Sequence record: OL656110.1
Direction: 5' to 3' (one strand)
Source: Escherichia phage vB_EcoM-RPN242
Length of the DNA: 64,000 nt
Part shown: piece after piece, positions 1 through 64,000 of the stretch
How positions within the stretch are numbered: the stretch's first letter is position 1
Layout: each line of letters begins with the position of its first letter
Position numbers and translations under genes: made by a program
Notes under the pieces: model-generated
Seen by the model: the letters and a program-made list of their open reading frames with translations, nothing else
Told to the model about the DNA's origin: nothing
Database searches by the model: none

Positions 1-165
1 TGACTTGGTAAATAGGCGGACAACCCCGTCCCATTTAGAAAAGGGGTTGGGAACGAAGTTCGGGTCTTCGAATTTGAAGTAGTCATTAAGTTCTTCCCTG
101 ATAGAAAGATCTGCGATGCAACGCATGCGGACTTCGTTAACCTTAACAATCTGAATGTCTGCCAT
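1..165 (-). CDS. hypothetical late protein, N-terminal 55 codons only (gene continues beyond window start)
   Basis: ATG at 165-163 preceded by GGGAG and a CTAAATACCCC late-promoter motif; open frame MADIQIVKVNEVRMRCIADLSIREELNDYFKFEDPNFVPNPFSKWDGVVRLFTKS runs to position 1 with no stop. Absent from ORF track because truncated. Confidence 0.45.
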   Translation of the reverse strand, partial: MADIQIVKVNEVRMRCIADLSIREELNDYFKFEDPNFVPNPFSKWDGVVRLFTKS

Positions 166-186
166 ACAAAATCTCCCAAGGATTAT

Positions 187-197
187 GGGGTATTTAG
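187..197 (-). promoter_or_regulatory. T4-type late promoter motif CTAAATACCCC
   Basis: Minus-strand CTAAATACCCC; the TAA stop of ORF 194..940 lies inside the motif; followed by GGGAG and ATG at 165. Confidence 0.55.
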
Positions 198-940
198 TGA
201 TCCGGCCAGACTCCGTTTTGTTCTTTATCCATGCGATGATACAGACGAACACGCTCAAACATCTTTGTCAGAATGTCATCACGGTTGAACTCAATGACGG
301 TTGGTAGAGGGGAAGACTCGTTGGCGATCACGTTGATGAGGCGGGTGATCTTGACGCCGAACATCTGCTGGAACATGACCGAATATAAGCACAGCTGGAT
401 ACTGTAATCCTCGATCATGCCCCGCGTCTTCATGGTGTTCGATGTCTTGAAGTCGATGACAGCAGGTTTACCCTCATAAACCCCGATAAGGTCTACACGA
501 CCTGCAAGACCAAGCACCTCACTATATAATGGGATCTCCTGAGCATAGATCTTTGTCATCTTGTTCAGGTAAGGGAACAGCTGCTTGAACATGAACATGT
601 ATTCGCCAGCCGCTTCCAACACTTCTTTCATTGGGCGGTTCTTTAGATACAGTTCACACGCAAGGTGCAGCTTCTCCCCTCGGTCAGCACAGCGCATGGT
701 CTCAAGATCAGCGGCCTCTGCGCCCAGCTTCTTCCTCCAAGACTCAAGCCATTCATGATCTCCAGTGCGTCCCAGCATAGTCGTGACGGATGTCAGTTTT
801 ACACCAGACGGTGAAACGTAATGACGACCATTCTCCGTCGTAACACACTCCAGTTCCTTATGAGGAAGTTCGTATTGCTGGAATGTGTAATGACGGTTTT
901 CGAAGTCATTCAGCTTGCGTAGATCCTGGAGAGATGCCAT
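194..940 (-). CDS. hypothetical protein, 248 aa (weak PD-(D/E)xK-like D...E.K signature)
   Basis: ATG start with GAGGA upstream; segment GRVDLIGVYEGKPAVIDFKTS resembles a nuclease core but is unverified. Confidence 0.55.
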   Translation of the reverse strand: MASLQDLRKLNDFENRHYTFQQYELPHKELECVTTENGRHYVSPSGVKLTSVTTMLGRTGDHEWLESWRKKLGAEAADLETMRCADRGEKLHLACELYLKNRPMKEVLEAAGEYMFMFKQLFPYLNKMTKIYAQEIPLYSEVLGLAGRVDLIGVYEGKPAVIDFKTSNTMKTRGMIEDYSIQLCLYSVMFQQMFGVKITRLINVIANESSPLPTVIEFNRDDILTKMFERVRLYHRMDKEQNGVWPDH

Positions 941-955
941 TATGTGTGATCCTCG

Positions 956-1408
956 TTATACACCATCAATATATTTTCTCCACTCAATAGCATTTTTCAC
1001 TTCGTATCCCAGTTTGTTCAGGCGATCCAAACAAGTCTCTATGAACTTGACTTTTGCTTTTTGTTCTTGTAACAGAACAGACAACTCCACATAGTCATCG
1101 TCTGCTTTGACCCATGTATCTAGGTCAGACTTCAGGGGGCGAACCTTCAGGGGGCGATCTGCGTAGATGTTAGGGGGTAACTCCCCTGCATAGTAGCGGC
1201 GCAGATAGAGATCGATTTGGCGGAAGCGCCCGTTGAGAAATTCAAGATAACGTCCCTCGCGCAGATAATGCCGCTGTACAGCCATCCAAGAGCGCCCGAT
1301 TTTCAGTGAGATCTGGTCAAGGTTCATGTCTTCTGGGTCCACTGTGATCAGCGGCTCCAGTTCGTTCATGATGTCCTCGGTAGCCATTGTCTGTAGTTGT
1401 TCTTTCAT
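956..1408 (-). CDS. hypothetical protein, 150 aa
   Basis: ATG start; tightly packed behind downstream gene; no recognisable motif. Confidence 0.5.
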   Translation of the reverse strand: MKEQLQTMATEDIMNELEPLITVDPEDMNLDQISLKIGRSWMAVQRHYLREGRYLEFLNGRFRQIDLYLRRYYAGELPPNIYADRPLKVRPLKSDLDTWVKADDDYVELSVLLQEQKAKVKFIETCLDRLNKLGYEVKNAIEWRKYIDGV

Positions 1409-1450
1409 AAAATATCCCAGCTTGTCAATGTCATAGAATTATACCGCATT

Positions 1451-1951
1451 TCATGGATTAGAATCAATCGCCTTCCCAACAGATAGTGGAACCAGCTGTT
1501 GGAACTTGAAGGTCACTGTCGTCACCAGCTGAGGTACAGCCGCGTCTACGTCCACCAGTACGTTGTCCAAAGCAGTCGGGCGGGCTTCCTCCAGCACTAG
1601 AGTGAGGCCAATCGGTCGGTTGAGGTTATCCAGCAATTCAATGGTAATGTCCTTGCTGACAGGCAAATCCTTGCCGACGTTGCTGGTAATCCATTGGTGG
1701 ATCTGTAACCATGATTTCCAGTCCTCGTCTATAACGAAAGTAAATACGACGGGATCATAGGTTAAACGCTCTGAAGGTATAGAAACCAACACGTCACCAG
1801 GAGACGGACCATCGATGCCTTCGGAGTACACCCCTGGTATACTGAAGTCGTGGATGTTACGGGTTAGGAGTACAAGGTCTCCGATAGTCAGACGCCACTT
1901 ATCGGACGCCGCGAAATTAGGGTTTTCGTTCTTGAATTGTACGTTGGACAT
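1451..1951 (-). CDS. hypothetical (possibly structural) protein, 166 aa with the ATG at 1951
   Basis: Track ORF 1451..2254 starts at GTG; internal ATG (MSNVQFKNEN...) has AAAGGTG upstream. True start could be anywhere up to 2254. Confidence 0.4.
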   Translation of the reverse strand: MSNVQFKNENPNFAASDKWRLTIGDLVLLTRNIHDFSIPGVYSEGIDGPSPGDVLVSIPSERLTYDPVVFTFVIDEDWKSWLQIHQWITSNVGKDLPVSKDITIELLDNLNRPIGLTLVLEEARPTALDNVLVDVDAAVPQLVTTVTFKFQQLVPLSVGKAIDSNP

Positions 1952-2222
1952 AATAGCACCTTTGCTGTGGAGATATTTTGTGACCCTGATGCGCGGGATC
2001 AGTAGATTGTTGTTGGCATGCTCGATGCTCTTGTTTACGAGCTGTCGCATCTTTGTCACGCCAATAATTTCTGTTTCCGAACTCTGGAACCCAGAAGTGC
2101 GCACTGTACCTGTGACGTTGTCGGCCAGCGTTCCCACTTGTAACAAGGGTATGCTGGACATCATCGTGCAAGAGTTCCAGCCCTTCCAGAAGCTCGTACC
2201 TTTAGGTTGCTTTGATGAGAAC

Positions 2223-2630
2223 ATGAGCACCCTCAAGCCATACTGGAAGACCACAATTCCTCTCCTGCGGCATGGCGATGAAGGGAAGATTCCATACCTA
2301 TCAGCAAGTATTTATTACTCTCAGAACAACAGCATCATTATCACTTTTAATCCATCATTCCATGCCAAGCTGAAGCAACACATGGTTGGGCGACTGGATA
2401 CAACATCAGATATAATCGTGACGTTCAAGATCATGAATGACTCGGATAAACCAGTACGAATCGCAACTCAGGGTGTGTTCGTTAACAACGACGCGGTTGG
2501 AAATGGGATGAGTATCTTTGAAGTTAACCCAGGGGGAACGATCTTGATCAGACTGAGTAATGTGGGTGTGAACTCCCTGCTGTTGGATGGCATCGAACCA
2601 GTGGGAGTTCTTCCGGCGCGGGAGCACTGA
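2223..2630 (+). CDS. hypothetical protein, about 135 aa, on the opposite strand
   Basis: C-terminal two-thirds of plus ORF 1815..2630 looks protein-like (IIITFNPSF..., IVTFKIMNDSDKPVRIATQG...) while the overlapping minus frames are W/H-rich; start uncertain (2151 or 2223). Confidence 0.3.
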   Translation: MSTLKPYWKTTIPLLRHGDEGKIPYLSASIYYSQNNSIIITFNPSFHAKLKQHMVGRLDTTSDIIVTFKIMNDSDKPVRIATQGVFVNNDAVGNGMSIFEVNPGGTILIRLSNVGVNSLLLDGIEPVGVLPAREH

Positions 2631-3359
2631 TTACTTCAGCGCGTTCTTCAGATTATCGGAACCAATGCTGTTGATGACACCTCCGGCGCAGATATCTTTC
2701 GCCCACTCTGAGATCACGTTGGCAAAAGAGAAGTTAAGACACTTACCAACCATGTCTTGGATATGGGCTAACTCTGCTGCAATACCGTTCGTGATGTCCT
2801 GAGCAATAGAGGCTACTGATGCGACAGCAGTGTCGATGGCCTGAGTAACTTCAGCAGCCAGTGCCTGAATAGCATCAAGACCAGCACCGACGCCCTGAGC
2901 TACCAACTCAGCCAGCTCATTCATCTTGTTTGTGATAGTTGTGAGAACACTTTGCATGGTGTTGATCCACTGTTTGCCGAGGTTCTGAATAACCCCAAAT
3001 GCATTATTGATCAGATCACAGTTGTTCGGTTCTCGACCTATAGACTTCAGGGCGGACTTATACGACACAGATGTACCGATGCGGGAATATGCCTCGTTCA
3101 CTGACTGGTCGCCATAGTTGTTCAAAGTAGTGATGCTGTTGTTGGCTGAGTTGAACATTGCTGTAGATTCGTTGAGTTTGGCTGTAGTCAACCCACCTGC
3201 CGTCAGCGCTTCCTGAATCTGCGCATTTCCGGTGTTAGCCAGTGACGCTGTAGTCGCCTTACCACTGGTGATTAACCCCTGTGAGGCGCTGCTGAGGGAC
3301 GGGAGAGGATTGGTAAAGGCGTTGCCCTGTGATAGGGCGTCATAGATCTGTGCGTTCAT
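2631..3359 (-). CDS. late protein, Ala/Ser/Thr-rich, likely virion-associated, 242 aa
   Basis: Track start 3401 lies upstream of the late promoter; re-called to ATG at 3359 which follows GGGGGTATTTTCTT. Confidence 0.6.
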   Translation of the reverse strand: MNAQIYDALSQGNAFTNPLPSLSSASQGLITSGKATTASLANTGNAQIQEALTAGGLTTAKLNESTAMFNSANNSITTLNNYGDQSVNEAYSRIGTSVSYKSALKSIGREPNNCDLINNAFGVIQNLGKQWINTMQSVLTTITNKMNELAELVAQGVGAGLDAIQALAAEVTQAIDTAVASVASIAQDITNGIAAELAHIQDMVGKCLNFSFANVISEWAKDICAGGVINSIGSDNLKNALK

Positions 3360-3383
3360 AAGAAAATACCCCCATGGATGATG

Positions 3384-3394
3384 GGGGTATTTAG
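3384..3394 (-). promoter_or_regulatory. late promoter motif CTAAATACCCCC with inverted copy at the ribosome-binding site
   Basis: Minus strand reads CTAAATACCCCCATCATCCATGGGGGTATTTTCTT-ATG; 11-12 bp inverted repeat AATACCCCCAT / ATGGGGGTATT. Confidence 0.6.
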
Positions 3395-3608
3395 GGATCA
3401 TGGTAGTTTGTAAACGAAGTTGGACCAGAACTTACGAACAAACTTCTTGACATAAACCATTCGGTTGGCGTATTCCCCATCCTTCAGGTCATTGTAGGTC
3501 TCGATCCCTACCGCGCCCAAGAAGTACGCCGTGAAGATATAGCAGAACAGATTGATGACGACAAACATGATGTATCTCCGCTGTGTGTACTCAATTATTT
3601 ATGGTATG

Positions 3609-4031
3609 TTACAAAAGGCGCTTGGTCTTCGGCTTACCCATTAGAGTGATATCCACAGGCAGGCCAGCTTTCTTGCAACGGTTGATCATGTCCAGGGTGC
3701 CAGTGGACGAACCATCCCACATCGCAATCGGATACACTTCCAGCTTGGTCTGTCTGACGAGATCCAATGCCTTGTCTAACATGTCCTGATTGCGTTTGTT
3801 GCCCATCCCTTTCCCATACTTTTCATAATAGCTCGGAGGTATTGGCATAGGAGTGATATGAACATAATTGATTTCAGCCCAGTCACGGCAAATCTTGTCC
3901 ACACCAGAGGCTTCACCCTCAATCAGTGTATAGACCTCACGAGGATCGAGGAGTTCGTCCAGCTTGGCGAATACCTTATCCCGCTCGGTGATTGAGCGGG
4001 AACCCGTAATGAGAACGATATACTTCTTCAT
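3609..4031 (-). CDS. hypothetical protein, possible Rossmann-like SLOG/DUF2493-type fold
   Basis: MKKYIVLITGSRSIT...LIEGEASGVDKICRDWA pattern; start at 4031 or 4049. Confidence 0.45.
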   Translation of the reverse strand: MKKYIVLITGSRSITERDKVFAKLDELLDPREVYTLIEGEASGVDKICRDWAEINYVHITPMPIPPSYYEKYGKGMGNKRNQDMLDKALDLVRQTKLEVYPIAMWDGSSTGTLDMINRCKKAGLPVDITLMGKPKTKRLL

Positions 4032-4035
4032 AGAA

Positions 4036-4356
4036 TCACAGCGCCCCAAGATTGCCGATTACGTACAGGGAGCACAGAGGAGTACCTGACGAACGAGGTT
4101 CGATCGTCATCCCGCTCAGGCGGATCAGTTCCAGTAAGCCGTCAGTGGTCTGATACGCGCGTGTCGAACCGTTCGGTCGATATAGCTCCAGCTCAGTTCG
4201 CCCTTCCTTTATTGCATTTCGAATGCGAGTGAACACACTGTGGTCGCCGAACTTCTGTTTCAGAAGATCCAGCTTGGTGGTCAGGCGGCGACGTGGTTTG
4301 CGCGCACGAGGGTTCTCTTTTACGACCGCTTCTAAAATCGGGATGCTGTTAGCCAT
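4036..4356 (-). CDS. hypothetical protein, 106 aa
   Basis: ATG with AGAGGA upstream. Confidence 0.5.
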   Translation of the reverse strand: MANSIPILEAVVKENPRARKPRRRLTTKLDLLKQKFGDHSVFTRIRNAIKEGRTELELYRPNGSTRAYQTTDGLLELIRLSGMTIEPRSSGTPLCSLYVIGNLGAL

Positions 4357-4512
4357 GATAAAGTCCTCTATTTGTAGGGGATAGGGTATGCGGTTAACAT
4401 ACCCTGTTCAAAGGTTTAGAACAAATTGCTGCAATGTTACTTTGTAACGAGAGTGGTGATAGTTCCTTCATTTCAGAGTCAGTGTTGTGCTGCTTATGGA
4501 ATGAAGTATACG

Positions 4513-4545
4513 GGGTTTATTGAAGAATTAAACCCCGTATATTGA
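4513..4545. terminator. perfect 12-bp hairpin atacggggttta...taaaccccgtat in a 200-bp intergenic region
   Basis: Inverted repeat read directly; contains the recurrent TTCTTCAATAAA motif on the minus strand; sits just past the end of 4559..4795. Confidence 0.4.
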
Positions 4546-4558
4546 ATAAATTTAAAAT

Positions 4559-4795
4559 TTATTTGAAGCGATCAGGAAGGGTGTCGTGAACCTCGGCGCT
4601 CAGCACCAGAAACTTACCATCCGTCGTTGGGAAGCAATAGTCTTTCTTGATGTGACGCAAGTGTTCAGCTACAGCTGCTACGCAGTCATCTGTCACGTCG
4701 GTCTTCTCACCAACCCACATGCTGGTTTTGGTGTTCAACCTGCCCTGGAATATAGTACCAGTGAGAGGACTTGCGCCGATCTTTTTGATAATCAT
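4559..4795 (-). CDS. hypothetical protein, 78 aa
   Basis: ORF in gene-dense minus-strand block. Confidence 0.45.
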   Translation of the reverse strand: MIIKKIGASPLTGTIFQGRLNTKTSMWVGEKTDVTDDCVAAVAEHLRHIKKDYCFPTTDGKFLVLSAEVHDTLPDRFK

Positions 4796-4803
4796 GTTTA
4801 ACC

Positions 4804-5247
4804 TCAGTTGTTAACGCGGAATGCCGCCGGATACCCACCTGGATGCCCTTCTCCGGTCACGAAGACCTCGTACCGGGCACCTTTAACCAAACCAGGCAAA
4901 TTGCCTGAGTCAAGCAGATAGCGGATTTTATCCATAGTCTCCATCCAGGACTTAGCAGGTTCGGCCTCGGCCTCCCCACGGTTGATTTTGATCACACCCT
5001 CTGAATAATACTTCCCATTGTCCTTCATGTAGTACAGCTTGACATCGATAAACTGTGGGGATGGAACTTCTGTCCAACCCTCATCGTTCAAATCCTGGCG
5101 ATCATTGTCGAAACTCTGAAAATCAACATCACCGCATGCCAGGCGATAATCTTTGAATTTACGGAAACCTTCCACCTTGTCCCCAACGGAGCTACGGAAG
5201 AACTGTTTCTTGGCGGGACTAATGAAAATGAAATTCTTGTCACACAT
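4804..5247 (-). CDS. hypothetical protein, 147 aa
   Basis: Track start is TTG at 5268; ATG at 5247 has AAAGGAAGG 9 nt upstream. Confidence 0.5.
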   Translation of the reverse strand: MCDKNFIFISPAKKQFFRSSVGDKVEGFRKFKDYRLACGDVDFQSFDNDRQDLNDEGWTEVPSPQFIDVKLYYMKDNGKYYSEGVIKINRGEAEAEPAKSWMETMDKIRYLLDSGNLPGLVKGARYEVFVTGEGHPGGYPAAFRVNN

Positions 5248-5264
5248 GATATAGATCCTTCCTT

Positions 5265-5489
5265 TCAAAGAATGTTGTGTTCGTCGATATCGGACTGCGT
5301 TGCAATCTCCCAGCGGACGATGTTCTCGGTTGTGACGAAATCACGGTTCAGGTGAGAGGCTGGCACATACACCATCGTGTCGACCATGAAGTAACACTGC
5401 TCATTGTTACAAGAATCAACGTAAACCTCGATGAGGCACACCTCGGCAACACCGGCTTTCGGCTTCTTCACGATCTTTTTCAAGTACAT
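5265..5489 (-). CDS. hypothetical protein, 74 aa
   Basis: ATG start, GAGGG upstream. Confidence 0.45.
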   Translation of the reverse strand: MYLKKIVKKPKAGVAEVCLIEVYVDSCNNEQCYFMVDTMVYVPASHLNRDFVTTENIVRWEIATQSDIDEHNIL

Positions 5490-5514
5490 GGTACAACCCT
5501 CGGATAAGTAGACG

Positions 5515-5546
5515 GGGCAATAATACCTCTCGCCCCGTTATTGAAA
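5515..5546. repeat. 32-nt intergenic repeat, copy 1 (gggcaataatacctctcgccccgttattgaaa)
   Basis: Identical 32-mer recurs at 5775-5806, exactly 260 nt away; contains a hairpin. Confidence 0.7.
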
Positions 5547-5549
5547 CTG

Positions 5550-5750
5550 TTATCCTTCTTGTTCTTCCCAACCCCATTCATCTTCCCAAGACTGGCGAGG
5601 GGTCTTGCCTGCTTCGTAATCATCACGCCAGGCGTCGGCGTCGGCGGCTGAACCGCCCTGGCTTTTCGCGACTTTGCATAATACGTCGTGCCACTCACGG
5701 AAAGTGGAGTTGGCGACTGTGGTGTTTACAGAATCTTCTTTCAGGCTCAT
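5550..5750 (-). CDS. hypothetical acidic, Trp-rich protein, 66 aa
   Basis: Track start is TTG inside repeat copy 2; ATG at 5750 has GAGGAAATCACA upstream. Confidence 0.4.
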   Translation of the reverse strand: MSLKEDSVNTTVANSTFREWHDVLCKVAKSQGGSAADADAWRDDYEAGKTPRQSWEDEWGWEEQEG

Positions 5751-5774
5751 TGTGATTTCCTCGATTAATAGAGA

Positions 5775-5806
5775 GGGCAATAATACCTCTCGCCCCGTTA
5801 TTGAAA
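5775..5806. repeat. 32-nt intergenic repeat, copy 2
   Basis: Identical to 5515-5546. Confidence 0.7.
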
Positions 5807-5813
5807 TGTTCTT

Positions 5814-7286
5814 TTAGTTCAAGACATATTTGATCAGTCCACAATTCCAAATCCTGACCAACCCGGCTTCGGTTGCTAACTGGCTTTCTGTTTTGCCTTC
5901 TACGTCATACCCCATGCGAGCAAATGAACCTTTTCTGAAACCGAATTTGTGCTCACGCATAAATGTGCCAGGCTTGTGATATTTGTAGTCTGGCTTCTGT
6001 ACTTCCTCTTCTATGAATCCGTGGGATAGGTAAATGTTGGACAACCTGCTTACAACACACCTATCCCCAAAGGAATAGATTTTGGTGTCGGCAAATTTTC
6101 TTCTGAAGTGTGAAAGAAGTTTACTGAATGCCCCGTGGCAATCATTAGAGGCAAATCTGACTAATTCCAGGCCATCTTTCCTTTTAGTGAATAGCATCAC
6201 GGCTTGTATGACCCCACTCTTGTCAATTAACGATAAATGGTGGGTGGAAGAAACGGAACCTTGTATGTGGTGGTTGTCTAAAAACTCCCTCAAGCCGCTT
6301 ATATTTCCCCAAACGACTTTGTGTTGGCGAGCATATGACGCAGGCGTTTTAATGCCAAGTTTAGCTTTCAGAAGAGATTTGACCACTTCCTGTTTCTCAA
6401 CCCATTCATCTTCCCAGATGTGGATCAACTGGATACCCTGAGATTCACATATTTCAGTCTTTTCCAGGTGATAATATTTCTCTTTAAAAACTTCTGAATG
6501 CCAGTACAGGCCATTAAATTCAATCGCCAATTTGTGTTCAGGGCAATAGATATCCAGTTGTTTACCGGATAATATACTGTAATCAGAAACAGTGTTTACA
6601 ACTCCCATTGAGGTGAGAAACTCGGATATTTCCTTTTCATAAGAAGATTTCTTGTTCCTGATAGAACCATTGCTGAACAACGCACGTTTTAGTATGTTCG
6701 AGTTTTTCATAGGGTTGTCAACACCATAACGTTCTTGTAACGTTGCCAACGCCTTCTCCCTCACACCAGGTAATTGTAGTGTGGAGCAGCTTCCGTATTT
6801 GGATATATTCGAAGTCTCTATGGCTTTCCGACCAATCCCACCTTTACACATAGAAACCTGATAACATTCTTCAGAACAATATGTTCTGTAATCTTTATTA
6901 TTGATATAAAAGTTGGTTTCCTTGGAACACACCGGGCATATTTTCACGGTTCTATTGTACAGCCAAGCTGTGACTTTACAAGCCAAATCTTGTAGGGTGT
7001 TGTGGGTATTGGCGAACGCTAAAAGGTCTACATTGATGTGCTTCATAAGCAGTTCAGATTTGCATTTTTGGATATCCAATTTGTTGTTCTTGGTAAACAT
7101 ATATTTGTAGAAAAATTGGCGATATGATTCCTCGTCAGACAATTCATTCACTGCTTCAAGGAAACCTTCCGGGAGGTTCTTTAGGGTGTTCGATGCGAAG
7201 GTCTTGCAAGCATCTGAACAAAATTTCTTATCTTTCCTGGATGCTTTGAACTGTTCATGGCAGACACTACAGATTACCTGATACAT
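5814..7286 (-). CDS. putative free-standing homing-endonuclease-like protein with Vsr/DUF559-type nuclease motif and two Cys-pair zinc-finger-like elements
   Basis: LAIEFNGLYWHSE matches the Vsr-family (F/I)xDGxxWH signature; CSVCHEQF...CSDAC and CPVCSKE...CSEEC pairs; sits next to the capsid gene as segD does in T4. Track start 7382 runs through the terminator hairpin; re-called to ATG at 7286 (GGAGGAG upstream). Confidence 0.55.
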   Translation of the reverse strand: MYQVICSVCHEQFKASRKDKKFCSDACKTFASNTLKNLPEGFLEAVNELSDEESYRQFFYKYMFTKNNKLDIQKCKSELLMKHINVDLLAFANTHNTLQDLACKVTAWLYNRTVKICPVCSKETNFYINNKDYRTYCSEECYQVSMCKGGIGRKAIETSNISKYGSCSTLQLPGVREKALATLQERYGVDNPMKNSNILKRALFSNGSIRNKKSSYEKEISEFLTSMGVVNTVSDYSILSGKQLDIYCPEHKLAIEFNGLYWHSEVFKEKYYHLEKTEICESQGIQLIHIWEDEWVEKQEVVKSLLKAKLGIKTPASYARQHKVVWGNISGLREFLDNHHIQGSVSSTHHLSLIDKSGVIQAVMLFTKRKDGLELVRFASNDCHGAFSKLLSHFRRKFADTKIYSFGDRCVVSRLSNIYLSHGFIEEEVQKPDYKYHKPGTFMREHKFGFRKGSFARMGYDVEGKTESQLATEAGLVRIWNCGLIKYVLN

Positions 7287-7335
7287 AATTATTCTCCTCC
7301 ATATGGTATCTAGTATAACCTGTTCGATAATATGA

Positions 7336-7363
7336 ACAAATAAAAACCCCGCCGAAGCGGGGT
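7336..7363 (-). terminator. rho-independent terminator after the capsid gene
   Basis: Minus strand: hairpin CCCCGCTTCGGCGGGG followed by TTTTTATTTGTT. Confidence 0.7.
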
Positions 7364-7390
7364 TTGTCAGGGTTAAGGACAACTATTCGA

Positions 7391-8713
7391 TTAGAAAAGT
7401 CCCTTAATTAACCCTTTGCGGAAATACACGTTGCTGTCCTTGGCGATACCATCCGCAGTCACATAGACCTGTGGATCCTGGTTCGCTGGGATCTGAACGA
7501 ATGGGTTAGCACAAATCCCGTAGCGGGTCTTGAATGCCATACGTGGTGCGAAGGTGGTTTCACCCTGGGTGCGGTACATTTCCAGCGGTACATACGGTGC
7601 GAAGAAGATACCAGCGTCCAGCGCGGTTGCGCCTTTGTATGCCAGGGTGATGTATTCTGCTACTGCATACGGGTCGATGTAGACACGCATACCGTTAGAC
7701 AGCACACCAGCGAAGGTCTGGCCAGTCGGATCAATCGCCAGCTTGGTGTTTTCCTGCAGCGCCGGAGCATAATCCAGCATGCCGGACATCGCCAGAGCGG
7801 ATGCTACGTTCGGAGAACACAGAACACGGTTGCCTTTACCACGACGGGTATCAACACCGATGCCGTTCGCTTCAACTTCCAGCATGAAAGTCATGTACTT
7901 CCATTTTTCCAGCGCCCAACGACCGGAGATGTCAGTGGAGATATCTACGATACCATTGGTGCCGAATTTTTTGAAGCGTACTGCGCTGAAGTTCATGGTG
8001 CGGATAAACTCACGGTTCATCTCTGCCTGAATTTCAGTTACCATCACGTCGGACAGGATGCTGTCAACGTCTTCGCCGTGGATCGCCATCATGTCCTGGC
8101 GCAGTTCGTGGCTGTAGTCAGCGTACAGGCCACGAGACTTCGCAGTCACGGTTGCTTTCTGAACGGTGATACCAACACGTGCCCATGGGTTGGTGGTGGT
8201 GCCCAGCAGTTCGGCGTCGGTAGTTGACATACCTTTACCGATGGTGGTAGCAGCGCCGGAACCTTCGATCTCAGTCTGGGAGAAGCCAGATGGGTCGCCA
8301 GCCTGTGCAGTGTCGTCACCAGAGTAGCCAGAATCAGCTTCCTGCATGAACAGTTCTTTACGGGAATGTTGGGTGTTGGAGCCGCCGTCTGAAATGCCCT
8401 GGCGAGCACGCAGTGCGAAGATCTGACCGTCAGGACCAGACAACGGCTGAACGCCGAAGAAGTCCATCGCGATGTTGACCGGAGCCAGACGTTTGGCCAT
8501 GTCGATCAGGACTGGCTGCCATTTGCCCACAGAGGCGTTCACGGAGCCAGGAGCGTCAGATTCGCCCAGGTTTTTGGCGTTCCACTCAGCCTGGTTTTGC
8601 AGCAGACGGACGGCAACGTTTTCGGCAGAAAGCGGCTGGATGCTTTCAGATTCTTTCTGAAGAACTGGCAGCCACTGCTCGCGCATTTGTTCGGTAACAA
8701 GTTTCTTAGCCAT
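7391..8713 (-). CDS. major capsid protein (T4 gp23-like)
   Basis: 440 aa; follows scaffold, protease and portal in T4 order; ATG at 8713 has TAAGGAA upstream. Confidence 0.75.
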   Translation of the reverse strand: MAKKLVTEQMREQWLPVLQKESESIQPLSAENVAVRLLQNQAEWNAKNLGESDAPGSVNASVGKWQPVLIDMAKRLAPVNIAMDFFGVQPLSGPDGQIFALRARQGISDGGSNTQHSRKELFMQEADSGYSGDDTAQAGDPSGFSQTEIEGSGAATTIGKGMSTTDAELLGTTTNPWARVGITVQKATVTAKSRGLYADYSHELRQDMMAIHGEDVDSILSDVMVTEIQAEMNREFIRTMNFSAVRFKKFGTNGIVDISTDISGRWALEKWKYMTFMLEVEANGIGVDTRRGKGNRVLCSPNVASALAMSGMLDYAPALQENTKLAIDPTGQTFAGVLSNGMRVYIDPYAVAEYITLAYKGATALDAGIFFAPYVPLEMYRTQGETTFAPRMAFKTRYGICANPFVQIPANQDPQVYVTADGIAKDSNVYFRKGLIKGLF

Positions 8714-8804
8714 GATGGTCATTCCTTACATTGATATTCAGTTAAGTTGAAATTACTTAGTAGTTCAAAATCAAGCCCCCTTTCGAGGGCTGTGGCTGCT
8801 AAAA

Positions 8805-9656
8805 TTAGCCGTTGATGCCGAAGCGACGATTATAGTCGGCCAACTGACGCTTGATAGATTCTTTCAGCTCTTTGTCTGTTTCATCTTCATCGTCATCTTC
8901 ATCGCCTTCTTTCTTAGGCTTTTTGCCTTCGGCTTTAACATCTTTGTTGTCGTCATCGCCGTCTTTACCGCCGACTTTGTCCTGGAAGTCATCGTCATCG
9001 TCATCGCCTTCTTTCTTCACGGACTTACCTTCTACCAGGTTGCGGAAGGTGTGTACGCGGGAAGCGAATTCGCTTTCGGTGGTGAACTGCACAGCTTCCA
9101 GCAGATTGACAACCGTTGCTTTCTTGGTGTCGACCATACCTTCACAGATACGGGCGATCACAGAGTCACGCAGAGTCGCATTCGCGGCTTCTTTGATTTG
9201 ACGGTTTTCGCTTTCGGCAATCGCAGCACGTCGTTCTGCTTCGGTCAGGCGGGCAGTCAGCGCAGCGATCTGGCCGTTTTCGTCGGTGGCAAAGTTGATA
9301 CCAGCTTCTTTCAGAACACCAGTCAGGCCAGTCAGCAGATTTTCAGCCGCTTCACGTTTGATCTGAGCATCGATTCCAGGAGCGTTCTTGTTAGCCCACT
9401 CTTCTACAACAGCATTCAGGAAGCCATCGACTTTGGTCGCGATTTCCATCAAGTGAGACTCTTTCAGCTGAGCAATCTCAGCCTGATGAGCTTCAACCAG
9501 ACGCAGGCGCTCAATGTTGGCAGCGTTTTCGGTTTCTTGAATAGCGTTCAGGCGAGCGGCTTCTACTTTAGATTCCAGCAGACCAGACACTTTATCCAGG
9601 AAGTCGGTGCTGAGGCCGTTAACGCCCTCAAACAGTTTTTGCAATTCAGGTTTCAT
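8805..9656 (-). CDS. prohead scaffold protein (gp22-like)
   Basis: 283 aa, coiled-coil-like with a poly-acidic tract (DDDDDDFQDK...EGDEDDDEDE); positioned between protease and capsid. Confidence 0.7.
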   Translation of the reverse strand: MKPELQKLFEGVNGLSTDFLDKVSGLLESKVEAARLNAIQETENAANIERLRLVEAHQAEIAQLKESHLMEIATKVDGFLNAVVEEWANKNAPGIDAQIKREAAENLLTGLTGVLKEAGINFATDENGQIAALTARLTEAERRAAIAESENRQIKEAANATLRDSVIARICEGMVDTKKATVVNLLEAVQFTTESEFASRVHTFRNLVEGKSVKKEGDDDDDDFQDKVGGKDGDDDNKDVKAEGKKPKKEGDEDDDEDETDKELKESIKRQLADYNRRFGING

Positions 9657-9680
9657 GATTGTTTCCTTCTGAACGATTTT

Positions 9681-9690
9681 CAGTATTTAG
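9681..9690 (-). promoter_or_regulatory. late promoter motif CTAAATACTG upstream of scaffold gene
   Basis: CTAAATA about 25 nt upstream of ATG 9656; AAGGAAA ribosome-binding site. Confidence 0.45.
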
Positions 9691-9701
9691 TGAGGCTGAA
9701 T

Positions 9702-10370
9702 TCAGCCCAGATGTTTCAATGCGATATCGAGGCGGCGCAGGAAGTCGTCTTCTAACTGAATATTGGTTTTCACCAATGAATCGACCACATGCCCCTTAAT
9801 GTCCTTAGGAACCCAAATTCCTGAAGATTCATCAAGCTGCCATTCCACAGATTCGCTCACAGCCTTTACATAACAAACTTGTCCAGAAGGACGGTCGACT
9901 GCATCAACAGCAGTGAGCATAAAGCCGGGTTGAACGTCATCATAGCCGTTCACTGACTTGGTCTCACCAAGGCCACGTGTAGACACGGCCAGGTTGAAGT
10001 CTGCTTCAGCCAGAGCACGAATGATCTGACCTTTCGGTGTATTCAGGATCCGCGCTCGACCGATAGCGTTGGTGCCTTCCCAGCGCAAAGATTCGGTTTT
10101 GAGTGCAGCGTGTTCGATATCGGGGAAAGGATAATCCGGATGCTTGAGTTCACCGATTGCACGACGATCCTGGATATACTCTTTGTCGTATGCTTCGACA
10201 GCAGGGATACCCACCTTTTGGAGATCGTAGTTGCGACCATTACGGTTCACCTGGTTACACATCACGAATGGACCTTCGATGTACATGGCCTTGCCGCCAG
10301 TAGCCGTGGCCGCTTCACCAATCTGAAGATCTTTCCCTATCGCAGTGATCTCACGCAACAGTTTCATCAT
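9702..10370 (-). CDS. prohead protease (gp21-like)
   Basis: 222 aa; sits between prohead core genes and scaffold; AAGGAG upstream. Confidence 0.65.
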   Translation of the reverse strand: MMKLLREITAIGKDLQIGEAATATGGKAMYIEGPFVMCNQVNRNGRNYDLQKVGIPAVEAYDKEYIQDRRAIGELKHPDYPFPDIEHAALKTESLRWEGTNAIGRARILNTPKGQIIRALAEADFNLAVSTRGLGETKSVNGYDDVQPGFMLTAVDAVDRPSGQVCYVKAVSESVEWQLDESSGIWVPKDIKGHVVDSLVKTNIQLEDDFLRRLDIALKHLG

Positions 10371-10377
10371 TCGCTCC

Positions 10378-10683
10378 TTAACTCAGTCCCATCATACGAC
10401 GGAACTTCATTGCTTTTTTCTTACGACGCTCGATTTTGCGCTGGTATCCCATACCCATGCGTTTCTTGGCTCGGATCGCCTTGCGGTTGCCCAGCTTGCG
10501 AGTACGGCGCTCACTGGCGACCATCACCTCACAACGGGAACCATCCGCAGACAGTTTGAAACCAGGAGCACACTGAAGACGGCGACGGCGTTTGCCTTTT
10601 GCGTTCACCTTGTCAATGACTTTCTGCTCATCCATGCGGGAAGCCAGGAAATCAGCGAACGTTGCAACTTCTTCGATTTCCAT
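10378..10683 (-). CDS. highly basic small protein, likely prohead core/internal protein
   Basis: 101 aa rich in Arg/Lys (KGKRRRRL, RRKKKAMKFRR); AGAGGA upstream. Confidence 0.5.
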   Translation of the reverse strand: MEIEEVATFADFLASRMDEQKVIDKVNAKGKRRRRLQCAPGFKLSADGSRCEVMVASERRTRKLGNRKAIRAKKRMGMGYQRKIERRKKKAMKFRRMMGLS

Positions 10684-10695
10684 GATACATTCCTC

Positions 10696-10866
10696 TTACT
10701 GGTCGTCGCCGAAAGGACCCATGTCTTGGCTCAGGGAGTTCAAGACATATTCAGTACCCTGCTGGACCAGTTCTTGGGCGCGAGCGGACAGCTCCATTTC
10801 GCATTCAGCAGCAGCGGCATCAGTATCACCAGCGATGATTGCTTTTACCAGATCGATAGCGGCCAT
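10696..10866 (-). CDS. small acidic prohead core protein (gp67/68-position)
   Basis: 56 aa from ATG 10866 (MAAIDLVKAIIAGDTD...); track start is a GTG overlapping the portal gene. Confidence 0.4.
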   Translation of the reverse strand: MAAIDLVKAIIAGDTDAAAAECEMELSARAQELVQQGTEYVLNSLSQDMGPFGDDQ

Positions 10867-10903
10867 GTTCATATCCTCTAAATGTTTTCTATACTTAGTC
10901 GAA

Positions 10904-12598
10904 TTATTCTTCACCACCAGGAGGGTTAGTCGCTGGGATGACGTTAGGTCTGAATTTCAGTGGACTGACTTCCCCGCTGCCGAAGCCGCCGGACTCATCT
11001 GCCTGCACTTCAGGGTATTTGCCTTCTTTCTTCTCTTTCGCGATCTTCTCTTGCTGGTCTTTGATGTCTTCATCGGACATACGCAGCAAATTGCGTTGAG
11101 CAAAATCGATAGAGAAGAGAGTGCCGATATATGGTTCGATCTGACCGAGAGCCGCCATACGCTGTGACAAGATTTCGTTCTCTTGTTGTTCACGGATGAA
11201 GCTGTCAGAAGTGAATTCGAACTTGACGAACGGCTTGATCTTCTCATTCCAGTCAGCCTGATCTGTAATGCCTTTCAATATCAGTTGACGGCGCAGAAGT
11301 TCCAGGAAGATACCAGAAGAATAACGACGGCGCAGGCTCGCACAGAACTTGTTGAAGCGCAGTTCTTCCTGTGTGATTTCAGCAAGATTGGAACCACCGA
11401 TGTTGATGGAACCTTCCTCTTGCAGGCGGCTCTTAGGGATCATCAGAGCCTCGTAGAGCTTCTCGCGGAAGTATACCACATGATCCATTTGACCCAGTTG
11501 ATCGCCACCGCCTACGTTGGAGATCTCGGTTGCGTTCTGCCCTTCGCGACGTGGTAGCCAGTAGTCCTCAGCGATACCCATCAAATGAGTGTTACCAGCC
11601 ACCTTACCAGTGGTGCGATCATACGCCAGGCGGTTCTTGAATTTGCCCATCATGGCTTGCATGTATTCTTCGGCCGACTTCTTACCCAGCGTACCCACGT
11701 CGAGATAGAAAGCTCGCTTCTCAGGAGCACGTGTGATCGCATAGATCACCGTTGCATCTTCAGTTGTAACAAGGTTGTTCAGGGGACGGATAGCTGGGTT
11801 CAGCAGGCTTGGTACAACCCCATTCGCCAGAGGCTCTTCACCACTGTCCAGATACACTATGCTCTCATCATCAAACACCAGCTCTTGCTGTGACGGTTGG
11901 AAGTTCTGAGACGTACCGGACTGGCCAGTGAATTGGTTGCGGTTGTAGTTCGGGTTGTAGTAGTATTGAAGTTTTACGTCATTGATGACTTCGATACCGT
12001 CGCGCATCGCCTTTTGAACGATGTACACTGGGCGGATACAGCGTGAGTCCATCATGATGAGTTTGGCGATACCCGCTTTCTTGTTCTTCGGGTCCACTAC
12101 AACGTGGAATGCCTGACGGCCTTCAATATACCATTTGCGGATCTTCTGATACGCTGTGTTGTCAAAGTCAAGGAGATGCATGATCTCTTTGAATGCGTCA
12201 GTGATCTTCTCTTTGACTTCGTCTGTGATGCCATCTACCTTTTCCAGGTTGATGGTTACAGGAGTCTCTTCCTCTTCACAAGTGACGACGTCGTTGACAA
12301 TGATATCCACAGCCTTACGAATCTCAGGCTGCTGAGCCATAGACTGGTACTCTTCGACCAGCTGTTTGACGTTGAGCAACTCATTCTCAACACCAACGAA
12401 ATTGAATGTGTTCGCGCCGCCCTGGAGGATGATGGAACCATCCTGAGAATCGTCCAGCGCAACAACAGTCGCTTTTGAAAGCAACTTCTCTTCTTGGTTC
12501 GTGACCATCTTGTCGGTATCAATCGGCGCTTCTACTTTGCCGCCTCTGCCGAACAAGCCGAAGAACCCATTTCCGAATGCACCATTACCGAATGCCAT
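10904..12598 (-). CDS. portal protein (gp20-like)
   Basis: 564 aa; sits between tube and prohead core genes as in T4. Confidence 0.75.
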   Translation of the reverse strand: MAFGNGAFGNGFFGLFGRGGKVEAPIDTDKMVTNQEEKLLSKATVVALDDSQDGSIILQGGANTFNFVGVENELLNVKQLVEEYQSMAQQPEIRKAVDIIVNDVVTCEEEETPVTINLEKVDGITDEVKEKITDAFKEIMHLLDFDNTAYQKIRKWYIEGRQAFHVVVDPKNKKAGIAKLIMMDSRCIRPVYIVQKAMRDGIEVINDVKLQYYYNPNYNRNQFTGQSGTSQNFQPSQQELVFDDESIVYLDSGEEPLANGVVPSLLNPAIRPLNNLVTTEDATVIYAITRAPEKRAFYLDVGTLGKKSAEEYMQAMMGKFKNRLAYDRTTGKVAGNTHLMGIAEDYWLPRREGQNATEISNVGGGDQLGQMDHVVYFREKLYEALMIPKSRLQEEGSINIGGSNLAEITQEELRFNKFCASLRRRYSSGIFLELLRRQLILKGITDQADWNEKIKPFVKFEFTSDSFIREQQENEILSQRMAALGQIEPYIGTLFSIDFAQRNLLRMSDEDIKDQQEKIAKEKKEGKYPEVQADESGGFGSGEVSPLKFRPNVIPATNPPGGEE

Positions 12599-12663
12599 GA
12601 TTAAGTCCTCAACATTTTCTTGTAATTAGTGAGGGGGAATAAGATCCCCCAGCACTGAGGACA

Positions 12664-13197
12664 TTAGAGAGACTTGTCTGAGATGGCCTGGAAGTAACGC
12701 AGGTCAACAGTGAACTGAGTATAAGAGTCCATTGCAGACATGTCCAGTTCCAGCTGACCGAGGTTCTGAGGCCAGGCACCCTGAAGGGTCCAGGTCTTGG
12801 TGACGTTGTCATTCGCATCCAACAGTTCCATGATTACATCACGGAAATAATCATCTGGGTTAGCAGACGCACGGTTGTTGTTGCTGCCGTTGATATACTG
12901 CTGCCAGACTTCGAATGCGTTGTACGGGGCGTTGTCCACGACGTTGATGAACGTCACAGGCAGAGCCTCGAAGCGGCGGTCACCTGGGAATGGAAGTTCA
13001 CGACCACCCCATGGGACGAGTATTTCCCCGAGCTGGCCTGTTGGGGTATTTGTGGTCACCGCCAACAGCGAAACATCACGGATAGTATCGCTTCCAGCCA
13101 CGAAGGAAGGGAAGTTAACAGTCACACGCCAACGGTGTTGGCGCTGAACGCCACCCCCGCGTGACATAGCTGCTCTGAATTCATTAACTGTAGCCAT
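12664..13197 (-). CDS. tail tube protein (gp19-like)
   Basis: 177 aa; C-terminal GAWPQNLGQLELDMSAMDSYTQFTVDL resembles the T4 gp19 C-terminus. Confidence 0.75.
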   Translation of the reverse strand: MATVNEFRAAMSRGGGVQRQHRWRVTVNFPSFVAGSDTIRDVSLLAVTTNTPTGQLGEILVPWGGRELPFPGDRRFEALPVTFINVVDNAPYNAFEVWQQYINGSNNNRASANPDDYFRDVIMELLDANDNVTKTWTLQGAWPQNLGQLELDMSAMDSYTQFTVDLRYFQAISDKSL

Positions 13198-13217
13198 TAT
13201 AGATTCTCCAGAAAGAG

Positions 13218-13931
13218 TTACACAATTCTAATTAGCTGCCAACCCGTCGTGTTCAAACGCTCTGCGGTCGCAGTTTTCCTATGATACACAGACGGTGGTG
13301 GAACTGGAATACCCTTGTCGATGTAATCATAGAGTGCTGAATATTTAAGTCCCAACCTCTCCACGTATTCGCGACAATTCCCGTGGATTTCGTATTCTTC
13401 GCCGGATGGAGATACCAATTTGAATCGCTTGGCATGACCGTTGTTCTTGCCCTTTCTGATTCCAGTTTCAATGCATTTTCGACTAAATGATAATTTACCT
13501 TCTTCTTTCCATTCAACCCCGATCCGACAGCTAATGATTTCTCCTGTTTTCCACCGTGGATCATCGCAATCAACTAAACCGAGATGTTCACCAGTAGAAG
13601 TCAAAACTGCTCCGTGTTTATTGGAAAATGTGGACCCGTCTCCACCCCAGGTCTTGTTGTACCCTTTCTGAGTTGACATGTGGGTTCCGTGTTGCTTTAT
13701 AAGAATGATTTCCAATTCTTTTAGATCTTCCAGGGATTTGGTCTGGGCTAACACTTGAACAGAAAAGGACTCTTCTCCGTACTTTCTTATTGCTTGGTGA
13801 ATAAAGTAATCAGATCCCTTCTGAGCACTATTGCAGTGCTCCCACCACCTTTGCATAGGGTCTCTCGTCGTTATCCCAATATAGGCTTTCTGATTGACTA
13901 GATTTGTAATTTTGTAAACACTTCCGATCAT
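13218..13931 (-). CDS. GIY-YIG homing endonuclease, free-standing
   Basis: N-terminus VYKITNLVNQKAYIGIT...RWWEH is a GIY-YIG signature; inserted between sheath and tube. Confidence 0.8.
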   Translation of the reverse strand: MIGSVYKITNLVNQKAYIGITTRDPMQRWWEHCNSAQKGSDYFIHQAIRKYGEESFSVQVLAQTKSLEDLKELEIILIKQHGTHMSTQKGYNKTWGGDGSTFSNKHGAVLTSTGEHLGLVDCDDPRWKTGEIISCRIGVEWKEEGKLSFSRKCIETGIRKGKNNGHAKRFKLVSPSGEEYEIHGNCREYVERLGLKYSALYDYIDKGIPVPPPSVYHRKTATAERLNTTGWQLIRIV

Positions 13932-13987
13932 TTCGATGCTCTCTCAGTAAAATCGTTCCATTTTAACCCGCGAGAGACCATTGAAAT

Positions 13988-14003
13988 GCCCTCCGAAGAG
14001 GGC
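13988..14003 (-). terminator. hairpin after the sheath gene
   Basis: GCCCTCTTCGGAGGGC on the minus strand directly after the sheath stop; weak U-tract. Confidence 0.45.
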
Positions 14004-14013
14004 ATGGGGTAAA

Positions 14014-15909
14014 TTAAGAAGCGGCTACGATACCACCACCGGATTCGATCTCACTGAATTCCATGTCTGGACGCACGGAAGCAAAATCAAGATACACCCA
14101 ATTTATACTGTACTCTGGTTTCAGCCAGATACCCGCGACCATGGTGTTGGCTGCGATAACATCAGCGGTGTTGTTGTCCTCGTCACACTTCACCATCCCG
14201 TCATAGATCGCGCCCATGTTGGCCAACTGGCGGATATATGGGCGGACAGCGTTGCTGAACAACCCACGAGTGAATGCATCGTTGTTCTCACCAAGGTAGT
14301 ATTTGGCGATGGCTGCGATATTCTGCTCTGCCATAATGAACAGACCACGAACGTTGATGCGGTCGAACGCAGATGGGCGGGTCAGGCCAGTCTTGTCGCC
14401 GTACAACACGATGCCTTCGTTGGAGAAGGTGACGATGCTGTTGATCTGGTTGCGATACAGCACAGCACGCTCATCAGAAGACGCAGACCACGCCATTCGA
14501 TTATAGTTGTTGTATTTACCACGGTTGTGGAACGCCGGAGATTTGTAGATACCCGCGATTTCAATGCTTCGCGCCCAAACACCTGCGGTGCCGCCACAAG
14601 CCGGAATCCAACGCATTTTGTCGTTGTACTTGTCGTACACATACGCCCAGTTGTCATCCATGAAGAAGTAGGAGGAGTCGCGAACAAGGCTTTCACGCCA
14701 GGCCACAACATCATCCATCTCACGGCCACGGTTTCCGACGACCGTATCGCGAAGAGGAGACACGAAGGACACTGTGTCTTTACGCTCGGTGGACAGGTCG
14801 ATCAGTGCCTGCTGCTCAATCAGTTCTTCACAGAAACCGAACACTGGCTTGGCATCATACGCTTCGGCGTTGTTCAGTGCCTGGATAGCCGCAACACGGT
14901 TCCCAGTGTAATCGTCTACACCACCTTCGAGTTCAATCACACCAGCAGCCAGGGTAGTGGCGAAGGTGTACACCCAATTTGAGGTGCCGTTGATCACGTC
15001 TTTGAAGTACGCATTGGATCCATCAGATTTCTTAGAACCCTGAGCGGTCTGCACCAGTTCATACTTCTCGATGATCGTACCGGAAGCACCAACAGTTGTG
15101 ACGGCAGCGGTGGCAGTCAGACCATTCGCGTCTGGAACAATCGCAGTCGCAGCCTGAGGACCGATTGCTTTGTGAGTGACGGTGACGGTGTTGGACTTCA
15201 CGACAACAGAAGAATACACGTCAGACAGGGACGTCAGCGCGGTTCCGATCTTTGTCGCCAGAGTCGCCGGGGTGTCAGCGTCAGTGTACGCCACGGCTTC
15301 ACCAGCAACAGAGATGGAACCAGCAGCGGTGGCAGTACCGGATACAGAGATACGATCAACCTGACTAACAGCGCCAGAAGAGTCGGTAATGCGACCTACT
15401 TTGTCAACGATGGCGATATGGTACTCGCCATCCTGTGGAGCATATGCGAAGTTGTTACGGAATTCCCAGGTCGGGAACAGCGCAGCATCACAGATGTTCA
15501 CAGCAATGTCGTTACCCAGAGAGCCAGCATAGCGGCCTGTCCAGGTAATAGACGCAGATGGGGACGCAGTTTCGAAGTCTAGTTTGTTGCGGATAAGGAT
15601 TGCAGTCTGACCTTTGGTTACAGCGTTGCGTGCCGCCGGACCGACCACACGGGTCACCCATGCAACAGAGCTGTAAGACAGGAAGTCAGCAATCACCAAG
15701 AAGTCGGTGGCAGTTGCATCGTTTGGCTTGAAGAATTTCTTCACCAGACCAGTTTCGCCACCAGTGACCAACACAGGGAGTTCTGCTTCACCCCATTGGA
15801 ATTTGCCGACAGTCGCACCCTGAACAACAACGGATGGAGACGTCTGAAGCGTGGCATCACGCTCAGTCCACTGTACGGACGGCGCAACGCTGAAGCTTTG
15901 AGTTGCCAT
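14014..15909 (-). CDS. tail sheath protein (gp18-like)
   Basis: 631 aa from ATG 15909 (track start 15942 is TTG); follows terminase as in T4; conserved-looking C-terminal domain. Confidence 0.8.
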   Translation of the reverse strand: MATQSFSVAPSVQWTERDATLQTSPSVVVQGATVGKFQWGEAELPVLVTGGETGLVKKFFKPNDATATDFLVIADFLSYSSVAWVTRVVGPAARNAVTKGQTAILIRNKLDFETASPSASITWTGRYAGSLGNDIAVNICDAALFPTWEFRNNFAYAPQDGEYHIAIVDKVGRITDSSGAVSQVDRISVSGTATAAGSISVAGEAVAYTDADTPATLATKIGTALTSLSDVYSSVVVKSNTVTVTHKAIGPQAATAIVPDANGLTATAAVTTVGASGTIIEKYELVQTAQGSKKSDGSNAYFKDVINGTSNWVYTFATTLAAGVIELEGGVDDYTGNRVAAIQALNNAEAYDAKPVFGFCEELIEQQALIDLSTERKDTVSFVSPLRDTVVGNRGREMDDVVAWRESLVRDSSYFFMDDNWAYVYDKYNDKMRWIPACGGTAGVWARSIEIAGIYKSPAFHNRGKYNNYNRMAWSASSDERAVLYRNQINSIVTFSNEGIVLYGDKTGLTRPSAFDRINVRGLFIMAEQNIAAIAKYYLGENNDAFTRGLFSNAVRPYIRQLANMGAIYDGMVKCDEDNNTADVIAANTMVAGIWLKPEYSINWVYLDFASVRPDMEFSEIESGGGIVAAS

Positions 15910-15947
15910 AATCTTATTCCTTCTCTGTAGAGTTTCGCTCAATTTGA

Positions 15948-15958
15948 AAGATATTTAG
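15948..15958 (-). promoter_or_regulatory. late promoter variant CTAAATATCTT
   Basis: Between terminase stop (15962) and sheath ATG (15909); GAGAAGG ribosome-binding site. Confidence 0.5.
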
Positions 15959-15961
15959 TGA

Positions 15962-18190
15962 TCACCGTCTCAGCCATTCTTCCATAGACATACCAGAGCG
16001 TTCATCATAAACCTGAATTCCACCGAACCCTGGGATGTTCTCCACAGAGTGAGGATCTGGCGTCGTCATCATGCCCCCAAATGGTAGCATCTGTGATTCT
16101 TCCATCGCAGACAACCGTCCTCTCATATCCACAGAGATATTTGAATTGGTGAGATCACTAAACCATTCTTGTTTCACCGCCCATGCATACAACACGAGGG
16201 GCATTACACAGTCATCATGACAACCATCATCGGCTTCATACCTTGTTCCAGTCCATACGAATGTACTGAGTTCATCTATCGTGTCCTGGTCATCTATCAC
16301 CAGCATTTCACGTTCAATCAGGGCTTTCAGGTTGGCACAGCCGTTTGTGCGCACCTTCTTGTTGGTATTGATACCAGGCTCAGGACGGCGACCACCGATT
16401 CTCTTGCCTGTGCCCTTGGTATCTGTTGTAGTGAAGATGATCTCGGGATATTCAATTTCCTGGTATAGAATTGTGATTACCTGACCACCCACGTCGTTGT
16501 TGGTCTCGACTAGCATCGGGCACGTTCCATACTTCTCGCCCATATCGGCGATTGTGTACGCATACATCATTGGAGGTATCGTGTTATTTCGATACTTGGC
16601 TGCGATCTTGTGAGGATAGTCTGTGATGTCGATAATGGTCAGCACAGAATAATCCCCTTCGACACCCTTGCCTGTATCTGCGATACCCATATAGATGCGC
16701 TTAGGATCGTAGTCGTGATAAATCTTGGTGAACTCGTTCGGCTCCTGATACAGCTTCGAGGTCATCTTGTCCAGACACTTGGCAGGTATCAGTGATCCCA
16801 CAGAACCACGGAACTTAATGCCAAATTCTTGATCGAAACGTGCATCACCCAGCTTCGCCCTTTGTTTGGATTCCCAGTCTGGATCTTTGGTGTACGTTGG
16901 AACACGATACCATGGGACCTCGGTGAGTTTGAAGTCGTTGTATTGTGGGTGTTCTGGGTTCGCCTTGGTGACGATGTCGTAGAACAACCCGCGCTGACCT
17001 TTCGGCGTACTGGTCAGAATACAACGTGAAGTCTCTGCAGATGCAATCGCCGGGAATGTAGACTCCCAGAATTCAAAGTCGTTTTCAATGAACGCCACTT
17101 CGTCCACATACAGGAGCGATACAGATCGACCACGGATGGAGTCGGAAGATGTCGCATAGGCGTAGATCTTTGATCCGTTTTCGAACTCTATCAGCGTGGA
17201 ACCGAACTTCTCACAACCCTGTTGGAGGAAGAATGGCAAATCTTGATATGCTTTGCGAATACGATCTAGGATTTCAATCGCCTGCTTCTCTTTGTTCGCC
17301 AGTACTGCGATCTCTTTGTCGGAGTGGAACATCGCATACCAGAGCAGGAACGCTGCCACGACAGTCGTGTTGTGGCTGAGGAAGCCGTTGGTGTAGTAGC
17401 GCTGATCACTAGATTTCACCTGTAGGTCATACATGTGATGCGTCTCACCAGTCTGCCAAACCTCACGGATTTCTTCTGGACCTTCTGACGTCATGATGTA
17501 TGACCCAGCATTCAGGTCTTTGGCAAATATCTCCTTCATTTCCGGAGTGAAGAATATATGTTCGTCGGCCACGTTAATTCGCCGCCCAGTAACAGTCACA
17601 ATAACGAATTCCGCATATTTCTTCGTCTTATGCGCTGCGATAACCGGAACCCAGCCACTATCGGATTGCACAAAGTAACGCTTGCCGAAGCGGCTGTCCA
17701 CGAACTTGTCATGGTTGCCAATGGTATTCAGCGGCACGGCGTGATTGACGTCCTCGAAGCGACTGTGAAGCTCCCCTATGGTCAGGAGCAACTGCTCTTG
17801 GCTGAGAGTATCGTAAACTGTGACAAGCGTGTCACCTTTTACACATTTCCCAGACTGACGAGCCTGGACGACCGCATTGAATCGATAGTCCTGGAAGTCA
17901 TGGAACAACTGCTTCTGGTAATCGTGCATGTCAAAGAGGATGAAGCCTTTATCGATGGTCGTGATCTTGTAGTAGTTGGCGGCGAAGTAATGGGCGTCCA
18001 TCGCGCACTCGACGAACTCCGATTCTTGTTCGTCGGTTAGCATCAACTCCACACGAGGTGCACGCACAGACGGCTTGCGCATGAACGTTTGGTCCATACG
18101 CAGTCTGACGTCTTCTGTCTTAAACCCCGTCTTGAGCGGGGCGTATTCTACATCACGCTTCTGATACGCCATCGTCTTCACCTTCTCCAT
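15962..18190 (-). CDS. terminase large subunit (gp17-like) containing a mini-intein
   Basis: Walker A reads ARQSGK|C...HN|TTVVAAF, giving ARQSGKTT after excision (T4 gp17 has SRQLGKTT); later region aligns with gp17. Alternative start at 18172. Confidence 0.9.
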   Translation of the reverse strand: MEKVKTMAYQKRDVEYAPLKTGFKTEDVRLRMDQTFMRKPSVRAPRVELMLTDEQESEFVECAMDAHYFAANYYKITTIDKGFILFDMHDYQKQLFHDFQDYRFNAVVQARQSGKCVKGDTLVTVYDTLSQEQLLLTIGELHSRFEDVNHAVPLNTIGNHDKFVDSRFGKRYFVQSDSGWVPVIAAHKTKKYAEFVIVTVTGRRINVADEHIFFTPEMKEIFAKDLNAGSYIMTSEGPEEIREVWQTGETHHMYDLQVKSSDQRYYTNGFLSHNTTVVAAFLLWYAMFHSDKEIAVLANKEKQAIEILDRIRKAYQDLPFFLQQGCEKFGSTLIEFENGSKIYAYATSSDSIRGRSVSLLYVDEVAFIENDFEFWESTFPAIASAETSRCILTSTPKGQRGLFYDIVTKANPEHPQYNDFKLTEVPWYRVPTYTKDPDWESKQRAKLGDARFDQEFGIKFRGSVGSLIPAKCLDKMTSKLYQEPNEFTKIYHDYDPKRIYMGIADTGKGVEGDYSVLTIIDITDYPHKIAAKYRNNTIPPMMYAYTIADMGEKYGTCPMLVETNNDVGGQVITILYQEIEYPEIIFTTTDTKGTGKRIGGRRPEPGINTNKKVRTNGCANLKALIEREMLVIDDQDTIDELSTFVWTGTRYEADDGCHDDCVMPLVLYAWAVKQEWFSDLTNSNISVDMRGRLSAMEESQMLPFGGMMTTPDPHSVENIPGFGGIQVYDERSGMSMEEWLRR
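17369..17845 (-). mobile_element. mini-intein, 159 aa, no endonuclease domain, inside the terminase P-loop
   Basis: Starts with Cys after GK, ends SHN followed by Thr; C-terminal block HHMYDLQVKSSDQRYYTNGFLSHN matches intein F/G blocks; removal restores GKTT. Confidence 0.8.
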
Positions 18191-18854
18191 TCGGCTCTGC
18201 CTGAACGTCGATTACATCTTCTTCGGGATCAGGTCCTTTGGGCGCAGCTTTCGCTGCAGCACGTTCTTCAGCACGTTTACGGGCGTCTTCGATGGTCTTC
18301 AGTAGATCACGGGAAGACCTGGCCTGTTTACCGACGTTGACCGTGGTTGTGCCATCAGGGGACGTGGTGACCTCGACGGTTGTTTCGTCTCCAGGAGGTG
18401 GCTCTCTGTCGCCCGTGACCGCCTTGATAGTTTTCTGGTTCTCCATCAGGTCTTTGTTCAGGCCGCGCATGAGTTCACCCAACTCTTTGAAGACTGTGAA
18501 GGCACGGGGTGCTTCAGTCGTCGTCGCGAGTTTGGCTGCCTGTCCCATCATGAACATCGTGGCTTCCTGCATGGCATAAGTCGTGTCACGGATGCGTTTG
18601 TAGTCGGTGGTGGCATCAGTGTCTTCGAAGTCTGGAACCTTAGACTCCTTGGGCTTCAGCTCTTCTGGGTCCAATGAAGGAGGAAACACCACAGGCTCAT
18701 ACCCCGCAGGCTTTTCACCCAACCATTCGCCTGTATCCGGATCGTAATTTTTTCCGGCCATAGGCGAGGTCTTCTCCATGACTTCTTGAGCGACCTCATC
18801 CCGCGCTTGGATAGCACTGAGGGTGGATAATAGGCGTTCTGACATAGCACTCAT
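18153..18854 (-). CDS. putative terminase small subunit (gp16 position)
   Basis: 233 aa directly upstream of and overlapping the large terminase gene; ATG at 18854. Confidence 0.45.
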   Translation of the reverse strand: MSAMSERLLSTLSAIQARDEVAQEVMEKTSPMAGKNYDPDTGEWLGEKPAGYEPVVFPPSLDPEELKPKESKVPDFEDTDATTDYKRIRDTTYAMQEATMFMMGQAAKLATTTEAPRAFTVFKELGELMRGLNKDLMENQKTIKAVTGDREPPPGDETTVEVTTSPDGTTTVNVGKQARSSRDLLKTIEDARKRAEERAAAKAAPKGPDPEEDVIDVQAEPNGEGEDDGVSEA

Positions 18855-18856
18855 AA

Positions 18857-19552
18857 TCAATCTCCAGGATGATGTACACCGTCTTTGTCAACACGGAACC
18901 ACTCCGGCAGTTCCGTCCACGGTGTTTTCAAATCATTAGACATTTCGATAATTATCTCTTTGATCCCGTTAGGATCCCCGCCTCCCTCGTTGTCCACCCA
19001 ATAGTCATACCCGTAGATGAAGCCGCTCAGCTGGAACATGAAGGAGCAGTCGACGTGTGGTGAATCAGAAGCATCCCCTTCCCAGTTATCGGACATCTGG
19101 TGGCTGATCAGTTGGATCTTGATCTTCTGGTCTTGCTGTAGTGTATCGTTGTCCTTGATACCACAGTCTAGAGAGGGAGTGAATACCGAATAAACCTGCT
19201 CTAGCACCTGTAACATCTCAACCAATTTCTTGGTTCGGATATTGTACTCAAAATCGATAATCAGGGGGATTCGCTGCTTCGCCCCTGCTGTTGGTGTCGA
19301 TTGTCGATTGTGGTACGTCTTCGTCACCTGTTTGTTGATCTCAAACTGGCCAAAAGAGAATGTCGCAAATGGAAGCATGTTGGACGGCACGTTCCTGTTG
19401 AGGTCATTGCGTCTCCCGATGGCCATGTGTAATGGGACTTCCATAAGACCACGCTCTGTGTTCACCTTCAGATCAGACATAATGGTGGCAAACAGATTGA
19501 TGTATTTCATCAATGAATCATGGTAGAAGTAATTTTCAAATGGTCTGGCCAT
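18857..19552 (-). CDS. neck/tail-completion protein (gp15 position)
   Basis: 231 aa; synteny only. Confidence 0.45.
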   Translation of the reverse strand: MARPFENYFYHDSLMKYINLFATIMSDLKVNTERGLMEVPLHMAIGRRNDLNRNVPSNMLPFATFSFGQFEINKQVTKTYHNRQSTPTAGAKQRIPLIIDFEYNIRTKKLVEMLQVLEQVYSVFTPSLDCGIKDNDTLQQDQKIKIQLISHQMSDNWEGDASDSPHVDCSFMFQLSGFIYGYDYWVDNEGGGDPNGIKEIIIEMSNDLKTPWTELPEWFRVDKDGVHHPGD

Positions 19553-19554
19553 GA

Positions 19555-20205
19555 TTATTCTCCAAAGTCGATCTTCATATTGTCTGTTGCAAGCCCCTTC
19601 TCAAGATCATCTGCTAAAGCATTGTCGGTCTGCAGAGAAGAATCCTTGTACACGTCCGGTTCGTTCTCTTCGTCCAAGATGGACAGACGTTTGTCGATAT
19701 CGTCGATCTCCGGAACGCCCGTATCGAAGTTTTCGTTGCCGTACTGGAACAACGTGCACGGCAGAGAGAACGTATACCATTTGCCAAATTGCATGAAGTC
19801 TTCATCGTTGTTCGGGTTGTTGACCTTGAAGATCTTGTTCGCCAGTGGTAGATAGATCAGGTCACCTTCCTGAGGTTGTTGTTCAAACCCAACACCGTTG
19901 CCTATCACCTCGGCAAATCGGCGGCGCGAGATAGAGAACGTCACTTCGTCTTGCAATTGGATACCCCCAAACTTCTCCCACATCTGGGTGTTGAAGCCCT
20001 GATAATCCTGCATGTACGCTTCGATGTCGAACGCCTGGTCGAATCTGTGGTTAGCGTCGTTGGTGATAGGAAATTTTTCAACGATGGAACGGGGTATATA
20101 CTTGATGTCTATCCCGCGCAACTCAATCATTTCCTGTACCAAATCTTCAATCAGCTTCTGTGTGCCTTGGTGATTGGTGGCGTTGAAATATTTAGAAGTG
20201 GCCAT
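19555..20205 (-). CDS. neck protein (gp14 position)
   Basis: 216 aa; synteny only; late promoter upstream. Confidence 0.45.
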   Translation of the reverse strand: MATSKYFNATNHQGTQKLIEDLVQEMIELRGIDIKYIPRSIVEKFPITNDANHRFDQAFDIEAYMQDYQGFNTQMWEKFGGIQLQDEVTFSISRRRFAEVIGNGVGFEQQPQEGDLIYLPLANKIFKVNNPNNDEDFMQFGKWYTFSLPCTLFQYGNENFDTGVPEIDDIDKRLSILDEENEPDVYKDSSLQTDNALADDLEKGLATDNMKIDFGE

Positions 20206-20224
20206 ATCAATACCCTCAATTTTG

Positions 20225-20235
20225 AAGGTATTTAG
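20225..20235 (-). promoter_or_regulatory. late promoter CTAAATACCTT with inverted repeat to ribosome-binding site
   Basis: CTAAATACCTTCAAAATTGAGGGTATTGAT-ATG on the minus strand. Confidence 0.5.
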
Positions 20236-20264
20236 TCGAAGTTTATTCTTTTGAGGAATAGCTC

Positions 20265-20477
20265 ATGCAAGTGGAAGACATCAAAGAAGTTCGCAGCGGT
20301 CGTCGCGTCCGAATCATCTGTGTGGACGCCAAGATTGGAGGTGGTGATTACGACATCGTCGGTCTGGTGAAAGAAGTAGATGGCACAGACTTCATTGAAT
20401 GGTGGAACTCCAAAGACAAGACAGAAGACGGTCTGCTGCGTGGTAGTGGCAACGGAAACCTGGATTTGAAAATCTAA
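20265..20477 (+). CDS. small hypothetical protein, 70 aa, opposite strand inside the late operon
   Basis: ATG with GAGGAA upstream; followed immediately by a strong hairpin and T-run. Confidence 0.5.
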   Translation: MQVEDIKEVRSGRRVRIICVDAKIGGGDYDIVGLVKEVDGTDFIEWWNSKDKTEDGLLRGSGNGNLDLKI

Positions 20478-20478
20478 A

Positions 20479-20507
20479 AGAAGGGCGGGAACCCGCCCTT
20501 CTTTTAC
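20479..20507. terminator. bidirectional terminator hairpin AAGGGCGGGAACCCGCCCTT
   Basis: Lies between convergent gene ends (plus 20477, minus 20504); T-run on the plus side. Confidence 0.65.
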
Positions 20508-21256
20508 CCCATGTAGAAGTCGATAGGGTACTGCTGACCAGTACGCAATTCTTCCTCTAAACGCTCGATCTCCGCTTCAGCCTCACTGAACATACTATCG
20601 CCATCCAGCTCGATACCGCCAGGGAGACGGATGCCTCTTGCCTTCTTGAGCACTTCTGCCCAGCGGCGCTTGACCAACGCAGTTGCATATGCCTTCAGCC
20701 ACATATCATTCCATGCTTCTTCATTACCCTCAACCTCTGGGTCGATGTTCTGGAAGCATTTGAACGCCAACACCTCGTCCTTTGTCAGGGCGAATTGTGG
20801 GTAGAGTTTGCGCTGGAATTTCTTGTAAACGAAGGTGCGTTTCACGTTCAGCACACTGGTGATGTCAGACAAACGCTGTTGCATTGAAACATAGTCGACC
20901 AAGCGGATGGAAACGAGGGCGGCCTTTGGTACCAACATGGCTTGGGCCATCTGCCATTGAGGGGTTGCCCAGTTACCGATCGATTCAATCGGAGGGCCAA
21001 CGATGACTTCAACCACGTCGTCGATGTCTTTGGGGAATTCGATGTAACCGTTGGTGATAGTTTCTTCAGTCACCTGGTGAACAAAGAATGCGTCCTGACT
21101 GCCATCACGATGATACTCCCAAAACTTCTGTAGAGCATCGTCTACAGCATCCGAAACTTGCGTTGGGTCAAGGTTGATCTGAATTACAGGTGCCCCCAAT
21201 TTCTTGAGAATGTAATTCATAAATCCTTTACGATCAACAATAGAATTAACGGCCAT
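20504..21256 (-). CDS. neck protein (gp13 position)
   Basis: About 250 aa from ATG 21256 (AAGGGGAA upstream); track start 21316 is over-extended. Confidence 0.45.
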   Translation of the reverse strand: MAVNSIVDRKGFMNYILKKLGAPVIQINLDPTQVSDAVDDALQKFWEYHRDGSQDAFFVHQVTEETITNGYIEFPKDIDDVVEVIVGPPIESIGNWATPQWQMAQAMLVPKAALVSIRLVDYVSMQQRLSDITSVLNVKRTFVYKKFQRKLYPQFALTKDEVLAFKCFQNIDPEVEGNEEAWNDMWLKAYATALVKRRWAEVLKKARGIRLPGGIELDGDSMFSEAEAEIERLEEELRTGQQYPIDFYMG

Positions 21257-21584
21257 TGCCATTCCCCTTGTTGCTCTGGATATCAGCGACGGTGATACGT
21301 AAAGTGCGAACGTCATCGGATAGACTGTTGCTATTGAGTTTCAACTCAGCAACGTTCTGCTTGACGTAGTTAACGTCTGTGTTTAACACAGCAATCTTCT
21401 CATTCATATCGTTCACCTTGGTGAGGATTAGGTTGACCTTGTTGGAGTCACGCTCAACCACATCAAGGCGATTCTCAAATTTACCCATCATCCAAACAAC
21501 CGAGCCAACAGAGACTATCGTCGCCGTCAGCACCCCGGTGAGGATCGCTTTCACATCGATCACAGTGTCAGTTTGGGCTGCCAT
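21246..21584 (-). CDS. small membrane-anchored coiled-coil protein
   Basis: 112 aa from ATG 21584 (CAGGAGG upstream); hydrophobic segment ILTGVLTATIVSVGSVVWMM. Confidence 0.45.
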   Translation of the reverse strand: MAAQTDTVIDVKAILTGVLTATIVSVGSVVWMMGKFENRLDVVERDSNKVNLILTKVNDMNEKIAVLNTDVNYVKQNVAELKLNSNSLSDDVRTLRITVADIQSNKGNGNGR

Positions 21585-21816
21585 CTTGGCCTCCTGACGG
21601 GAGTTCAATCCCGAGGTGTTCCGCCATGAGTTGTACCATCGCTGTCAGTTGATCTATTTGCGCTGCCTGCGCTGCAATAGTTCTGTCCTTTTCTTCCTGA
21701 TTTCGACGAGCGTTCAATGCTGCCAAACCGGCAGCATTGTCTGTGCAGATGATAGCCCCAGGGCAAGAGCTACTTCTCATCATCGATGCATGCCCTTGTA
21801 CTTTTACACCACGCAT
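21568..21816 (-). CDS. hypothetical protein, 82 aa
   Basis: ATG with AGAGGA upstream. Confidence 0.4.
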   Translation of the reverse strand: MRGVKVQGHASMMRSSSCPGAIICTDNAAGLAALNARRNQEEKDRTIAAQAAQIDQLTAMVQLMAEHLGIELPSGGQDGSPN

Positions 21817-21865
21817 GATAATATCCTCTGTTAATGGCGGGGCAACCCCGCCTTGTTAATACTAC

Positions 21866-24800
21866 TTATGCCAGAGCAATCAAACGGAAATCTTTGAATG
21901 ACGGCGGTGCTATGCGGTTGCCTCTGACCAGCAGGCGGATCTTCAGACCAACGAAAGGATTGGTGCTGTCTACAGTCTTGTCATACTCATATTCGAAGAA
22001 TGCAGAACCGTCATTGACCAGAGGGGATGTCGGTGTCACAGTTTCCCATGCCACATTATCCATCTCCTGACCTGCGCGCAGCAGTTTAACCTGCACAGTC
22101 ATTGAAGACTGAGAAGGTAGCATCGCGCCGAAGTATTGCTTCAGAGTGGTGCAAGGGTTATCGAATCCGATATCCTTGGTCACATAGCTGAACACATCTT
22201 CAAACGGATCCACACCGTAGGTGTTGAAGATGATAGTGAAATCATCACCGTCGATCATTGGAGCCGTGTAGACATTACTCTCGTTGCGAGTCATGGTTGC
22301 ACGAACCTGGAAGTCGCCCACCTGACGATAGATACCTTCCGTCGGCAGAGACACGTCCGTATCGGATTCGAACTCAACCCAATCAGAGAATGAGTTGGAG
22401 GTCGCATCGCGATAGCGGTATTCCAGTTTCAATACAGATCCTTCTAGGGCTGAATTGGTGACGCTTGCGTAGAACATGTCTACCAAGTAGTTGCCTAGGA
22501 AAGAAGCCGCTTCACCACCAATCTGACCGTCGGAGTCGGCGTTGGAACTCAGAACGAATTTGAACGTCGTGAACGTCGCATCAGTCACAGTGTGTTGAGC
22601 GTTCAGTTGCTCAGGAGTGAAACCGCAACCACCCGTCAACCCAGACAGAGTAACACTTTCACCCGCAGTCAGGCCATGCCCCGGAGCGTACACAGTAACA
22701 GTTGAAGAACCGTTGACACATTTCACGGTGTTCAGACCCAGAGGGCGGATCTTCGGACCGACTTTAGCATCGAAGGTCACGATGTTTGAACCAGCGGAGA
22801 AGTTACAGCGATACACACGGAACTTCATATCGGCAGTCTGGTTTGGAGTCCAGGTCGTACCATTTGAAGATGTGAAGAACACGCCAGTGTACGGCTGTTT
22901 GGCAATGAACTCGTTGGTCAGCAAGTTCTTCTTACCCATCTCTGCGATGTATGCGTTGTAGTCCTGAGTGTTGGCCAAGAGAACAATCGCGAACTCAGTC
23001 TGCGCCTGCAGATACACAGGATAATCAAACTTGAACATCGTCGGCACAGAAGAGTCTGTGGAGATGGAAACTTCTGATGGATTCAGAGTCTTACGAGTGA
23101 CGACAGTCGTCGCTGGCAGACCATTGCTCATCTCACGGATTTCCAGAGTGATCGGGATATCACGGGACTTGGTAGAGAAGAACACTTCAATACCTTCGAT
23201 GTATTCGCCGCCGATATTGGTGGCAACCATGAAGGACTGGGCGATAGGATCTTTCCACTTCGCGACTTCAACCGTCTCTGTTTTGTTTTCCGTAGACTTG
23301 GTCGCAGTGTATCCCAGGACGCGAGTGTTGACATAAGTCTTCTGGATGCCCTGTTTCTTGCCGAAGGACTTATGAACAGCCTCGGCATTGGTCAGGGTAT
23401 CATCAGCAGACTTGCTATCCACAGGACTGTCAGTCAGACGGAAGACGTTGTCGCCCGTGTTAAACTTGATAGTCTCGTTCTGAGGAACCGCAAACACACC
23501 TTTGATGTTACCGTTGGCATCAGTGTTCAACGCACCACCCAGTACACCACCGTTTGGGGTACAGTACGCGCTCACATCACGCCCAGAGAAGAACGGATAC
23601 ACACGAGTAAATGGACGCAGGCCTGTGGCTTCGAAGTTGATGTTCGTTTTGCGCATGTATGGGATAACCTGCGTTTCAACGATCTGCTCGCCAGTCAGGG
23701 TAGTGGTCGTCTTGTCGGTGTACGTGTACGTGGTGACGTCACGGGTAGACACAGTCGTGCGGTAGCGATAGCCCCACCATACACCACCTGCACCATGCGG
23801 TTCCCACACACGCTCAGACACAGACACAGTACGCCATGTGCCATACACAGAACCTTCTTTGATCGCACCACGGGTGTTGATCGTTTCGTTGACCACACGT
23901 GGGGTGACATAGTAGTTCTCAAACCAGTAATCAGTAGTTGGGTTCAGCTTCAAGAAACCTTCCCAGTTGAACACCGCATACGGGTTCACGTTGATGGTCG
24001 TGGTTGCATAGTCCTGGCGGACAGAGATCTCACGGGTGTAGTTGCATACAACCATGCCATCCTGAACGTTGTTCCAACCGACTGGCGTCAGGTCAATCGC
24101 GTTCTGCTGAACAAACGGGCGTAGGCGACCATTGTCAGTGTCGATTGAACCCACCCAGTCTGCAGACAAATCGTCGATCAGACGGAAGTCTTTGAACGGG
24201 TCTGCTGCGATACCGTTCTTGAAGCGCGGGTTGCCAGTAATTGGATCGAACACCTGTTGTGACATCGCCGAGGATTCCAGCTGAGACAGTGAGGTGTAAT
24301 ATTCGACATTGGAGATACGGGTCTCCAGTTTACCGATATCGCGCATCGTGTAGCGGCGGTTGTCGATAGTACGAATCTGGATGTCGTCAATGTTGGCCGT
24401 GTATGGTGGGATCATCAATTCATACAGGCGCATGCCGTTGTCTGGGATCGCAGGGGAAGCCAGGTTGTTGGAACTCACACCACGAGCAACGTTGAACACG
24501 CCGTTGTCTGCCAGATACACAGCATCAATACGAGGCAGATAGTACTCTGCATCTAGGATGATCGCGGTGTTCGGGCGAACCATGTCCGTGTCAGACGCTC
24601 CGCTGGTGATCTTGGGACGGAAGTCCAGACTGTCGGCCAACCCATACACAGTACCAGAACTGGATGAAACATAGTTCGGGATGTCTGGGTAGTTGATGGA
24701 CGAATAGGAGTCCGCTGTGAAGAAATCACCAGAGCTGTGAGCGAAATACTGATACACCACCGTGAACGTCCCTGAAATGGCTCCTGTGGACGATATGAGG

Positions 24801-26704
24801 TTAGAAAGGTAGTATGCAGCATCACGCTGACCGCCGTCCAGAGTGAAGTTAGAGGTGACGTCAGCGCCATTTGCGTTCTTCACGCTGATCAGCTTGTAAC
24901 CATCATGGTTCCCAAGTTGTGCGCTGGCCGCCGCAGTAAACGTCACAGTCTCGGTGACTTCGGTAACAGTCTTGGTCTTGATCGTCGCTGTGGTGCGGAC
25001 CATCAATGCCAACAGGTTGATAGACTGGTTGGCGTACCCCGCGCCCAGGGAAATCTGTAGTGCTGAACCAACCGGAGTACCAGCCAGGGACAGTCCCGAA
25101 GAGATATCAAACTGAGCTGCAGTGCCATCTGCCTTCGCTGCGGAGTACAGTGAAAACTCAGGGCTGAAGCTGTAACCCAGAGGAGCAGAAATTGAGCCTG
25201 CACCAGCGGCGTTCAACGTGATCTTGTTTGACCGCAGGACAGTGTAGTTGATGTCGATGGTGCCTGTAGGTGCTAGAGTCTTCACACCAAATACAGGCAG
25301 AGGGAAGATCAGGTCAATCGCCGAACTCTGGCTGAACTGATTGGACTCCAGTTCGCAAGAGAACATCGTTGTACCGCTTTCTTCATAAGCGACTTTGGTC
25401 ACCGTGCCCATGTCCCCAGTCACAACCAGGTCGCGCATATACAGACGGAATTCAGTACCAGAGCGCTCTGCCGAAATCAACAGGGCGGTGGCCTGCACAT
25501 CGCTGGATGCGTTCAGGAACTTGTAGCGGATTGTGCGGGAGACAACCGGAACCCCTTTGGAGTTCTTGGACACCAGATAGTTTCCAGTCGAAACAGCCAC
25601 AGGGTTGTTGTTCAGGATATCAGTGTCACGGGCTTTGTCAATTATGACCAGCTCTTCGCCGAGGTTTTCGATACGACGACCACGAACGTAGGAAATGCCT
25701 GGCTTCATAACCGCCACGAATTTGCTTTCATCACCGCCTTCAGCCGGAGTGTAAACGCCGCCGTTGTTGTTCTGTTTCAGATGTTCACGCAGGTCGATCT
25801 GGTGAGTAGAGACGTTGTAGTCACCATTGGTCTCATAGGTACGCTGAGCCATGGCGTCTTCGAGGATGTTGTACGTTGACTGGGTGACCATGGACTGAAT
25901 GCGACCGTCTTTCACCTTCGCCAGTTCGACGAAGTCGGCCACTTCTTCATCATAACCGTAGCGAGACAACACGAGGTCGACGCGCAGGCGATGCGCACCA
26001 GGGGCTTTAGAGTTCGGAGTACCCTGAGCATTGGAGAACAGACTTTCATCTTCTGCTTCGGTCACGATTGTTTCTGTAACTTTGAAGCCAATGCGGTGAG
26101 ATGTAGAGTTCGATGCGTTGTCTACGATCAGAGTGGCTGGTTCAACATCCAGGAACATACCACGAACGAAATAAACACCCTTTGTCATGCGAGCGACAAT
26201 CGAACCACCAACAGTATCGGCCACACCATAGCCGACACGGATGAAGTTATCGTTCACGTCATAGGTGTTGAAATATAGATTGTCGCCAGCTTCGAAACCG
26301 TCTGAACTACCACTTTCAGTCATCTCTAAGATGGCATACATTGTATCTGGCTCAGCTGGATAACGTTCCAAGGACAGGACGCGTGCTTTCGCATTGTTGT
26401 CCTTGCCCAGAACATAGAGTTCGGAGATACCTTCCAGATCAGTGAACTCACTACCACCAGCCAGAGTGAACTTCATGGACACAGCAGTGTTGGTGATCGT
26501 TAGGCCGCCGGGGATAACCATTGAACCGTCTTTGAACAGATGGTTGCCAAGTTTCTCCAGTTGATCCTGGAAGATGGTCTGCATCTGGTTCAGTTCACGC
26601 GTCTGAACTTTGATAGGTGCCGGACGGAATAGGATGCGCGAAAAACGCTTCTCTGGATTCCAGTCATCCCAATATGGGCGGCGGTTGAGGTTCATTTCTT
26701 GCAT
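21866..26704 (-). CDS. very large virion structural protein, about 1612 aa (tail or baseplate associated)
   Basis: Single uninterrupted frame; ATG at 26704 (GGAG upstream) after a CTAAATATCTC motif; sits between tailspikes and neck genes. Confidence 0.7.
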   Translation of the reverse strand: MQEMNLNRRPYWDDWNPEKRFSRILFRPAPIKVQTRELNQMQTIFQDQLEKLGNHLFKDGSMVIPGGLTITNTAVSMKFTLAGGSEFTDLEGISELYVLGKDNNAKARVLSLERYPAEPDTMYAILEMTESGSSDGFEAGDNLYFNTYDVNDNFIRVGYGVADTVGGSIVARMTKGVYFVRGMFLDVEPATLIVDNASNSTSHRIGFKVTETIVTEAEDESLFSNAQGTPNSKAPGAHRLRVDLVLSRYGYDEEVADFVELAKVKDGRIQSMVTQSTYNILEDAMAQRTYETNGDYNVSTHQIDLREHLKQNNNGGVYTPAEGGDESKFVAVMKPGISYVRGRRIENLGEELVIIDKARDTDILNNNPVAVSTGNYLVSKNSKGVPVVSRTIRYKFLNASSDVQATALLISAERSGTEFRLYMRDLVVTGDMGTVTKVAYEESGTTMFSCELESNQFSQSSAIDLIFPLPVFGVKTLAPTGTIDINYTVLRSNKITLNAAGAGSISAPLGYSFSPEFSLYSAAKADGTAAQFDISSGLSLAGTPVGSALQISLGAGYANQSINLLALMVRTTATIKTKTVTEVTETVTFTAAASAQLGNHDGYKLISVKNANGADVTSNFTLDGGQRDAAYYLSNLISSTGAISGTFTVVYQYFAHSSGDFFTADSYSSINYPDIPNYVSSSSGTVYGLADSLDFRPKITSGASDTDMVRPNTAIILDAEYYLPRIDAVYLADNGVFNVARGVSSNNLASPAIPDNGMRLYELMIPPYTANIDDIQIRTIDNRRYTMRDIGKLETRISNVEYYTSLSQLESSAMSQQVFDPITGNPRFKNGIAADPFKDFRLIDDLSADWVGSIDTDNGRLRPFVQQNAIDLTPVGWNNVQDGMVVCNYTREISVRQDYATTTINVNPYAVFNWEGFLKLNPTTDYWFENYYVTPRVVNETINTRGAIKEGSVYGTWRTVSVSERVWEPHGAGGVWWGYRYRTTVSTRDVTTYTYTDKTTTTLTGEQIVETQVIPYMRKTNINFEATGLRPFTRVYPFFSGRDVSAYCTPNGGVLGGALNTDANGNIKGVFAVPQNETIKFNTGDNVFRLTDSPVDSKSADDTLTNAEAVHKSFGKKQGIQKTYVNTRVLGYTATKSTENKTETVEVAKWKDPIAQSFMVATNIGGEYIEGIEVFFSTKSRDIPITLEIREMSNGLPATTVVTRKTLNPSEVSISTDSSVPTMFKFDYPVYLQAQTEFAIVLLANTQDYNAYIAEMGKKNLLTNEFIAKQPYTGVFFTSSNGTTWTPNQTADMKFRVYRCNFSAGSNIVTFDAKVGPKIRPLGLNTVKCVNGSSTVTVYAPGHGLTAGESVTLSGLTGGCGFTPEQLNAQHTVTDATFTTFKFVLSSNADSDGQIGGEAASFLGNYLVDMFYASVTNSALEGSVLKLEYRYRDATSNSFSDWVEFESDTDVSLPTEGIYRQVGDFQVRATMTRNESNVYTAPMIDGDDFTIIFNTYGVDPFEDVFSYVTKDIGFDNPCTTLKQYFGAMLPSQSSMTVQVKLLRAGQEMDNVAWETVTPTSPLVNDGSAFFEYEYDKTVDSTNPFVGLKIRLLVRGNRIAPPSFKDFRLIALA

Positions 26705-26744
26705 TTTGATGCTCCATCGATAGGTGCCATTATAGAGATATTTA

Positions 26745-26755
26745 GTATACAACCA
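26745..26755 (-). promoter_or_regulatory. late promoter variant CTAAATATCTC
   Basis: About 40 nt upstream of ATG 26704. Confidence 0.5.
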
Positions 26756-27114
26756 ACCGAGGAATAGAAAGAAATAAGCCCGAAGGGGCTTTGATTATCT
26801 TTCTGTGGTTATGGTCATGGATTCAAGACCTCCGCATTCTTCAGGAACTATTGCAGGGGTGCTGGTACAGCCAGGGAATGGAGAACGCAAACAAGGCGAA
26901 CCAATGGAACCACAGTAGTAGGTTCAGATGCTAGTGTTAAGGTACAGGGTACAGACATTGCCAACAGAGATAACGTATTAGCCACTTACACACTTGGTTC
27001 GACAGACCCTTTCATGGTAGAAGGTATTCAATTGGGTATGTTTAATATCTCTGGGCAAGTAATCACCTTAACAGCAGTATCAATTAGGGTAATGCAAACA
27101 GTAAATTCTATATA

Positions 27115-27140
27115 AGAAAAGACCCCAAATGGGGTCTTAG
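27115..27140 (-). terminator. terminator hairpin AAGACCCCAAATGGGGTCTT after tailspike gene
   Basis: Minus strand: hairpin followed by TTTCTTATA. Confidence 0.6.
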
Positions 27141-27155
27141 TTTTACAGTTATAAG

Positions 27156-29381
27156 TCACGCTTCTGGCGAGGGGATAGTAAACCAATCGGACGCTGTTCC
27201 TGTTGTAGTGCCTTTATGCCTCCAGCCACTAACAGTTCTTTTTACCGTAGGGCTATCCTGCCAACCTGTTGCCGGGAGAAAGAAATTCCTCACTGGGGCG
27301 GGGTTTAACGCTCCAGTAGCTGGCGTGGCGGTTCCAGTCTGAGATGATACGAAGGTGGTTACTGTTGAGTAATCTATTACGTTATCATCATGAAACGCAT
27401 TCGTGTATAGATTTGCGGGTGCTGAGTTAACGAAGAATGCCGTAGTAACCCCGCTAACCTTGTTTCTATATACGTTGTTCCATCTACAGTTACCACCAAG
27501 GCGTATACCCTCAGAATCAGAAGCCCCCGCAATGGTGTTACTATCTATGTCACAATATTGGAAACTTTGAGCTACTAAAAACCGGCAACTATTACGCGTA
27601 ACCCTGCCGTAAGTAGACGTACCATTGGCATAGTAAACTGTTATATTGCCAGATGTTAAACAGTCTTTAATCGAGAAATTGGTCATAGGGCTAGTAAGGT
27701 ATACACTGCCAGTACCTTTCACTGTAATGTTTATATTTTTTCTAACTGTCAGGGTGTATGCGGGCGCGCTATACATACTGACTATATACCCGTTCGCCCC
27801 TGTATTTACAGGGACATTTGCATCCACTGTCACATAATCACAGTCCTTAATTAATATCGCAGCGGTTGTTTGAGCGCCAGTCTTTACGAATCTAATAGAC
27901 GGGTTTGTGATGGTAAAGTTCTGGCATTGCTCCATAAAGATAACGCCTGATACTTGATCGTCTGCCGCCAGCGAGTCTACAACAATACGCTGAGCACCAA
28001 ATGCCCCCATAACCCCATACTTTCCGCCTTTAATATAATCAGCATGGGTGTTGCAGTCGAAGCATTTTGCACCAAAATATATACCTCCGTTGTTGGCCGT
28101 AGGTTTTAGGGTGTTATGGGATGTACGGATGTTACGGCAGCCAGCATAAGATATTATTTGCGCATCCCCACCGGTCCCTCCAATGTGGGTCGTACCTGTA
28201 ACAGTACAATCTGTAGATCCGTAACCAAAAAATATATTACCATTTCCGACACGCCCGGTATGGGTAGTGTTGTGGTACACCACACCGTACGCGTTATCAT
28301 GCCTTGAACCGCCATTTCCATTATAATCAAAAACAGTACCATGGAACTCTATAAGCGAAGCCCCCACAGATTGGTACATGTAGCTAGACCCTGACGCAGA
28401 ATTTTTTAAGATTCCCCCGATGAACTTAGTAGCGTTGCCTTTTATAAGATAAATAACCGAATTGGTGGTAGTTAGGTCCCACGGTAAAGCCGTTGCTAAA
28501 TTTACGGTAGCACCTGATATGGACGAGATTAAAAAAGATTCGCCTTGGTATCCGGTTACATCCGGATTCTGTGCGTTGGCAATATACCAAGCGTCACTTG
28601 TGTCCTCAGTGCGTATTACCAACGCCCGAGTATACCCAGTTCCTGCCACCTCAGATGTTAATGTGATGGACGTTGCTCCGGAAGCCGCAGGGGAAAGCAA
28701 GCTGAATTGGCTCTCGCTGACGAAATTAAGAGCATTAGCGGTCAATGATGTCAACCCAGCACCGTGACCGAAAGTAAAAATCGTACCTTTTGGTATGTTG
28801 ACTTGTGAATGGGAAATTGTCATGCCCGGAGGAACAAAAACATTCCCCGAGTTAATGGCTAACTGTAAACTAGATGCCTCATCAGACCCATCACCGACAA
28901 CCCCAAAAGCACGCACGTCCCGTAAATTAGGATCTGTCTGCGGCTTCCAGTCAGCGTTACCAACTGGGTTAGTTCCTGCGACAATAGTTACAGGTAAGGA
29001 ACCTAAGTAGGTGTAACCTATGCCATTATAAAATAGTAATTCATTTCTAGTATTCACAACTAAACCAGTAGCAAACGAGTCGGATAGGTTCACGAACTCT
29101 CTACGTGTAGCAGCCAGTTCCCCCAAATCAACTGTGCCTGCGGAATGAACCAGGACTGCATGTTTATTGAGGCTTACGGCAGTGGTTCCTACTGGAAGTA
29201 CAGGTAATGAGTAAGCACGTTGGGTAGACTTGTCATAGATTACTTTGTAGCCACCCAAGTCCACTCCCACAGCAAAGTAGACTACTTCATTTTGCTTAAC
29301 ACCAAACTTACGAGCAATGGCTTGCTTATTGGTAAGAATACCAGTAGAGCCTTTACCGCCTTGTGAGAACATTTCGTTCAT
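27156..29381 (-). CDS. tailspike protein (741 aa)
   Basis: N-terminal module (KQAIARKFGVKQNEVVYF...YKVIYDKSTQRAYSLP...VDLGELA) is shared with the other tailspike genes. Confidence 0.7.
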   Translation of the reverse strand: MNEMFSQGGKGSTGILTNKQAIARKFGVKQNEVVYFAVGVDLGGYKVIYDKSTQRAYSLPVLPVGTTAVSLNKHAVLVHSAGTVDLGELAATRREFVNLSDSFATGLVVNTRNELLFYNGIGYTYLGSLPVTIVAGTNPVGNADWKPQTDPNLRDVRAFGVVGDGSDEASSLQLAINSGNVFVPPGMTISHSQVNIPKGTIFTFGHGAGLTSLTANALNFVSESQFSLLSPAASGATSITLTSEVAGTGYTRALVIRTEDTSDAWYIANAQNPDVTGYQGESFLISSISGATVNLATALPWDLTTTNSVIYLIKGNATKFIGGILKNSASGSSYMYQSVGASLIEFHGTVFDYNGNGGSRHDNAYGVVYHNTTHTGRVGNGNIFFGYGSTDCTVTGTTHIGGTGGDAQIISYAGCRNIRTSHNTLKPTANNGGIYFGAKCFDCNTHADYIKGGKYGVMGAFGAQRIVVDSLAADDQVSGVIFMEQCQNFTITNPSIRFVKTGAQTTAAILIKDCDYVTVDANVPVNTGANGYIVSMYSAPAYTLTVRKNINITVKGTGSVYLTSPMTNFSIKDCLTSGNITVYYANGTSTYGRVTRNSCRFLVAQSFQYCDIDSNTIAGASDSEGIRLGGNCRWNNVYRNKVSGVTTAFFVNSAPANLYTNAFHDDNVIDYSTVTTFVSSQTGTATPATGALNPAPVRNFFLPATGWQDSPTVKRTVSGWRHKGTTTGTASDWFTIPSPEA

Positions 29382-29669
29382 AATGACCTCTTTGTTTTTC
29401 TAAGTAAGCCTCCCAACGTGGGGAGGCATGTAAGTAAAGTTATTTACCGATTCTCAATTCAGCTAACCAACCTAGAATTTGTTTATTGATTCTAGACGGG
29501 TAAGCAGCCTCTAACCATGCACATCGGTCTGGTATTAAACCTCACCTTGAACCAGCAGGAGTAACAAATTCTTTCCATCCTTTCTGTAGAACTCAGGTAT
29601 ACGCTTCTTTAATACCATTATTACCAACAATACTTGCATACACAACAGACACTAAACTCTATATAAGAA

Positions 29670-29688
29670 AAGGTCCCGAATGGGACCT
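29670..29688 (-). terminator. terminator hairpin AGGTCCCGAATGGGACCT
   Basis: Just past gene end 29700; minus strand followed by TTTCTTATAT. Confidence 0.55.
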
Positions 29689-29699
29689 TTATAATAAAA

Positions 29700-32108
29700 T
29701 TAAGGGCTAACCCGATACCACCCGTCGTAGCTAATATACAAACGTTTACCGGACACAACTGCATCAATGCGAAGCGTTTTTTCACCTTCAGTAAAGAACG
29801 CTCCTCCAGTGTTCCCGATGTTCATTCGAAAGCTGGCTGGAATATTTCCAGAGGTAAAACCGATGTCCCCGTTGTTCACCCCTGTTACTGCTATGTATGC
29901 GTAATCCCGCGCGACAGGAAATCCTGTCACAGATATGAACTGACTGGTGCCGGAACTCCATTCAATTGTCACATCAAACACACCGAATATATGAGCAAAA
30001 TCTCCGACATAATTTATGTTATGTACGGTATACTCGCCGTATGATATCACCGCATTGGTGCCTGATTGAACTGTAATTTCAGGCGAACCGGGGTCATTCG
30101 CTAAGAAAGTACGGTCTGGTCTGATTTTGGCGGATGAATTCGCCACCGTTCTGGTAACGTTGTTGAGCCAACCGGCCTCCACCGGATCCCCATTTCGCGT
30201 AGACCTTACAATGTTGTTACGCAATATTGCGTTAAAAAACGTAATATCGGAGATGTAAATATTATGGTGCTGCCCGGCTACGGCCCCGCCAAACAACATC
30301 CCATTAGAGTTGTACTCATAAGATACGTTGTTCTCAATGATGCTGTTGCGCGCCACTCCATTTAATTCTAGCCATGATATGTTAGACGGGCCTGTGTAAT
30401 CAGAACCAAGTCTAATACTGGTGTTATTGGTGAATGAGCTATGGTCGAAATTATCCAATCTCCAGTTAATACCCAGAGTGCCTTCTTGACCATTCCCAGT
30501 TACCGTTACCCCTAGCAGGTTCTGTAATATATAGCCATAACACACTCTTGTCCTGTCCGGATAATAGTCGTTCCTGTTAGTGTGATCACAGGCATTAGCC
30601 TCTATAACAGAGTATTTAAGATCCCGATAGCAATGCCCATAATCACGGCAACTATTACTATAGTTAGTAGATATTACGCATGAAGTGCCGTTGTTTATAA
30701 ATATCCCACCGAGACATGCGGTAACGCGGTTGTTTCCTACTCGCGACGCAAATACAACAGGGAGAATTAGCCCATACTTGCAATCGTAAATATAGACGTC
30801 TTCTATCGTGGCGTCGGATACCACGCCTGCATTTACGATACCAAATTCTACCGCGTGGTTTTCCGTTGTAGTTTTTGTCCCATGCAGAGTAACCCCTGTG
30901 ATGACACCGGACCATCTTGAACTACTAGAATCCCCTAAACAAATAACCGCATTCATATCTGTAGGCAGGGTTCCGGTATATCCTCCAGATAGTGCAGGCG
31001 CCGTCACCAGAACTGTAACGGTAGTGGATGTCGTTTTCGTTATAGTAACTGATTCGCGACTTCTCCCTATTACTGATACATTCGATGGTAGAGCAAGAGT
31101 ACTGCTTATTTTATAGTTACCATCCGGGAAATAAACCACGCCTTTTGTGGTGCTGGCATAAGCTATAGCTGCTTTTATAGCTACCGTATCATCAGTAGCT
31201 CCGTCACCAACAGCACCAAAATCTTTAACGTTATAGTAGTCTTTAAAATGGCTATCAATGGTTCGCTTAATTGCAGAAGAAACACCAGATAAGCCAGAAT
31301 TTACTAATGTTCCCCCATCAGTAACCATAGCCGTTTTATATACCTGCAACTCATTCTCCACTGGAGTTACATCATTGGGTGCAGGGAGCAGGTCAACAAC
31401 AATCCCACCAGGATTGTATGTTAGTTGGTCACCATTAACGGAAGAAATATATACGTTAGTAGGCAATGTAGGCAACCCATATGCCTTCTGCTCACTAACA
31501 GAATAAATAATCTTCTTACCATTGAGGGACTGAGTAGTATCGGTGCTAAGAATTACTTCACTATCTTTAACGTTAGTAGCACGAGCGATTTCTTGAATAC
31601 TTCGGTCAAACAACGGACTGATATTCGGTTGTTTAACAGACATTTCAGCGACTACCCAAACGCCTGCTGTCAGCGCAGTTTGTAAAGACACTTTCCCTGT
31701 CGTGCTGTCATAGGAATATTCAATTTCGGGTGTTTTGTACTCACCACCGATATAAAGAGATTGGACTCCATAAGATGTGTAATCAGGAGTGAACTCGGTT
31801 TCACCTCCTATAGCCTGAAACTTATAGATTCGAATCCCAGTTTTATAATCTTCTGGAGACAGAATCTTATCAAACAGACAGAACACAACGTCACCTTTGG
31901 ATAATGCGCGTCCGAGATTTAACGTATTTCCATCGATTTCAAAGTTGTCTAACGGAACTTGCATACCACCGTTGATTGTGACTATACCAGTGACAGGGTA
32001 GAAAGGGAGGGAGATAAACTTCTCTCCGCCCGTTGCTGTGTAAGTGTATGGAATCTGGTGCGGAGCTGTTACGACCGCTCCAAAGATGCTCTCGACGTTT
32101 CTGGTCAT
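29700..32108 (-). CDS. tailspike protein (about 802 aa)
   Basis: ATG at 32108 follows GGGGTATTTTCAA; shares the module IARATNVKDSEVIL...KKIIYSVSEQKAYGLP with the others. Confidence 0.7.
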   Translation of the reverse strand: MTRNVESIFGAVVTAPHQIPYTYTATGGEKFISLPFYPVTGIVTINGGMQVPLDNFEIDGNTLNLGRALSKGDVVFCLFDKILSPEDYKTGIRIYKFQAIGGETEFTPDYTSYGVQSLYIGGEYKTPEIEYSYDSTTGKVSLQTALTAGVWVVAEMSVKQPNISPLFDRSIQEIARATNVKDSEVILSTDTTQSLNGKKIIYSVSEQKAYGLPTLPTNVYISSVNGDQLTYNPGGIVVDLLPAPNDVTPVENELQVYKTAMVTDGGTLVNSGLSGVSSAIKRTIDSHFKDYYNVKDFGAVGDGATDDTVAIKAAIAYASTTKGVVYFPDGNYKISSTLALPSNVSVIGRSRESVTITKTTSTTVTVLVTAPALSGGYTGTLPTDMNAVICLGDSSSSRWSGVITGVTLHGTKTTTENHAVEFGIVNAGVVSDATIEDVYIYDCKYGLILPVVFASRVGNNRVTACLGGIFINNGTSCVISTNYSNSCRDYGHCYRDLKYSVIEANACDHTNRNDYYPDRTRVCYGYILQNLLGVTVTGNGQEGTLGINWRLDNFDHSSFTNNTSIRLGSDYTGPSNISWLELNGVARNSIIENNVSYEYNSNGMLFGGAVAGQHHNIYISDITFFNAILRNNIVRSTRNGDPVEAGWLNNVTRTVANSSAKIRPDRTFLANDPGSPEITVQSGTNAVISYGEYTVHNINYVGDFAHIFGVFDVTIEWSSGTSQFISVTGFPVARDYAYIAVTGVNNGDIGFTSGNIPASFRMNIGNTGGAFFTEGEKTLRIDAVVSGKRLYISYDGWYRVSP

Positions 32109-32140
32109 TTGAAAATACCCCATAAAGGATTTGCCAATAT

Positions 32141-32151
32141 GGGGTATTTAG
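32141..32151 (-). promoter_or_regulatory. late promoter CTAAATACCCC with inverted repeat
   Basis: CTAAATACCCCATATTGGCAAATCCTTTATGGGGTATTTTCAA-ATG; 12-bp arms. Confidence 0.6.
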
Positions 32152-32185
32152 TCTGAACTAATAAATTTATAAACAAATGTATAGA

Positions 32186-32220
32186 GAAACCCCGCCGAAG
32201 CGGGGCTAGTTTTTATTTGT
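32186..32220. terminator. hairpin CCCCGCCGAAGCGGGG with T-run on the plus side
   Basis: Same hairpin core as at 7347 and 34851; located just past the end of 32227..34776. Confidence 0.55.
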
Positions 32221-32226
32221 GGTGTG

Positions 32227-34776
32227 TCAATTGAGTTTTGATATCTCTACAGTTATACCGAATACGTTATTCGGTCTACTTGTGGTTGTAGCTATAGTTA
32301 GCTCAAAGAAATGCGCGTTTATATCTGGTGACTGTGTGTATCCCGCAGAATTAGTTAATGTTACATTGAGTGATATGTCCGAATCTGTTACGCCGTTTAT
32401 GCGAATTTCATTCACAGGTCCTGATAGCGACGCGGCGGAAGTTGCACCTATCTTATGATTTACCAGGTACGTCTTCTCAATATAAGCAACGGATCCCCCA
32501 TTATTATATGAAGAGCACGACTTAACTTTTACCAGTAGGTTTTGCGATTCTAATGTTCCATAGTTATCAAAAATCTTTAAAACTTTGTTAGCAGATGCAC
32601 CAGAAATGCTTCCACAGTTCACTTCCCATAATGTAGTTCTATTCGCATTCGGTGCGTTCTCATACATGTAGAAACTACCATCTGGAATTACCCTGTTGTT
32701 TATTAATGTTTTCAGATTTCCGCAGTTACCTATTAGTCTCACGTGGGCATTGATGTTTGTTAATGTTACTGTTTTTATTTTTGATTCTGTGTTTGCGCAC
32801 CTAATAGAACCACCCATGCAGTTAATATTTTCGTAATAGACATTACCAGCTTGCCACGGTAACGCGAAAATATCGTCCGCCCGGTTTTTATAATTGAGCG
32901 CAACATTAGCAGCAATCCAGTCTCGGTGCATAGAAGAATCACCAGTAAATGTGACGATACCTATTTGAGGGTCTTCTGCTGGGGTTGTGCCCAAACTGGC
33001 AACTATATTGATATCTGTCAGCTCACCACCAAGACATCTTATATTTGGCATATCATATTCTTCGGTGGCAAATACGTTACGCCATTTAGCATCAAAACCA
33101 GCGTGCGAGTCCATCGTGGCGAAGTTATTATAACCGAAGCACTTTTTAACCTCGAACTTGTTGAACCATGTTGTTGGGGAGGCAGCATGTCTACAGAATG
33201 ATGCTGTGATGCTATCAACAACTGTATCGTAAGTGCCCGCCGCAGGGCTGATAGGATACTGACACCTATTAGCAACTACATTGCCAATCCTTGGCATATA
33301 GCAAGCTATTAATAAGTACGAGGAACCACCACTGGTTTCCACGTCACCAGAAAAGACTGGCATATAAAAACCACGGAACCATGAAGATGAAACCCCAAAT
33401 GATGCGGTGCCTATATTAACAAAAGATGAGTTATCACGGTTGTTAAAGTGCTCCATCTTGAAGTTATTGAAAATCAACCTTACCGGTTTGTACCTGTTAA
33501 CCTTAACGTTGTTTGCTACTAGATGATCGAATAGCGCTGGCCTATCAACTTTCATATTAGAACCAGATTCACGCTCTGCAATAAACAACTCCCTTGAGTT
33601 AAAATTCCACTGAGTCTCGTACGTCTTGTTGTCCTCTATATAAATCAAATCACCCTCTACAGCCCCAGCCACCCGCGCAACTGTGGAGCCGCTTACCATA
33701 TCAGCTAGAAGTGAAGACTGAATCTCGGTTGATGACAGGTGCATTTCCACCCCATCAGAGGCCCCGAACAGCTTTATGCCAGACCAATCAACAACTAAGT
33801 TTTTATCAATCGACAATAGTTCTATATTACTGGTTACAGTAACCTCACCGACTGACCTGAAGTATCCACGGCACCCGGATGTGTAAGCTACAGTCAGGAA
33901 TTCAGATATAGTCTGGCCTGATACAGACCCTCCAGCGGTTATGCCGAAATCATCTCCGCAAATCGCGCTTATAGGGGTAAATGATGTTAATGCCGGCTGG
34001 GAAGCAGACCTGACCCACATTGTACCGCCGGTTGAGCATACCGAATCTACAGGTAACTCTGCCTCCGTGGACGCAATCATCTCGTAAAAAGAGGAGAAAT
34101 GTTTGTATATTCCAGCAACTTTGTAACCACCAGTTATAGGATTAGTCCCAGCGACAACTATACCAGCAGGACCGGAGAACGCCTTACCAGTGCGTTCTTG
34201 TAGTAGCACATCGTTGGCGTTCACTAGTGTACCGCCCGACTCAAAGCTACCATCTACTAGATTATAGCCTGCTGTTGCATAGCTACGGCGCAACGCCTCA
34301 CGGGTCTGTGTACTTGTGAACTGATTGGAGCACCTAATATAACCACTCCCTGGAAGAGTAGGGTCTGTGCCAGCAGGAACTACTTTAGGTAATGCCCCAT
34401 CCCAACGGTACTTCCCATCTGTAAAGACAACTAATTCATTCTTGGTATTAACTGTTACACCGGTATCAAATGACCCAGACAATGTGACGTACTCTTCACG
34501 AGATACAGCCAATTCCCCGAGATCTACAGAACCTGCTGAATGTACCAGGATTGCCTGTTCGTTCAGACTTATCGCAGTCGTTCCTGAAACAATACCTGAA
34601 GGAAGAGAATAAGCCCGTTGGGTAGACTCATCATAAATTACTTTAAATCCACTGAGATCAATACCAGCAGTGAAATAAATGACTTCGTCTTCTTTGACAC
34701 CGAAATTTCGAGCGATAGATTGTTTGTTAACTTCTATGGAAGTGGAGCCGCGTGGTTGATTGAATTGAGAAATCAT
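32227..34776 (-). CDS. tailspike protein (849 aa)
   Basis: Shared N-terminal module; contains a 160-bp segment nearly identical to one in the next gene. Confidence 0.7.
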   Translation of the reverse strand: MISQFNQPRGSTSIEVNKQSIARNFGVKEDEVIYFTAGIDLSGFKVIYDESTQRAYSLPSGIVSGTTAISLNEQAILVHSAGSVDLGELAVSREEYVTLSGSFDTGVTVNTKNELVVFTDGKYRWDGALPKVVPAGTDPTLPGSGYIRCSNQFTSTQTREALRRSYATAGYNLVDGSFESGGTLVNANDVLLQERTGKAFSGPAGIVVAGTNPITGGYKVAGIYKHFSSFYEMIASTEAELPVDSVCSTGGTMWVRSASQPALTSFTPISAICGDDFGITAGGSVSGQTISEFLTVAYTSGCRGYFRSVGEVTVTSNIELLSIDKNLVVDWSGIKLFGASDGVEMHLSSTEIQSSLLADMVSGSTVARVAGAVEGDLIYIEDNKTYETQWNFNSRELFIAERESGSNMKVDRPALFDHLVANNVKVNRYKPVRLIFNNFKMEHFNNRDNSSFVNIGTASFGVSSSWFRGFYMPVFSGDVETSGGSSYLLIACYMPRIGNVVANRCQYPISPAAGTYDTVVDSITASFCRHAASPTTWFNKFEVKKCFGYNNFATMDSHAGFDAKWRNVFATEEYDMPNIRCLGGELTDINIVASLGTTPAEDPQIGIVTFTGDSSMHRDWIAANVALNYKNRADDIFALPWQAGNVYYENINCMGGSIRCANTESKIKTVTLTNINAHVRLIGNCGNLKTLINNRVIPDGSFYMYENAPNANRTTLWEVNCGSISGASANKVLKIFDNYGTLESQNLLVKVKSCSSYNNGGSVAYIEKTYLVNHKIGATSAASLSGPVNEIRINGVTDSDISLNVTLTNSAGYTQSPDINAHFFELTIATTTSRPNNVFGITVEISKLN

Positions 34777-34802
34777 GATAATACCCCAAGAATGACCAAT
34801 AT

Positions 34803-34813
34803 GGGGTATTTAG
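34803..34813 (-). promoter_or_regulatory. late promoter CTAAATACCCC with inverted repeat
   Basis: CTAAATACCCCATATTGGTCATTCTTGGGGTATTATC-ATG. Confidence 0.6.
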
Positions 34814-34848
34814 TCTGAACTAATAAATTTATGAACAAAGTTATAATA

Positions 34849-34872
34849 AGAACCCCGCCGAAGCGGGGTTTA
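34849..34872. terminator. hairpin CCCCGCCGAAGCGGGG
   Basis: Third copy of this hairpin core; just past gene end 34876. Confidence 0.55.
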
Positions 34873-34875
34873 TTG

Positions 34876-37800
34876 TTATGATGCATTTGCTGATTTGTTT
34901 AAATACCATCCGTAGTTCGTTTTTATTAACTCTACAATCTCCCCGTTTGTCTTGTATTTTGTCTTCCCGGTTTCTGTATTATACATAATTCTGTCGGTGA
35001 CAGAGACGCCGGACGCTTGTTTTGAAAGCGTCACAACAGTGTTGCCGGATAACGGAAGTATTGATATCCTTTGTCCGATATATCCACCAGTGATTGACGT
35101 TATCACTGATCCATTACTTCCAGCGTCGAGATAAAATACGTCGCAAGAGTTGGCATCTAATGTAGTTGTTTCAGTTGTTAGCGTTTTCGTTGGCGACGAA
35201 ATACCAAGCACAAATGATGAACCGTTCCATGTATATTCTTTGCCGTCAGCAAGACCAATCACTCGCTCGTTGATTCTTAAATCGGGTGCAAAAGTCTTTC
35301 TAATGTCAACAATTTTAATAGTGCCACAAAACGGGACAGGGATAATCACGTTACCTGCAAGCCTGTTAATAGTGTAAATTGAATTGCTGATCGTCCACTG
35401 TCTACCGTTCCACATACTCATAAATGAACCAGAAGATAGAAGCACGGTTGAACTGTAACCTGCTTCCAAAGCATTTGTGTCTGTTATCATGCCGCGATCA
35501 ATAGGATTGCTAAAATCGTCAGAGCAGTCGAATACTCTAATGTTTGCACGTCCTTCATAATTACCTGATTGACCAACAGGTGCGATAACAAAGAGATAAT
35601 CCTTATCAAAACCATAATCAGGGCCAACGCGTAAGAACGACGCCATACAGTTAGTGGTAGGGAACTGTCCTTTTACAACCCACTTTCCACTAGAATCTTG
35701 CATCAATAGCTTTTGAATGGCTATTTTGTACGGCTTAGTGGTCGTATCTGCTGCGCGCTCAATGGCAAACGGTGTTCCGTCATAAAAATTTCCGAAACCA
35801 ATTTCACCGCCAGATGTACCGAGAGTATCGGTATCCGTGTCTTTCCTGACATCTTCACCGTAGGTGTAGTTACCGCTATCATCAACTGTGATATACCCCT
35901 CAACTATTCCGGTAGATAGTTGAGTTAAATAATAATAAGGAATTGCAGGCTTGCCATTTATGTACCCGACTTGTGTAGGTGCAATTGATGAGAAGTAAGC
36001 ACCAGATGGTTTAACCAATGGCGTAATATCAACAGGGGTGCTCCATGTATTGCCACCATCCTTTGATATGACATATTCAATAGTTGATGTTGTGTCAGGG
36101 TTAGTTCCTTGTTGTGCATGCCCCCACCCAGTAATCCCCTTCATTGATGTAAAGAAACAATACAAATATCCATCAAGATTATTTAGGAATAGTACCGTTT
36201 CAGAAGTGGCATATCCTGGCCCTTTGTTAACAACAGTTCCAGTGGTCCAGTTCACACCGTTATCATCAGATATTAGGTAATCAATGTGCATAGGTGTGCC
36301 GTCCTGTCCTGGGTCAATATTAGCACCATCCTTCACTGTGTAGATACATACCACCCGCCCACTTGGAAGTGACACCGCTTTTGGTGCAAAGTTAAATACA
36401 TTCTCCACATAAGTTTGCAACTGTAAGCGCAAATTATTGTTAAAGCTTCTTGAGTATTTATTCCCAAAAGCGAAATTAAATCTATTTTTTGCAATTGATT
36501 GCCTTTTGTAAAGCTCAAAATCTTTATCCTTGACTGCTCCGTTAACTAAATCAACTCCGTCATCATCAGCCAGGTCACTTCTTAAACTTACATCACCAAC
36601 ACTTAACCATTTTCCTGCACCAGTACCACCAGCACTCCCTGGGGTTGAGCCAGCAGAAACCTCTTTAGGCAATTCCCCATCCCAGCGATACTTCCCATCT
36701 GTAAAGACAACTAATTCATTCTTGGTATTAACTGTTACACCGGTATCAAATGACCCGGACAATGTGACGTACTCTTCACGAGATACAGCCAATTCCCCGA
36801 GATCTACAGAACCCGCTGAATGCACAAGTACAGCGGAAGGACTAAGACTGACAGCAGTAGTACCAGGGGCAATATCAGCAGGCAAGGGATAAGCCCTTTG
36901 CGTCTCCTTGTCATAAATAACTTTATACCCACTTAACGCAGCACCAACACTAAAATAAACGACCTCTGTATCTTTAACATTGGTTACACGAGCAACTTCC
37001 CGCAAAGTATAATCAATTTGATTGTAGATGTTTGGTGTTCCATTGATAATTACAACAACTTCATCCTCTGGTTCCAGTTCTTGCGCAAGAGTGATTTTAC
37101 TGGTTGATGGATCGAATGTGAATCCCAGATTTTTATACTGGCGACTTCCGTTTATATCAATGGCCGGAACATCGTCAACAACGACGTCCAACGTGATTTC
37201 GGTTTCACCGCCAATCGCTGAACCCCCATTATAGACCCAGGTAATCGTAGAAGAACCAGAACCACCGACATTACCCAATTGAATAGGAGTATATTCAATC
37301 ACCTGAAGTTCTGTGCTGGCTGGCAAAGAAGGACTGAAAGTGATTACATTCCCATCTAGTGAATATTTGGATTCCGCAAGACGTTTTCCGTCAGCATACA
37401 CGTCCACGATTGTTGGTGGAGTATTGAGAGCGACAGAACTTGTTTCAGACGCCAAAATTTTTGTAAAGATTTCACGACTGTAGACACGGCCTTGGCCAAG
37501 ACCGACGCCGGATGTAATAATCCAACCTTGTTCAGGTCCAGACCAAGTGAACGTTGCTGATACGTTATCAGTTGTTATAGCCATGTCTTCAGTGGAGCCA
37601 TACAAATTATTTCCAGAAGGAGACACGGTCAATGGGTAAGTGGCAAATTTCCCATAAGCATCACAAATAGTAACGGAATCCCCAATACGCGTAGGGGAAG
37701 GGAGAACCACTGTAGATGCCCCTGTGGTATTATTAATGAGATAGCCTCGCCCTTCAGTGAGCGTTGCCGTAGAGGCATGCGGAAGGACTTCCCAGCGGAT

Positions 37801-38037
37801 ACCACCGCCACCCAGCGGCAACCATCCACCATTTTCATAGAAGCCCTCAAATTCGTCGGAGTCGGCATTGTAGCGAACGGAAGACGGGAGTCCTGCGCTG
37901 GCATTACCCTCGGGTAAAGTCAGGACAGCATCTGGTCCATGCTCAATCGTACCCGTGTTGAGGAGACCAGCCAAAGTAGACTGCTCTTCAGCCGCCAGAC
38001 CGAGAGGGAAAACAGGCTGTGTTGGTTTATTAGCCAT
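34876..38037 (-). CDS. long tailspike protein (about 1053 aa) with extended N-terminal domain
   Basis: ATG 38037 follows GGGGTATTTGAA; internal copy of the shared module (VARVTNVKDTEVVYF...YKVIYDKETQRAYPLP...VDLGELAVSREEYVTLSGSFDTGVTVNTKNELVVFTDGKYRWDG). Confidence 0.7.
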   Translation of the reverse strand: MANKPTQPVFPLGLAAEEQSTLAGLLNTGTIEHGPDAVLTLPEGNASAGLPSSVRYNADSDEFEGFYENGGWLPLGGGGIRWEVLPHASTATLTEGRGYLINNTTGASTVVLPSPTRIGDSVTICDAYGKFATYPLTVSPSGNNLYGSTEDMAITTDNVSATFTWSGPEQGWIITSGVGLGQGRVYSREIFTKILASETSSVALNTPPTIVDVYADGKRLAESKYSLDGNVITFSPSLPASTELQVIEYTPIQLGNVGGSGSSTITWVYNGGSAIGGETEITLDVVVDDVPAIDINGSRQYKNLGFTFDPSTSKITLAQELEPEDEVVVIINGTPNIYNQIDYTLREVARVTNVKDTEVVYFSVGAALSGYKVIYDKETQRAYPLPADIAPGTTAVSLSPSAVLVHSAGSVDLGELAVSREEYVTLSGSFDTGVTVNTKNELVVFTDGKYRWDGELPKEVSAGSTPGSAGGTGAGKWLSVGDVSLRSDLADDDGVDLVNGAVKDKDFELYKRQSIAKNRFNFAFGNKYSRSFNNNLRLQLQTYVENVFNFAPKAVSLPSGRVVCIYTVKDGANIDPGQDGTPMHIDYLISDDNGVNWTTGTVVNKGPGYATSETVLFLNNLDGYLYCFFTSMKGITGWGHAQQGTNPDTTSTIEYVISKDGGNTWSTPVDITPLVKPSGAYFSSIAPTQVGYINGKPAIPYYYLTQLSTGIVEGYITVDDSGNYTYGEDVRKDTDTDTLGTSGGEIGFGNFYDGTPFAIERAADTTTKPYKIAIQKLLMQDSSGKWVVKGQFPTTNCMASFLRVGPDYGFDKDYLFVIAPVGQSGNYEGRANIRVFDCSDDFSNPIDRGMITDTNALEAGYSSTVLLSSGSFMSMWNGRQWTISNSIYTINRLAGNVIIPVPFCGTIKIVDIRKTFAPDLRINERVIGLADGKEYTWNGSSFVLGISSPTKTLTTETTTLDANSCDVFYLDAGSNGSVITSITGGYIGQRISILPLSGNTVVTLSKQASGVSVTDRIMYNTETGKTKYKTNGEIVELIKTNYGWYLNKSANAS

Positions 38038-38070
38038 TTCAAATACCCCTAAATGTGTTCGTTTCATCTA

Positions 38071-38081
38071 GGGGTATTTAG
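38071..38081 (-). promoter_or_regulatory. late promoter CTAAATACCCC with inverted repeat
   Basis: CTAAATACCCCTAGATGAAACGAACACATTTAGGGGTATTTGAA-ATG. Confidence 0.6.
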
Positions 38082-38089
38082 TTTTCACT

Positions 38090-39280
38090 TTAGAAAGAAG
38101 CTACAATAGAATAATCGACCGAACAAGCAGTCGTCGTGTTCGCATTAACAACGGAAATTCTCAATTTACCACCCACCACAGCTCCTGTGAACGTCACTGT
38201 ACCGCTCGTACTTTTCTGAACCAACAACTCCGACTTGATAGTTCCGTCGCGAGTTATGGTTACTCGATATGTATCAACAACGTTACCTGTCCCCCATTGC
38301 GCGGTCACCAGTATTTGACAAAGGTTCACCAAATCAAAATCTGGAAGAGCCGTCGTCCCAGAAGCCGAAACCGTGTAAGAAGACAAATTCGTTTTGGTAC
38401 GATAAACGGCGTTCCCTAAACTATTGTCGACAGAGGTCATCTTGGCATTATACGTTGATACATTAACTTTATCACTGGAAAGAGAACTGATGCTGTTATC
38501 CAACGATGCCATCTTAGTGTTGTACGTGCTGACCTCGACTTTATTACCCAGAGACGTATTGATATTGGAGATACTCAAATCCAACGATGCCATCTTAGTG
38601 TTGTAAGTCGATGTGTTGACTTTCCCGTTCAACGACGTGTTGATGTTATTAATCTGGGACTCTAGACTCAGCATATCTGCGTCATACGCTGTCGTTGTCA
38701 CATATCCATTAAATCGGTTATCTGCAAACAACGCATCAAAAAATGCAGTCATTGTCCAATAACGCACTCCAGAATCTGTTTGTACTGGAATTGAAGTCGG
38801 CATCGTTGATCCGGTATACGCAGACAATCTGGTGAAATCCAAATTGAATTTGTAATATCCGGATGCCAACAACTCCCCAGCCAAACCAGAACCAGGTGGG
38901 GTAGTGTCTTCACTGACACCATGCTTTCTCAGCATGCTCAGGTTAACACCATCTGTCGCTACCATAGGTTCATCCGCGATAGACAGTTTCTTTCCAGTCG
39001 GAACAGTCAGGCCGCCGTTGGCTGTCAACAACGCAGCAAAAGTCTTGTTCCCGTTGATCGTTTGTTCACCACCGTCGGTGCGAATCACTTTGTTTTCCAG
39101 TGTGTCGTAGATAATATCCACAGAACGCTTCAGCTCGTATGTCAAATGAGCTGAAGGAGGGAACAACGGATCATCAACAGCGAAATCGTTGACAACATCA
39201 GTCTTGCTTATTTTATCGTCAACAGAAGAAAGGATTGCATCAATCTGCTGACCTGTGTATCGACTCAGAAAATCGGCCAT
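38090..39280 (-). CDS. tail fibre protein with tandem 26-27-aa repeats
   Basis: 396 aa; repeats NINTSL..KV..STYNTKMASLD; AGGAG ribosome-binding site. Confidence 0.6.
   Translation of the reverse strand: MADFLSRYTGQQIDAILSSVDDKISKTDVVNDFAVDDPLFPPSAHLTYELKRSVDIIYDTLENKVIRTDGGEQTINGNKTFAALLTANGGLTVPTGKKLSIADEPMVATDGVNLSMLRKHGVSEDTTPPGSGLAGELLASGYYKFNLDFTRLSAYTGSTMPTSIPVQTDSGVRYWTMTAFFDALFADNRFNGYVTTTAYDADMLSLESQINNINTSLNGKVNTSTYNTKMASLDLSISNINTSLGNKVEVSTYNTKMASLDNSISSLSSDKVNVSTYNAKMTSVDNSLGNAVYRTKTNLSSYTVSASGTTALPDFDLVNLCQILVTAQWGTGNVVDTYRVTITRDGTIKSELLVQKSTSGTVTFTGAVVGGKLRISVVNANTTTACSVDYSIVASF
38400..38640. repeat. in-frame tandem repeats of about 78 nt inside the tail fibre gene
   Basis: tccaacgatgccatcttagtgttgta recurs about 78-79 nt apart. 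Confidence 0.6.
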
Positions 39281-39282
39281 TT

Positions 39283-40137
39283 TTAACTCCTTGAACTTTC
39301 TAGGAATACAGTAAACCCAGCAGGATGGAAATGCTGACGGAAGACGCGATCAAACACACCTTCAAAATCAGATACGTTGCCAGGAACTCTTATCACATAC
39401 GTGAATTCATCATAGTAGTAATCGTCACGCATTCCTGTCGCGCCGTCACATTCAAAGTTGTCATCCAGGCCACCAATTGCTTCCTTGGGATAATACACAC
39501 TCACTGGGCAACCAAAGTAAATCCAGAAGAACAATTCAATCGCTTTCTTCGTCCCGCGAATGCGATAAATGTGTTTAAGTAACTTCAACCAGCGTACATG
39601 GTCCAGTGTCCGGCGTTCAGTTCCCTCGACATACACAGAGAGTGTGTCTCCGTCTGAAGTCACCAAACTGTCCGAACCAACTGGCACAAACTTCCCGAAC
39701 TCCAGGAAGGACTTATCAACCGTTCTCTGGAATCCAAAATCAGCATACCAATCGTCGATGCGTTCGTTCTTGTCTTCCATTGAGATTAATGCTCGACCGT
39801 CCACGTCCAGCAAATCTTCGAAGTCTAGCGCCATCATGTTCTCAAACGTGCGCGTCAGGAACTTGTCTTCCAAGAAGTCTTTGGCCTCAGTACCTGGCGT
39901 CTTGCGCTTCTTGATGTCAATCAACTGCTCAATAGGAGACTGATCCGTATTTGGATTCACCCAACCACCAGTGTCTGCCAGATACGCCAAGATCTCCTCT
40001 TCGGTGAATCCCTGCTGGCGATACAACCAGTTGAAGAACGTATCCATAAACTCGATGAATACTGGGAATTCATTCTGGTAAAACAATGGGGTTTCATATT
40101 TCACCCCATTGTGCCCGTTATTAAGATCTTTGGACAT
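39283..40137 (-). CDS. baseplate-associated protein
   Basis: 284 aa; start overlaps the upstream gene by 17 nt, suggesting translational coupling; synteny only. Confidence 0.45.
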   Translation of the reverse strand: MSKDLNNGHNGVKYETPLFYQNEFPVFIEFMDTFFNWLYRQQGFTEEEILAYLADTGGWVNPNTDQSPIEQLIDIKKRKTPGTEAKDFLEDKFLTRTFENMMALDFEDLLDVDGRALISMEDKNERIDDWYADFGFQRTVDKSFLEFGKFVPVGSDSLVTSDGDTLSVYVEGTERRTLDHVRWLKLLKHIYRIRGTKKAIELFFWIYFGCPVSVYYPKEAIGGLDDNFECDGATGMRDDYYYDEFTYVIRVPGNVSDFEGVFDRVFRQHFHPAGFTVFLESSRS

Positions 40138-41899
40138 AACGCACCTCCGGCTCCACAGTTACAGCACCGATGCGGAGCACCTGATTCTGTGTGGCCTGAA
40201 TGTTCTGGTCAAGACCGTCTGGAGACACAATTATTGTCACACCCTCAGTGTTGTAGTTGGATACTATGATACGCTGGAGTTCAACAACGCCAGTCACATA
40301 ATCAACCGTCCCAACAGCTTGTACCAGATATTCCTTGGTCGTGTCTGTTGTACTCACCTTGTACATATTCAGGACACCACTGACGTCGCGTATGTAGTAA
40401 GTGAATTCGACCTCGGCCGGAAGCGGCTTAAACCCACTGATACGCACAGAACCAGACGCAATCGAGCGCCCAAACTCGAATGTGAAGCTGTCCAGTACCC
40501 CATAGTCTGGCTTGAAATGGCGCTTATACTTCACAGAAGTGATGTTTGACACTATCGATCTGTCTATGTCGGTGATGGCCGACTGTAACTGCTCTTTATC
40601 GAACAGTTCGTCGAATCCTTCTAGGTTCCCCAAGCCCCAGTTGACAACACCGTTCTTCACGACTGTCTTCAACTGCTCTTCGGTATAGGACGTGGAAGTC
40701 GGATCCCAGAACACGCGGGTGGTGACATCAACATAAGTCAGTTCAGCGTCGACAATCTTGGGTGTGATCGTGCCCACATTGTACTTGTCTAACGTCGCCA
40801 CGATATCTGCCTTCTCAGCGTCCGAGAGCGCCTCACCAACAGAAGGTATCACAGCAATGTAAACGTATCCGGAGTCGGGCGGAGAGAGCGTGTCGCCGCC
40901 ATATGCTTTGGCGCGGGAGACGTTGGAGAACAGACGCTCGGTCAACATAGCATAATCGACTTCGGCTACCGCCGCACCCTCAGCCTGATAAGCCAGCGGA
41001 GCAAGGCGCTTGATGTCCTCAATGCTCTCTGGGTCCGCACCGCCGGAAGAACGTTCTGACACCAGCTCAACATCTACAAGGTTGAATCCCCCGATGGAAG
41101 ACGCGGAGGACAAGGCAGTGATGTCATTGCCGTCTGCACCAGCTGTCTCCAGATACTGGAGGTACACGACGTTCCCGTCTTCTACTCGCTTACAGATATA
41201 CCCATCACCGAATTCGAACGTGTACATCCCGTCCAACCCCAGCTCAACGAAGTAGAGTTGCGCATACTGGCTCAAATCGAACGGGCTGACATATCGTGAA
41301 AAGGTAGACAGCACGTCAGATGTCTCAGATTCCTGCACCTGCACCACCATATGGTCGATGTCCACGGAAGAAGATGGGATCACATAGGTGGAGATCGCGC
41401 TACCTTCCACATCATAGGACTTGTACAGCCAGTTACCCTGTATGAGTTTGATGTTCTCGAACTTGTAAGAGCCGTCTACAAGAGAGGCGCTCACAGGTTG
41501 GTCAACCGTGAAGTTATAGGATTTGCCATCCTTCACCCCAATGAACATCGCGCGGCGATCCATTACAATCGTGTCTGGAGCCGTGCTGGCGTCATATGGA
41601 GTGACTGTGACGTTTGCGTACAGGTACGCGGCCTGGTAGTTGTGAGGGGTGTAAGATAAGAACCCCGCCGCCAGACCGACATTAGAACGCTGTTGAGCAG
41701 AGTGAAGATGGCTTTCGCCATTCAGCATGTTCTGCATGAACCCGATAGAGTTGGCATCCGAGGCCAAGATACGCACGATTGCACTGAGACCAGAACCTTC
41801 AAAGTCATAATCCTTGAAAGTTGGATCAGCTTTCATGCGCTTCTTGATAAGATACTCGAAAGCCCTGACATCGAGTGAAGGGACTGTTTGCGTGGCCAT
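40121..41899 (-). CDS. baseplate wedge protein (gp6-like)
   Basis: About 592 aa from ATG 41899 (track start 41950 is TTG); first gene of the late module. Confidence 0.55.
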   Translation of the reverse strand: MATQTVPSLDVRAFEYLIKKRMKADPTFKDYDFEGSGLSAIVRILASDANSIGFMQNMLNGESHLHSAQQRSNVGLAAGFLSYTPHNYQAAYLYANVTVTPYDASTAPDTIVMDRRAMFIGVKDGKSYNFTVDQPVSASLVDGSYKFENIKLIQGNWLYKSYDVEGSAISTYVIPSSSVDIDHMVVQVQESETSDVLSTFSRYVSPFDLSQYAQLYFVELGLDGMYTFEFGDGYICKRVEDGNVVYLQYLETAGADGNDITALSSASSIGGFNLVDVELVSERSSGGADPESIEDIKRLAPLAYQAEGAAVAEVDYAMLTERLFSNVSRAKAYGGDTLSPPDSGYVYIAVIPSVGEALSDAEKADIVATLDKYNVGTITPKIVDAELTYVDVTTRVFWDPTSTSYTEEQLKTVVKNGVVNWGLGNLEGFDELFDKEQLQSAITDIDRSIVSNITSVKYKRHFKPDYGVLDSFTFEFGRSIASGSVRISGFKPLPAEVEFTYYIRDVSGVLNMYKVSTTDTTKEYLVQAVGTVDYVTGVVELQRIIVSNYNTEGVTIIVSPDGLDQNIQATQNQVLRIGAVTVEPEVRYVQRS

Positions 41900-41935
41900 G
41901 ATAATCTCCATCACCTGAGTTTGAATATGGTGTTG

Positions 41936-41946
41936 AAGATATTTAG
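41936..41946 (-). promoter_or_regulatory. late promoter variant CTAAATATCTTC
   Basis: About 40 nt upstream of ATG 41899. Confidence 0.5.
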
Positions 41947-42265
41947 CCAACGGGAATCAAAACGGCTCGCGCGCGTTTAATTTATTCGAATATAACTCGC
42001 GAGGGGGCTGACGCCCTCGCTCGTAACACCGCCCTGTGCGGGCAGCACCATTCCACAGCCATGGAGGCTGCTTCTCGTTGTTCGTTGACACTCACAACTC
42101 GAAGGGCACTGCGTTAGGATACAGTTTCTTGATGTTGTAGAAAAGTAGTTTTTACCTATTAATAATCACTGTCATTATTTTATTGGTCATTCCTGTGTTT
42201 ATATTCAATAAACATACTCCCAATATAATAACGGAGACATTTAATCAATCCAGTGAGGCTCCGGA

Positions 42266-42835
42266 ATGCACATTAACACAGCAATCATGAAACACATTAT
42301 TCCTTTGTTAGCAAAATACGAAGGGGAACGCGCCACGAATATCCCTTTTGAAACAATCACCGATGAAGTGAAACGCCTGACAGGTAAAAGTATCAATTTC
42401 CGTCGCGTTATTGAATCTGCGTTAGAGTTGGCCCGTTCTGATTTACGAAATCCAACATTTTCATTTAATATTGACATAACTTCTTCACTTCGACAAGAAT
42501 TGGAAGAATCATCACAAGCACGGCGCAATCGCTTCCGTCATTTATATGTTCGTAACGAATTCTCTGAAGGTCGTGTTGGTATGAAACTGGAGTCTATTCG
42601 TTCTGACATTTGCTTCACTGTCAACTACGTTTTAGAGCCAGAAAGTGGGCGCATTTATTTTGGCGCGATTATCGGTTTCTATGGGAACTCTATTAATGGT
42701 TGGGCTGAACGCGTTGGATTAAAAGAAACCCAGAACACTCATTCCACACCTTCTACCCATTATATGACGCATGAAGCTGCTGGTGAATATGTTTACATTC
42801 TGCGTCGTATTGTGAAGTTAGAAGTGTTAAAATAA
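42266..42835 (+). CDS. hypothetical protein, 189 aa
   Basis: First plus-strand gene after the divergent region; GTGAGG upstream. Confidence 0.55.
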   Translation: MHINTAIMKHIIPLLAKYEGERATNIPFETITDEVKRLTGKSINFRRVIESALELARSDLRNPTFSFNIDITSSLRQELEESSQARRNRFRHLYVRNEFSEGRVGMKLESIRSDICFTVNYVLEPESGRIYFGAIIGFYGNSINGWAERVGLKETQNTHSTPSTHYMTHEAAGEYVYILRRIVKLEVLK

Positions 42836-42892
42836 CGCTTTATTCAATAAATAATTGCAGTAAAGTTAGTTGCATGGAAGGGAGGGAACACT

Positions 42893-43039
42893 ATGTTTTA
42901 CATGATGTTACTCCTCATCCTCCTGATCGGGATTACCTTTACTCTCCTGGGTCTACCCGATCAGTCCGGTAAACAGTCGCCCACTTCGGCGCATCCGGTT
43001 TTGTGTGAAGGTTCGTCCGCACTGCTGTGGGCAGTGTAG
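42893..43039 (+). CDS. small hydrophobic membrane protein, 48 aa
   Basis: Strong ribosome-binding site GGAAGGGAGGG; MFYMMLLLILLIGITFTLLGLP... Below the track length cut-off. Confidence 0.4.
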   Translation: MFYMMLLLILLIGITFTLLGLPDQSGKQSPTSAHPVLCEGSSALLWAV

Positions 43040-44864
43040 CTCAAAGAGGAGAGGACTTTTCAAATTAGCTGGGCTGCAGTAAAGTATTAAGCGTGAGGCG
43101 AACAACGCATCGAGTTAGGCATCTAAAGCCGACCTCGCTAATCCCAGTCTCAGGGGCATGCGTGAATAGAGGCGTGATATCCACCTTGCATGGTGTCAGT
43201 GGACGCACTTGACCGTCGGAGAACGAAACTCCCTGTTGTAGCGTGATTAGCTCAGAATCAGAGAGCACCCCGTTGGCAAGTCGACACCAACACAAGGGGA
43301 GGTCGGGGGCGCTAATCTCCATCACGCCGACAACATTATGAGTCTTCCATAGAGGGTTCATAATGTTGCGTCAAAGGGCAACAAGGTTCCTGTTGGTTGA
43401 ATTAACTTGATTCATAGTTCCTACTGATCTTCCCGGATTCGAAGGATCACCAACAGGCGAGGCCGGATGCGTAAGTTCCGGTAAATCGATGGTAACGCCC
43501 TCGCCAACAAAAATAAAAGGTTTTATCAATAACGGGTTACAAAGTATAGTTAACCCACTGAAGCGAAAAGCTGTTTGGGCATTAGACAAACACTTCGATG
43601 TGAACCCAGGACATGGTGTCTTGTGCTCAAACAGGTTTTCGTTTTCGTTGTGCGTGACTTTGCGGGTTTTTAGAAACTGACCAAGCAAATAACTGCTAAT
43701 GATTCCGAAGTTCTGATGGCGGCGTAACAGCCTATAAGTCAGTGAGGTCTTCCGATTCCTCATCACCAAATTCGGCGCACTAAAATAGACGGGAGGGTGT
43801 GATTAATAATCTCCCGTCGACAATGCCGTTATATCTGACTGTCCAAAGGGGATAAGCTCCTGAGTAAGCAGAGGTGGGTTGCCTAAGTCAGATGGGATGT
43901 AAGGTCAGCGCTGGCCAAGCATTTGGGTTCGACTCCTAAAAACGGCTCCACATCTTTGAGGATATTCTCACGAGTATCTTGAAAGATGTGAGCGAAGTCT
44001 TGCCATCAGCCCTGATCCCTGGCAGGTGAAGGGCACACAAATCGAAGTGTCTTGACAATTTATCTTAAACCCAAAGGTTGATCTAGAAATTGGGCGGCCA
44101 ATCCGGTGGACGATAACAGCATATTGGGCCATACTGTTGAGTCAGGGCACTTCGATTTGTGAACTTGAGAGAGCATTGGGTGAAATAGACCATGCCTTGC
44201 AGATTGCGATGTCTACACATTCCGGACACTGGTGGACACCAAGAAGAACTCAGTAGCAGACGAGCCATCAGGGTTAGCTACCCGGCGCGGCGAGGACTGG
44301 GAGGCCGAACTAAGGGGAAACCCGAGACAGGCGTAGTATTCTCAAGTTCACAAAATGAAGAGCATTAAAGAACTCGCAAAGGACCTGAAATTGGTATCCC
44401 TGGCTTGTACCACTGAGTGTTCTTCATCTTTGGGTGATTCTATGTTGCCGGGCTATCAACCCATGCTTGCTGGAGCAACCAGCGGCTCTGAATCAACCAG
44501 CCAGCCTCGTTTGGTCCGAGCGTTAGAGGACAAGTTGCTTCTACATGGAAGTTGCGAGTTGCGACATTGGTTGCAACTTTGATGGCTCTGGATTTTATAA
44601 ACCATGTCTATGGGTGACGCGGGATCTTTAGTACCAGAGCTATCAAAGTTGTGTCCAACCCGATCTTACAAGCCCGTATCCCGGTCTGGTTAAGACTTGT
44701 AAGTGGAAAGCCCTGGAAAAATAAACGCCTGTGGCGAGGCTATGGTGCAAGCCAAAGACTCACAGAAGCGCATGCCGTGAGGCAGCACAAAGAGGCATGC
44801 ATGAACTGATCATGCACAAACGGGATAAAGGGTTGACAGTCCTTGGTCGGACACACAATAATTT

Positions 44865-44941
44865 GGTCCTGTAGCTCAGTGGTAAGTAGCAGTGAACTCA
44901 TAATTCATTGGTCGTTGGTTCAAATCCAACCAGGATCACCA
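44865..44941 (+). tRNA. tRNA with CAU anticodon (Met or Ile2)
   Basis: Hand-folded cloverleaf: acceptor GGTCCTG/CAGGATC, anticodon loop CTCATAA, T-arm GTTGG-TTCAAAT-CCAAC, encoded CCA. Confidence 0.75.
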
Positions 44942-45193
44942 TGTTAAGGGGTGTGAAACATGACACTCCGACAAACACAGTAAGCGTTGCAGTCAGCTGT
45001 GTATAAAATGGGGTGACTCCGCATCGGAAACGATGCCCCAACTTCCAGAAATGGTCGGGCGCAAAGCCTGTAAAGTTCCAGGAGATCGAACCAGAAGGCA
45101 CTGGTCGCCAGTTAACCAATCGGCGCTGAGAAGCGCGGGGAGTTGGGCTACGGCAGATCAAATGCTCAATCGGGTGTGAAGCCCGTCCAAATT

Positions 45194-45282
45194 GGAAGGT
45201 TGCCCGAGATGTTTAAGGGACTCGACTGCTAATCGAGTGGGGCTTTTAGCCCCCGAAGGTTCGAATCCTTCACCTTCCGCCA
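45194..45282 (+). tRNA. tRNA-Ser (GCU) with long variable arm
   Basis: Acceptor GGAAGGT/ACCTTCC, anticodon stem CTCGA/TCGAG with loop CTGCTAA, variable arm GGGGCTTTTAGCCCC, T-arm GAAGG-TTCGAAT-CCTTC, CCA. Confidence 0.75.
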
Positions 45283-45498
45283 AATTACGGGCGTGACTTC
45301 CTGAAGAGTTAGAAGATGTGCATGTCGACTCTCTCGTAATCGGGTGTTTAGGAAGTTAAGAAAATCGCGGCGAGGATAGTGAAATGCAAATAGCTTTCTC
45401 TACGTCGACGACTTCAGGTTCGACTCCTGACGCGCTCTCCCATAGGGTAGTACCAGTGCAAGCGTGTAGTCTTTCAACCCATCCCATCGATGTGGTGT

Positions 45499-45528
45499 AG
45501 CCGGATATCCTATCCGGCTTTCTTTTTA
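45499..45528 (+). terminator. rho-independent terminator after the tRNA region
   Basis: Hairpin GCCGGATATCCTATCCGGC followed by TTTCTTTTTA. Confidence 0.7.
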
Positions 45529-45651
45529 TCCCTGTCTTATTATCTTCTTATCGACCCAAGCATGTCCTCCTTTATCATAGTTTGTTCAATGATACAAAGG
45601 GGGTTTAAAATTTAACCGTTAACCCCCTATCATAGATTTGAGGATACACCA

Positions 45652-46320
45652 ATGCGTAATGTTTCTATCTGGGAATTGAACGAAGTGATTTCCCATGACA
45701 CCCCTCCAATTGTCAGACTCTTCCGATACAAGGGTGTCAAGCGTACTCTGAATGAGTTCCTGTCGCCTGTTTACGTCTACCGTGATGGCGGGTTCTTCCG
45801 CCGCGATAAAAACATCCCGAACCTTGGTATGACGTTTGATTTGAGTATCAAAGGCCAGGTTGTATTGATGGGTTATGATAGCCTGGAACAATCTGAGAAA
45901 GGCCAGGGCGCTCCACTTATGGTCTTCGGTTCGTTTGAACAAGCCGTGCACTGGCTGATCAGAAACGGATATGATTTCTATGGCGAAGAAAGCGCCAATT
46001 GGCGTCGTCGCAAGGTCAAGTCTGTTGATTTCTACGCAGAGCGCAAGAAATACCTGGATATCGCTCATCAGTATGAGCAGTCTAAGAAATCCGTTCTAAT
46101 CAAACCATGCGTTACGGTCGGTGAAGAAGTGGGTGTCGTGGATAATTCCGATTTGAATCAGGCAATTAAATCTTTGAATCCAACTCCTCCGGTCAGTCGT
46201 GTTCTGAATGATCAGGGTGCTCCGGCCAAGCATGACAGTTCTATTCCGGTCCCCCAATCGGAGAAACCAGCGGAGCACAAATCGTTCTTCCGTCGCTTGC
46301 TGGACTTCCTGACCAAGTAA
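45652..46320 (+). CDS. hypothetical protein, 222 aa
   Basis: ATG with GAGGA upstream. Confidence 0.55.
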   Translation: MRNVSIWELNEVISHDTPPIVRLFRYKGVKRTLNEFLSPVYVYRDGGFFRRDKNIPNLGMTFDLSIKGQVVLMGYDSLEQSEKGQGAPLMVFGSFEQAVHWLIRNGYDFYGEESANWRRRKVKSVDFYAERKKYLDIAHQYEQSKKSVLIKPCVTVGEEVGVVDNSDLNQAIKSLNPTPPVSRVLNDQGAPAKHDSSIPVPQSEKPAEHKSFFRRLLDFLTK

Positions 46321-46389
46321 GACGAGATTCTCCTTTTCTATACTCCTGTAGATACGCTATGATAAGCCAATGTCTACAGGAGAAATAGA

Positions 46390-47664
46390 ATGAACAAATT
46401 CGCTGCACAACCCCTCGCTCCATATATCCCGTTCCGCACGTATATCCCGTTCCACACGTTAGGGAAAGGTCCATATAAAACGATTTTTGATGTCCTCTCT
46501 CTTCATCGTGAACATATTCACTGGGAAGACTACCTCTACAAACACACTCCGTGTGAACTCGTCGCCAACCCCGAAACTAACCAGCAGGTCTGGTTCAAGC
46601 GTGAAGATTACTTCGCGCCGCTATCTTGTTATATGAATGGCAAGCAGGGCATCAATGGCAGTAAGTTGCGCCAGGCCATCTGGTTGATGGTTGAGCACCT
46701 GAAGACCGGAGGCTCCCCTGACATCATCCATGGTACTGTCGTTGGTAGTCCGCAGTCCCCTATGGCGACGGCAGTCTCTCGGCACTTCGGCGGCAAGACA
46801 ACCACTGTACTCGGAGCGACCAAACCCACCACCTGTATGAACCACGACATGGTGGCAATGTCAGCCTGGTTTGGTAGTGAGTTCAACTTCGTCGGCTCGG
46901 GTTACAACAGCACGATCCAGCCGCGCTGTAAGAAGTTGATCGAACAACAGAATCCAAAGGCGTATTATCTGGAATATGGTATCACCCTCGACCACACAGC
47001 GCATTCTCCTGAGCGCATCGCTGGCTTCCATATGCTGGGTGGCGAGCAGGTTGCCAACATCCCTGACCATATTACCGATCTGATTATCCCAGCCGGATCC
47101 TGCAACTCTTGCACAAGCATCCTGACCGGGCTGGCAATGCATCCGAAGCCTAATCTGAAGCGTGTGTATCTGATTGGCATCGGTCCTAACCGCCTTGACT
47201 TTATCGAGAGCCGTCTGCGCATCATCGGCAAACATGCCAATCTGCCGCACATTGTCGACTTCACCCGTCGCTATCACGACAACCCAGACTATGTACACGG
47301 CAAGAAGGAGCTTCAGCATGCCTCTAAGAGCGTTTCGCTGGCTGGCCTCCTAAGTGGTATCAGGCAGAAGGAAGAGCCAGAGGTCGTGCTTCCTCGCTTT
47401 GAGGTACACCATTGGGATCTTCATACCACTAATTGGGTTCGTTACAATGATCTGATGGAATATCAGTGGGGTGATATTGAGTTGCATCCTCGCTATGAAG
47501 GCAAGGTCATGACCTGGGTTCAACAACACAAGCCCGAGTTGCTCAACGAGAACACCCTGTTCTGGATTGTGGGTAGCAAGCCATACATCGAGCCGATGAA
47601 GGCAGCATGCCCTGAGCTGGCTATCCCTGAAACAGTTCCTGTAAACGACTTCACCCCTTCCTGA
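46390..47664 (+). CDS. putative PLP-dependent enzyme (fold-type II, ACC-deaminase/D-cysteine-desulfhydrase-like)
   Basis: 424 aa; GINGSKLRQ resembles the GGNKxRK PLP-lysine loop and GSPQSP the Gly-rich phosphate loop; AGGAG upstream. Confidence 0.45.
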   Translation: MNKFAAQPLAPYIPFRTYIPFHTLGKGPYKTIFDVLSLHREHIHWEDYLYKHTPCELVANPETNQQVWFKREDYFAPLSCYMNGKQGINGSKLRQAIWLMVEHLKTGGSPDIIHGTVVGSPQSPMATAVSRHFGGKTTTVLGATKPTTCMNHDMVAMSAWFGSEFNFVGSGYNSTIQPRCKKLIEQQNPKAYYLEYGITLDHTAHSPERIAGFHMLGGEQVANIPDHITDLIIPAGSCNSCTSILTGLAMHPKPNLKRVYLIGIGPNRLDFIESRLRIIGKHANLPHIVDFTRRYHDNPDYVHGKKELQHASKSVSLAGLLSGIRQKEEPEVVLPRFEVHHWDLHTTNWVRYNDLMEYQWGDIELHPRYEGKVMTWVQQHKPELLNENTLFWIVGSKPYIEPMKAACPELAIPETVPVNDFTPS

Positions 47665-47670
47665 TCCATC

Positions 47671-47681
47671 CTAAATACCCC
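47671..47681 (+). promoter_or_regulatory. late promoter CTAAATACCCC with inverted repeat, plus strand
   Basis: CTAAATACCCCATGCAAACCAGTGTGGGGTATTT-ATG. Confidence 0.6.
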
Positions 47682-47704
47682 ATGCAAACCAGTGTGGGGT
47701 ATTT

Positions 47705-48169
47705 ATGAAAACCTTTCTTGAATATCTTAAAGAGGCGTCTGAGGCTGAACCCAAGTTCGATAACATGCGCCTCTTTCACGGCTCCAACGTAGGATTCGAT
47801 GTCTTCGACTTTGAGCGCTTCGGTCAGACTGACTGTGGTACGATGGGACCTGGGTTCTATCTGACAGGCAACGAAGAAGAGGCACAGCGCTATGCAGAGA
47901 ACGCCGTCCGCTACCGCCAGAGTGGTGAACCCCATGTTCTGGTGTTTAACGTCAGTGTTAAGAAGCCCCTCGAACTCGACTCTAACAATGTCTCGGCCTG
48001 GGAAGACGCTATGCGTGAACTTGGTATCGAACCGGGTAAGATCCATGAGAACGCCGCCGAGCTAATTGCTCAGGGCTATGACTCCACCATCGTGCTGGAC
48101 CGCTTTGGGTTGCCTATGGTGCGTGAGATCGTCCTGTACAAACCAGGCCTGGCAGTGCGGGAAGCCTAA
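47705..48169 (+). CDS. late-expressed hypothetical protein, 154 aa, with an HGS motif
   Basis: RLFHGSN...GFYLTGN suggests a nucleotide-modifying fold but is unverified; driven by a late promoter. Confidence 0.55.
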   Translation: MKTFLEYLKEASEAEPKFDNMRLFHGSNVGFDVFDFERFGQTDCGTMGPGFYLTGNEEEAQRYAENAVRYRQSGEPHVLVFNVSVKKPLELDSNNVSAWEDAMRELGIEPGKIHENAAELIAQGYDSTIVLDRFGLPMVREIVLYKPGLAVREA

Positions 48170-48177
48170 ATACCCCC
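48166..48177 (+). promoter_or_regulatory. late promoter CTAAATACCCCC
   Basis: The TAA stop of the upstream gene is embedded in the motif; GAGGAA then ATG at 48206. Confidence 0.55.
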
Positions 48178-48205
48178 ATATGGCTAACCCACTGAGGAAC
48201 CTAAC

Positions 48206-48664
48206 ATGCCAACCTCCAAATTGTTTGAATCAGAATACACCAATGACATCCCTGTATGGACTGGTGTTCAAGACGGTATCACGATTGAGCTGTTTGATCG
48301 TGAAGAGACAGGCGCGGAAGAGATCTATGCAGGCGTTGAAGGCACTGATGTTGTCCGCGCCGCCGTAGCACTTGCCACCTTCCTGGAAGATGCACCGATT
48401 GATGGTGTGCCGTTCGAGGCGCACGTAGATCCTCAGGATCCGACCTCTATCATCATTACAGTGAATGGGGTGCCATACACTTCATACAGCATCGAGACGG
48501 ACGAAGAAGGCAGTGGAGCGCTGTATATTGCCACCGACCTGCAGCTGGAAGACGATGAGATGGATTATCTGATTCAGAACGGGGTGCTGCCACCGTTTAC
48601 CGATGAAGAACTGGACACGGAACTGGCCGCCGTCGGGGACGACGAAGACTTCTGGGAAGAATAA
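48206..48664 (+). CDS. highly acidic late protein, 152 aa
   Basis: Asp/Glu-rich throughout (EEGSGALYIATDLQLEDDEMDYL...DEELDTELAAVGDDEDFWEE). Confidence 0.55.
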   Translation: MPTSKLFESEYTNDIPVWTGVQDGITIELFDREETGAEEIYAGVEGTDVVRAAVALATFLEDAPIDGVPFEAHVDPQDPTSIIITVNGVPYTSYSIETDEEGSGALYIATDLQLEDDEMDYLIQNGVLPPFTDEELDTELAAVGDDEDFWEE

Positions 48665-48666
48665 GA

Positions 48667-48695
48667 AAAGGGGCTTAACGCCCCTTTCTTTATTT
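48667..48695. terminator. bidirectional terminator GGGGCTTAACGCCCC
   Basis: Between convergent gene ends 48664 (plus) and 48690 (minus); T-run on plus, A-run upstream. Confidence 0.65.
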
Positions 48696-49241
48696 CACCT
48701 TGCGAGTTGGATATTGGTTAAAGAGTTTGCCTAGCTTAGACACGTTGATGATCGTTTGGGTCTTCCAGCGCTGGATCCCTTCCGGGGTAGTCACGGTCAG
48801 GATTGAATGCCCCCAAATGTGGGAACCGTCCAGCACAGCCGCGCTGTGGCTACCAATCTTATCTTCCAGTTTGCAAATGAAAGATTCATACTGATGGGCA
48901 GCGTTGCAACGGGCTTCCTTGATGAACAGACGCTGGCGCTCTGGATCGGCCTTGACGATGTTCGGTGCACCCACTTGATAAGAACGGTTTGGCGGGTTAT
49001 TGTCGGTAGTCAGGCTCATATACAAAGACTGCTTTGCCTTCATGCGATGGTAATCGTGGTGACCCATTCTGATGCCAACAGTTGATGGCCAAGGAGCGCA
49101 CTTCTGAAGATCCCAGCCGTTGGTGGCTAGATCGTCCATCACGTTCTTGATGATTTTGTTCGCGTACTGCTCGGCAGCTTCTTCGGCTTGCGACAACAGA
49201 GGCTCAACAGCGATACGGACAGCAGTTTTTGGTATTGTCAT
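48690..49241 (-). CDS. hypothetical protein, about 183 aa
   Basis: ATG at 49241 with GAAGGG upstream; track start 49295 over-extended. Confidence 0.5.
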   Translation of the reverse strand: MTIPKTAVRIAVEPLLSQAEEAAEQYANKIIKNVMDDLATNGWDLQKCAPWPSTVGIRMGHHDYHRMKAKQSLYMSLTTDNNPPNRSYQVGAPNIVKADPERQRLFIKEARCNAAHQYESFICKLEDKIGSHSAAVLDGSHIWGHSILTVTTPEGIQRWKTQTIINVSKLGKLFNQYPTRKVK

Positions 49242-49287
49242 GATATAGCCCTTCAGTTCAAAGTAAGCCCCCGGAGGGGCTTTGTAA

Positions 49288-49596
49288 TTAGACAAAGATG
49301 AATTTAGAATCTTTGAATGTCAAGCGGGAGCAAACTTCTTCAACCGCGTCAACCACCATAAAATCGTTGAATGCTTTGTGTAGGGCTTTCAGGAAGGAAG
49401 CCGGAACCAGCCCACACGCTGGGTTGTCAAACAAAGCCGAAGAGACGACAGAGTTGAAAGTTGAGTCTGGAGTACAAGACTGGGCAATCATAAGCGCTTC
49501 TGCGTTTCTCACTGCGTGGAACTTAAAGGTAGCAACAACGGTTTCTTTGTTAGATTTAGCCAGTTGTGCTTCAAATTGTTCTTTTGTGATTGCCAT
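49288..49596 (-). CDS. hypothetical protein, about 102 aa
   Basis: ATG at 49596 with GAGAAGGAAA upstream. Confidence 0.45.
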   Translation of the reverse strand: MAITKEQFEAQLAKSNKETVVATFKFHAVRNAEALMIAQSCTPDSTFNSVVSSALFDNPACGLVPASFLKALHKAFNDFMVVDAVEEVCSRLTFKDSKFIFV

Positions 49597-49691
49597 GATG
49601 TATTTCCTTCTCTTCAGATTGTTGTTTGTTCGTACTACAATTAGAAGTATACGCCAGTTATTGAAGAAGTAAACTTTATTCAATAAATATT

Positions 49692-49904
49692 TTAATAAAT
49701 TTTGAACTCCGCTCCTTTATACACCGCCGACCCTCGTTCTATGAGACCGTCTGGGACAATCACCTTTGTCGGCCAACCACCATCGGGAGCCTTAACAGTC
49801 AGGCGCGTCTTATGATCGCCCAGCTGTGTTTGTTCATAGATCCTTCCGCGTACTATCGTCGCCCCGCCCTGGGTGACGAGCAATCTCTTGTTTACCACAT
49901 TCAT
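49692..49904 (-). CDS. hypothetical protein, 70 aa
   Basis: ATG start but weak ribosome-binding site. Confidence 0.35.
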   Translation of the reverse strand: MNVVNKRLLVTQGGATIVRGRIYEQTQLGDHKTRLTVKAPDGGWPTKVIVPDGLIERGSAVYKGAEFKIY

Positions 49905-49946
49905 TCCCTAAACACCAAAAGAAAGGGGAGTTTCCTCCCCTTGAAC

Positions 49947-50519
49947 TTATTTCTTCAGATCAGGCCACGCACCAGAGGTCGCAGTAGACCCAGCTGGGGG
50001 AGCAGACTCAAGATCGGGAGAACCCGACTGAGTAACAACAGTGGGATCTTTCTGTACGACCCGAACCCCAAATTGCTTGAGAGCATCCATAGCTTGGGCT
50101 TTTCGCCTGTTGCTTTTGTAGTGGTTGTAGCCTTTGATACCGAATGATGCACTAATTGCTGTCAATAACGAATAGGTATACCATTCAGGTGCGGTATCTA
50201 GTGCCTGAAGGCCACCGATTACTGCTTTGATGAAATCCCCTTTATGATACTCACCAGGGAACAGAATCAGTTCCACAACCGGAGCAGTCATGACGAGGAT
50301 GGCGGGTATGGCCAACACGATAGTCCAGAATTCGTCTTTCCAAGACCCGCCGACTTCGGTAATCTTAGACAGCTCCCAATCTGAGGAGGACTTGATGGCC
50401 TCCAGCTTGACGTCGTGTTTGGCCTGTACAACTTCCCGCTTATATTGGATCAAATCAGTCCCGAGGTTCCAGAGTTGCTTGAGCGCCCCTGGGATCATAC
50501 CAACGAGGGGGATTGCCAT
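49947..50519 (-). CDS. membrane protein, possibly holin-like
   Basis: About 190 aa from ATG 50519 (AAGGAG upstream); two to three hydrophobic segments and a charged C-terminus. Confidence 0.5.
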   Translation of the reverse strand: MAIPLVGMIPGALKQLWNLGTDLIQYKREVVQAKHDVKLEAIKSSSDWELSKITEVGGSWKDEFWTIVLAIPAILVMTAPVVELILFPGEYHKGDFIKAVIGGLQALDTAPEWYTYSLLTAISASFGIKGYNHYKSNRRKAQAMDALKQFGVRVVQKDPTVVTQSGSPDLESAPPAGSTATSGAWPDLKK

Positions 50520-50598
50520 AATAAACTCCTTGGTCAATGAATGGCTCTATGGTTAAATATGCCCACGTGCTAACGGCACGGATAACCTGGAGAATTAC

Positions 50599-52016
50599 AT
50601 GACCGTCTTCTATACGAACGTTGCCCGCCGGGGCAATGACCTGTTGATTCGAATCGCAGATGACATGGGTAATCGCCGTCTGTTGAAAAAGAAATTCGAA
50701 CCCACTCTCTATTTACCCACGGCTGATTATTCAAATGTTGAAAAGGTCGGCCTGCTCAACGAACCCCTGGTCTCCAAGAAGTTCCCTGACATGCGCACTG
50801 CTGACAACTACCTTGAAGAGTACAAGGAAGTCCAGGGTGCAGCCATTTACGGGCAGACCGATTATGCATACCAGTTCATCGCCCATAGCTTTCCTGGAAA
50901 GATTGAGCCGGATTACTCCAACATCCATATTGCTAACCTCGATATCGAAGTGTTCTCCGCCGGGTGGAAAGATGGAAAGATGACCAAAGGTCCATTCCCT
51001 CACCCAACCATTGAGCAGCAGACGTTCAAAGGGAATGAGGCGCGCATTCGCCGCTTCCATCAGCAGGTACTGGCCAACCATGACTTCATCCGTGAGCACT
51101 TTCCCAGTTCCTTTATCAGCAACAACGTCACTGATCAGTTCCCTATCATTGACAGCAACGGTAAGATCACCCAAGACATGAATGCGGCGTTCCCCATTAC
51201 CCTGATCCAGCTTCAGGACATGGCGACCAATAAGTTCATGGTGTGGGGTATGCCGTGCGCGAAGGATCGTGCGAAGTTCAGATACGATCCAGAAGACGCG
51301 GAGATCGGTGGACTTGAGGTGGAGTACAAGGAGTTTGTCACCGAGCAGGATCTGCTGCGATCTTTCCTTGACTTCTGGTCACAGCGTCAGTTCGACGGCT
51401 GGACAGGCTGGAACATTGAGACGTTTGATAGCCCTTATCTTGTTGAGCGCATGAATCAGGTTCTGGGTGAGGCTGAAACGTCGCGCCTCAGTCCTTGGGG
51501 TATCATTAAGAAGCGTATCATTCGCGATAAGAAGGGCGATATCACGACGTATCAGTTCGTGGGTTGCCCTATGCTCGATTATATGCAGATCTACAAGAAA
51601 CACACGTACACCACCCGTGAACGCTACTCTCTTGACTGGATTGCGTATTGTGAGCTGGGTGAGAAGAAGATGGACTACAGTGAGAGCAAGTCGCTCTTTG
51701 ATCTGTACTTCAACGACTACTGCAAACACACCCGATATGGTATCAAAGACGTTAAGCTGGTATGGCGACTTGAACAGAAGCTGCGCCTGCTCCAGCTGAT
51801 GTTCGTCCTGGCCTACCGCACCAAGTCCAACTATGAGGACGGCCTGGGTACTGTGGCTCCGTGGCTGGCCATGTGCTATTATCGCCTGTATGAGAAGGGG
51901 ATAGTGCCTAAGATCCAGCGTGTATACGATGGTCCGACCGACTTTGAGGGTGCATACGTCATGGATGTGACACCAGGAATCTACTTCTGGGTCTTCTCTG
52001 AGGACTTGAACTCCCT
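50599..52016 (+). CDS. DNA polymerase, family B, exon 1 (N-terminal and exonuclease region up to motif A)
   Basis: N-terminus MTVFYTNVARRGNDLLIRI... resembles T4 gp43; frame ends at ...SEDLNSL, the first half of motif A. Confidence 0.85.
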
Positions 52017-53199
52017 TAAGTTAGCAGCATAGGGGCTTTGGTTGGCGACAACCATCGAATAACTCTCTTAATTGCTGGGAAGTCTCTTTAGAGATAATCA
52101 GCAGCCAAGGTCGGCCACGAAGACCTAAATACTCTGTAACCACGGTGAAGGAGTAAGGTCATGAAGGAAATCAAGAGTCTGTTCTATCGAAATGATTTGG
52201 TAATTGAAGAATCTAAGATAGAAGAATATTTGAAGTTCTGTAAGGAACACAGTTATGATGGTGATGGATACAGTGAACGCCATCATATACTGCCTCAGGC
52301 GCATTATCCTGAGTTCTCTAAAGAAGAATGGAACATTGTAAACCTGTTATATAAAGATCATGTAGAGGCTCATCGCCTGTTGCATGAAGCATTACCAGAA
52401 GATAAATCAGCGTTCTTCGCCTACTTCATGATGAAATCCCATAACGGGGAACTAAGTGAGGAATTGAGAAGAAAGAATGTTGAAATGCTGACGGGAGAGG
52501 GAAATCCTTCGAAGAGGGAAGATGTCAGAAGAAAGATATCCAAATCTAAGAAGGGTGTTAGAAGAGCAGATATGAAGGGTAAGGCTTATTTCGGCGCTGA
52601 TAAAGAAACAGCTGAAAGAATTAAAGCCAATTCCAGTCTTGTTCACAAAGGCACTGTCCCCGTAAGACTCCTGGATGGTAGTGTTATCAAAGTTTCAACG
52701 CAAGACCCGAGATATTTGAGTGGTGAGTTGAAATGTATAATAGGTGCAAAGAAAGGTCAGGTGGGACCAAACACCGACCCAAAAGCGAAGAAGAAATTTA
52801 AAGATTCTTTAGAGAAAAGGAAGGAAATGTTTGCCAGAATGAGTGGGGAAGAAATAACCACTCATTGCTTGACACAACAGGATTTAGGTAAGAAGACTGT
52901 AGAGTGGGGCAAGTTGGCAAGAAACTTCAAACGACTCTTTGGTTACGCTGGGTTAAACCCAGATGATTTCCTTGAAGTAGTGGGTGACAAGGTTCAACGA
53001 CTATCGAAAGCAAGACCGACGACTAAGCGTCTGATCTGAAGCGAGTAGAGTAGGGGCAAGCGCCTCGAAATGGAGAGAATCTCTAGACAGTTCTGGAGAT
53101 TGTGATATAGTCTGGCCTGTATGGTGACATACAGCAGTGTTCGGTAAACTGAATGACGAACACGGGGGATGAAATAGCGAGCATCCCTGAACATAAGCG
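52017..53199 (+). mobile_element. group I intron carrying an HNH homing endonuclease gene
   Basis: R-like element GTTCAACGACTA at 52992-53003 and S-like GATATAGTC at 53104-53112; 5' exon ends in U, intron ends in G; splicing gives DLNSL|YPHIIQQYNLGPETI. Confidence 0.7.
52161..53039 (+). CDS. HNH homing endonuclease (intron-encoded)
   Basis: ERHHILPQ...NIVNLLYKDHVEAHRLLHE is an HNH motif; GGAG upstream; 3' end overlaps the intron core. Confidence 0.8.
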   Translation: MKEIKSLFYRNDLVIEESKIEEYLKFCKEHSYDGDGYSERHHILPQAHYPEFSKEEWNIVNLLYKDHVEAHRLLHEALPEDKSAFFAYFMMKSHNGELSEELRRKNVEMLTGEGNPSKREDVRRKISKSKKGVRRADMKGKAYFGADKETAERIKANSSLVHKGTVPVRLLDGSVIKVSTQDPRYLSGELKCIIGAKKGQVGPNTDPKAKKKFKDSLEKRKEMFARMSGEEITTHCLTQQDLGKKTVEWGKLARNFKRLFGYAGLNPDDFLEVVGDKVQRLSKARPTTKRLI

Positions 53200-54781
53200 A
53201 TATCCACACATCATTCAGCAATACAACCTCGGTCCAGAGACTATCGTTGGCGACAAACACCAGCGCCGCGAGATTATTGAGGCTATGTGTGAAGAGCTGG
53301 CTGCTCAGATGAATAACATGGCAACGCCGATGCACAAACGTCGGTTGATGAAAGCCCTTCACGACAAGCTGTTGCGTGCGGTTGACGAACGCCTGCAGGT
53401 TGTTGATGAGTTGGTTGCCCTGGGTGAGTTCCACTTTGAAACCCTGCGCCGCTACAACGTGTCGTTCACGCCGAACGTTCAATTCTTCAGCAACGAGAAG
53501 ATGTCGTTCCTGTCTGAAATCATGCGTGGTATCTACAGCGACCGTAAAGTAGAGAAGGCCAAGGGTCTGAAGTATGAGCAGTGGGCTGGCTGGTGTAAAG
53601 AGATGTCGAAGGGCGACTTCCATCTTGAGTCTGCCATGAAGTCTCGCTACTATGACCCAGAGTGGTATGAAGAGCACAAGAACATTGATCTTGATGCCCT
53701 GACCGAAGTGATGAAGAAGTGGGAAGACCTGGGCGTCGCTCAAGATACCCTACAGCAAGGTCTGAAGATCTTGATGAACGCAGGTTATGGCGCTATCTCA
53801 AACGTCTGGTTCAAAGAGTACTTCAACCTCAACATTGCCGAAGCCATCACCACATCCGGTCAGCTGATCAACAAGTGGAACAAGCGTTACACTGATGACT
53901 ATCTGAACAAGCTGTGTGGTACAACAGGCCAGGACTTCGTCATCGCAGGGGATACCGACTCCAACTACATCTGTATTGAGCGTCTTGTCAAGCAGTTGTG
54001 GCCTGATGTTACTGACCATCATGCTATGGTTGATAATATCGACCAATGGATCAAAGACAACTACCAGCCGAAGACCAATGAGTGGGCACAGCTTCTGTGT
54101 AACACCATGAACGGATTTGAACAGCGCATGGTGTGGGAGCGTGAGGTCATTGCGTCAGCCGCTGTCTGGCGAGCCAAGAAGATGTATGCCATGGCCGTGT
54201 ACGACAGTGAGGGTATCAAGTATGAGAAGCCGAAGATCAAGTTCAAAGGTCTGGAAGCCCGCAAGTCCACCACGCCGGAATGGTGTCGTGAGCGCCTTGT
54301 CAAGTGCTATGAGAAGATCCTACTCGGCACCGAAGAGGAAGTACAGACGCTCATCTCCCAGTACAAAGAGGAGTATATGAAACTCTCTGTAGACGATATC
54401 GCCAAGGCGTCAGGCGTGTCCGACATAGAGAAGTGTGTGGCTGCTGACGGATCGTTTATATCTGGTGCTCATTTTGCTGCCAAGGCGTGTGTGGGCTACA
54501 ACCGTCTGGTTGAGAAGAACGAAGATCTGGGTCTACCGATGATCGAGTCGGGTGATAAGGTACAGATGGTGTTGTTGAAGCCGGGCAACCCGTTTGGGCA
54601 GAACTACTTTGCATATCCTGAGTTCTTCCCAGAGGAGCTTGGTCTGGGCAAATGGGTGGATTATCAGGCGGCCTTTGAGAAGTCCTTCATTGATCCGATT
54701 CAGTCTATCCTCGACGTGGTCGGCTGGTCACACAAGCGCCGTGTGAACCTTCTTGCCATGATGCAAAAGAAGAAAGGTTGA
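53200..54781 (+). CDS. DNA polymerase, family B, exon 2 (motif A second half, motif C, thumb)
   Basis: Begins ...YPHIIQQYNLGPETI; contains VIAGDTDSNYI (motif C). The track's ATG at 53153 lies inside the intron. Confidence 0.85.
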
Positions 54782-54843
54782 TTCAATAAACCAAAGGGGG
54801 ATATAATTCCCCCTGTTAACCCTTTGACAAACAGGTGATTGAA

Positions 54844-55185
54844 ATGAAACTCAATAAGATTCTTCTGGTGTGCGCTCTGGCTTTCTCTACCACTGCGTGT
54901 TCCACCCTTCTGGACGTTGCGTCTACTGTAGACCTTGACGCGCCGACGTTCACCAATGAGCAGGCCGTGTCCAAGATGGAAGACACCATCAAGGCGCATG
55001 CAGCACTGGACAACACTACCCCAGGTCCGCTCCAAACTGTCTGCAACTATGACGATTCCATCCAGGAAGACGAAACTTACCACTGCATCACCTACGTGAA
55101 GCAGGCCTCCGTCGTTCTGTATGCAGATTGTACCGAAGAACAGTGTGTTGCTACAGGCTACGATAAAGTTGAGGAAGACAAATGA
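54844..55185 (+). CDS. putative lipoprotein, about 113 aa
   Basis: MKLNKILLVCALAFSTTAC signal peptide with lipobox-like TTAC; AGGTGA upstream; track start is a GTG at 54835. Confidence 0.5.
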   Translation: MKLNKILLVCALAFSTTACSTLLDVASTVDLDAPTFTNEQAVSKMEDTIKAHAALDNTTPGPLQTVCNYDDSIQEDETYHCITYVKQASVVLYADCTEEQCVATGYDKVEEDK

Positions 55186-55961
55186 ACAACCTGGTTTGTA
55201 TCTATGATATGAAATCAAAGGTCGGTGGCCTGTATCGCGTCCTCGTGGATGTTGACCTGACGTTGGTCGACAGCCTCTCCCCTTGGGTGCAGTGGTTTAA
55301 CGAAGAGAACATCGCCGCCGCTGCTACCGCTACGGGGGAACATAAGTCATACCAGTTCCAGCCGATTACCAAAGAGTGTTATATGTCCCATGCTGGCGAC
55401 CTGGCTATTCTGATGCGTGAACGTGCGCATCCGGCGTGGCTATACCATGAAGTCCAATTGGGGATGCACAAACAACGTGTGCCAAGCGGTAACGATCCTA
55501 TGGACTGGTGGCGTCGCCCTGACTTGTACGCCAAGATGAACCCACTTCCTGGTGCTTACGAGTTCCTGGTAAATCTGAAGAAGATTCTGCTCGAAGACTT
55601 TGACAATGTTGAATTCATCGCAGTGTCCAAGTGTGAGCCGGAACACGAGCGCAGCAAGCGCCAGTTTGTCTACGACAAGTTCCCTGGTATCTTCAACGGG
55701 TTTGTCAGCACCGACGAAAAGCATCTGCTGGCTGGCGATGTCCTGATTGATGACAATCCGAAGTATGTCGAGCCATGCGGTCTGAACAACATCTTCGTCA
55801 TCTTTGTTCCTCAGGGTAATTATGAAAAACTGGATCTTTCGAATTCGGAAGACATGCTTTATATTAAACCAGTAGAAGGCCAGAACCACTTCGACTTCCT
55901 GAACCACAATATTGTCGAAGTGGTTAACCGCCTGATTAGTCATTATCAATACGTCCGATAG
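55182..55961 (+). CDS. HAD-superfamily hydrolase-like protein (possible nucleotidase)
   Basis: LVDVDLTLVDS resembles HAD motif I (DxDxT/V); ATGA overlap with the upstream stop. Confidence 0.45.
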   Translation: MNNLVCIYDMKSKVGGLYRVLVDVDLTLVDSLSPWVQWFNEENIAAAATATGEHKSYQFQPITKECYMSHAGDLAILMRERAHPAWLYHEVQLGMHKQRVPSGNDPMDWWRRPDLYAKMNPLPGAYEFLVNLKKILLEDFDNVEFIAVSKCEPEHERSKRQFVYDKFPGIFNGFVSTDEKHLLAGDVLIDDNPKYVEPCGLNNIFVIFVPQGNYEKLDLSNSEDMLYIKPVEGQNHFDFLNHNIVEVVNRLISHYQYVR

Positions 55962-55970
55962 GAGGACATC

Positions 55971-56276
55971 GTGCAAGAACAATCCAAGTTTGGGGAAACC
56001 CCAGACAAGCGTTCCGGTGATAGCGACATGGATAGCGTGATTAACCATGTGAACAACTTCATTCGCCAGCAGGAGACTCCAACTCCTATCGGTGCAGCCA
56101 AGGCTCTTCATGATGTACTGGTGAAGATCGGCCAGCGCTCTGAAGCGGATGAAATCTTCTATAACTTCGACGACCAGTATAAAGTTAAGTTTGAAGAGAA
56201 TGGCTGCCCACAGGTTGCTGTGTTCTGGGCACCTTGGCTGGGCGGCGTGAGCTGGCGTATTGAGGATGCTGTGTAA
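55971..56276 (+). CDS. hypothetical protein, 101 aa
   Basis: GTG start with strong AGGAGG 6 nt upstream. Confidence 0.5.
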   Translation: MQEQSKFGETPDKRSGDSDMDSVINHVNNFIRQQETPTPIGAAKALHDVLVKIGQRSEADEIFYNFDDQYKVKFEENGCPQVAVFWAPWLGGVSWRIEDAV

Positions 56277-56962
56277 TGCTGTCGCTTTACCTGATCACGA
56301 ATCTCGTCAATCATAAATTCTATATCGGTGTCACCTCAGAACCGGATAGGCGGTTGGCTGAGCATAAGTGTGGTCAGGGGAGCATTGCATTACAACGAGC
56401 GTTCAAGAAATACGGTGAAGACCAGTTCAAGTTTGAAGTTCTGTTCCGAGGGAAAGATTCGGTTATCCTTCAGATAGAGTCTGAACTGGTCTGCCAGGAG
56501 ATCCTTGACTCTGGGTGGTGCTACAACATGGTCGTCGGGGGTGGGAAGCCTCCATTGGCCACGCCTAATTCATCCGCAAAGAGTGCTGCAACCCGCAAAC
56601 GTTTGATCGCTGAGGGTAAGATCAAGCCACCTCCCCGCATATCGGCTGAGTCACAAAGAAAGGGTGGTGAAACCAGAAGGAAACTGATTTCCGAGGGAGT
56701 GATAAAGAAGCCATTACCTCCACCTTCAAAAGCCCAGAGGCGAGCAGGTGAGACAAGGAAACAGTTGCATGCTCTTGGCCTGATAGACATTGGTCCTGGC
56801 CGCGATGAAACGATTTACAAATGGCAGCACAAAGATGGTCGCATTGTTGAGTTAAGAAGATGCGATATGGAACTTCAATATGGCCTCCCTTCTGGTAATA
56901 TAACGAATCTCTTGAAAGGTAGGGCTAAAACATGTCTCGGTTGGAGAATAATGAATGGCTAA
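56276..56962 (+). CDS. GIY-YIG homing endonuclease with C-terminal NUMOD-like repeats
   Basis: LYLITNLVNHKFYIGVT...RRLAEH; three repeats of TRK.L...G.I; paralogous to 13218..13931. Confidence 0.8.
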   Translation: MLSLYLITNLVNHKFYIGVTSEPDRRLAEHKCGQGSIALQRAFKKYGEDQFKFEVLFRGKDSVILQIESELVCQEILDSGWCYNMVVGGGKPPLATPNSSAKSAATRKRLIAEGKIKPPPRISAESQRKGGETRRKLISEGVIKKPLPPPSKAQRRAGETRKQLHALGLIDIGPGRDETIYKWQHKDGRIVELRRCDMELQYGLPSGNITNLLKGRAKTCLGWRIMNG

Positions 56963-57860
56963 AATAATTGTAGTGAAGGGAACAAGTGGCGTGGGTAAGG
57001 GTACGAGAGTGGTCCAGTTCATCGAATGGCTGCGCACTAAGCTGGAGCCTACCGAACTGACCTACACCGTTGGTGACAAGACTCGCCCGTTTGGCTTGAA
57101 GTTCGGAGAGCTGAAGTTAATCTTCGTTGGACAGTACACCGTGTCTAACAAATCCGGCCTGGCTTCCTGGACTTCAATGGATGCAATCCATGCTGCTACA
57201 GGCTCAGGCGATATTGCTCGTGATCTAATCAAGTGCTGGTTGGTTCAGGGATACACTCTGGTGTGCGAGGGAGAACCTCTCATGCTATCGGACAAATGGC
57301 GTCCTGAATGGATGTTCAAGAACTATCCGATTGAATCATTGGCGCTGCTGTACTTTGCGTACCCCGACCGCTATCAGTACGATGCTCGTATCCGTGGTCG
57401 CTCTGGTAAAGAAGCAGGGAACTCCGGCTGGTCGCGCAACGAATCTTACTACAAGGAGTTTGAGAAGTCGAAGGCCGAAATGTTGGCACTGGGGTGGAAC
57501 GTTTTGGCAGACGTGTACAGTGGGCAGGATGTTGAGTATACAAAACCTTCTCAGAATGAGTGGGAAATGGATCCACGTAGCGAACTGGCAGTCATGCCGT
57601 TTGATGCCCCTCTTTGGGTTGTCGGGGATGCTATCGCTTATCAGATGGATATCGGCGCGGTTAACCTTGACATCAAAGATTTTTATGCCTACTGTGAAAC
57701 CAATCCAATGACCCGTGAGGTCGGCGGTGATGATCCTTTGGCGCACAGAGTGCCTGAGAAGCCGCAGAAGGCATCCAAAACTAAAACCAAGGCGAGCGCC
57801 CAGCCAGAAGCAACGAAGGCAGCGTCGCGCTCTCTCCTTGACCTGATGAAGAAGGGGTGA
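56955..57860 (+). CDS. P-loop kinase, candidate 5-hydroxymethyl-dU DNA kinase
   Basis: KGTSGVGKGT P-loop (NMP-kinase-like GxxGxGKGT); 301 aa without a HAD motif, so not a T4 Pnk-type kinase/phosphatase. Confidence 0.5.
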   Translation: MAKIIVVKGTSGVGKGTRVVQFIEWLRTKLEPTELTYTVGDKTRPFGLKFGELKLIFVGQYTVSNKSGLASWTSMDAIHAATGSGDIARDLIKCWLVQGYTLVCEGEPLMLSDKWRPEWMFKNYPIESLALLYFAYPDRYQYDARIRGRSGKEAGNSGWSRNESYYKEFEKSKAEMLALGWNVLADVYSGQDVEYTKPSQNEWEMDPRSELAVMPFDAPLWVVGDAIAYQMDIGAVNLDIKDFYAYCETNPMTREVGGDDPLAHRVPEKPQKASKTKTKASAQPEATKAASRSLLDLMKKG

Positions 57861-57862
57861 TC

Positions 57863-58060
57863 ATGAAACGGTTGTCTAATTATCTGTTGTTCATTGGTCT
57901 GGTTATGGCAGCCGTTTCAATGTGTACTGCCCTAGCCTATCATTTCACCCCTCTGGACTTAACAACCTCAGAGAAGTTGAACGTGACTGTGATGTACTGT
58001 ATTGGCGCGGTGATGTCTATCGGCGCTGCTGGTTACAAAATATTCAAGGAACCAAAATGA
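57863..58060 (+). CDS. small two-helix membrane protein, 65 aa
   Basis: ATG at 57863 with AAGGGGTG upstream; two hydrophobic segments. Confidence 0.45.
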   Translation: MKRLSNYLLFIGLVMAAVSMCTALAYHFTPLDLTTSEKLNVTVMYCIGAVMSIGAAGYKIFKEPK

Positions 58061-58434
58061 AAATTCAAATCCCTCGCGATGCTGTGGCTGTTGCGATCGA
58101 CTACACCGGAAACGCCAAGCACATTACTGCCGTGCGCCTGATTCCTGAAAAGAACTGCGTCATCCCTCAGTTCCAGCTGAATGCCAATCCGTCGTCCAAA
58201 GACTTCGGAAAGTGGTTGCAGGCTGCTCCGTTCCGTACCCAGACGAACGCTCAGATGTTCATCTCGGGTAAGACCCACACTGCAGCCCGTCTGTGGTTCG
58301 TGACCGCTGACCGTCGCTTTGTCGATATGTGGGAACGTCCGATGGGGTTCGTGAAGCCGGAAGATATTCAGCTGGCTCCTGAGCCTGAAGCTGTGGCTCC
58401 TGAAGAGGAAGCGAAAGATGCATCATTTATCTAA
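58057..58434 (+). CDS. hypothetical protein, about 125 aa
   Basis: ATGA overlap with the upstream stop; track ORF 57922..58434 is over-extended. Confidence 0.45.
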   Translation: MKIQIPRDAVAVAIDYTGNAKHITAVRLIPEKNCVIPQFQLNANPSSKDFGKWLQAAPFRTQTNAQMFISGKTHTAARLWFVTADRRFVDMWERPMGFVKPEDIQLAPEPEAVAPEEEAKDASFI

Positions 58435-59644
58435 AATGCCGACGGGCTATACGCCTCCGGCTGAATGGAAGTACCCGATTGACCTGGCTGTTGATTATCG
58501 CAAGCCTGAGAATCGCATGTACTTGCTCAAGGCTTGGGTGGAGGCGCTGTCCTACACAGAAGAGCACAACCAGCAGATGCGTCTGATGGACTATGCGATC
58601 GAAGTCACTGAAGGCATCAGCCTCGAACAGAAAGTCGAGCGCAAGATCTGGATGGCATTCCTGTGGGGTTGTTGCTATAACGCCGTCGGGCCGTGGACGA
58701 TCTACAGTGAGTTCCCTGTGCCGCCTCAGTCTAAGGAAGAGATGCAGCGCTTCTCTGATTGGTATAATCTGAACTTTGAACGCATGCGATTCGATACCGA
58801 CTGTCGCTACCGCAAGTCCAAGATGATCCCGTGTGTTCAGTCCTATATTGACTGGCTGGCTGGCCGTACTCAATATGACGCTTTCCGTGGGATGTTGGTG
58901 TGCATCGATAAGACAGAACAATTCACCCAGCTGTGGGACACGGCGATGTCCTGGAAATACTTCGGTCGCCTGAGCGCCTGGAACTTCCTGGAAGCCCTGA
59001 ACATGGTATTCGGAAACGAATACACCATTGACGTCCCTGGCTTCATGCTGCGTGATCGTGATGGAAGCGAGTCCAACCGTAATGGCGCGGCGTTCTTGTC
59101 CAACCGTGACGATTGGGTGACTAAACACGGGAAGAAAAAGATCAACGGTTGTCCTATCACGGATGAAGAGTGTGACATCCTTGAGGCTGACCTTGAGCAG
59201 GCGTTCCAGGATTGTGTGGCTGAGTTCGGGCACCTGACGTTCATCAACCGTCTGAACTTTGAAACCTCCGGTGCTTGTTGGCTGAAGAAATTCTTCCGAC
59301 TGAAGAATACCCGTTACATCGGGTGGGACGCAGAGCGTACCTGGGATGAGATAGACTACATGGAACGCGTCTGGCCTGAATACTCCTGCGCAGCGCTCTG
59401 GGAAGCCCGTTCGCTCTGGCTGCCAGATACCCTGTTGTGCGAAAAGGCTCCTGCAGGGCACGTTCCAGGCGTCCAGAAGTGGAAGATGCCTGTGTTCTTT
59501 GAGACTGGTGTTCCTCTGCACATCTGGCATCTGCAAAAGGGTACGCGTTGGGAGCCTGACCAGGTGTATCGAGAATTGGGTAAACCGAAGATTGATAAAC
59601 CGAAGTCCAACAGCGTCAACCTCATGGCACTCTTGAAACGCTGA
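58418..59644 (+). CDS. hypothetical 408-aa protein, candidate base-modifying transferase by context
   Basis: GAGGAAG upstream; no motif recognised by eye; assignment rests on neighbourhood with the kinase only. Confidence 0.5.
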   Translation: MHHLSKMPTGYTPPAEWKYPIDLAVDYRKPENRMYLLKAWVEALSYTEEHNQQMRLMDYAIEVTEGISLEQKVERKIWMAFLWGCCYNAVGPWTIYSEFPVPPQSKEEMQRFSDWYNLNFERMRFDTDCRYRKSKMIPCVQSYIDWLAGRTQYDAFRGMLVCIDKTEQFTQLWDTAMSWKYFGRLSAWNFLEALNMVFGNEYTIDVPGFMLRDRDGSESNRNGAAFLSNRDDWVTKHGKKKINGCPITDEECDILEADLEQAFQDCVAEFGHLTFINRLNFETSGACWLKKFFRLKNTRYIGWDAERTWDEIDYMERVWPEYSCAALWEARSLWLPDTLLCEKAPAGHVPGVQKWKMPVFFETGVPLHIWHLQKGTRWEPDQVYRELGKPKIDKPKSNSVNLMALLKR

Positions 59645-59680
59645 TATAAATATCCTCGCCTATAAAGTGAGGATATTATC

Positions 59681-59848
59681 ATGTTACAAGATCTGCTGGT
59701 TTATGCGCTTCCTGGCGTGGTTGTCGGCTTCGTAGCTGGCGCTCTGGTATTCCGCAAACACGCGCAAGACGGTGAAGTGATTGTTCAGAAGGGTAAAGAC
59801 ATCCTGGAACAAATCGAAGCCAAACTGGAAGAGCTGAAGAAAAAGTAA
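59681..59848 (+). CDS. small membrane protein, 55 aa
   Basis: MLQDLLVYALPGVVVGFVAGALVFRK...; ribosome-binding site GAGGA lies inside an 8-bp inverted repeat ATATCCTC/GAGGATAT. Confidence 0.4.
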   Translation: MLQDLLVYALPGVVVGFVAGALVFRKHAQDGEVIVQKGKDILEQIEAKLEELKKK

Positions 59849-59875
59849 TCTGATTGCGATTGCGTTCTTCAATAA

Positions 59876-59916
59876 AGGGGAATGGGTTAATATTAGCCCG
59901 TTCCCCTTTCTTTTTG
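59876..59916 (+). terminator. rho-independent terminator
   Basis: AGGGGAATGGG...CCCGTTCCCCT followed by TTCTTTTTG; preceded by the TTCTTCAATAAA motif. Confidence 0.7.
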
Positions 59917-59930
59917 CAAGGAAATACATC

Positions 59931-60143
59931 ATGGCAATGCAACGAATTGAAGATATGTCCCTACTGGATATGGAAGCGACTTTTGGTGATTACTTTGAGT
60001 CCACTCCGAAACAAAAAGACCCTCTGGTTGGCCGTCTGGTGGTTTCTGAAGCGTTCGCACAGAAAGTTCGCGAAGGTCTTCCACCTGAATATGGGTGCTT
60101 CCGTAATGGCGCTTCCGTTATCGTCATGGGTGAATCTAAATGA
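59931..60143 (+). CDS. hypothetical protein, 70 aa
   Basis: AAGGAAA upstream. Confidence 0.5.
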   Translation: MAMQRIEDMSLLDMEATFGDYFESTPKQKDPLVGRLVVSEAFAQKVREGLPPEYGCFRNGASVIVMGESK

Positions 60144-60526
60144 CACAGTCCGAATACAAACAGTACCTGTACGATCTGTTCATGAAAGAAACGGATGGTA
60201 CACTCCACCCTAAGAAAGCCACTATCGTCTTGCTGTATTCACAAGGTGCCCTGTCATTCTCCTATCTTTTCAAAGAATTGGATCTGATGGGCATTGAATA
60301 TAAAAAGCACATTACGCCAGAACGCACTCTGAAGCGCGCAATCGCTCACTGCGTCCACTCGGTGGCGACTGTTATGTTCCGCCATCACATTACATTCGAT
60401 GAAGCTCTTGACCCACAGTATCACGAAGAGCGTTGGGATCTGTTGTTAAAGAACGGTGCCAAGCCTGAGCACAAAGATCAACTCCTTGGGATGACCAAGG
60501 CGCAACTCGTGGATGGTGTGTTATGA
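60140..60526 (+). CDS. hypothetical protein, 128 aa
   Basis: ATGA overlap with the upstream stop. Confidence 0.5.
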   Translation: MTQSEYKQYLYDLFMKETDGTLHPKKATIVLLYSQGALSFSYLFKELDLMGIEYKKHITPERTLKRAIAHCVHSVATVMFRHHITFDEALDPQYHEERWDLLLKNGAKPEHKDQLLGMTKAQLVDGVL

Positions 60527-61635
60527 TCTATCTCCTGTTTGGTGTGCCATTGATACTGGCCATCCTGTTTGTGGTCTACCACCGCAAGACCCATGAGCCG
60601 AAAGAGACTCTGATTGCGACGGCGATTGTGGTGGTGCTATCCTGTCTGATTCAGGTCGGGGCTTATGCTGCGTTCTCCCTCGGCAGTTCAGGGGACGTTG
60701 AGATACTGAACGGGTACGTCACTGCAAAGGAACGGAATAAGGTGAGCTGTGAGCATTCATATGAATGTATGTGCTATTACACAACATCTTGTACAGGTTC
60801 AGGAAATAACCGATCTTGTACACAAACGCGTCATTGCAGCACATGCTATGAGCACTCTTATGACGTTGATTGGGATGTATTAACAACCGTCGGTGATCTG
60901 AGCATTGACCGTATTGATCGTCAGGGTACTACAGAGCCTCCGCGTTGGACACAAGTTAAAATCGGGGAACCTGCGGCACGTGAACATTCATATATGAATT
61001 ATGTGCTGGGTAACAAAGACTCTCTGTTCTCTCGTTCAGACCAGCAGTTTGCTGAGCGCTTCAAAGACAAGATTCCGAAGTATCCCGAAGTCTATGACTA
61101 CTATCGTGTCACTCGTGTACTGAATGTGTCTGGTCTGGCGTTACCGACCACATACTGGAACGATTATCTGAACAATACTCTGAAAACATTAGGTGCTTCA
61201 CGTCAGGTCAATATCGTCTGGGTTGTGACTTCCGGCCAGCCAGTTGAATACTTCCAGGGCTTGGTCTATGCTTGGGATGGTGGTAAAAAGAACGACGTTA
61301 TCGTCGTGACCGACATCAGCAAAGACCTGAAGATCAACTGGGGTAAGAGCACTTCGTTCGCTGATGGTATGCATAACCGTGAACTCCACTCTCGCAATGG
61401 TATGGCTCTCACAGGACACGACATGGGTGTCGGTGTCATGGCTGATGTTGTCGCTAACATCACCAAAGGCTACAACCGCGTTGAGATGAAGGAAATGGAG
61501 TACCTGAAGTGGCGGGAACTCAAGACCTGGGAAGTTGTGATTGTTGTTCTGCTAGGCTGTCTGCCGTTCACCGCAATTTTCATATTACAGCGAATGGAGT
61601 ACAATGGTGGTCGTCGTTATCCGTTTAATTTTTAA
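60523..61635 (+). CDS. Cys-rich integral membrane protein, 370 aa
   Basis: N- and C-terminal hydrophobic segments; Cys cluster CEHSYECMCYYTTSCTGSGNNRSCTQTRHCSTCYEHSY. Confidence 0.55.
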   Translation: MIYLLFGVPLILAILFVVYHRKTHEPKETLIATAIVVVLSCLIQVGAYAAFSLGSSGDVEILNGYVTAKERNKVSCEHSYECMCYYTTSCTGSGNNRSCTQTRHCSTCYEHSYDVDWDVLTTVGDLSIDRIDRQGTTEPPRWTQVKIGEPAAREHSYMNYVLGNKDSLFSRSDQQFAERFKDKIPKYPEVYDYYRVTRVLNVSGLALPTTYWNDYLNNTLKTLGASRQVNIVWVVTSGQPVEYFQGLVYAWDGGKKNDVIVVTDISKDLKINWGKSTSFADGMHNRELHSRNGMALTGHDMGVGVMADVVANITKGYNRVEMKEMEYLKWRELKTWEVVIVVLLGCLPFTAIFILQRMEYNGGRRYPFNF

Positions 61636-61653
61636 TCAAAAGAGGAAGTAAGA

Positions 61654-62223
61654 ATGTCTCAATCTAAGGGTATCGCAACAGGTTGGATAGTTGGTTTGGC
61701 TTTGCTGGGTATAGTGATTCTCGGCATCAGTACAGTCATCAGCTACTTCAACGACTTCAACCGCACTGAGCAGCAGGTCAAGAAGTTCAACAAAGACTCC
61801 GAGAACTACCTGAGCAACTACACGCTCAAAGTTCAGGAGACGGCGCAGATTCCTGACATGTATAAAGACGGCCTGAAGGAAGTGATCAAAGGCACGTTCG
61901 AAGGGCGTTATGGCGCTGATGGTTCCAAGGCCGTCATGCAGTGGATCCAGGAGCAGAATATTCAGTTCGATTCCAGCCTGTACAAAGAGATCCAGGTGGT
62001 GATCAGTTCTGGGCGTGATGAATTCCGCATCAGCCAGACCAAGAAGCTGGATATCTGCACAATATACGAAACCAAGCTGGCTCAGTTCCCTGGTTCGTTG
62101 ATTGCTGGCATGTTCGGCTACCCGCGCATCGACCTTGACAAGACCTGCCAAGTGGTGAGTGATACCCGTACCCAGGCCGCGTTCGACGCTGGTATTCAGA
62201 AACCGATTAACTTCAAAGGCTGA
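61654..62223 (+). CDS. LemA-family-like membrane protein
   Basis: N-terminal hydrophobic segment; C-terminal YETKLAQFPGSLIAGMFGYPRID resembles the LemA C-terminal motif; AAGAGGAAG upstream. Confidence 0.45.
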   Translation: MSQSKGIATGWIVGLALLGIVILGISTVISYFNDFNRTEQQVKKFNKDSENYLSNYTLKVQETAQIPDMYKDGLKEVIKGTFEGRYGADGSKAVMQWIQEQNIQFDSSLYKEIQVVISSGRDEFRISQTKKLDICTIYETKLAQFPGSLIAGMFGYPRIDLDKTCQVVSDTRTQAAFDAGIQKPINFKG

Positions 62224-62227
62224 TGTC

Positions 62228-62641
62228 ATGAGCGTGAAACTCACTGAATCCCTGACACTGGACCAACAGCAGGCTCTGTTGGATGAGGTGGTGATCTCTG
62301 CTATCAAGCAAGGGATTATCAAAGACGACATGTTGATTGACCGCCCCGAGATGATCCATCATCTGGTGGTGTGCCTGGGTGAGGCCAGCAACCCTCGCAA
62401 GAAGATCGTGCTGTTTACTGATGGTGTGATCCTTCCGAGCGGGAAATGTGCGTTCTTGGATGTGGTTGAACATCCGAACACGAAAGGCAAAGAGGTCAAG
62501 ACTTCTGTTCCGGTGACTCCATACACTGAGGGTGTTGACCAGCTGTCTTGGTTTGAGACAATCAACACCATTTATGTGATGACACCGGACGGTAAACCAG
62601 TTCGGGATCTACGAGGCGGCAAAGTAGAATCTGAAGACTAA
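62228..62641 (+). CDS. hypothetical protein, 137 aa
   Basis: ATG at 62228 just past the upstream stop; track ORF starts earlier in-frame. Confidence 0.45.
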   Translation: MSVKLTESLTLDQQQALLDEVVISAIKQGIIKDDMLIDRPEMIHHLVVCLGEASNPRKKIVLFTDGVILPSGKCAFLDVVEHPNTKGKEVKTSVPVTPYTEGVDQLSWFETINTIYVMTPDGKPVRDLRGGKVESED

Positions 62642-62658
62642 TCGTTCTTCAATAAAAG

Positions 62659-62690
62659 GGGATAGGGTATTATTGCTCTATCCCTTTTTC
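62659..62690 (+). terminator. rho-independent terminator
   Basis: GGGATAG...CTATCCC followed by TTTTT; preceded by TTCTTCAATAAA. Confidence 0.6.
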
Positions 62691-62751
62691 GTGGACAGGA
62701 ACATGACAGACAAGCCAAGAAGATGAAGAACAAACGCCGGAGCAAACGCTG

Positions 62752-63207
62752 ATGACTACCAAACCAACTTATGAAGAACTGGCGCAGACCGTTCTGACCT
62801 TTGACAGTACCCTGAAGAATCTTTACAAGGTGCTGGGAAATAACCCGACTTCAGAGTCAGGAGAAACAGTTAATCTTCTGTTACTGATGAACCCTCTGTG
62901 GGATATTGATACCACTGTTACTGCCCTGAAAGATCCTGGGGCACAGGAGCCGGAGCCAGCCCCTATATCCACTGGGATTCAGAAATACCTGGAGAACTTT
63001 GACGAGTACTCCTTCACCGATCTGCTCCTGCGTGATATGATCAACACAGAACGCCGTCGCCAGGGGAAGAACTGTCCTGTGGTCCAGTCTGATGAAGAAA
63101 TCGAGCAGAGTGTTCGAGAAGATCTGAACAGCACCTACTCGCCGATCGATCTGGCTGTAATGATTGTTCAGGCACTGTCCTATGCTGCCAAGGGGGAAAC
63201 AAAATGA
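62752..63207 (+). CDS. hypothetical acidic protein, 151 aa
   Basis: ORF with GGAG upstream. Confidence 0.5.
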   Translation: MTTKPTYEELAQTVLTFDSTLKNLYKVLGNNPTSESGETVNLLLLMNPLWDIDTTVTALKDPGAQEPEPAPISTGIQKYLENFDEYSFTDLLLRDMINTERRRQGKNCPVVQSDEEIEQSVREDLNSTYSPIDLAVMIVQALSYAAKGETK

Positions 63208-63404
63208 AGAAATCATCTGCGGCTGTTGCTGCTATGCTAGCGCTGTCAGAAATGGAAATCGTCGCCGCGCATCGTGGTGATGACATGTGGGGGCGTCGTT
63301 ACACTCAGGGTGGCACACCCGGCGAACCAGGACATGGTCGTCCATCTGCAACCCGCAAGAAGAAGGCGAAGACCTATGGAAAGAACAAGCGCAAACGTAA
63401 GTGA
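63204..63404 (+). CDS. small protein with a strongly basic C-terminal tail
   Basis: 66 aa ending RKKKAKTYGKNKRKRK; ATGA overlap. Confidence 0.45.
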   Translation: MKKSSAAVAAMLALSEMEIVAAHRGDDMWGRRYTQGGTPGEPGHGRPSATRKKKAKTYGKNKRKRK

Positions 63405-63545
63405 GGAGTGCCTGTAGAAAGATCCTTCAGGCACTCCAAAGTTGGCCAGATCATGGGTGATGTTTGATGACCGACGAGATAATCTTCCTTCGAGCAGAGG
63501 TCGCTCGATTAAGTAAAACCGAACCCAAAAAGTAGAGGATATGTT

Positions 63546-63893
63546 ATGAGTTCTATTGAACAGCTGATCACCCCACAGTATGTGTACTCCAACATTGTTG
63601 AGCACCTGCGCTCACAGTTGAACGTGGGAACCCTGAACAGCACTGACCTGAAAGATCTACAAATCGTTAAAGTCGAAGTGGCGGCCTTTGGTTCTCGCTA
63701 TCACTTCAATGTGGAATACACGCGTGTAGAAGAGCAGCAGTCCTCTATCATCGCGCTGGCTACTCCAGTCAACCCACGCAAAGAGCCTGTGTCGGTCACC
63801 CGCACCATCATCGGCTATCTGGAAGAGAAGTTGGAACCTGGTGCCCAGCGCCCAACATTCGACTTCCAGGCGCGATTTGCCACCGAAGATTGA
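63546..63893 (+). CDS. hypothetical protein, 115 aa
   Basis: AGAGGA upstream; followed by a terminator. Confidence 0.5.
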   Translation: MSSIEQLITPQYVYSNIVEHLRSQLNVGTLNSTDLKDLQIVKVEVAAFGSRYHFNVEYTRVEEQQSSIIALATPVNPRKEPVSVTRTIIGYLEEKLEPGAQRPTFDFQARFATED

Positions 63894-63901
63894 TCTGAAC
63901 A

Positions 63902-63926
63902 AAGCCCTCAGTCGAGGGCTTTTTCA
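63902..63926 (+). terminator. rho-independent terminator
   Basis: AGCCCTCAGTCGAGGGCT followed by TTTTT. Confidence 0.65.
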
Positions 63927-64000
63927 ATTGAAGCCCACCACAGGTATCATACTCACTCAACCAATATGTTTCCCTTTGACATTGATAGGATTTCTATACT

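Follow-up and report, generated by a model that had tools for sequence, protein, structure and literature searches.

The DNA analysed here, referred to as the window, is a stretch of 64,000 nucleotides from Escherichia phage vB_EcoM-RPN242 (OL656110.1), an Ackermannviridae phage with about 97% identity to Escherichia phage A221, the closest complete genome. We compared it with the whole genomes of A221, CBA120 and LIMEstone1 and with 50 kb of Serratia phage phiMAM1. A preliminary description had reported a 9-mer, TTCAATAAA, at least seven times in the window, always between genes and against a chance expectation below one. An exact search bears this out, as seven copies were found (4516 on the minus strand; 42204, 42843, 49679, 54782, 59868 and 62648 on the plus strand), all seven outside called ORFs, where 0.60 would be expected and none of 100 dinucleotide shuffles reached seven. 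The copy at 54782 begins with the first base past the DNA polymerase stop codon. What is conserved at the core is an 8-mer, TTCAATAA, of which the window has 12 copies versus 2.56 expected, 10 of them intergenic. The earlier list of sites was correct but incomplete, since the core adds intergenic copies at 5538, 5798 and 49658, all on the minus strand; the first of these had been missed because its box ends in C.

The motif is also much rarer inside coding regions when a full genome is considered, and the equal frequency that would have spoken against it is not seen. In A221, the 9-mer occurs 13 times in intergenic and once in coding sequence, and the 8-mer 24 times in 16.4 kb of intergenic sequence versus 7 times in 137 kb of coding sequence. 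The ratio of intergenic to coding density of TTCAATAA is 30 in the window, 27 in A221, 20 in CBA120, 16 in LIMEstone1 and 42 in phiMAM1, an enrichment that matches that of the late-promoter core CTAAATA, and once terminator 8-mers are set aside TTCAATAA ranks top among the intergenic 8-mers of A221. No box enrichment was seen in a distant Vibrio relative. About 80% of the intergenic boxes face the downstream gene (9 of 10 in the window, 19 of 24 in A221, 24 of 30 in CBA120 and 17 of 20 in LIMEstone1). The genes that follow are replication genes, nucleotide-metabolism genes and small genes of unknown function, while structural genes carry CTAAATA; the late-type motifs (TATAAATA or CTAAATA) form a separate set upstream of the structural genes, and the box is not a T4-type late promoter.

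Table 1. Box-containing elements of the window (positions in the 64,000-nucleotide stretch; N12, 12-bp spacer)
Type	Position	Strand	Elements	Hairpin	Downstream	Related phages
Class B	4505..4546	-	Upstream box variant TTCAATAT 4546-4539; -35 TTTAAT 4532-4527; spacer box TTCAATAA 4524-4517; -10 TATACT 4510-4505	ACGGGG/CCCCGT, -35 and box in loop	Conserved leader CATAAGCAGCACAACAC...GAAGGAACTAT	LIMEstone1 orthologue 94269-94297, annotated 'putative early promoter'
Class A	5503..5546	-	TTCAATAA-N12-TATTAT 5545-5520; one copy of 44-nt direct repeat	No hairpin with T-run	48 nt before ATG of 74-aa ORF 5489-5265	
Class A	5763..5806	-	TTCAATAA-N12-TATTAT 5805-5780; second copy of 44-nt repeat	No hairpin with T-run	47 nt before ATG of 66-aa ORF 5750-5550	Cassette and its ORF absent from orthologous position in LIMEstone1
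Class A	42204..42229	+	Box TTCAATAA 42204-42211; 12-bp spacer; TATAAT 42224-42229	None	ATG at 42266, 54 nt on	CBA120 orthologue 133395: box, N12 and TATAAT kept, spacer wholly different
Palindromic box	42839..42851	+	13-bp TTTATTCAATAAA; weak -10-like TAAAGT 10 bp downstream		About 42 nt before small conserved ORF starting near 42893	Sequence conserved in CBA120 (134036)
Class B	49646..49687	-	Palindromic upstream box 49675-49687 (the 49679 copy); -35 TTTACT 49673-49668; spacer box TTCAATAA 49665-49658; -10 TATACT 49651-49646		Putative promoter, would drive gene 49596-49288	Conserved in A221 and CBA120; homologous LIMEstone1 module annotated 'putative early promoter'
Class A	54782..54814	+	TTCAATAA-N12-TATAAT right after DNA polymerase stop	AGGGGGA/TCCCCCT, 54795-54814, TATAAT as loop; dG -14.1, z -5.1; no T-run	ATG at 54844, 54 nt past box end	Conserved in LIMEstone1 and CBA120; phiMAM1 positional equivalent has other sequence, equal layout
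Class A + intrinsic terminator	59868..59918	+	TTCAATAA-N12-TAATAT	16-bp stem 59874-59909 tipped by hexamer, then CTTTTT; dG -25.8, z -8.1	ATG at 59931, 55 nt past box end	
Class A + intrinsic terminator	62648..62695	+	TTCAATAA-N12-TATTAT	Hexamer at tip; stem, then T-run; dG -21.6, z -7.6		Kept in A221, LIMEstone1 and CBA120, downstream sequence diverges; in LIMEstone1 the hexamer is annotated 'putative promoter' inside a terminator

The seven copies of the 9-mer had been taken as one kind of site, a picture that has to be replaced by at least two putative promoter architectures (Table 1). Four of them are class A boxes and one is the spacer box of a class B promoter; the remaining two are palindromic, one lying upstream of the minus-strand class B promoter and the other accompanied by a weak -10 only. 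Class A is defined as TTCAATAA-N12-TAWWAT and has six window copies versus 0.00 expected, although several cassettes of both classes are paralogues and the independent sites are fewer than the raw counts. At the six sites a TATAAT, TATTAT or TAATAT hexamer stands 12 bp past the box. The N12 spacing forms a sharp peak (7 of 24 sites in A221, 8 of 30 in CBA120 and 3 of 20 in LIMEstone1), with a minor peak at N6, and at most sites the start codon follows 46-56 nt past the end of the box. All that 18 non-redundant N12 sites have in common is ttnTTCAATAAa-N11-TATaAT, a consensus built with a -10 filter that imposes A at -11 and T at -7. Between orthologues the spacers diverge but box and hexamer are retained, and non-homologous sites of phiMAM1 are laid out alike; one of them, downstream of the DNA polymerase gene, likewise has its -10 in a hairpin loop.

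Class B has the form of a T4-type early promoter, TTTACT-N16/17-TATACT, with one box in the spacer and a second one, often a palindrome, some 21 bp upstream. Distances between the two boxes of a pair range from 16 to 32 bp, mostly 20-22 bp, and their orientation is direct or inverted. The two window examples share with T4-type early promoters (GTTTAC variant of the -35, extended conservation) a TTTACT or TTTAAT element, a 16-17 bp spacing and TATACT, but differ from them by the invariant TTCAATAA in the spacer and by the second box upstream, neither of which is known to be part of the T4 early consensus. Three copies had been called near-palindromic in the preliminary description. Two are indeed exact 13-bp palindromes, TTTATTCAATAAA, at 42839 and 49675, while the copy at 42204 reads TTTATATTCAATAAA; the form CGCTTTATTCAATAAA, shared with the box at 42839, precedes an HU-like gene in A221, CBA120 and LIMEstone1.

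These palindromes, together with the pairing of boxes at class B promoters, could suggest that the box serves a phage regulator (a repressor or timing switch) as its operator, overlapping promoters without being needed for initiation. The offset between box and -10 is also variable, since N6, N8, N10-14 and positions upstream of the -35 all occur, and at LIMEstone1 76068 the box overlaps a -10; in this respect the box behaves more like a transcription-factor site than like a core element. However, most boxes are single and non-palindromic, without a symmetric left half, and their strand orientation tracks the gene, a property not required of a symmetric operator. The N12 peak is moreover very sharp, and N12 sites have no other -35-like element, so that without the box they would be promoters with a -10 only. 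We regard such an operator as rather improbable.

We consider it probable that TTCAATAA(A) is a conserved upstream element of pre-late (early or middle) promoters in enterobacterial Ackermannviridae. Among the roles proposed earlier, that of a promoter element is the best supported, by the fixed N12 distance to the -10, the orientation, the distance to the start codon and the conservation of box and hexamer. The comparison establishes the enrichment, the orientation, the spacing, the placement before start codons, the hairpin architecture and a conservation that extends across genera; what we infer from this pattern is promoter activity, the timing class and the identity of the box reader. At class A sites, host RNA polymerase with sigma-70 would read the -10, and the box would stand in for the -35. 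The box spans approximately -32 to -25, overlapping the -35 position about 3 bp nearer the -10. There is no TTGACA-like hexamer at class A sites, where the 18-site consensus has nothing beyond tt at -35 and -34. The gap between TTCAAT and the -10 is 14 bp, which is too short for ordinary -35 recognition in sigma-70 promoters, and a reader must be postulated. This reader would most likely be a phage-encoded DNA-binding activator, comparable to the one that acts on the MotA box at middle promoters of T4; that the host enzyme itself contacts the box is less likely. At class B promoters, the factor that reads the class A box could also modulate or shut off transcription.

The principal competitor is that unmodified host RNA polymerase recognises the box by itself, in which case class A sites would be immediate-early promoters needing no phage protein; sigma-70 region 4 might tolerate the T-rich ttnTTCAAT, or alpha-CTD might bind the A/T-rich AATAAA. 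The -10 hexamers match sigma-70 excellently, positions -35 and -34 are mostly T, and the site at 54782 can be read as TTGATT-18-TATAAT, with 10 of 12 positions matching. The class A element at 42204, the first signal facing right in a divergent intergenic region, is also the sole one of the first rightward gene (42266) there. Furthermore, no activator homologue was found, as MotA_activ, MotCF and AsiA had no Pfam match at E<=0.01 in the approximately 110 of 142 unannotated A221 proteins of at most 300 aa that were scanned, and two modelled window proteins showed no resemblance to MotA. On the other hand, beyond the TT the -35 position has no similarity to TTGACA, the 14-bp distance of TTCAAT lies outside the functional spacer range, and host -35 or UP elements are under much looser constraint than an invariant 8-mer. 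Class B promoters of the same genomes carry a proper TTTACT -35 at 16-17 bp, and therefore the phage uses normal -35 elements when needed, whereas class A has a -10 without a -35. Recognition by the host enzyme alone is accordingly a reading that we hold to be unlikely, though well short of negligible.

The putative class A promoters are similar to the MotA-dependent middle promoters of T4. Both are bipartite, with a phage box near -30 that replaces the -35 about 12 bp upstream of a sigma-70 -10, both precede replication and nucleotide-metabolism genes, and both belong to T4-related genomes with late promoters of the gp55/gp33 type. In T4, a 9-bp box is centred near -30, 12 +/- 1 bp from the -10 (PMC4122927 and established knowledge). 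The two differ in sequence, the MotA box being (a/t)(a/t)(a/t)TGCTT(t/c)A while TTCAATAA has no TGCTT, and in distribution, given that the phage box described here also occurs in palindromic form and within the spacers of promoters that have a -35. They differ as well in gene content, since T4 encodes MotA and AsiA while no homologue was detected here (Pfam scan of about 110 A221 proteins; PMC3184105), although remote analogues may be present. The founding genome papers on ViI-like phages left early and middle promoters unidentified and noted the absence of the T4 MotA/AsiA machinery (PMC3184105, PMC3121705); the CBA120 paper in particular found early promoters not identifiable and MotA and AsiA absent (PMC3184105). 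A 2024 review of these phages (Ackermannviridae) mentions neither promoters nor transcription, and the LIMEstone1 record annotates a few box sites as 'putative promoter' by similarity to T4. Most likely, then, as judged from sequence, the box is a promoter element, in a variant of a known promoter design. If it needs a phage factor, these phages would have found, independently, another answer to the problem that sigma appropriation solves in T4. Since ViI-like phages are widely used in biocontrol, phage typing and reporter-phage engineering, ttnTTCAATAAa-N11-TATaAT would provide a testable map of about 15-25 candidate pre-late promoters per genome, which the class B and hairpin-embedded forms extend, and a bait sequence with which the missing regulator could be sought.

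Many class A sites are embedded in secondary structure. A strong hairpin with the hexamer in its loop was found at 16 of 44 class A sites, and about a third to half of the class A promoters may be nested in such GC-rich hairpins with the -10 as the loop. The loops are constrained to a TAnnnT hexamer, and this constraint acts at the DNA level. The stems show compensatory changes between orthologues (CATAG/CTATG versus CGTAG/CTACG, for example). The earlier observation that a longer form directly precedes terminator hairpins was confirmed at 59868 and 62648, where CGTTCTTCAATAAA(A)GGGGA is followed by a hairpin and a T-run. Like intrinsic (Rho-independent) terminators, 59874-59918 and 62652-62695 are GC-rich hairpins with T-runs, but with a -10 hexamer as the loop and the invariant box a fixed distance upstream.

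The box could accordingly be imagined as part of terminators or of RNA processing, either as an A-rich stem extension or as an RNase E-type site whose cleavage would leave a hairpin protecting the 5' end. The hairpins at 59868 and 62648 are strong terminators in which the box contributes its AAA to pairing with the T-run; in addition, the box is rich in A and U and stays unpaired immediately 5' of a stable stem. However, box and hexamer also occur without any hairpin (42204, A221 99859, CBA120 26049 and 133395), and half of the related hairpins lack a T-run (54782 and A221 97136, for example). Ordinary terminators in these genomes lack the box and have loops of the tetraloop type, nothing in an RNA hairpin calls for loops restricted to TAnnnT, and an Rfam search of these sites gave no match. 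The processing role that had been suggested thus fits badly with the hairpin-free sites and the loop constraint, and a terminator or processing function of the box appears extremely improbable.

As part of a promoter, the hairpin with its T-run would allow the same 40-50 nt to terminate upstream transcripts and to restart transcription; a transcript that starts within the cassette would be missing the 5' arm and thereby avoid being terminated. A bolder combination of these ideas, which we regard as speculative and on balance doubtful, is a MotA/AsiA-independent re-targeting in which a phage protein reads TTCAATAA at -30 and recruits sigma-70 RNA polymerase to -35-less promoters, the spacer box shuts early promoters off, and the -10 in the loop might act through cruciform extrusion. 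Extrusion would present the -10 single-stranded, and initiation would depend on supercoiling. If true, this would be a new structural promoter class and not mere overlapping terminators.

The compact terminator-promoter cassettes would punctuate early gene blocks and coincide with breakpoints in gene content. In this they recall the PeSL and PmSL cassettes of T4-like phages, which carry an early (TTTACW-N17-TAYWAT) or middle-type (box and TATTAT) promoter (Arbiol 2010, PMC2839356; Comeau 2014, PMC4122927). In both cases a short conserved module between genes brings together a stem-loop or terminator, a promoter, an SD and an ATG, both are repeated many times per genome around small variable ORFs and indel boundaries, and the class B consensus matches the T4/PST PeSL promoter consensus. 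In contrast to PST, where the stem-loop lies just upstream of the promoter, the stem encloses the class A -10 here, and the -35 and box at 4505-4546; the class A stem covers the spacer and the start-site region, and the box and the phage family differ. Such cassettes would be portable parts for engineering these phages and would explain the sites at which small accessory genes are swapped.

An alternative is that their primary role is recombinational, as portable, PeSL-like homology blocks for the gain, loss and exchange of small ORFs, kept by gene conversion. Homology blocks would leave unexplained both the fixed distance to the start codon and the non-homologous sites that have only box, spacing and hexamer in common, and recombination at regulatory cassettes can go along with promoter function as a secondary effect, as has been argued for PeSLs (PMC4122927); we therefore find a primarily recombinational role very improbable. 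The observations in its favour concern gene content. Seven of the nine window cassettes, a small sample from the window only, lie at sequence or synteny breakpoints. Copies of the 44-nt direct repeat precede both the 74-aa and the 66-aa ORF, and the latter is therefore bracketed by two cassettes. The cassette at 59868 is nearly identical in four genomes, while the ORF downstream of it exists in three unrelated versions.

All seven copies of the 9-mer TTCAATAAA listed in the preliminary description were recovered by exact search (see table), and all of them are intergenic according to the calls of a simple codon-usage gene caller, which placed 66 genes in the window; at 54782 the first base of the copy directly adjoins the stop codon of the DNA polymerase gene. 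Fewer than one copy had been expected by chance, and dinucleotide-preserving shuffles agree with this, giving an expectation of 0.60, with seven copies reached in 0 of 100 shuffles, which rules out chance or base composition as the source of the motif. The long form CGTTCTTCAATAAA(A)GGGGA does occur twice, each copy leading into a strong hairpin and then a T-run, and of the three near-palindromic copies claimed, two (42839-42851 and 49675-49687) match TTTATTCAATAAA exactly. What is conserved is the 8-mer TTCAATAA, hereafter the box, which is present in 12 copies in the window against 2.56 expected, 10 of the 12 being intergenic; copies at 5538, 5798 and 49658, all on the minus strand, had therefore been missed.

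The source phage belongs to the Ackermannviridae (ViI-like), subfamily Aglimvirinae; its DNA is 96-97% identical to that of Escherichia phage A221. At the protein level, its DNA polymerase is 100% identical to phage PC3 over the C-terminal part. Positions 1-42000 hold mainly structural and tailspike genes on the minus strand, and 42200-64000 hold plus-strand genes, namely two tRNAs, a split DNA polymerase and many small ORFs of no assigned function. We assembled the genomes of A221, CBA120 (Kuttervirus) and LIMEstone1 (Limestonevirus) from an annotated collection and complemented them with 50-kb stretches of two further phages, phiMAM1 of Serratia (Miltonvirus) and K387, a distant relative from Vibrio. 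According to the preliminary description, equal frequency inside coding regions would have refuted its reading of the motif; the frequencies are not equal, and intergenic/coding density ratios are high in the enterobacterial members: 30 in the window (10 intergenic and 2 coding copies), 27 in A221 (24 in 16.4 kb intergenic, 7 in 137 kb coding), 20 in CBA120 (30 and 14), 16 in LIMEstone1 (20 and 8) and 42 in the 50 kb of phiMAM1 (7 and 1). These ratios are on par with those of the late-promoter core CTAAATA, and the box is the top enriched intergenic 8-mer of A221 once terminator-stem 8-mers are set aside. About 80% of intergenic boxes are oriented toward the downstream gene. In the 50 kb of K387 examined, CTAAATA is still enriched but the box is not (2 intergenic and 8 coding copies, ratio 1.6).

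Every box was listed with its flanks, and a histogram of how far away the next good -10-like hexamer lies showed a sharp peak at 12 bp (intergenic boxes: 7 of 24 in A221, 8 of 30 in CBA120 and 3 of 20 in LIMEstone1), with a minor peak at 6 bp. A pattern search for TTCAATAA-N12-TAWWAT, which we call class A, found 6 copies in the window, where 0.00 are expected, four of the 6 coinciding with copies of the 9-mer. The 18 N12 sites left once orthologues and paralogues are removed have only ttnTTCAATAAa-N11-TATaAT in common, their spacers and both flanks being unrelated. At most class A sites the end of the box lies 46-56 nt from the start codon, which fits a promoter followed by a leader of ~25-30 nt. 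The box would then occupy positions of about -32 to -25; a TTGACA-like hexamer is absent, and TTCAAT and the -10 are separated by 14 bp, a distance too short for sigma-70 region 4. Class B is a putative promoter of T4 early type, TTTACT (or TTTAAT)-N16/17-TATACT, whose spacer carries a box 6 bp upstream of the -10. Another box, direct or inverted and often forming a 13-bp palindrome, lies ~21 bp upstream, and there is a conserved leader downstream (CATAAGCAGYACRACAC...GAAGGAACTA). Two of the three remaining 9-mer copies belong to class B promoters. At 4440-4505 (minus strand) the class B leader, CATAAGCAGCACAACACTGACTCTGAAATGAAGGAACTAT, has SD-like GAAGGA at its 3' end; it adjoins an ATG in CBA120 and LIMEstone1, and in the window and A221 the ORF behind it is replaced, the next gene being 160 nt away.

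Coordinates of box elements, late-promoter-like motifs and repeat blocks in the window
Feature	Position	Strand	Copy of TTCAATAAA	Details
Class A	42204	+	yes
Class A	54782	+	yes	hairpin dG -14.1, z -5.1; without T-run
Class A	59868	+	yes	hairpin dG -25.8, z -8.1; T-run; counts as intrinsic terminator
Class A	62648	+	yes	hairpin dG -21.6, z -7.6; T-run; counts as intrinsic terminator
Class A	5520-5545	-
Class A	5780-5805	-
Spacer box of class B promoter	4516	-	yes	promoter 4505-4546
Upstream palindromic box of class B promoter	49679	+	yes	minus-strand promoter 49646-49687
Palindromic box	42843	+	yes	weak hexamer only, TAAAGT at N10
CTAAATA(C/T)C(CC)	3360-3397, 32109-32226, 34777-34875, 38038-38089	-
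CTAAATA(C/T)C(CC)	47665-47704, 48170-48205	+
Tailspike repeat blocks	32109-32226 vs 34777-34875
Tailspike repeat blocks	ends of 26705-27155 vs 29382-29699

As far as sequence comparison can tell, the motif is real, looks functional and has been conserved among the enterobacterial members of the family, and the box is probably an upstream element of promoters. The reading we favour makes it the upstream half of putative early or middle (pre-late) promoters, often within hairpin/terminator cassettes. We infer use before late transcription because boxes precede replication genes, nucleotide-metabolism genes and small genes of no known function, because structural genes carry CTAAATA(C/T)C instead, and because the phages possess gp55 and gp33 genes for late transcription; PHROGs assigned a function to none of ten genes behind boxes. 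The geometry resembles that of T4 middle promoters, where a 9-bp MotA box is centred near -30, 12 +/- 1 bp from the -10; the box sequence differs, falling outside the MotA-box family, and MotA and AsiA were not detected here.

We consider it most likely that a phage-encoded protein would read the box in place of -35 recognition; at class B sites the same protein, at the spacer and upstream boxes, could turn early promoters off. The main weakness of this activator model is that no such reader was found in Pfam, PDB or modelling searches. Pfam scans of concatenated unannotated A221 proteins of <=300 aa (~110 of 142) gave no match to MotA_activ, MotCF or AsiA; the same scans did detect gp33 (Trans_coact), RegA and an HU-like protein. 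Three A221 candidates, early-promoter-driven or HTH-looking, had no match in relaxed Pfam and PDB-sequence scans, and of two window proteins behind box-containing promoters neither was predicted by modelling to be MotA-like. Host polymerase might instead read the box directly with no phage factor, which we regard as unlikely; within the promoter reading, the need for a phage factor is favoured. No convincing match of the motif to sigma-32-like, IHF, Fis or DnaA-box consensuses is known; TCAATAAAT may resemble TCGATAAATT, the H-NS high-affinity motif. K387, whose DNA polymerase is 48% identical, has a gene for a 600-aa 'RNA polymerase sigma factor' at 29806-31608, beside the polymerase gene. 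Together with the missing box enrichment, this suggests that its non-late transcription is organised otherwise, a correlative link that agrees with a lineage-specific solution.

When folded from the box past the hexamer, 16 of 44 class A sites gave a strong hairpin whose loop contains the -10-like hexamer, the stem spanning the spacer and the start-site region. As at 54782, the T-run is missing at the 5538 and 5798 hairpins. This design recurs in about eleven unrelated stem sequences, for example 3' of the phiMAM1 polymerase gene (GGGGGCGG-TATACT-AGCCCCC), and stems show compensatory changes between orthologues (CATAG/CTATG in A221 and CBA120 vs CGTAG/CTACG in LIMEstone1). No hairpin forms at some class A sites (42204 in the window, A221 99859, CBA120 26049 and 133395), so the box and hexamer pair is independent of the hairpin; the latter is an additional feature under selection. 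The simplest reading would be a composite terminator-promoter, in which transcripts arriving from upstream would form the hairpin, and those initiated a few bases past the loop would hold the 3' arm only and continue. As for known RNA families, Rfam at gathering thresholds gives only two tRNAs in the window.

The box is conserved across three genera and subfamilies, with copies in Aglimvirinae, Cvivirinae and Miltonvirus. We aligned the nine cassettes of the window, short intergenic modules carrying a box and a hexamer, with A221, CBA120 and LIMEstone1. At 42204 there are indels in the flanks and the spacer is wholly different in CBA120, yet box, N12 and TATAAT are kept. The 59868 cassette is near-identical in four genomes and is followed by three unrelated ORFs, and downstream sequence differs among genomes at the 4516, 62648, 5538 and 5798 cassettes too. 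A 44-nt direct repeat (91% identical) with a class A element lies on both sides of a 66-aa ORF (5550-5750). By our own count, made on the nine window cassettes only, 7 of 9 are at gene-content breakpoints.

Similar arrangements occur in T4-like phages: PmSLs combine a Mot box, TATTAT and a stem-loop, and the T4/PST promoter consensus of PeSLs, TTTACW-N17-TAYWAT, equals the class B consensus (PMC2839356, PMC4122927). PeSLs, PmSLs and our cassettes are all found at indel boundaries; however, the stem is upstream of the promoter there and encloses the -10 here. Promoter boxes specific to phages have precedents, as do composite regulatory cassettes, but the literature covered here describes neither this box nor its fixed geometry nor the placing of the -10 in a loop. 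The genome papers of ΦSboM-AG3, CBA120 and LIMEstone1 give only about eight sigma-70-like promoters or guesses from T4 similarity, the CBA120 authors found early promoters not identifiable (PMC3184105), and promoters go unmentioned in the 2024 family review. A few of these exact sites are labelled 'putative early', 'middle' or 'promoter' in the LIMEstone1 GenBank record, with the box unrecognised. Within our incomplete coverage of the literature, the box is nowhere described, and Ackermannviridae transcriptome or TSS data were not encountered. The proposed role of the box addresses a gap stated in the literature for a phage family of practical importance, and it is directly testable.

The CTAAATA core is 18-160 times denser in intergenic than in coding DNA in all five genomes, the Vibrio relative included. 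A late-promoter-like motif, CTAAATA(C/T)C(CC), is found 25-40 nt 5' of structural-gene start codons, and an inverted copy, GGGGTATTT, often adjoins the ATG, so that the leader could fold over the ribosome-binding region. Near-identical blocks of ~50-60 nt, comprising a late promoter and a terminator, are repeated between successive tailspike genes and could provide homology for swapping tailspike modules. At 50520-50598, the divergent region preceding the DNA polymerase gene, there is no TTCAATAA box; the region holds GGTTAAATATGCC, a late-like TAAATA annotated as a late promoter in LIMEstone1, which is odd ahead of a replication gene. The polymerase gene itself is in two parts (50599-52032 and 53153-54781), interrupted by a 292-aa ORF (52161-53039) that is preceded by late-promoter-like CCTAAATACTC; Rfam gave no group I intron match in this region at the gathering threshold, and the equivalent insertion in LIMEstone1 is annotated as an intron with a homing endonuclease. 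Finally, no ORF could be called with confidence in the 2.8 kb at 42836-45651, where just two tRNAs (Met and Ser) are present; in CBA120 the equivalent region carries four tRNAs together with an HNH endonuclease and small ORFs. The stretch in the window resembles a tRNA island that is variable or in decay.

Follow-up and report, generated by a model that had tools for sequence, protein, structure and literature searches.

Phage T4 encodes two RNAs, RNAC and RNAD, that have tRNA-like features. These stable small RNAs (species 1 and 2 RNAs), the function of which is unknown, lie in the tRNA cluster of the phage (PMC9697503). Mycobacteriophage DS6A carries a partial tmRNA that lacks a CDS and interferes with the host tmRNA (PMC11915505), and antisense oligonucleotides to tmRNA are an established block of trans-translation in vitro (PMC3384345). 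The window analysed here is a 64,000-nt stretch of the genome of Escherichia phage vB_EcoM-RPN242 (OL656110.1), and positions 42840–45650 of it were found to be a string of structured RNA genes, all on the + strand, to which the coordinates below also refer unless stated otherwise.

About 2.6 kb of the interval lacks any credible gene; a first-pass annotation had put the length without convincing ORFs at more than 1.5 kb. The longest ORFs in 43040–45650, of 132 aa (TTG start) and 98 aa, are both on the minus strand. None of six ORFs of 58–132 aa gave a family match in a PHROG search, and codon periodicity was absent from the substitutions in a comparison of 16 relatives. At the left edge, a 48-aa ORF with a hydrophobic N-terminus (42893–43039) matches phrog_8415 (unknown function, E 5e-33), so that an ORF may be present in the leftmost 200 nt of the interval. 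It is a doubtful gene; its variable sites are distributed 21/18/23 over the three codon positions, and a coding signature is absent.

The two tRNAs of the first-pass annotation were found by both ARAGORN and Rfam, and each has a cloverleaf with an anticodon arm and a score over the RF00005 gathering threshold of 29 bits. The tRNA with a CAU anticodon (44865–44941, 63 bits) is probably tRNA-Ile2, the AUA reader after lysidine modification, rather than tRNA-Met. The orthologue in fGh-Ecl02 is annotated as tRNA-Ile, and tRNA-Ile is among the annotations at the same locus in ECML-4, SJ2 and MK-13. The pairs C4-G69 and C5-G68 and a resemblance to E. coli ileX presumably point to tRNA-Ile2 as well. 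The other is tRNA-Ser (GCU) at 45194–45282 (54.6 bits). Three tRNAs present in relatives, tRNA-Trp, tRNA-Asn and tRNA-Tyr, were removed from the window with ~420 bp at a deletion junction at 44946–44972 (44946/44972 correspond to 3855/4276 of locus L001, which carries all three there), and phage A221 has the same tRNA deletion. These tRNAs went by one clean deletion and not by decay. The best sigma-70 promoter-like site of the region, TTGACA-18-AATAAT (44833–44862), ends 2 nt ahead of the CAU tRNA and is a consensus match alone (11/12 positions). The array is closed by an intrinsic terminator (45499–45527), previously noted as strong, in which a G+C-rich hairpin with a 9-bp stem (45499–45519) is followed by the T run TTCTTTTT. 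Among relatives the stem is either GCCGGAT/ATCCGGC or GCCCGAT/ATCGGGC, which is paired by eye, the formal count being blurred by alignment shifts.

Two T-arm-like hairpins had been read in the first-pass annotation as possible decayed tRNAs or tRNA-like elements with no matching acceptor stems. The first, TTGGG-TTCGACT-CCTAA, lies exactly where reported (43923–43939); the second, TCAGG-TTCGACT-CCTGA, exists but is located at 45414–45430, 9 nt away from the 45405–45421 given. Both have an acceptor strand ~110 nt upstream, and they are the T arms of conserved long tRNA-like RNAs with intact 7-bp acceptor stems and the T loop TTCGAnT. In RNA A (43825–43950), which has a cloverleaf-like fold, the acceptor strand GCCGTTA (43825–43831) pairs with AAACGGC (43940–43946), and the T arm is followed after the acceptor by T and CCA (43948–43950); there are two long arms and no anticodon loop. 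The 199 records that match RNA A all stem from Ackermannviridae-type phages; 172 of them show 95–99% identity to it, and its conservation exceeds that of its surroundings. Compensatory variants were seen in its hairpin GGTCA/TGGCC, and the acceptor is invariant and so cannot be tested by covariation. RNA B (45289–45442), delimited from an alignment of relatives, has the acceptor GGGCGTG/CGCGCTC (45289–45295 with 45431–45437), a long hairpin at 45296–45356, the invariant GTGAAATGCAAATAGCTTTC at 45379–45398, and the T arm with T-CCC-A at the 3' end. In relatives its acceptor is 100% paired, with one compensatory pair and two one-sided changes (three variants, each with 7/7 pairs), as is its T stem, with two compensatory pairs. 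The minimum-energy fold of RNA C (43241–43328) is a cloverleaf with the acceptor GCGTGAT/ATCACGC and a canonical D arm, TAGCTCAGAATCAGAGAGCA, an over-long arm at the anticodon position, and an atypical T arm and T loop. It falls within the part of the upstream region where conservation is highest, and 99% of its pairs are kept in 16 relatives, solely via one-sided changes.

RNAs A, B and C were reported neither by ARAGORN nor by Rfam, even at E up to 10; all three lack a standard 7-nt anticodon loop and have D and/or anticodon-position arms of up to ~60 nt. A scan with Rfam, proposed in the first-pass annotation as a check for further RNAs, finds only the two tRNAs at gathering thresholds, and the proposal to take a lack of further covariance-model matches as a refutation would have wrongly refuted the tmRNA-related RNA described below. 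The expectation of additional structured RNAs beyond the two tRNAs has been borne out, by the tRNA-like RNAs and by the tmRNA-related RNA, and the likeness drawn to T4, whose tRNA cluster also encodes stable small RNAs, is apt. RNAC and RNAD have the same kind of setting as RNAs A, B and C, the comparison being one of position and not of sequence.

The tmRNA-related RNA, of 185 nt (43634–43818), is supported by conservation in unrelated phage families, covariation and sub-threshold matches to tmRNA models, and 91 distinct copies were aligned. It contains a start-less frame (43695–43727), GCT AAT GAT TCC GAA GTT CTG ATG GCG GCG TAA, which encodes the peptide ANDSEVLMAA; it lacks a start codon and is preceded, at a distance of 8 codons, by an in-frame TAG. 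The frame is intact and always of 10 codons in 127 of the 130 pattern-matching loci listed, the remaining three (L013, L021 and L090) being chance pattern matches and not copies. Some families have 1-nt frame-shifting insertions directly upstream of codon 1, and codons 1–2 show synonymous differences. The tag pattern AND...L[M/A][A/V]A is SsrA-like, with an Ala codon first and a hydrophobic, Ala-rich degron end, and AUA is kept at -6 to -4. As a conserved stem extends into the frame's 3' half, part of the apparent peptide conservation could be RNA-structural.

The stop codon is enclosed in a hairpin (43713–43742), the equivalent of helix 5 of tmRNA, in which an outer-stem pair is A-U in 47 and G-C in 44 sequences. 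Two pseudoknots follow, and pseudoknot 1 of tmRNA is absent. In pseudoknot a (43743–43775), the loop CCGA of the hairpin TGAGG/CCTCA pairs with a downstream TCGG; pairing amounts to 99.1% in stem 1 and 99.7% in the pseudoknot stem, with 3 and 2 compensatory pairs, respectively. In pseudoknot b (43778–43818), an upstream CAC pairs with GTG in the loop closed by the stem GACGGGAG/CTCCCGTC, and C-G, U-A and G-C versions of the CAC/GTG pairing occur; both pseudoknot stems covary. The sequence of the pseudoknot b stem is wholly different among families, with TGTGATTAATAA kept in every copy; the loop G(G/A/C)TGTGATTAATAA is nearly invariant, and it belonged to the pattern by which most copies had been recruited. 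Over the whole fold, 96.2% of cells are paired, as compared with 29–47% when the partners are slid, and 7 pairs show compensatory changes in 180 cells, a number of cells reached by 0 of 500 shuffles. This element, the most unusual in the region, had been missed in the first-pass annotation.

Every phage copy tested gave plus-strand matches to tmRNA models, the best at 33.7 bits (E 5.8e-5). These scores are below the gathering thresholds, both in the window (tmRNA_permuted, 24.1 bits against 47) and in relatives (at best 33.7 against 47, and 20.9–23.5 against 84 for beta_tmRNA), and ARAGORN reported no tmRNA in the window or in the 130 related loci listed. In alignments to both beta_tmRNA and tmRNA_permuted the tag frame falls on the tag region of the model, and the family profile matches the E. 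coli tag region in the sense orientation. The tRNA-like domain (7-bp acceptor stem, T arm and 3' CCA) is absent from the phage RNA. A T-arm-adjacent 3' strand complementing its 5' end was sought in 120 copies, and the sole matches were true tRNA-Ser genes. Likewise, the alanine identity pair G3:U70 was not found: the tmRNA-related RNA has no acceptor stem, and the corresponding pairs are C3-G70 in RNA A and G3-C70 in RNA B.

The phage RNA thus resembles one-piece tmRNA (SsrA) in its start-less frame with Ala first and a 10-residue tag of the AND...AA type, of the same length as in E. coli, as well as in the AUA at -6 to -4, the stop codon in a hairpin loop and the pseudoknots after the frame. 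It differs in having no acceptor stem, T arm, CCA end or pseudoknot 1, only two downstream pseudoknots, and a length of ~185 nt as compared with ~360 nt, and its 5' end is an antisense domain (see below) in place of an acceptor and D-loop strand. Like the coding piece of the permuted, two-piece tmRNA found in Alpha- and Betaproteobacteria and cyanobacteria, it has its template on an RNA apart from the acceptor 3' end, and beta_tmRNA and tmRNA_permuted are the models that give the best alignment for its first downstream pseudoknot and for UAAAUGC.AACGAUGA, its pre-tag and tag sequence. However, no cognate acceptor piece is encoded beside it, and the partner proposed below is a complete host tmRNA, touched at the template region and not at the acceptor stem or helix 2. 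The partial tmRNA of DS6A is a mirror image, as it has the tRNA-like half without the template and the phage RNA has the reverse. On these sequence comparisons, the 185-nt RNA is best described as derived from the mRNA-like half of tmRNA, and we consider it very probable that it represents a functional tmRNA-derived RNA family.

The 5' domain (43634–43672) consists of the blocks GTTTTCG(TTG), G(T/C)GAC, TTTGCGG and TTTTTA, joined by linkers of variable length, and its family profile matches the reverse complement of nt 65–103 of E. coli ssrA. The predicted duplex of the window copy has -38.3 kcal/mol on tmRNA nt 64–139, with a continuous part at nt 64–106, and is reached by 7 of 300 shuffles. 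For four divergent families the values are -35 to -41 kcal/mol, each time on tmRNA nt 55/64–107, and are reached by 0–7 of 300 dinucleotide shuffles. All 46 distinct 5' domains map onto tmRNA nt 67–106, although they are homologous and their agreement is hence not independent evidence. Among 3690 background windows ssrA ranks first or in the top handful, and for all but one of the four families its score is equalled by that of a few unrelated windows. Pairing of the 5' domain with its own downstream template is at background level only, and in the Schitoviridae variant GCGAT-TAT-GCGG the complementarity is kept in another register. Thus, the complementarity extends beyond chance and beyond self and lies in conserved blocks, and it is statistically moderate (z about -2.5 for the window copy). 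The target in all of these calculations was ssrA of E. coli K-12, which may not be the host tmRNA of this phage. Nt 67–106 run from the 3' strand of pseudoknot 1 through the single-stranded resume region and the resume codon to tag codons 1–6. The A-rich tmRNA segment is an easy pairing partner for U-rich sequences. The CCGC of the target lies in a stem of host pseudoknot 1, which would need opening.

Synthetic anti-ssrA oligonucleotides used in cell-free translation and ribosome display are likewise antisense to the E. coli tag-template region. The classic one, which we take to contain GTAGTTTTCGTCGTTTGCGACTA, is close to the phage blocks (G)ATAGTTTTCGT...GCGACT. The phage version differs in that it is natural and structured, has interrupted complementarity and carries a template of its own. 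That the tmRNA-related RNA pairs with host tmRNA in vivo has, in our estimate, an even chance of being correct.

The tmRNA-related RNA was found in T1-like siphoviruses, G7C-like podoviruses, lambdoid prophages, P1-like plasmids and ViI-like myoviruses, with 70–81% identity across unrelated phage families and mostly at spots without annotation. No record examined has an RNA-gene annotation for it, and we found no earlier description. Viral contigs contain at least 117 further copies, and 656 of 5426 complete E. coli genomes carry the RNA; P1-like plasmids alone account for a diverged copy in about one in ten complete E. coli genomes. In lambdoid prophages it is located in the late leader, between Q and the holin gene, and in P1 in the C1-controlled leader of the ban operon, where it is unannotated and adjoins the 'dicF-like region'. 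Erwinia Ackermannviridae, a 90-kb Salmonella phage and SE131 gave a BLAST match to the 5' domain only.

The array also contains several conserved long-stem modules. Module I1 (43561–43644), an inverted repeat of the S/S' type with 28-nt arms that are 82% complementary, abuts the tmRNA-related RNA with its 3' arm, and its core GGGCATT...GTGCTC resembles GAGCATT...AGTGCTC of the lambda late leader. The 'empty' stem I5 (43949–43990) shows 5 compensatory pairs and 90.6% pairing across 10 relatives, and in phage SeKF_19 it encloses a cargo with a T arm (visible in locus L002). Module I4 (44036–44161), with an 84-nt cargo, is 96.7% paired with 4 compensatory pairs; it is overlapped by the long-range stem I2 (44147–44363; 92.9%, 2 compensatory pairs), which represents an alternative pairing. 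Module I3 (44567–44658), with a 42-nt cargo, is 100% paired with 4 compensatory pairs. In the late leader of lambda, between tR' and S, stands the same S/S' long stem, CACAACAGGTAAGAGCATT ... AGTGCTCTTTCCGTTGTG, that flanks the tmRNA-related RNA in lambdoid prophages and siphoviruses, and stems related to it are spread through the present array; the tmRNA-related RNA is missing from lambda itself. To our knowledge, the lambda module has no assigned function.

The explanation we favour, tentatively and at somewhat short of even probability, is a co-oriented RNA array whose tmRNA-related RNA docks on host tmRNA to form a two-piece tmRNA assembled in trans. The array comprises the two tRNAs, two or three long tRNA-like RNAs, the long-stem modules, the tmRNA-related RNA and one terminator. 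It would be transcribed as precursors, which RNase P would cut at the 5' ends of the tRNAs and tRNA-like RNAs and RNase III would probably cut in the long stems. The freed tmRNA-related RNA would pair with host tmRNA and bury the host resume codon, and the phage resume codon, with the AUA kept at -6 to -4, would then be presented ~22 nt past the duplex. The tRNA function would be provided by host alanyl-tmRNA and SmpB and the template by the phage RNA. Actual use of the tag frame as a template is possible, if on balance doubtful, and it is somewhat unlikely that such a 'template-only' tmRNA of many enterobacterial phages reprograms host ribosome rescue with a phage-specified tag. We know of no case of a template supplied to tmRNA in trans, and the phage tags look like ordinary degrons, so that the gain from a template swap is not obvious.

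The same antisense evidence applies to an RNA that pairs with host tmRNA simply to prevent tagging or to bring about cleavage of tmRNA by RNase III and whose frame is never translated, the tmRNA-like body serving for stability or as a decoy for tmRNA binders (S1, RNase R, SmpB). Antisense oligonucleotides stop trans-translation in vitro (PMC3384345), the CDS-less tmRNA of DS6A is a precedent (PMC11915505), and the Erwinia, 90-kb Salmonella and SE131 phages match the 5' domain alone. Such a role is nevertheless rather unlikely, as it leaves unexplained 140 nt of template, a stop-codon hairpin and two pseudoknots kept with covariation, along with the exact 10 codons, Ala first, AUA and degron-like C-terminus that all true copies examined have retained. 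A relic of an old capture would not be expected to preserve 10 open codons of degron-like pattern, nor a 5' domain that matches host tmRNA better than its own template despite complete turnover of the flanking genes. On this account the region would be a structured processing or leader RNA unlinked to trans-translation, made of cis-acting precursor parts (RNase sites, stabilisers, recombination boundaries for tRNA cassettes). It is improbable, even though the tmRNA-related RNA is always in leaders or tRNA clusters, its flanking S/S' stems and cargos are swapped among phages like cassettes, and lambda has the stems without it.

A two-piece tmRNA wholly of the phage, with the tmRNA-related RNA as coding piece, a phage tRNA-like RNA as acceptor and host tmRNA uninvolved, would be in keeping with the best Rfam similarity, which is to the permuted models. 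The acceptor would here be RNA A, which begins 6 nt downstream, has a T-CCA end and is unusually conserved, and elsewhere the tmRNA-related RNA precedes a tRNA or T-arm-containing modules. However, RNAs A and B lack the G3:U70 pair required by alanyl-tRNA synthetase, RNA A is restricted to Ackermannviridae-type phages and the tmRNA-related RNA is not, and in one relative, L119, RNA A is gone and the tmRNA-related RNA persists. In addition, no T-arm-adjacent partner strand accompanies the 120 copies, and no covariation links the 5' strand of the tmRNA-related RNA to the 3' strand in RNA B; this arrangement is therefore quite improbable. Decayed tRNA genes plus spacer, or small protein genes, might be suspected from the additional tRNAs of relatives and from the small hypothetical proteins that many GenBank records annotate here on either strand. 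Yet the missing tRNAs went by one clean deletion elsewhere in the region, the T-arm hairpins are parts of conserved RNAs whose acceptor stems are intact, the position and strand of the annotated ORFs vary from record to record, and all but one of these ORFs have no PHROG family and none has codon periodicity. The covariation and conservation data already contradict this explanation, which is highly improbable.

Should the tmRNA-related RNA indeed dock on host tmRNA as proposed, a conserved RNA would have escaped notice in the sequences of well above a thousand phages and prophages, including relatives of lambda and P1 itself, and phages would manipulate trans-translation directly via the tmRNA template. 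Why ribosome rescue or tagging matters in infection would then become a new, testable question, possible answers being the control of proteolysis and nonstop mRNAs that nucleases of the phage or of defence systems generate. The array would also explain long ORF-poor phage tRNA clusters and late leaders, as arrays of structured RNA cassettes that are bounded by conserved stems and recombine between unrelated phages. Annotation pipelines at present fill such regions with spurious small ORFs and with 'tRNA-OTHER' or 'tRNA-Undet' calls.

The interval 42840-45650 belongs to a ViI-like myovirus (Ackermannviridae) and lies between the baseplate-wedge gene block on one side and a plus-strand gene block on the other; the closest records, Escherichia phages A221 and vB_EcoM-ZQ1, are 96% identical across its whole length. 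The first-pass annotation had read it as an ORF-poor region with two tRNAs, a terminator, and T-arm-like hairpins left by decayed tRNAs or tRNA-like elements, an interpretation that is supported in part. Exactly two tRNAs, tRNA(CAU) at 44865-44941 and tRNA-Ser(GCU) at 45194-45282, were found by both ARAGORN and Rfam, and a terminator-like hairpin with a T run is present at 45499-45527. The scarcity of ORFs was borne out: despite hundreds of related genomes, only a 48-aa ORF (42893-43039) has a PHROG match, no codon-position bias was detected among 16 relatives, in which substitutions are spread evenly over the positions of every candidate frame, and the small 'hypothetical proteins' in GenBank records of relatives are placed on either strand at inconsistent positions. 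The 48-aa ORF has its own PHROG family and a fairly consistent annotation; a third-position excess is absent (21/18/23), and it may be another RNA module, not a gene.

The tRNA set of relatives at this locus is Met/Ile-(Trp)-Asn-Tyr-Ser, and close relatives keep 4-5 tRNAs. The window and A221 have lost the Trp, Asn, and Tyr tRNAs in a clean deletion of ~420 bp, the junction at window 44946/44972 corresponding to 3855/4276 of L001, a relative with all three genes. As these genes went in one clean deletion, the 'orphan' T arms are not their remains. The CAU tRNA is annotated as tRNA-Ile in the Enterobacter phage fGh-Ecl02 (Ackermannviridae), and tRNA-Ile is among the annotations at the locus in several other relatives. 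The window's copy resembles E. coli ileX, and hence it is probably an AUA-reading tRNA-Ile2. It carries substitutions and scores 63 bits, as compared with 70.6 bits for each of the orthologues in four relatives. The best sigma-70-like promoter of the region is at 44833-44862 (11/12 matches), and only 2 nt separate its end from tRNA(CAU), so that transcription would begin at or inside the mature 5' end.

A sensitive BLAST search of the interval revealed that 43641-43810 matches phages unrelated to that of the window, nearly always at unannotated sites. The matching segment belongs to a tmRNA-related element at 43634-43818 (plus strand). It occurs in ~47 kb siphoviruses (Bas81, Sf11, C1, and BUCT610), Sashavirus, 'Vibrio' phage pYD38-A, G7C-like Schitoviridae (EC1-UPM, UTK0001, and FSL SP-058), and others, and an exact-pattern scan of viral contigs gave at least 120 loci. 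In the siphoviruses, a plus-strand promoter-like site, TTGACA-17-TAGATT, directly abuts the first nucleotide of the element, and the few hundred nt downstream often contain tRNA genes. The element was also found in 656 of 5426 complete E. coli genomes, on chromosomes as 137 full-length copies and on 90-100 kb plasmids as 554 diverged ones; E. coli HS lacks it. An exact-pattern scan of species representatives gave only three true copies (Pseudocitrobacter, Rouxiella, and Pantoea) plus a chance match. Strain E2865 has it in a lambdoid prophage, just after tR', between the Q antiterminator and holin genes. The P1 copy is itself unannotated; it directly follows the annotated 'dicF-like region' and precedes trnA in the ban-operon leader, which places it under C1 repressor control. 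The copies in P1 and P1-like plasmids (815-1100 of the compared P1 locus; 2490-2690 of locus L141) are diverged and carry the tag ANDDLMMVAA.

The tag frame in the window, GCT AAT GAT TCC GAA GTT CTG ATG GCG GCG TAA, encodes ANDSEVLMAA, has no start codon, and is preceded by an in-frame TAG eight codons upstream. It is open for exactly ten codons in every true copy, i.e. in 127 of the 130 pattern matches listed, the other three being chance matches. The frame of E. coli tmRNA encodes ANDENYALAA, and tags in other copies include ANDDVVLMAA, ANEEMYLAVA, ANDEQFLAVA, and ANDNTFLAVA. Families differ synonymously in tag codons 1-2, and one-nucleotide insertions just 5' of the tag shift the frame in some of them; hence only the ten tag codons are in register.

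The stop codon lies within a hairpin that is followed by two H-type pseudoknots, a (43743-43775) and b (43778-43818). Structure was scored as a hand-built model with a formal pair count. Among 91 distinct sequences, 96.2% of the cells are paired, as compared with 29-47% when the partners are slid, and compensatory changes occur at seven pairs in 180 cells, a number matched by none of 500 shuffles. Covariation is seen in the stems of both pseudoknots, and one base pair appears as C-G, U-A, and G-C. RNAalifold gave almost nothing on the first alignment because this was poor in the variable stems. The last stem differs wholly in sequence among families, and its loop retains TGTGATTAATAA in every copy, a constancy that is partly by construction, as this loop belonged to the pattern by which most copies were collected; the P1 copy, found by BLAST, has a different loop. 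In fGh-Ecl02 (~2690-2870 of the compared locus), pseudoknot b and ~190 nt downstream are of the siphovirus/Schitoviridae version, the Ackermannviridae 3' end (T arm, AAACGGC, and T-CCA) is kept, and the 5' acceptor strand of RNA A, one of the neighbouring long tRNA-like RNAs, is lost. This phage is a natural recombinant and could show which parts are required.

The tmRNA covariance models gave plus-strand matches below threshold in every copy tested (best 33.7 bits, E 5.8e-5), the alignment extending from the pre-tag sequence across the tag to the first pseudoknot of the betaproteobacterial two-piece model. The element lacks an acceptor stem, a T arm, and a CCA end, and its scores stay under the gathering thresholds. 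The tmRNA database paper catalogues 79 tmRNAs of phages, as well as a phage form that is CDS-less and inhibits the tmRNA of its host (PMC11915505); the present element would fail the criteria of that pipeline. The prophage sRNA svsR is unrelated to it, and no description of the element, of a phage 'template-only' tmRNA, or of a natural antisense RNA to tmRNA was found in the literature. The interval holds a new tmRNA-derived RNA family whose proposed mode of action is unusual, plausible, and testable.

Together with a phage tRNA-like RNA, the element could in principle form a self-contained two-piece tmRNA, as the model aligned to it might suggest. This is unlikely, since the adjacent tRNA-like RNAs lack G3:U70, and RNA A is missing both from the other phage families and from an Ackermannviridae relative in which the element is retained. 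No consistent covariation links the 5' strand of the element to the acceptor 3' strand of RNA B (5/7 pairs in L001 and L051). A one-piece model in which TTCGTTT (43638-43644) pairs with AAACGGC was rejected, since many relatives have a T/C polymorphism that would disrupt this pairing, and chance alone should give 6/7 matches several times in each locus. A search beside T arms for a 3' strand matching the element's 5' end found only true tRNA-Ser genes (120 copies). An alignment to the tmRNA_permuted model had suggested that the 5' domain (43634-43672) is an analogue of the acceptor strand and D arm of tmRNA; this was dropped in favour of an antisense reading.

When the 10 kb surrounding ssrA of E. 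coli K-12 were searched with a profile of the 91 element sequences, the two best matches both fell within the 363-nt gene. One was the tag region in the sense orientation, as expected, and the other aligned the 5' domain with the reverse complement of nt 65-103. Four blocks of the domain, AGTTTTCGT, GCGAC, TTTGCGG, and TTTTTA, are essentially unchanged across phage families and would pair, in this order, with ACGAAAACU, GUCGC, CCGCAAA, and UAAAAA of tmRNA, the variable-length linkers facing predicted tmRNA bulges. Within the host RNA, the target takes in the 3' strand of pseudoknot 1, the resume codon and nucleotides upstream of it, and tag codons 3-6. For four divergent families, predicted duplexes of -35 to -41 kcal/mol all fall on tmRNA nt 55/64-107, and their energies were equalled by 0-7 of 300 dinucleotide shuffles. 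Against 3690 background windows, ssrA ranked first for one family and among the top few for the rest. The 46 distinct 5' domains all target nt 67-106, a count to be read with regard to the copies not being independent. The Schitoviridae variant GCGAT-TAT-GCGG keeps complementarity by contiguous pairing with AUAGUCGC. Each 5' domain pairs with its own template region no better than background, and phage templates differ from the host exactly at those positions that would make their own antisense domain a self-targeter (GUCGC to AAAUGC, ACGAAAAC to ACGAUGAU, and similar). The statistical strength of this complementarity to host tmRNA is moderate.

Docking of the element on host tmRNA would bury the host resume codon, and the phage frame would then be offered to ribosomes that had accepted the host's alanyl-tRNA-like domain. 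We propose such template replacement because the element retains a complete template with AUA at -6 to -4, the stop-codon hairpin, and the pseudoknots, and so may offer a frame of its own. The main rival is that the element acts purely as an inhibitor or decoy. The phage tag is different yet still degron-like, and the benefit of a template swap is not evident. Antisense oligonucleotides to the same part of tmRNA are a standard means of suppressing trans-translation in vitro (PMC3384345).

Both T-arm-like hairpins noted earlier are present, the one at 43923-43939 as described and the other at 45414-45430, 9 nt from the reported position (about 45405-45421). They had been said to lack acceptor stems; both in fact sit in long tRNA-like RNAs that have them. 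RNA B (45289-45442) has the acceptor GGGCGTG, directly 3' of tRNA-Ser, paired with CGCGCTC, the heptamer immediately 3' of the T arm. In Kuttervirus and Klebsiella-phage relatives, the acceptor is GAGTGTG/CGCACTC and GGGTGCG/CGCACTC, further variants exist, and the T stem TCAGG/CCTGA becomes TCGGG/CCCGA or CTGGG/CCCGG; both stems are 100% paired, with three compensatory pairs in total. A 20-nt stretch of RNA B (45379-45398), GTGAAATGCAAATAGCTTTC, is the same in 5/6 divergent relatives and includes AAATGCAAA, reminiscent of the pre-tag/first-codon motif TAAATGCAAAC of the element.

RNA A (43825-43950; acceptor GCCGTTA/AAACGGC, then T-CCA) has a predicted four-way junction without an anticodon loop. 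It was found in Ackermannviridae-type phages only, with 95-99% identity in 172/199 records, as compared with about 84-87% for the whole interval in the same genera. Being invariant, its acceptor cannot be tested by covariation; an internal hairpin has compensatory variants. A third candidate, RNA C (43241-43328), folds as a cloverleaf in which the acceptor stem is perfect and the D arm canonical, and shows one-sided changes only. None of the three was reported by ARAGORN, nor by Rfam even at E up to 10. Their thermodynamic z-scores (-0.3 to -1.0) are not significant, and hence their support comes from conservation and covariation. They are reminiscent of RNAC and RNAD, two stable RNAs of unknown function from the tRNA cluster of T4 (PMC9697503).

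An anticodon-less mini tRNA-like sequence of ~65 nt, TCCGGTG ... TCTGG-TTCGAGT-CCAGA-CGCCGGA-A-CCA, lies in EC1-UPM (~1950-2015 of the compared locus) ~450 nt 3' of the element, within a 2-kb unannotated gap, and is not called by ARAGORN. In SeKF_19, features annotated as 'tRNA-Ala' (2398-2464 of its locus) and 'tRNA-OTHER' (4909-4994) are insertions relative to the window; neither was confirmed by ARAGORN or Rfam, and both probably represent additional tRNA-like cassettes.

Long stems at 43561-43644, 43949-43990, 44036-44161, 44147-44363, and 44567-44658 take up the rest of the sequence. Across ten relatives, they remain 91-100% paired and each has 2-5 compensatory pairs; their core resembles lambda's stem right after tR'. 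In relatives, the same stems surround different cargos, several with T arms, and whole modules have been inserted, deleted, or exchanged among phage families, as in fGh-Ecl02, where the siphovirus/podovirus version is found downstream of pseudoknot a. Therefore, the array behaves like a series of RNA cassettes bounded by conserved stems, which plausibly serve as RNase III sites and recombination boundaries.

The lambda late leader, from tR' to S, carries a conserved long-stem module and a second one, GTGGTGAATGCGCAGGCTGATGCGC ... GCCGGAGATCAGCGCCGGCCACCAC, with mutually complementary loops on its two hairpins that point to a kissing interaction or a pseudoknot (990-1130 in the compared lambda locus, 3495-3690 in that of E. 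coli HS, and 1725-2170 in locus L142). In the form seen in locus L024, these modules occur in 158/5426 E. coli genomes. Two further segments of the window match unrelated Klebsiella phages, 44430-44510 in FBKp27 (84% over 81 nt) and 44662-44720 in FKP3 (90% over 59 nt), and these sequence matches suggest that other modules of the array are likewise common to different phage families.

Follow-up and report, generated by a model that had tools for sequence, protein, structure and literature searches.

A probable 5-NeOmdU hypermodification gene set beside the DNA polymerase of an Aglimvirinae phage

Organization of the locus

The DNA analysed here (the window, 64,000 nucleotides) derives from a phage of the Aglimvirinae (Ackermannviridae), for which Escherichia phage A221 is the closest genome (97.6% identity). 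The four ORFs singled out by a sequence-only reading as candidates for thymidine hypermodification, a PLP enzyme (46390..47664), a HAD phosphatase (55182..55961), a kinase (56955..57860) and a 408-aa protein (58418..59644), are all present on the + strand. As the 14-kb region is matched in 284 phage records, they represent conserved genes and not chance ORFs. BLASTP against the proteins of Salmonella phage ViI (Kuttervirus) returned gp226 (91% identity), Vi01_194 (76%), gp243 (82%) and gp247 (88%). The order of PLP gene, polymerase, HAD, kinase, two small genes and transferase is that of ViI, and the two phages agree in their catalytic Lys, Cys, Glu and P-loop residues.

The polymerase, HAD, kinase and transferase genes form one tightly packed + strand block, which is closed by a strong terminator-like hairpin (59874..59909, + strand) consisting of a 16-bp stem followed by a T run. 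The PLP gene belongs to a unit of its own further upstream (45652-48664). The proposed clustering of the genes with the polymerase is confirmed.

The DNA polymerase belongs to family B and is T4 gp43-like. Exon 1 (50599..52016, + strand; Pfam DNA_pol_B_exo1, E 7e-17) is collinear with its ViI counterpart as far as 52016, and exon 2 (53200..54781, + strand) matches Pfam DNA_pol_B. They are separated by a putative group I intron (52017..53199, + strand) located inside polymerase motif A, between DLNSL and YPHII. Splicing is predicted: when 52016 is joined to 53200, a 999-aa ORF results in which the ViI sequence FSEDLNSLYPHIIQQ is restored. Rfam Intron_gpI matched at 52874-53134 with 31.2 bits (E 9.7e-6), which is below its gathering score. 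The intron contains an ORF for an HNH homing endonuclease (52161-53039, + strand; phrog_12434 HNH endonuclease, E 1e-159), and a GIY-YIG endonuclease gene is found immediately upstream of the kinase. In contrast, ViI possesses neither the apparent intron with its HNH endonuclease nor the GIY-YIG gene. Two small conserved genes on the + strand (57863..58434) sit between kinase and transferase. The product of the first (57863-58060), 65 aa long and hydrophobic, is probably a membrane protein and is homologous to gp244 (BLASTP against ViI, 32% identity, E 3e-10). That of the second (58057-58434; 125 aa; phrog_4163) is a homologue of gp245 (BLASTP against ViI, 58% identity, E 1e-45).

Families and catalytic residues of the encoded enzymes

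The ViI 5-NeOmdU pathway comprises gp243 and gp67 (5-HMUDK), gp247 (serine:DNA transferase, aGPT-Pplase2), gp226 (PLP decarboxylase) and gp160 (aGPT-Pplase1) (Lee et al. 2018 PNAS, 2021 NAR). The kinase of the window is a 5-hmdU DNA kinase of the HMUD2 type and the orthologue of gp243. Residues 1-300 aligned to positions 1-298 of the 298-position PF18747 profile with 500.4 bits (cut-off 25; E 2e-150), and the Walker A motif GTSGVGKGT (residues 9-17, 56979-57005) is intact. Consistent with the earlier description of a P-loop kinase lacking a phosphatase domain, no phosphatase domain was matched among the Pfam profiles, and neither was any GMP kinase, thymidylate (dTMP) kinase or canonical dNMP kinase family. 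Purified gp243 phosphorylates 5-hmdU within DNA in an ATP-dependent manner in vitro (PMC8989533), and the kinase encoded in the window is predicted to do likewise.

The 408-aa protein, previously left without a recognized family, is an amino acid:DNA transferase (AADT, aGPT-Pplase clade 2) orthologous to gp247. It matched PF18724 (ADDT) with 203.7 bits (cut-off 26.2; E 4.4e-60). E282, T283, C287 and W288 of its ETSGACW motif are invariant across 49 transferase homologues (Glu282 codon, 59261-59263; Cys287 codon, 59276-59278). The motif aligns with ETV-LCKW of Pseudomonas phage M6 gp51, where E282, T283 and C287 are also conserved, and mutation has shown the Cys and Glu to be essential in both ViI gp247 and M6 gp51 (PMC8989533). 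The AF2 model of the transferase (pLDDT 92.5, pTM 0.89) predicts an all-helical fold resembling that of PUGT, a DNA base-flipping enzyme. PUGT (8z2n) was the top Foldseek match in the PDB, with a probability of 0.99 and a target-normalised TM of 0.65 at a weak E-value of 0.31; it was also the only credible one, all other PDB matches having probabilities of at most 0.06. Serine:DNA transferase activity has been demonstrated with purified gp247 (PMC8989533), and the 88% identity suggests the same O-linked serine specificity here.

The PLP enzyme is the orthologue of gp226. Against Pfam PALP it scored 30.4 bits, below the 35-bit gathering score. A profile built from four PLP sequences matched the ACC deaminases 1f2d, 1j0e and 1rqx at E 1e-7 (1f2d, 1.4e-7) and D-cysteine desulfhydrase at E 9e-4, in keeping with the fold-type-II assignment made from the sequence. 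The Schiff-base Lys92 (codon 46663-46665, motif INGSKLR) is invariant in all four aligned PLP enzymes and aligns with ViI K92, M6 gp52 K36 and ACC deaminase K51; the Schiff-base lysines of ViI gp226 and M6 gp52 are those named in PMC8989533. Purified gp226 decarboxylates 5-O-serinylthymidine in DNA to 5-NeOmdU (PMC8989533), an activity that by orthology we also expect of the PLP enzyme in the window.

The HAD-like hydrolase was confirmed as such. It is an NT5C-type 5'(3')-deoxyribonucleotidase-like phosphatase (Pfam NT5C, PF06941; 35.1 bits, cut-off 24.8). Characterised NT5C members are mononucleotidases with a preference for dUMP and dTMP. Motif I (DVDLT) lies at 55248-55262, and the DxDxT, K and DD motif residues D23, D25, T27, K180, D190 and D191 are invariant across six homologues, down to 26% identity. 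The protein is a candidate dTMPase. In seven lineages (the window, ViI, D531, L027-29, L037, L039 and L041) its gene lies beside those for the kinase and the ADDT protein; L040 is the sole examined lineage where it does not.

Proposed pathway and alternative readings

These comparisons show to which families the proteins belong, as well as their orthology, fold and catalytic residues and the synteny of their genes. The genes very probably constitute the polymerase-adjoining part of the Ackermannviridae pathway to 5-(2-aminoethoxy)methyl-2'-deoxyuridine (5-NeOmdU). The ViI-type assignment of the sequence-only reading (5-hmdU DNA kinase, amino-acid-transferring enzyme and PLP decarboxylase) was therefore right, as these genes are close copies of known ViI enzymes; the HAD, which it had also counted in, is absent from the demonstrated post-replicative set. 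The profile searches which that reading had suggested were positive for HMUD2 and ADDT, and of the results that would have spoken against it, neither a canonical dNMP or thymidylate kinase profile nor an unrelated family for the 408-aa protein was obtained. The window does not contain the full set: the dUMP hydroxymethylase, kinase 1 (the second kinase, gp67) and aGPT-Pplase1 (gp160) are encoded elsewhere in the genome, and the A221 genome encodes these missing parts (aGPT-Pplase1, 82%; kinase 1, 88%; ThyA-like enzyme, 76%).

Following the biochemistry of ViI, 5-hmdUTP would fill the dNTP pool through three enzymes encoded outside the window (a dUMP hydroxymethylase resembling ThyA, a dNMP kinase and a dUTPase), with the NT5C-type HAD (55182-55961) probably acting as a dTMP/dNMP nucleotidase at this step. 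The phage polymerase (50599-54781, once the putative intron is removed) would then put 5-hmdU into DNA. In the DNA polymer the hydroxymethyl group would be phosphorylated by the 5-hmdU DNA kinase (56955-57860) using ATP. Attack of Cys287 of the transferase (58418-59644) on C6 would expel the phosphate and generate an exocyclic methylene, to which the side-chain hydroxyl of free L-serine would add to give 5-O-serinylthymidine. Decarboxylation by the PLP enzyme (46390-47664, Lys92) would finally produce 5-NeOmdU, and 5-hmdU left unmodified would become thymine. The hypermodified share of thymidines is ∼40% in ViI (PMC5889632) and 16% in a Taipeivirus (bioRxiv 10.64898/2026.05.19.726188).

The pathway and its family-wide conservation are already published, and the hypermodification system itself is not new. 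A review describes the hypermodification genes as conserved family-wide (PMC11721090), and phage Ag3, whose DNA is 93% identical to the window, has been listed among the 5-HMUDK phages, with 5-NeOmdU as its predicted modification (PMC5889632). Measurements on ViI, CBA120, CBA6 and Vibrio phage 1.255.O gave the same 301-Da nucleoside (PMC5889632), and 5-NeOmdU was measured in Taipeivirus DNA (bioRxiv 10.64898/2026.05.19.726188). Phages in which one or the other was measured bracket the lineage of the window on both sides. Related chemistry is known from Pseudomonas phages M6 and PaMx11, with gp51/gp46 (glycine:DNA transferase, PUGT, PDB 8z2n), gp52 (PLP decarboxylase) and gp54 (5-HMUDK). There too 5-hmdU is phosphorylated in DNA, followed by Cys-dependent amino-acid transfer and PLP decarboxylation; the enzyme families are the same, and the window proteins align with theirs at the Glu-x4-Cys motif and at the PLP lysine. 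Identity to the window proteins is only 21-23%, glycine replaces serine, a radical-SAM or FAD step is added and the polymerase belongs to family A and not B. The M6/PaMx11 transferases (∼290 aa) end before the C-terminal ∼75 residues of the window protein and have no counterpart of its tail.

ViI belongs to the Cvivirinae and the phage of the window to the Aglimvirinae. Our literature search for nucleoside analysis of any Agtrevirus or Aglimvirinae phage found none, so that the expected product, 5-NeOmdU, is deduced from orthology. The same enzyme families could in principle make another product in this lineage through a different transferase nucleophile or PLP reaction, as AADT homologues elsewhere use glycine (M6, PaMx11) or putrescine (PhiW-14) (PMC8989533). 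The high identity of the transferase and PLP enzyme to their ViI counterparts makes this improbable, as does the occurrence of the same nucleoside in the ViI-like Vibrio phage 1.255.O and in a Taipeivirus; sequenced Vibrio homologues are only ∼50% identical, a comparison that covers Vibrio phages other than 1.255.O. Less credible still is a role in ordinary nucleotide metabolism, in which a guanylate kinase, a threonine dehydratase/ammonia-lyase and a deoxyribonucleotidase would act on free nucleotides or amino acids and not on DNA. Such names do appear in databases, with RefSeq and PHROG calling the kinase 'guanylate kinase' and a Dickeya phage XF4 record listing a 'putative threonine ammonia lyase', but these names are legacy annotation transfers. 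The kinase matches neither a GMP kinase nor a dTMP kinase family and covers the whole HMUD2 profile, the fold of the 408-aa protein is like that of a base-flipping enzyme, and the orthologues from ViI have DNA as their substrate in vitro (PMC8989533), by which the metabolic reading is effectively refuted.

A further alternative concerns the HAD alone. Instead of clearing the pool as a dTMPase, this protein might have the DNA polymer as its target, dephosphorylating 5-PmdU, for instance, and so limiting modification, or have an unrelated role beside the polymerase. It was dispensable in the in vitro reconstitution from five lysates (gp67, gp160, gp226, gp243 and gp247), thymidine modification is only partial (PMC5889632; bioRxiv 10.64898/2026.05.19.726188), and in L039 its gene stays beside the kinase and ADDT genes though the polymerase is not adjacent. 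We nevertheless consider such roles rather unlikely: NT5C is the best family match, dTMPase is an established part of hmU-phage metabolism (PMC8989533) and the HAD lacks the putative docking tail present on the DNA-acting enzymes. Membership in the pre-replicative nucleotide-pool arm, probably as a dTMPase, appears more likely.

C-terminal tails and a possible link to the sliding clamp

The kinase, the transferase and aGPT-Pplase1 (encoded outside the window) end in a short peptide that follows a disordered linker, and a small Cys-rich protein carries the peptide as well. The kinase terminates in SRSLLDLMKKG (57825-57857) and the transferase in SNSVNLMALLKR (59606-59641); in the AF2 model of the latter, residues 391-401 form a disordered linker (pLDDT < 50), after which residues 402-407 form a helix. 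The tail of the modification enzymes matches that of the phage's own DNA polymerase, RRVNLLAMMQKKKG (54737-54778, read straight from the sequence). Across 26 loci the linker sequence varied and the tail was conserved. A regular expression modelled on four ViI tails out of five matched exclusively at C-termini, with no internal hits (3/3 in the window, 5/5 in ViI). The tail was never present on the PLP decarboxylase, the HAD or the pre-replicative enzymes.

Tail type depends on lineage: enteric Ackermannviridae have xNL[LM]x[LM][LM]KK, Vibrio relatives [KR][KR]LW, a marine contig xLW and a Tet/JBP-encoding T4-like phage the T4-like SLFDF. In four divergent lineages the enzyme tails change together with that of the polymerase. 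Enteric phages combine polymerase NLLAMMQKK with enzyme tails SLLDLMKK and NLMALLKR, all D531 tails are [KR][KR]LW, all L041 tails are xLW, and L037, the lineage with the T4 clamp-binding type, pairs polymerase SLEDFFS with SLFDF and EFFDIFH. L027-29 is discordant, with a polymerase ending in VNVFSFIKKK and enzymes ending in KLW.

T4 gp43, gp55 and gp33 bind the sliding clamp (gp45) through epitopes at their C-termini (Geiduschek & Kassavetis 2010, PMC2988020). As in T4, the tails described here are short hydrophobic peptides at the extreme C-terminus, follow a variable disordered linker and occur on the polymerase as well as on other proteins that track DNA; the last residues are SLDFLFG in T4 gp43 and SLLDLMKKG in the window kinase, with SLFDF and SLEDFFS in the relative L037. 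Unlike in T4, whose glucosyltransferases have no such tail, the carriers are DNA base-modification enzymes, and the flanking residues are basic in the window and acidic in T4. The gp45-type clamp gene lies outside the window. The tail common to the DNA-acting enzymes and the polymerase suggests that these enzymes may ride on the sliding clamp. We consider it reasonably probable, judging from the tail sequences, that kinase 2, the transferase, aGPT-Pplase1 and the small Cys-rich protein carry the phage's clamp-docking peptide, the same epitope as the polymerase end, and would thereby be held at clamps that remain on freshly replicated DNA.

The shared tail is mentioned neither in the primary pathway papers nor in the results of a full-text literature search and is apparently unreported, making it a possibly new detail of this system. 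In eukaryotes, DNMT1 carries a PCNA-binding PIP box. If the docking proposal is true, hypermodification in these phages would be coupled to the replication fork in a way that resembles the recruitment of DNMT1 by PCNA.

Pathway genes and relatives of the window

The 14-kb region matched 284 phage records, the best being Escherichia phage A221 (97.6% identity; Ackermannviridae, subfamily Aglimvirinae), with other Ag3-like and Limestone-like phages next. Salmonella phage ViI (NC_015296) is collinear with the window from ∼94.3 kb to 157 kb. All four open reading frames singled out by the sequence-only reading were found as described, and its assignment to a ViI-type thymidine hypermodification set is supported by Pfam families and by 82–91% identity to ViI gp226, gp243 and gp247. 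The kinase (56955–57860) covers the entire PF18747 profile ('5-hmdU DNA kinase 2', E 2e-150), has an intact Walker A motif and is 82% identical to gp243 by BLASTP. The 408-aa protein (58418–59644), previously described as of unknown fold, falls in a named Pfam family, PF18724 'Amino acid:DNA transferase' (E 4.4e-60), and is 88% identical to gp247 by BLASTP.

Glu282 and Cys287 of the transferase (motif ETSGACW) are invariant in 49 homologues and also occur in gp51 of Pseudomonas phage M6. An AF2 model built from the 49 homologues (pLDDT 92.5, pTM 0.89) gave one credible Foldseek match to a solved structure, the PaMx11 5-PmdU glycinyltransferase PUGT (PDB 8z2n; probability 0.99, TM 0.65 normalised to target, E-value 0.31). 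This link comes solely from the model and Foldseek; PUGT was not recovered by a three-sequence transferase profile, and single-sequence phmmer searches of PDB sequences with each of the three enzymes (transferase, kinase, PLP) gave no matches. The PLP enzyme (46390–47664) is 91% identical to gp226 by BLASTP and matches the Pfam PALP family weakly (30.4 bits versus a 35-bit cut-off). Its invariant Lys92 aligns with ViI Lys92, M6 gp52 Lys36 and, in a profile-to-PDB search, ACC deaminase Lys51 (E 1.4e-7), which argues for a fold-type-II enzyme. Legacy names in ViI/RefSeq annotations and PHROGs are misleading, with gp243 homologues called 'guanylate kinase', gp67 'terminase small subunit' and M6 gp52 'threonine dehydratase'.

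In ViI, CBA120, CBA6 and Vibrio phage 1.255.O, ∼40% of dT is replaced by the 301-Da nucleoside 5-(2-aminoethoxy)methyl-2′-deoxyuridine (5-NeOmdU), which was reconstituted on 5-hmdU DNA with lysates containing gp67, gp160, gp226, gp243 and gp247; phage Ag3 is listed there as a 5-HMUDK phage with the same predicted base (Lee et al. 2018, PMC5889632). Work with purified proteins showed that gp243 and gp67 are kinases acting on 5-hmdU within DNA, that gp247, with an essential Cys and Glu, joins L-serine through its hydroxyl group to 5-PmdU, and that the PLP enzyme gp226 (Lys92) decarboxylates O-SerT to 5-NeOmdU (Lee et al. 2021, PMC8989533). All pathway genes were reported to be conserved across the family in a 2024 review (PMC11721090). 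The genes for kinase 1 (gp67 type), aGPT-Pplase1 and the ThyA-like dUMP hydroxymethylase are located outside the window; A221 encodes all three, which are 88, 82 and 76% identical, respectively, to their ViI counterparts. 5-NeOmdU has been measured in relatives both nearer to ViI and farther from it, and at 16% of dT in a Taipeivirus (2026 preprint, bioRxiv 10.64898/2026.05.19.726188). A literature search for nucleoside analysis in Aglimvirinae found none. The hypermodification system of the window is already known, and the value of its identification lies in correct annotation, as database records still say 'hypothetical', 'guanylate kinase' and 'threonine ammonia lyase'. The genes predict restriction-resistant, partly 5-NeOmdU-substituted DNA in this therapeutic-type E. 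coli phage, with consequences for sequencing and cloning and for how the phage escapes host defences.

Gene organisation, mobile elements and the HAD nucleotidase

The polymerase, a DUF7292 gene, the HAD gene, a DUF7254 gene, a GIY-YIG endonuclease, the kinase, two small genes and the transferase form a block of packed or overlapping genes on the + strand, closed by a terminator-like hairpin with a 16-bp stem (59874–59909). The PLP gene belongs to a separate unit farther upstream (45652–48664), which ends at a bidirectional terminator-like hairpin. Shortly upstream of this unit are tRNA-Met (CAT; 44865–44941) and tRNA-Ser (GCT; 45194–45282), and the gene after the PLP decarboxylase (47705–48169; ViI counterpart Vi01_183) scores above the Pfam cut-off for ART-PolyVal (E 4.9e-10), an ADP-ribosyltransferase domain found in polyvalent proteins.

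Motif A of the DNA polymerase (DLNSL/YPHII) is interrupted by a 1,183-nt insertion (52017–53199) that carries an HNH homing endonuclease ORF (52161–53039) and is absent from the ViI polymerase gene. Joining 52016 to 53200 exactly restores the uninterrupted ViI polymerase sequence, reading frame included; the last base of the 5′ exon is T and that of the insert G. At the gathering threshold Rfam gave no intron match in this gene, and a permissive search gave only a sub-threshold Intron_gpI match (31.2 bits), so the intron call rests mainly on the restored frame. A free-standing GIY-YIG (SegD-like) homing endonuclease (56276–56962) separates the DUF7254 gene from the kinase, whose start it overlaps by 8 nt. 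ViI has no such gene at this position, whereas Vibrio phage D531 has a similar one there (locus L005, 14517–15200).

The HAD protein (55182–55961) matches NT5C above the Pfam cut-off and is 76% identical to ViI Vi01_194 by BLASTP; residues D23-x-D25-x-T27, K180 and D190-D191 are kept down to 26% identity. An NT5C-type gene is likewise a neighbour of the kinase and ADDT (PF18724 transferase) genes in ViI, D531 (L005 13533–14165), three marine contigs (L027–29; 8568–9248 in L027) and contigs L037 (12694–13251), L039 (7312–7902) and L041 (7839–8528). This conserved neighbourhood across very divergent phages, kept in L039 even though the polymerase is not adjacent there, suggests that the protein is functionally linked to the hypermodification system. 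NT5C-family enzymes are dUMP/dTMP nucleotidases. Since hmU phages deplete thymidine nucleotides with a dTMPase (PMC8989533), the HAD protein is most likely a pool-clearing dTMPase. It is absent from the reconstituted ViI enzyme set and not needed in vitro (PMC5889632).

In L037 (Logan contig ERR12510853, 8616–13251), which has T4-like replication genes, a Tet_JBP dioxygenase, an ADDT, P-loop kinase 3 and NT5C lie beside a split family B polymerase. Its ADDT is 65–67% identical to the window transferase, and the gene content looks like a route to 5-hmdU by T oxidation in DNA, not via a dUMP hydroxymethylase.

C-terminal tails shared with the polymerase

The C-terminal sequences in the window are RRVNLLAMMQKKKG for the polymerase (54737–54778), SRSLLDLMKKG for the kinase (57825–57857) and SNSVNLMALLKR for the transferase (59606–59641), all containing [SN]L[LM]x[LM][LM][KQ][KR]. 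Every match to this eight-residue expression is C-terminal, 3/3 in the window and 5/5 in the ViI proteome (∼48,000 residues), where it occurs in the polymerase, gp243, gp247, gp160 and a 70-aa Cys-rich protein; the expression was written from four of these five, so that one match is independent. Across 26 related loci the tail is kept while the linker before it varies freely. In the AF2 model of the transferase, residues 391–401 are predicted to be a disordered linker, with a short helix after it.

The tail type differs between lineages, and the set of proteins carrying it changes type together. In D531 the ending is [KR][KR]LW in the polymerase, kinase 2 (gp243 type), transferase, aGPT-Pplase1 and the counterpart of the Cys-rich protein alike, with no internal occurrence of this motif across 185 genes; the gp33 homologue ends in KTRKLF. 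The polymerase, two kinases, transferase and aGPT-Pplase1 of L041 all end in xLW, an ending found in none of 12 neighbouring genes. The two kinases of this marine ViI-like contig are tandem HMUD2 (PF18747) paralogues (8531–9988), both xLW-tailed. In L037 the ends are of T4 type (polymerase SLEDFFS, transferase SLFDF, kinase EFFDIFH; compare T4 gp43, SLDFLFG, and gp55, which contains SLDFLYEAND). An exception is provided by contigs L027–29, in which the three enzymes share KLW but the polymerase retains a VNVFSFIKKK-type tail. No C-terminal tail was ever seen on the PLP decarboxylase, HAD or kinase 1, and it is entirely absent from the most distant AADT (amino acid:DNA transferase) homologues and M6 gp51. 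Caulobacter phage Cr30, a distant ADDT-like match, was dropped from the comparison, its tails being uninformative and its polymerase outside the fetched region.

Other proteins carry similar ends. The Cys-rich protein (70–99 aa; phrog_4789, CxCGG...PC...CxxC) has a lineage-specific putative docking tail in ViI (Vi01_049c; L003 30355–30567), D531 (L034 5591–5890) and A221 (L043 13295–13507), 0–2.2 kb from the DNA ligase gene. The gene immediately 5′ to the PLP decarboxylase (45652–46320; phrog_4050) encodes a 222-aa protein ending in KSFFRRLLDFLTK; the tail is kept in ViI (RRLMDFLTK) after a divergent linker. This protein may likewise carry a docking tail and could act on behalf of the PLP enzyme, which has none. 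A [KT]KRL[LI] tail ends both a 140-aa homologue of ViI Vi01_144c (3609–4031, − strand; MGKPKTKRLL) and the intron-encoded HNH endonuclease (ARPTTKRLI; 53010–53036), resembling the Vibrio-type [KR][KR]LW and the gp33 tails (ViI KSKKLI, A221 KSKKLV). Sequences that might be N-terminal versions of the motif were noted in gp67 (MSYSLKGLLKR), SSB (MGNLFDRLKQ) and UvsX (MADSLMARMLK), the last probably only the conserved recombinase N-terminus; none of the three is put forward as a docking motif.

Interpretation of the tails

T4 gp43, gp55 and gp33 bind the clamp through C-terminal epitopes that can be exchanged for one another (PMC2988020). From the sequence comparisons we consider it rather probable that the tails are sliding-clamp docking peptides, which would keep the DNA-level modification enzymes attached to freshly replicated DNA. 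A role as amphipathic membrane anchors like that of MinD, or as simple basic tails that bind DNA, is less likely, given that xLW and KLW are too short to make a helix, that the equivalent position on a T4-family polymerase is the established clamp epitope and that one lineage carries the T4-type sequence itself. Given the exception in L027–29, both tail types may be ligands of the clamp, or their binding sites may differ. Lee 2018 and Lee 2021 do not mention a clamp, and full-text literature searches, with the Hutinet et al. 2021 EcoSal review outside their scope, returned no proposal of clamp docking for these tails.

If the tails do dock on the clamp, they would provide a mechanism for targeting post-replicative hypermodification to nascent phage DNA, would explain why the DNA-acting enzymes alone carry them and might explain why modification is partial. 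Phage genomes could then be screened for new enzymes of DNA-level modification by a simple sequence signature, a polymerase-like C-terminal tail.
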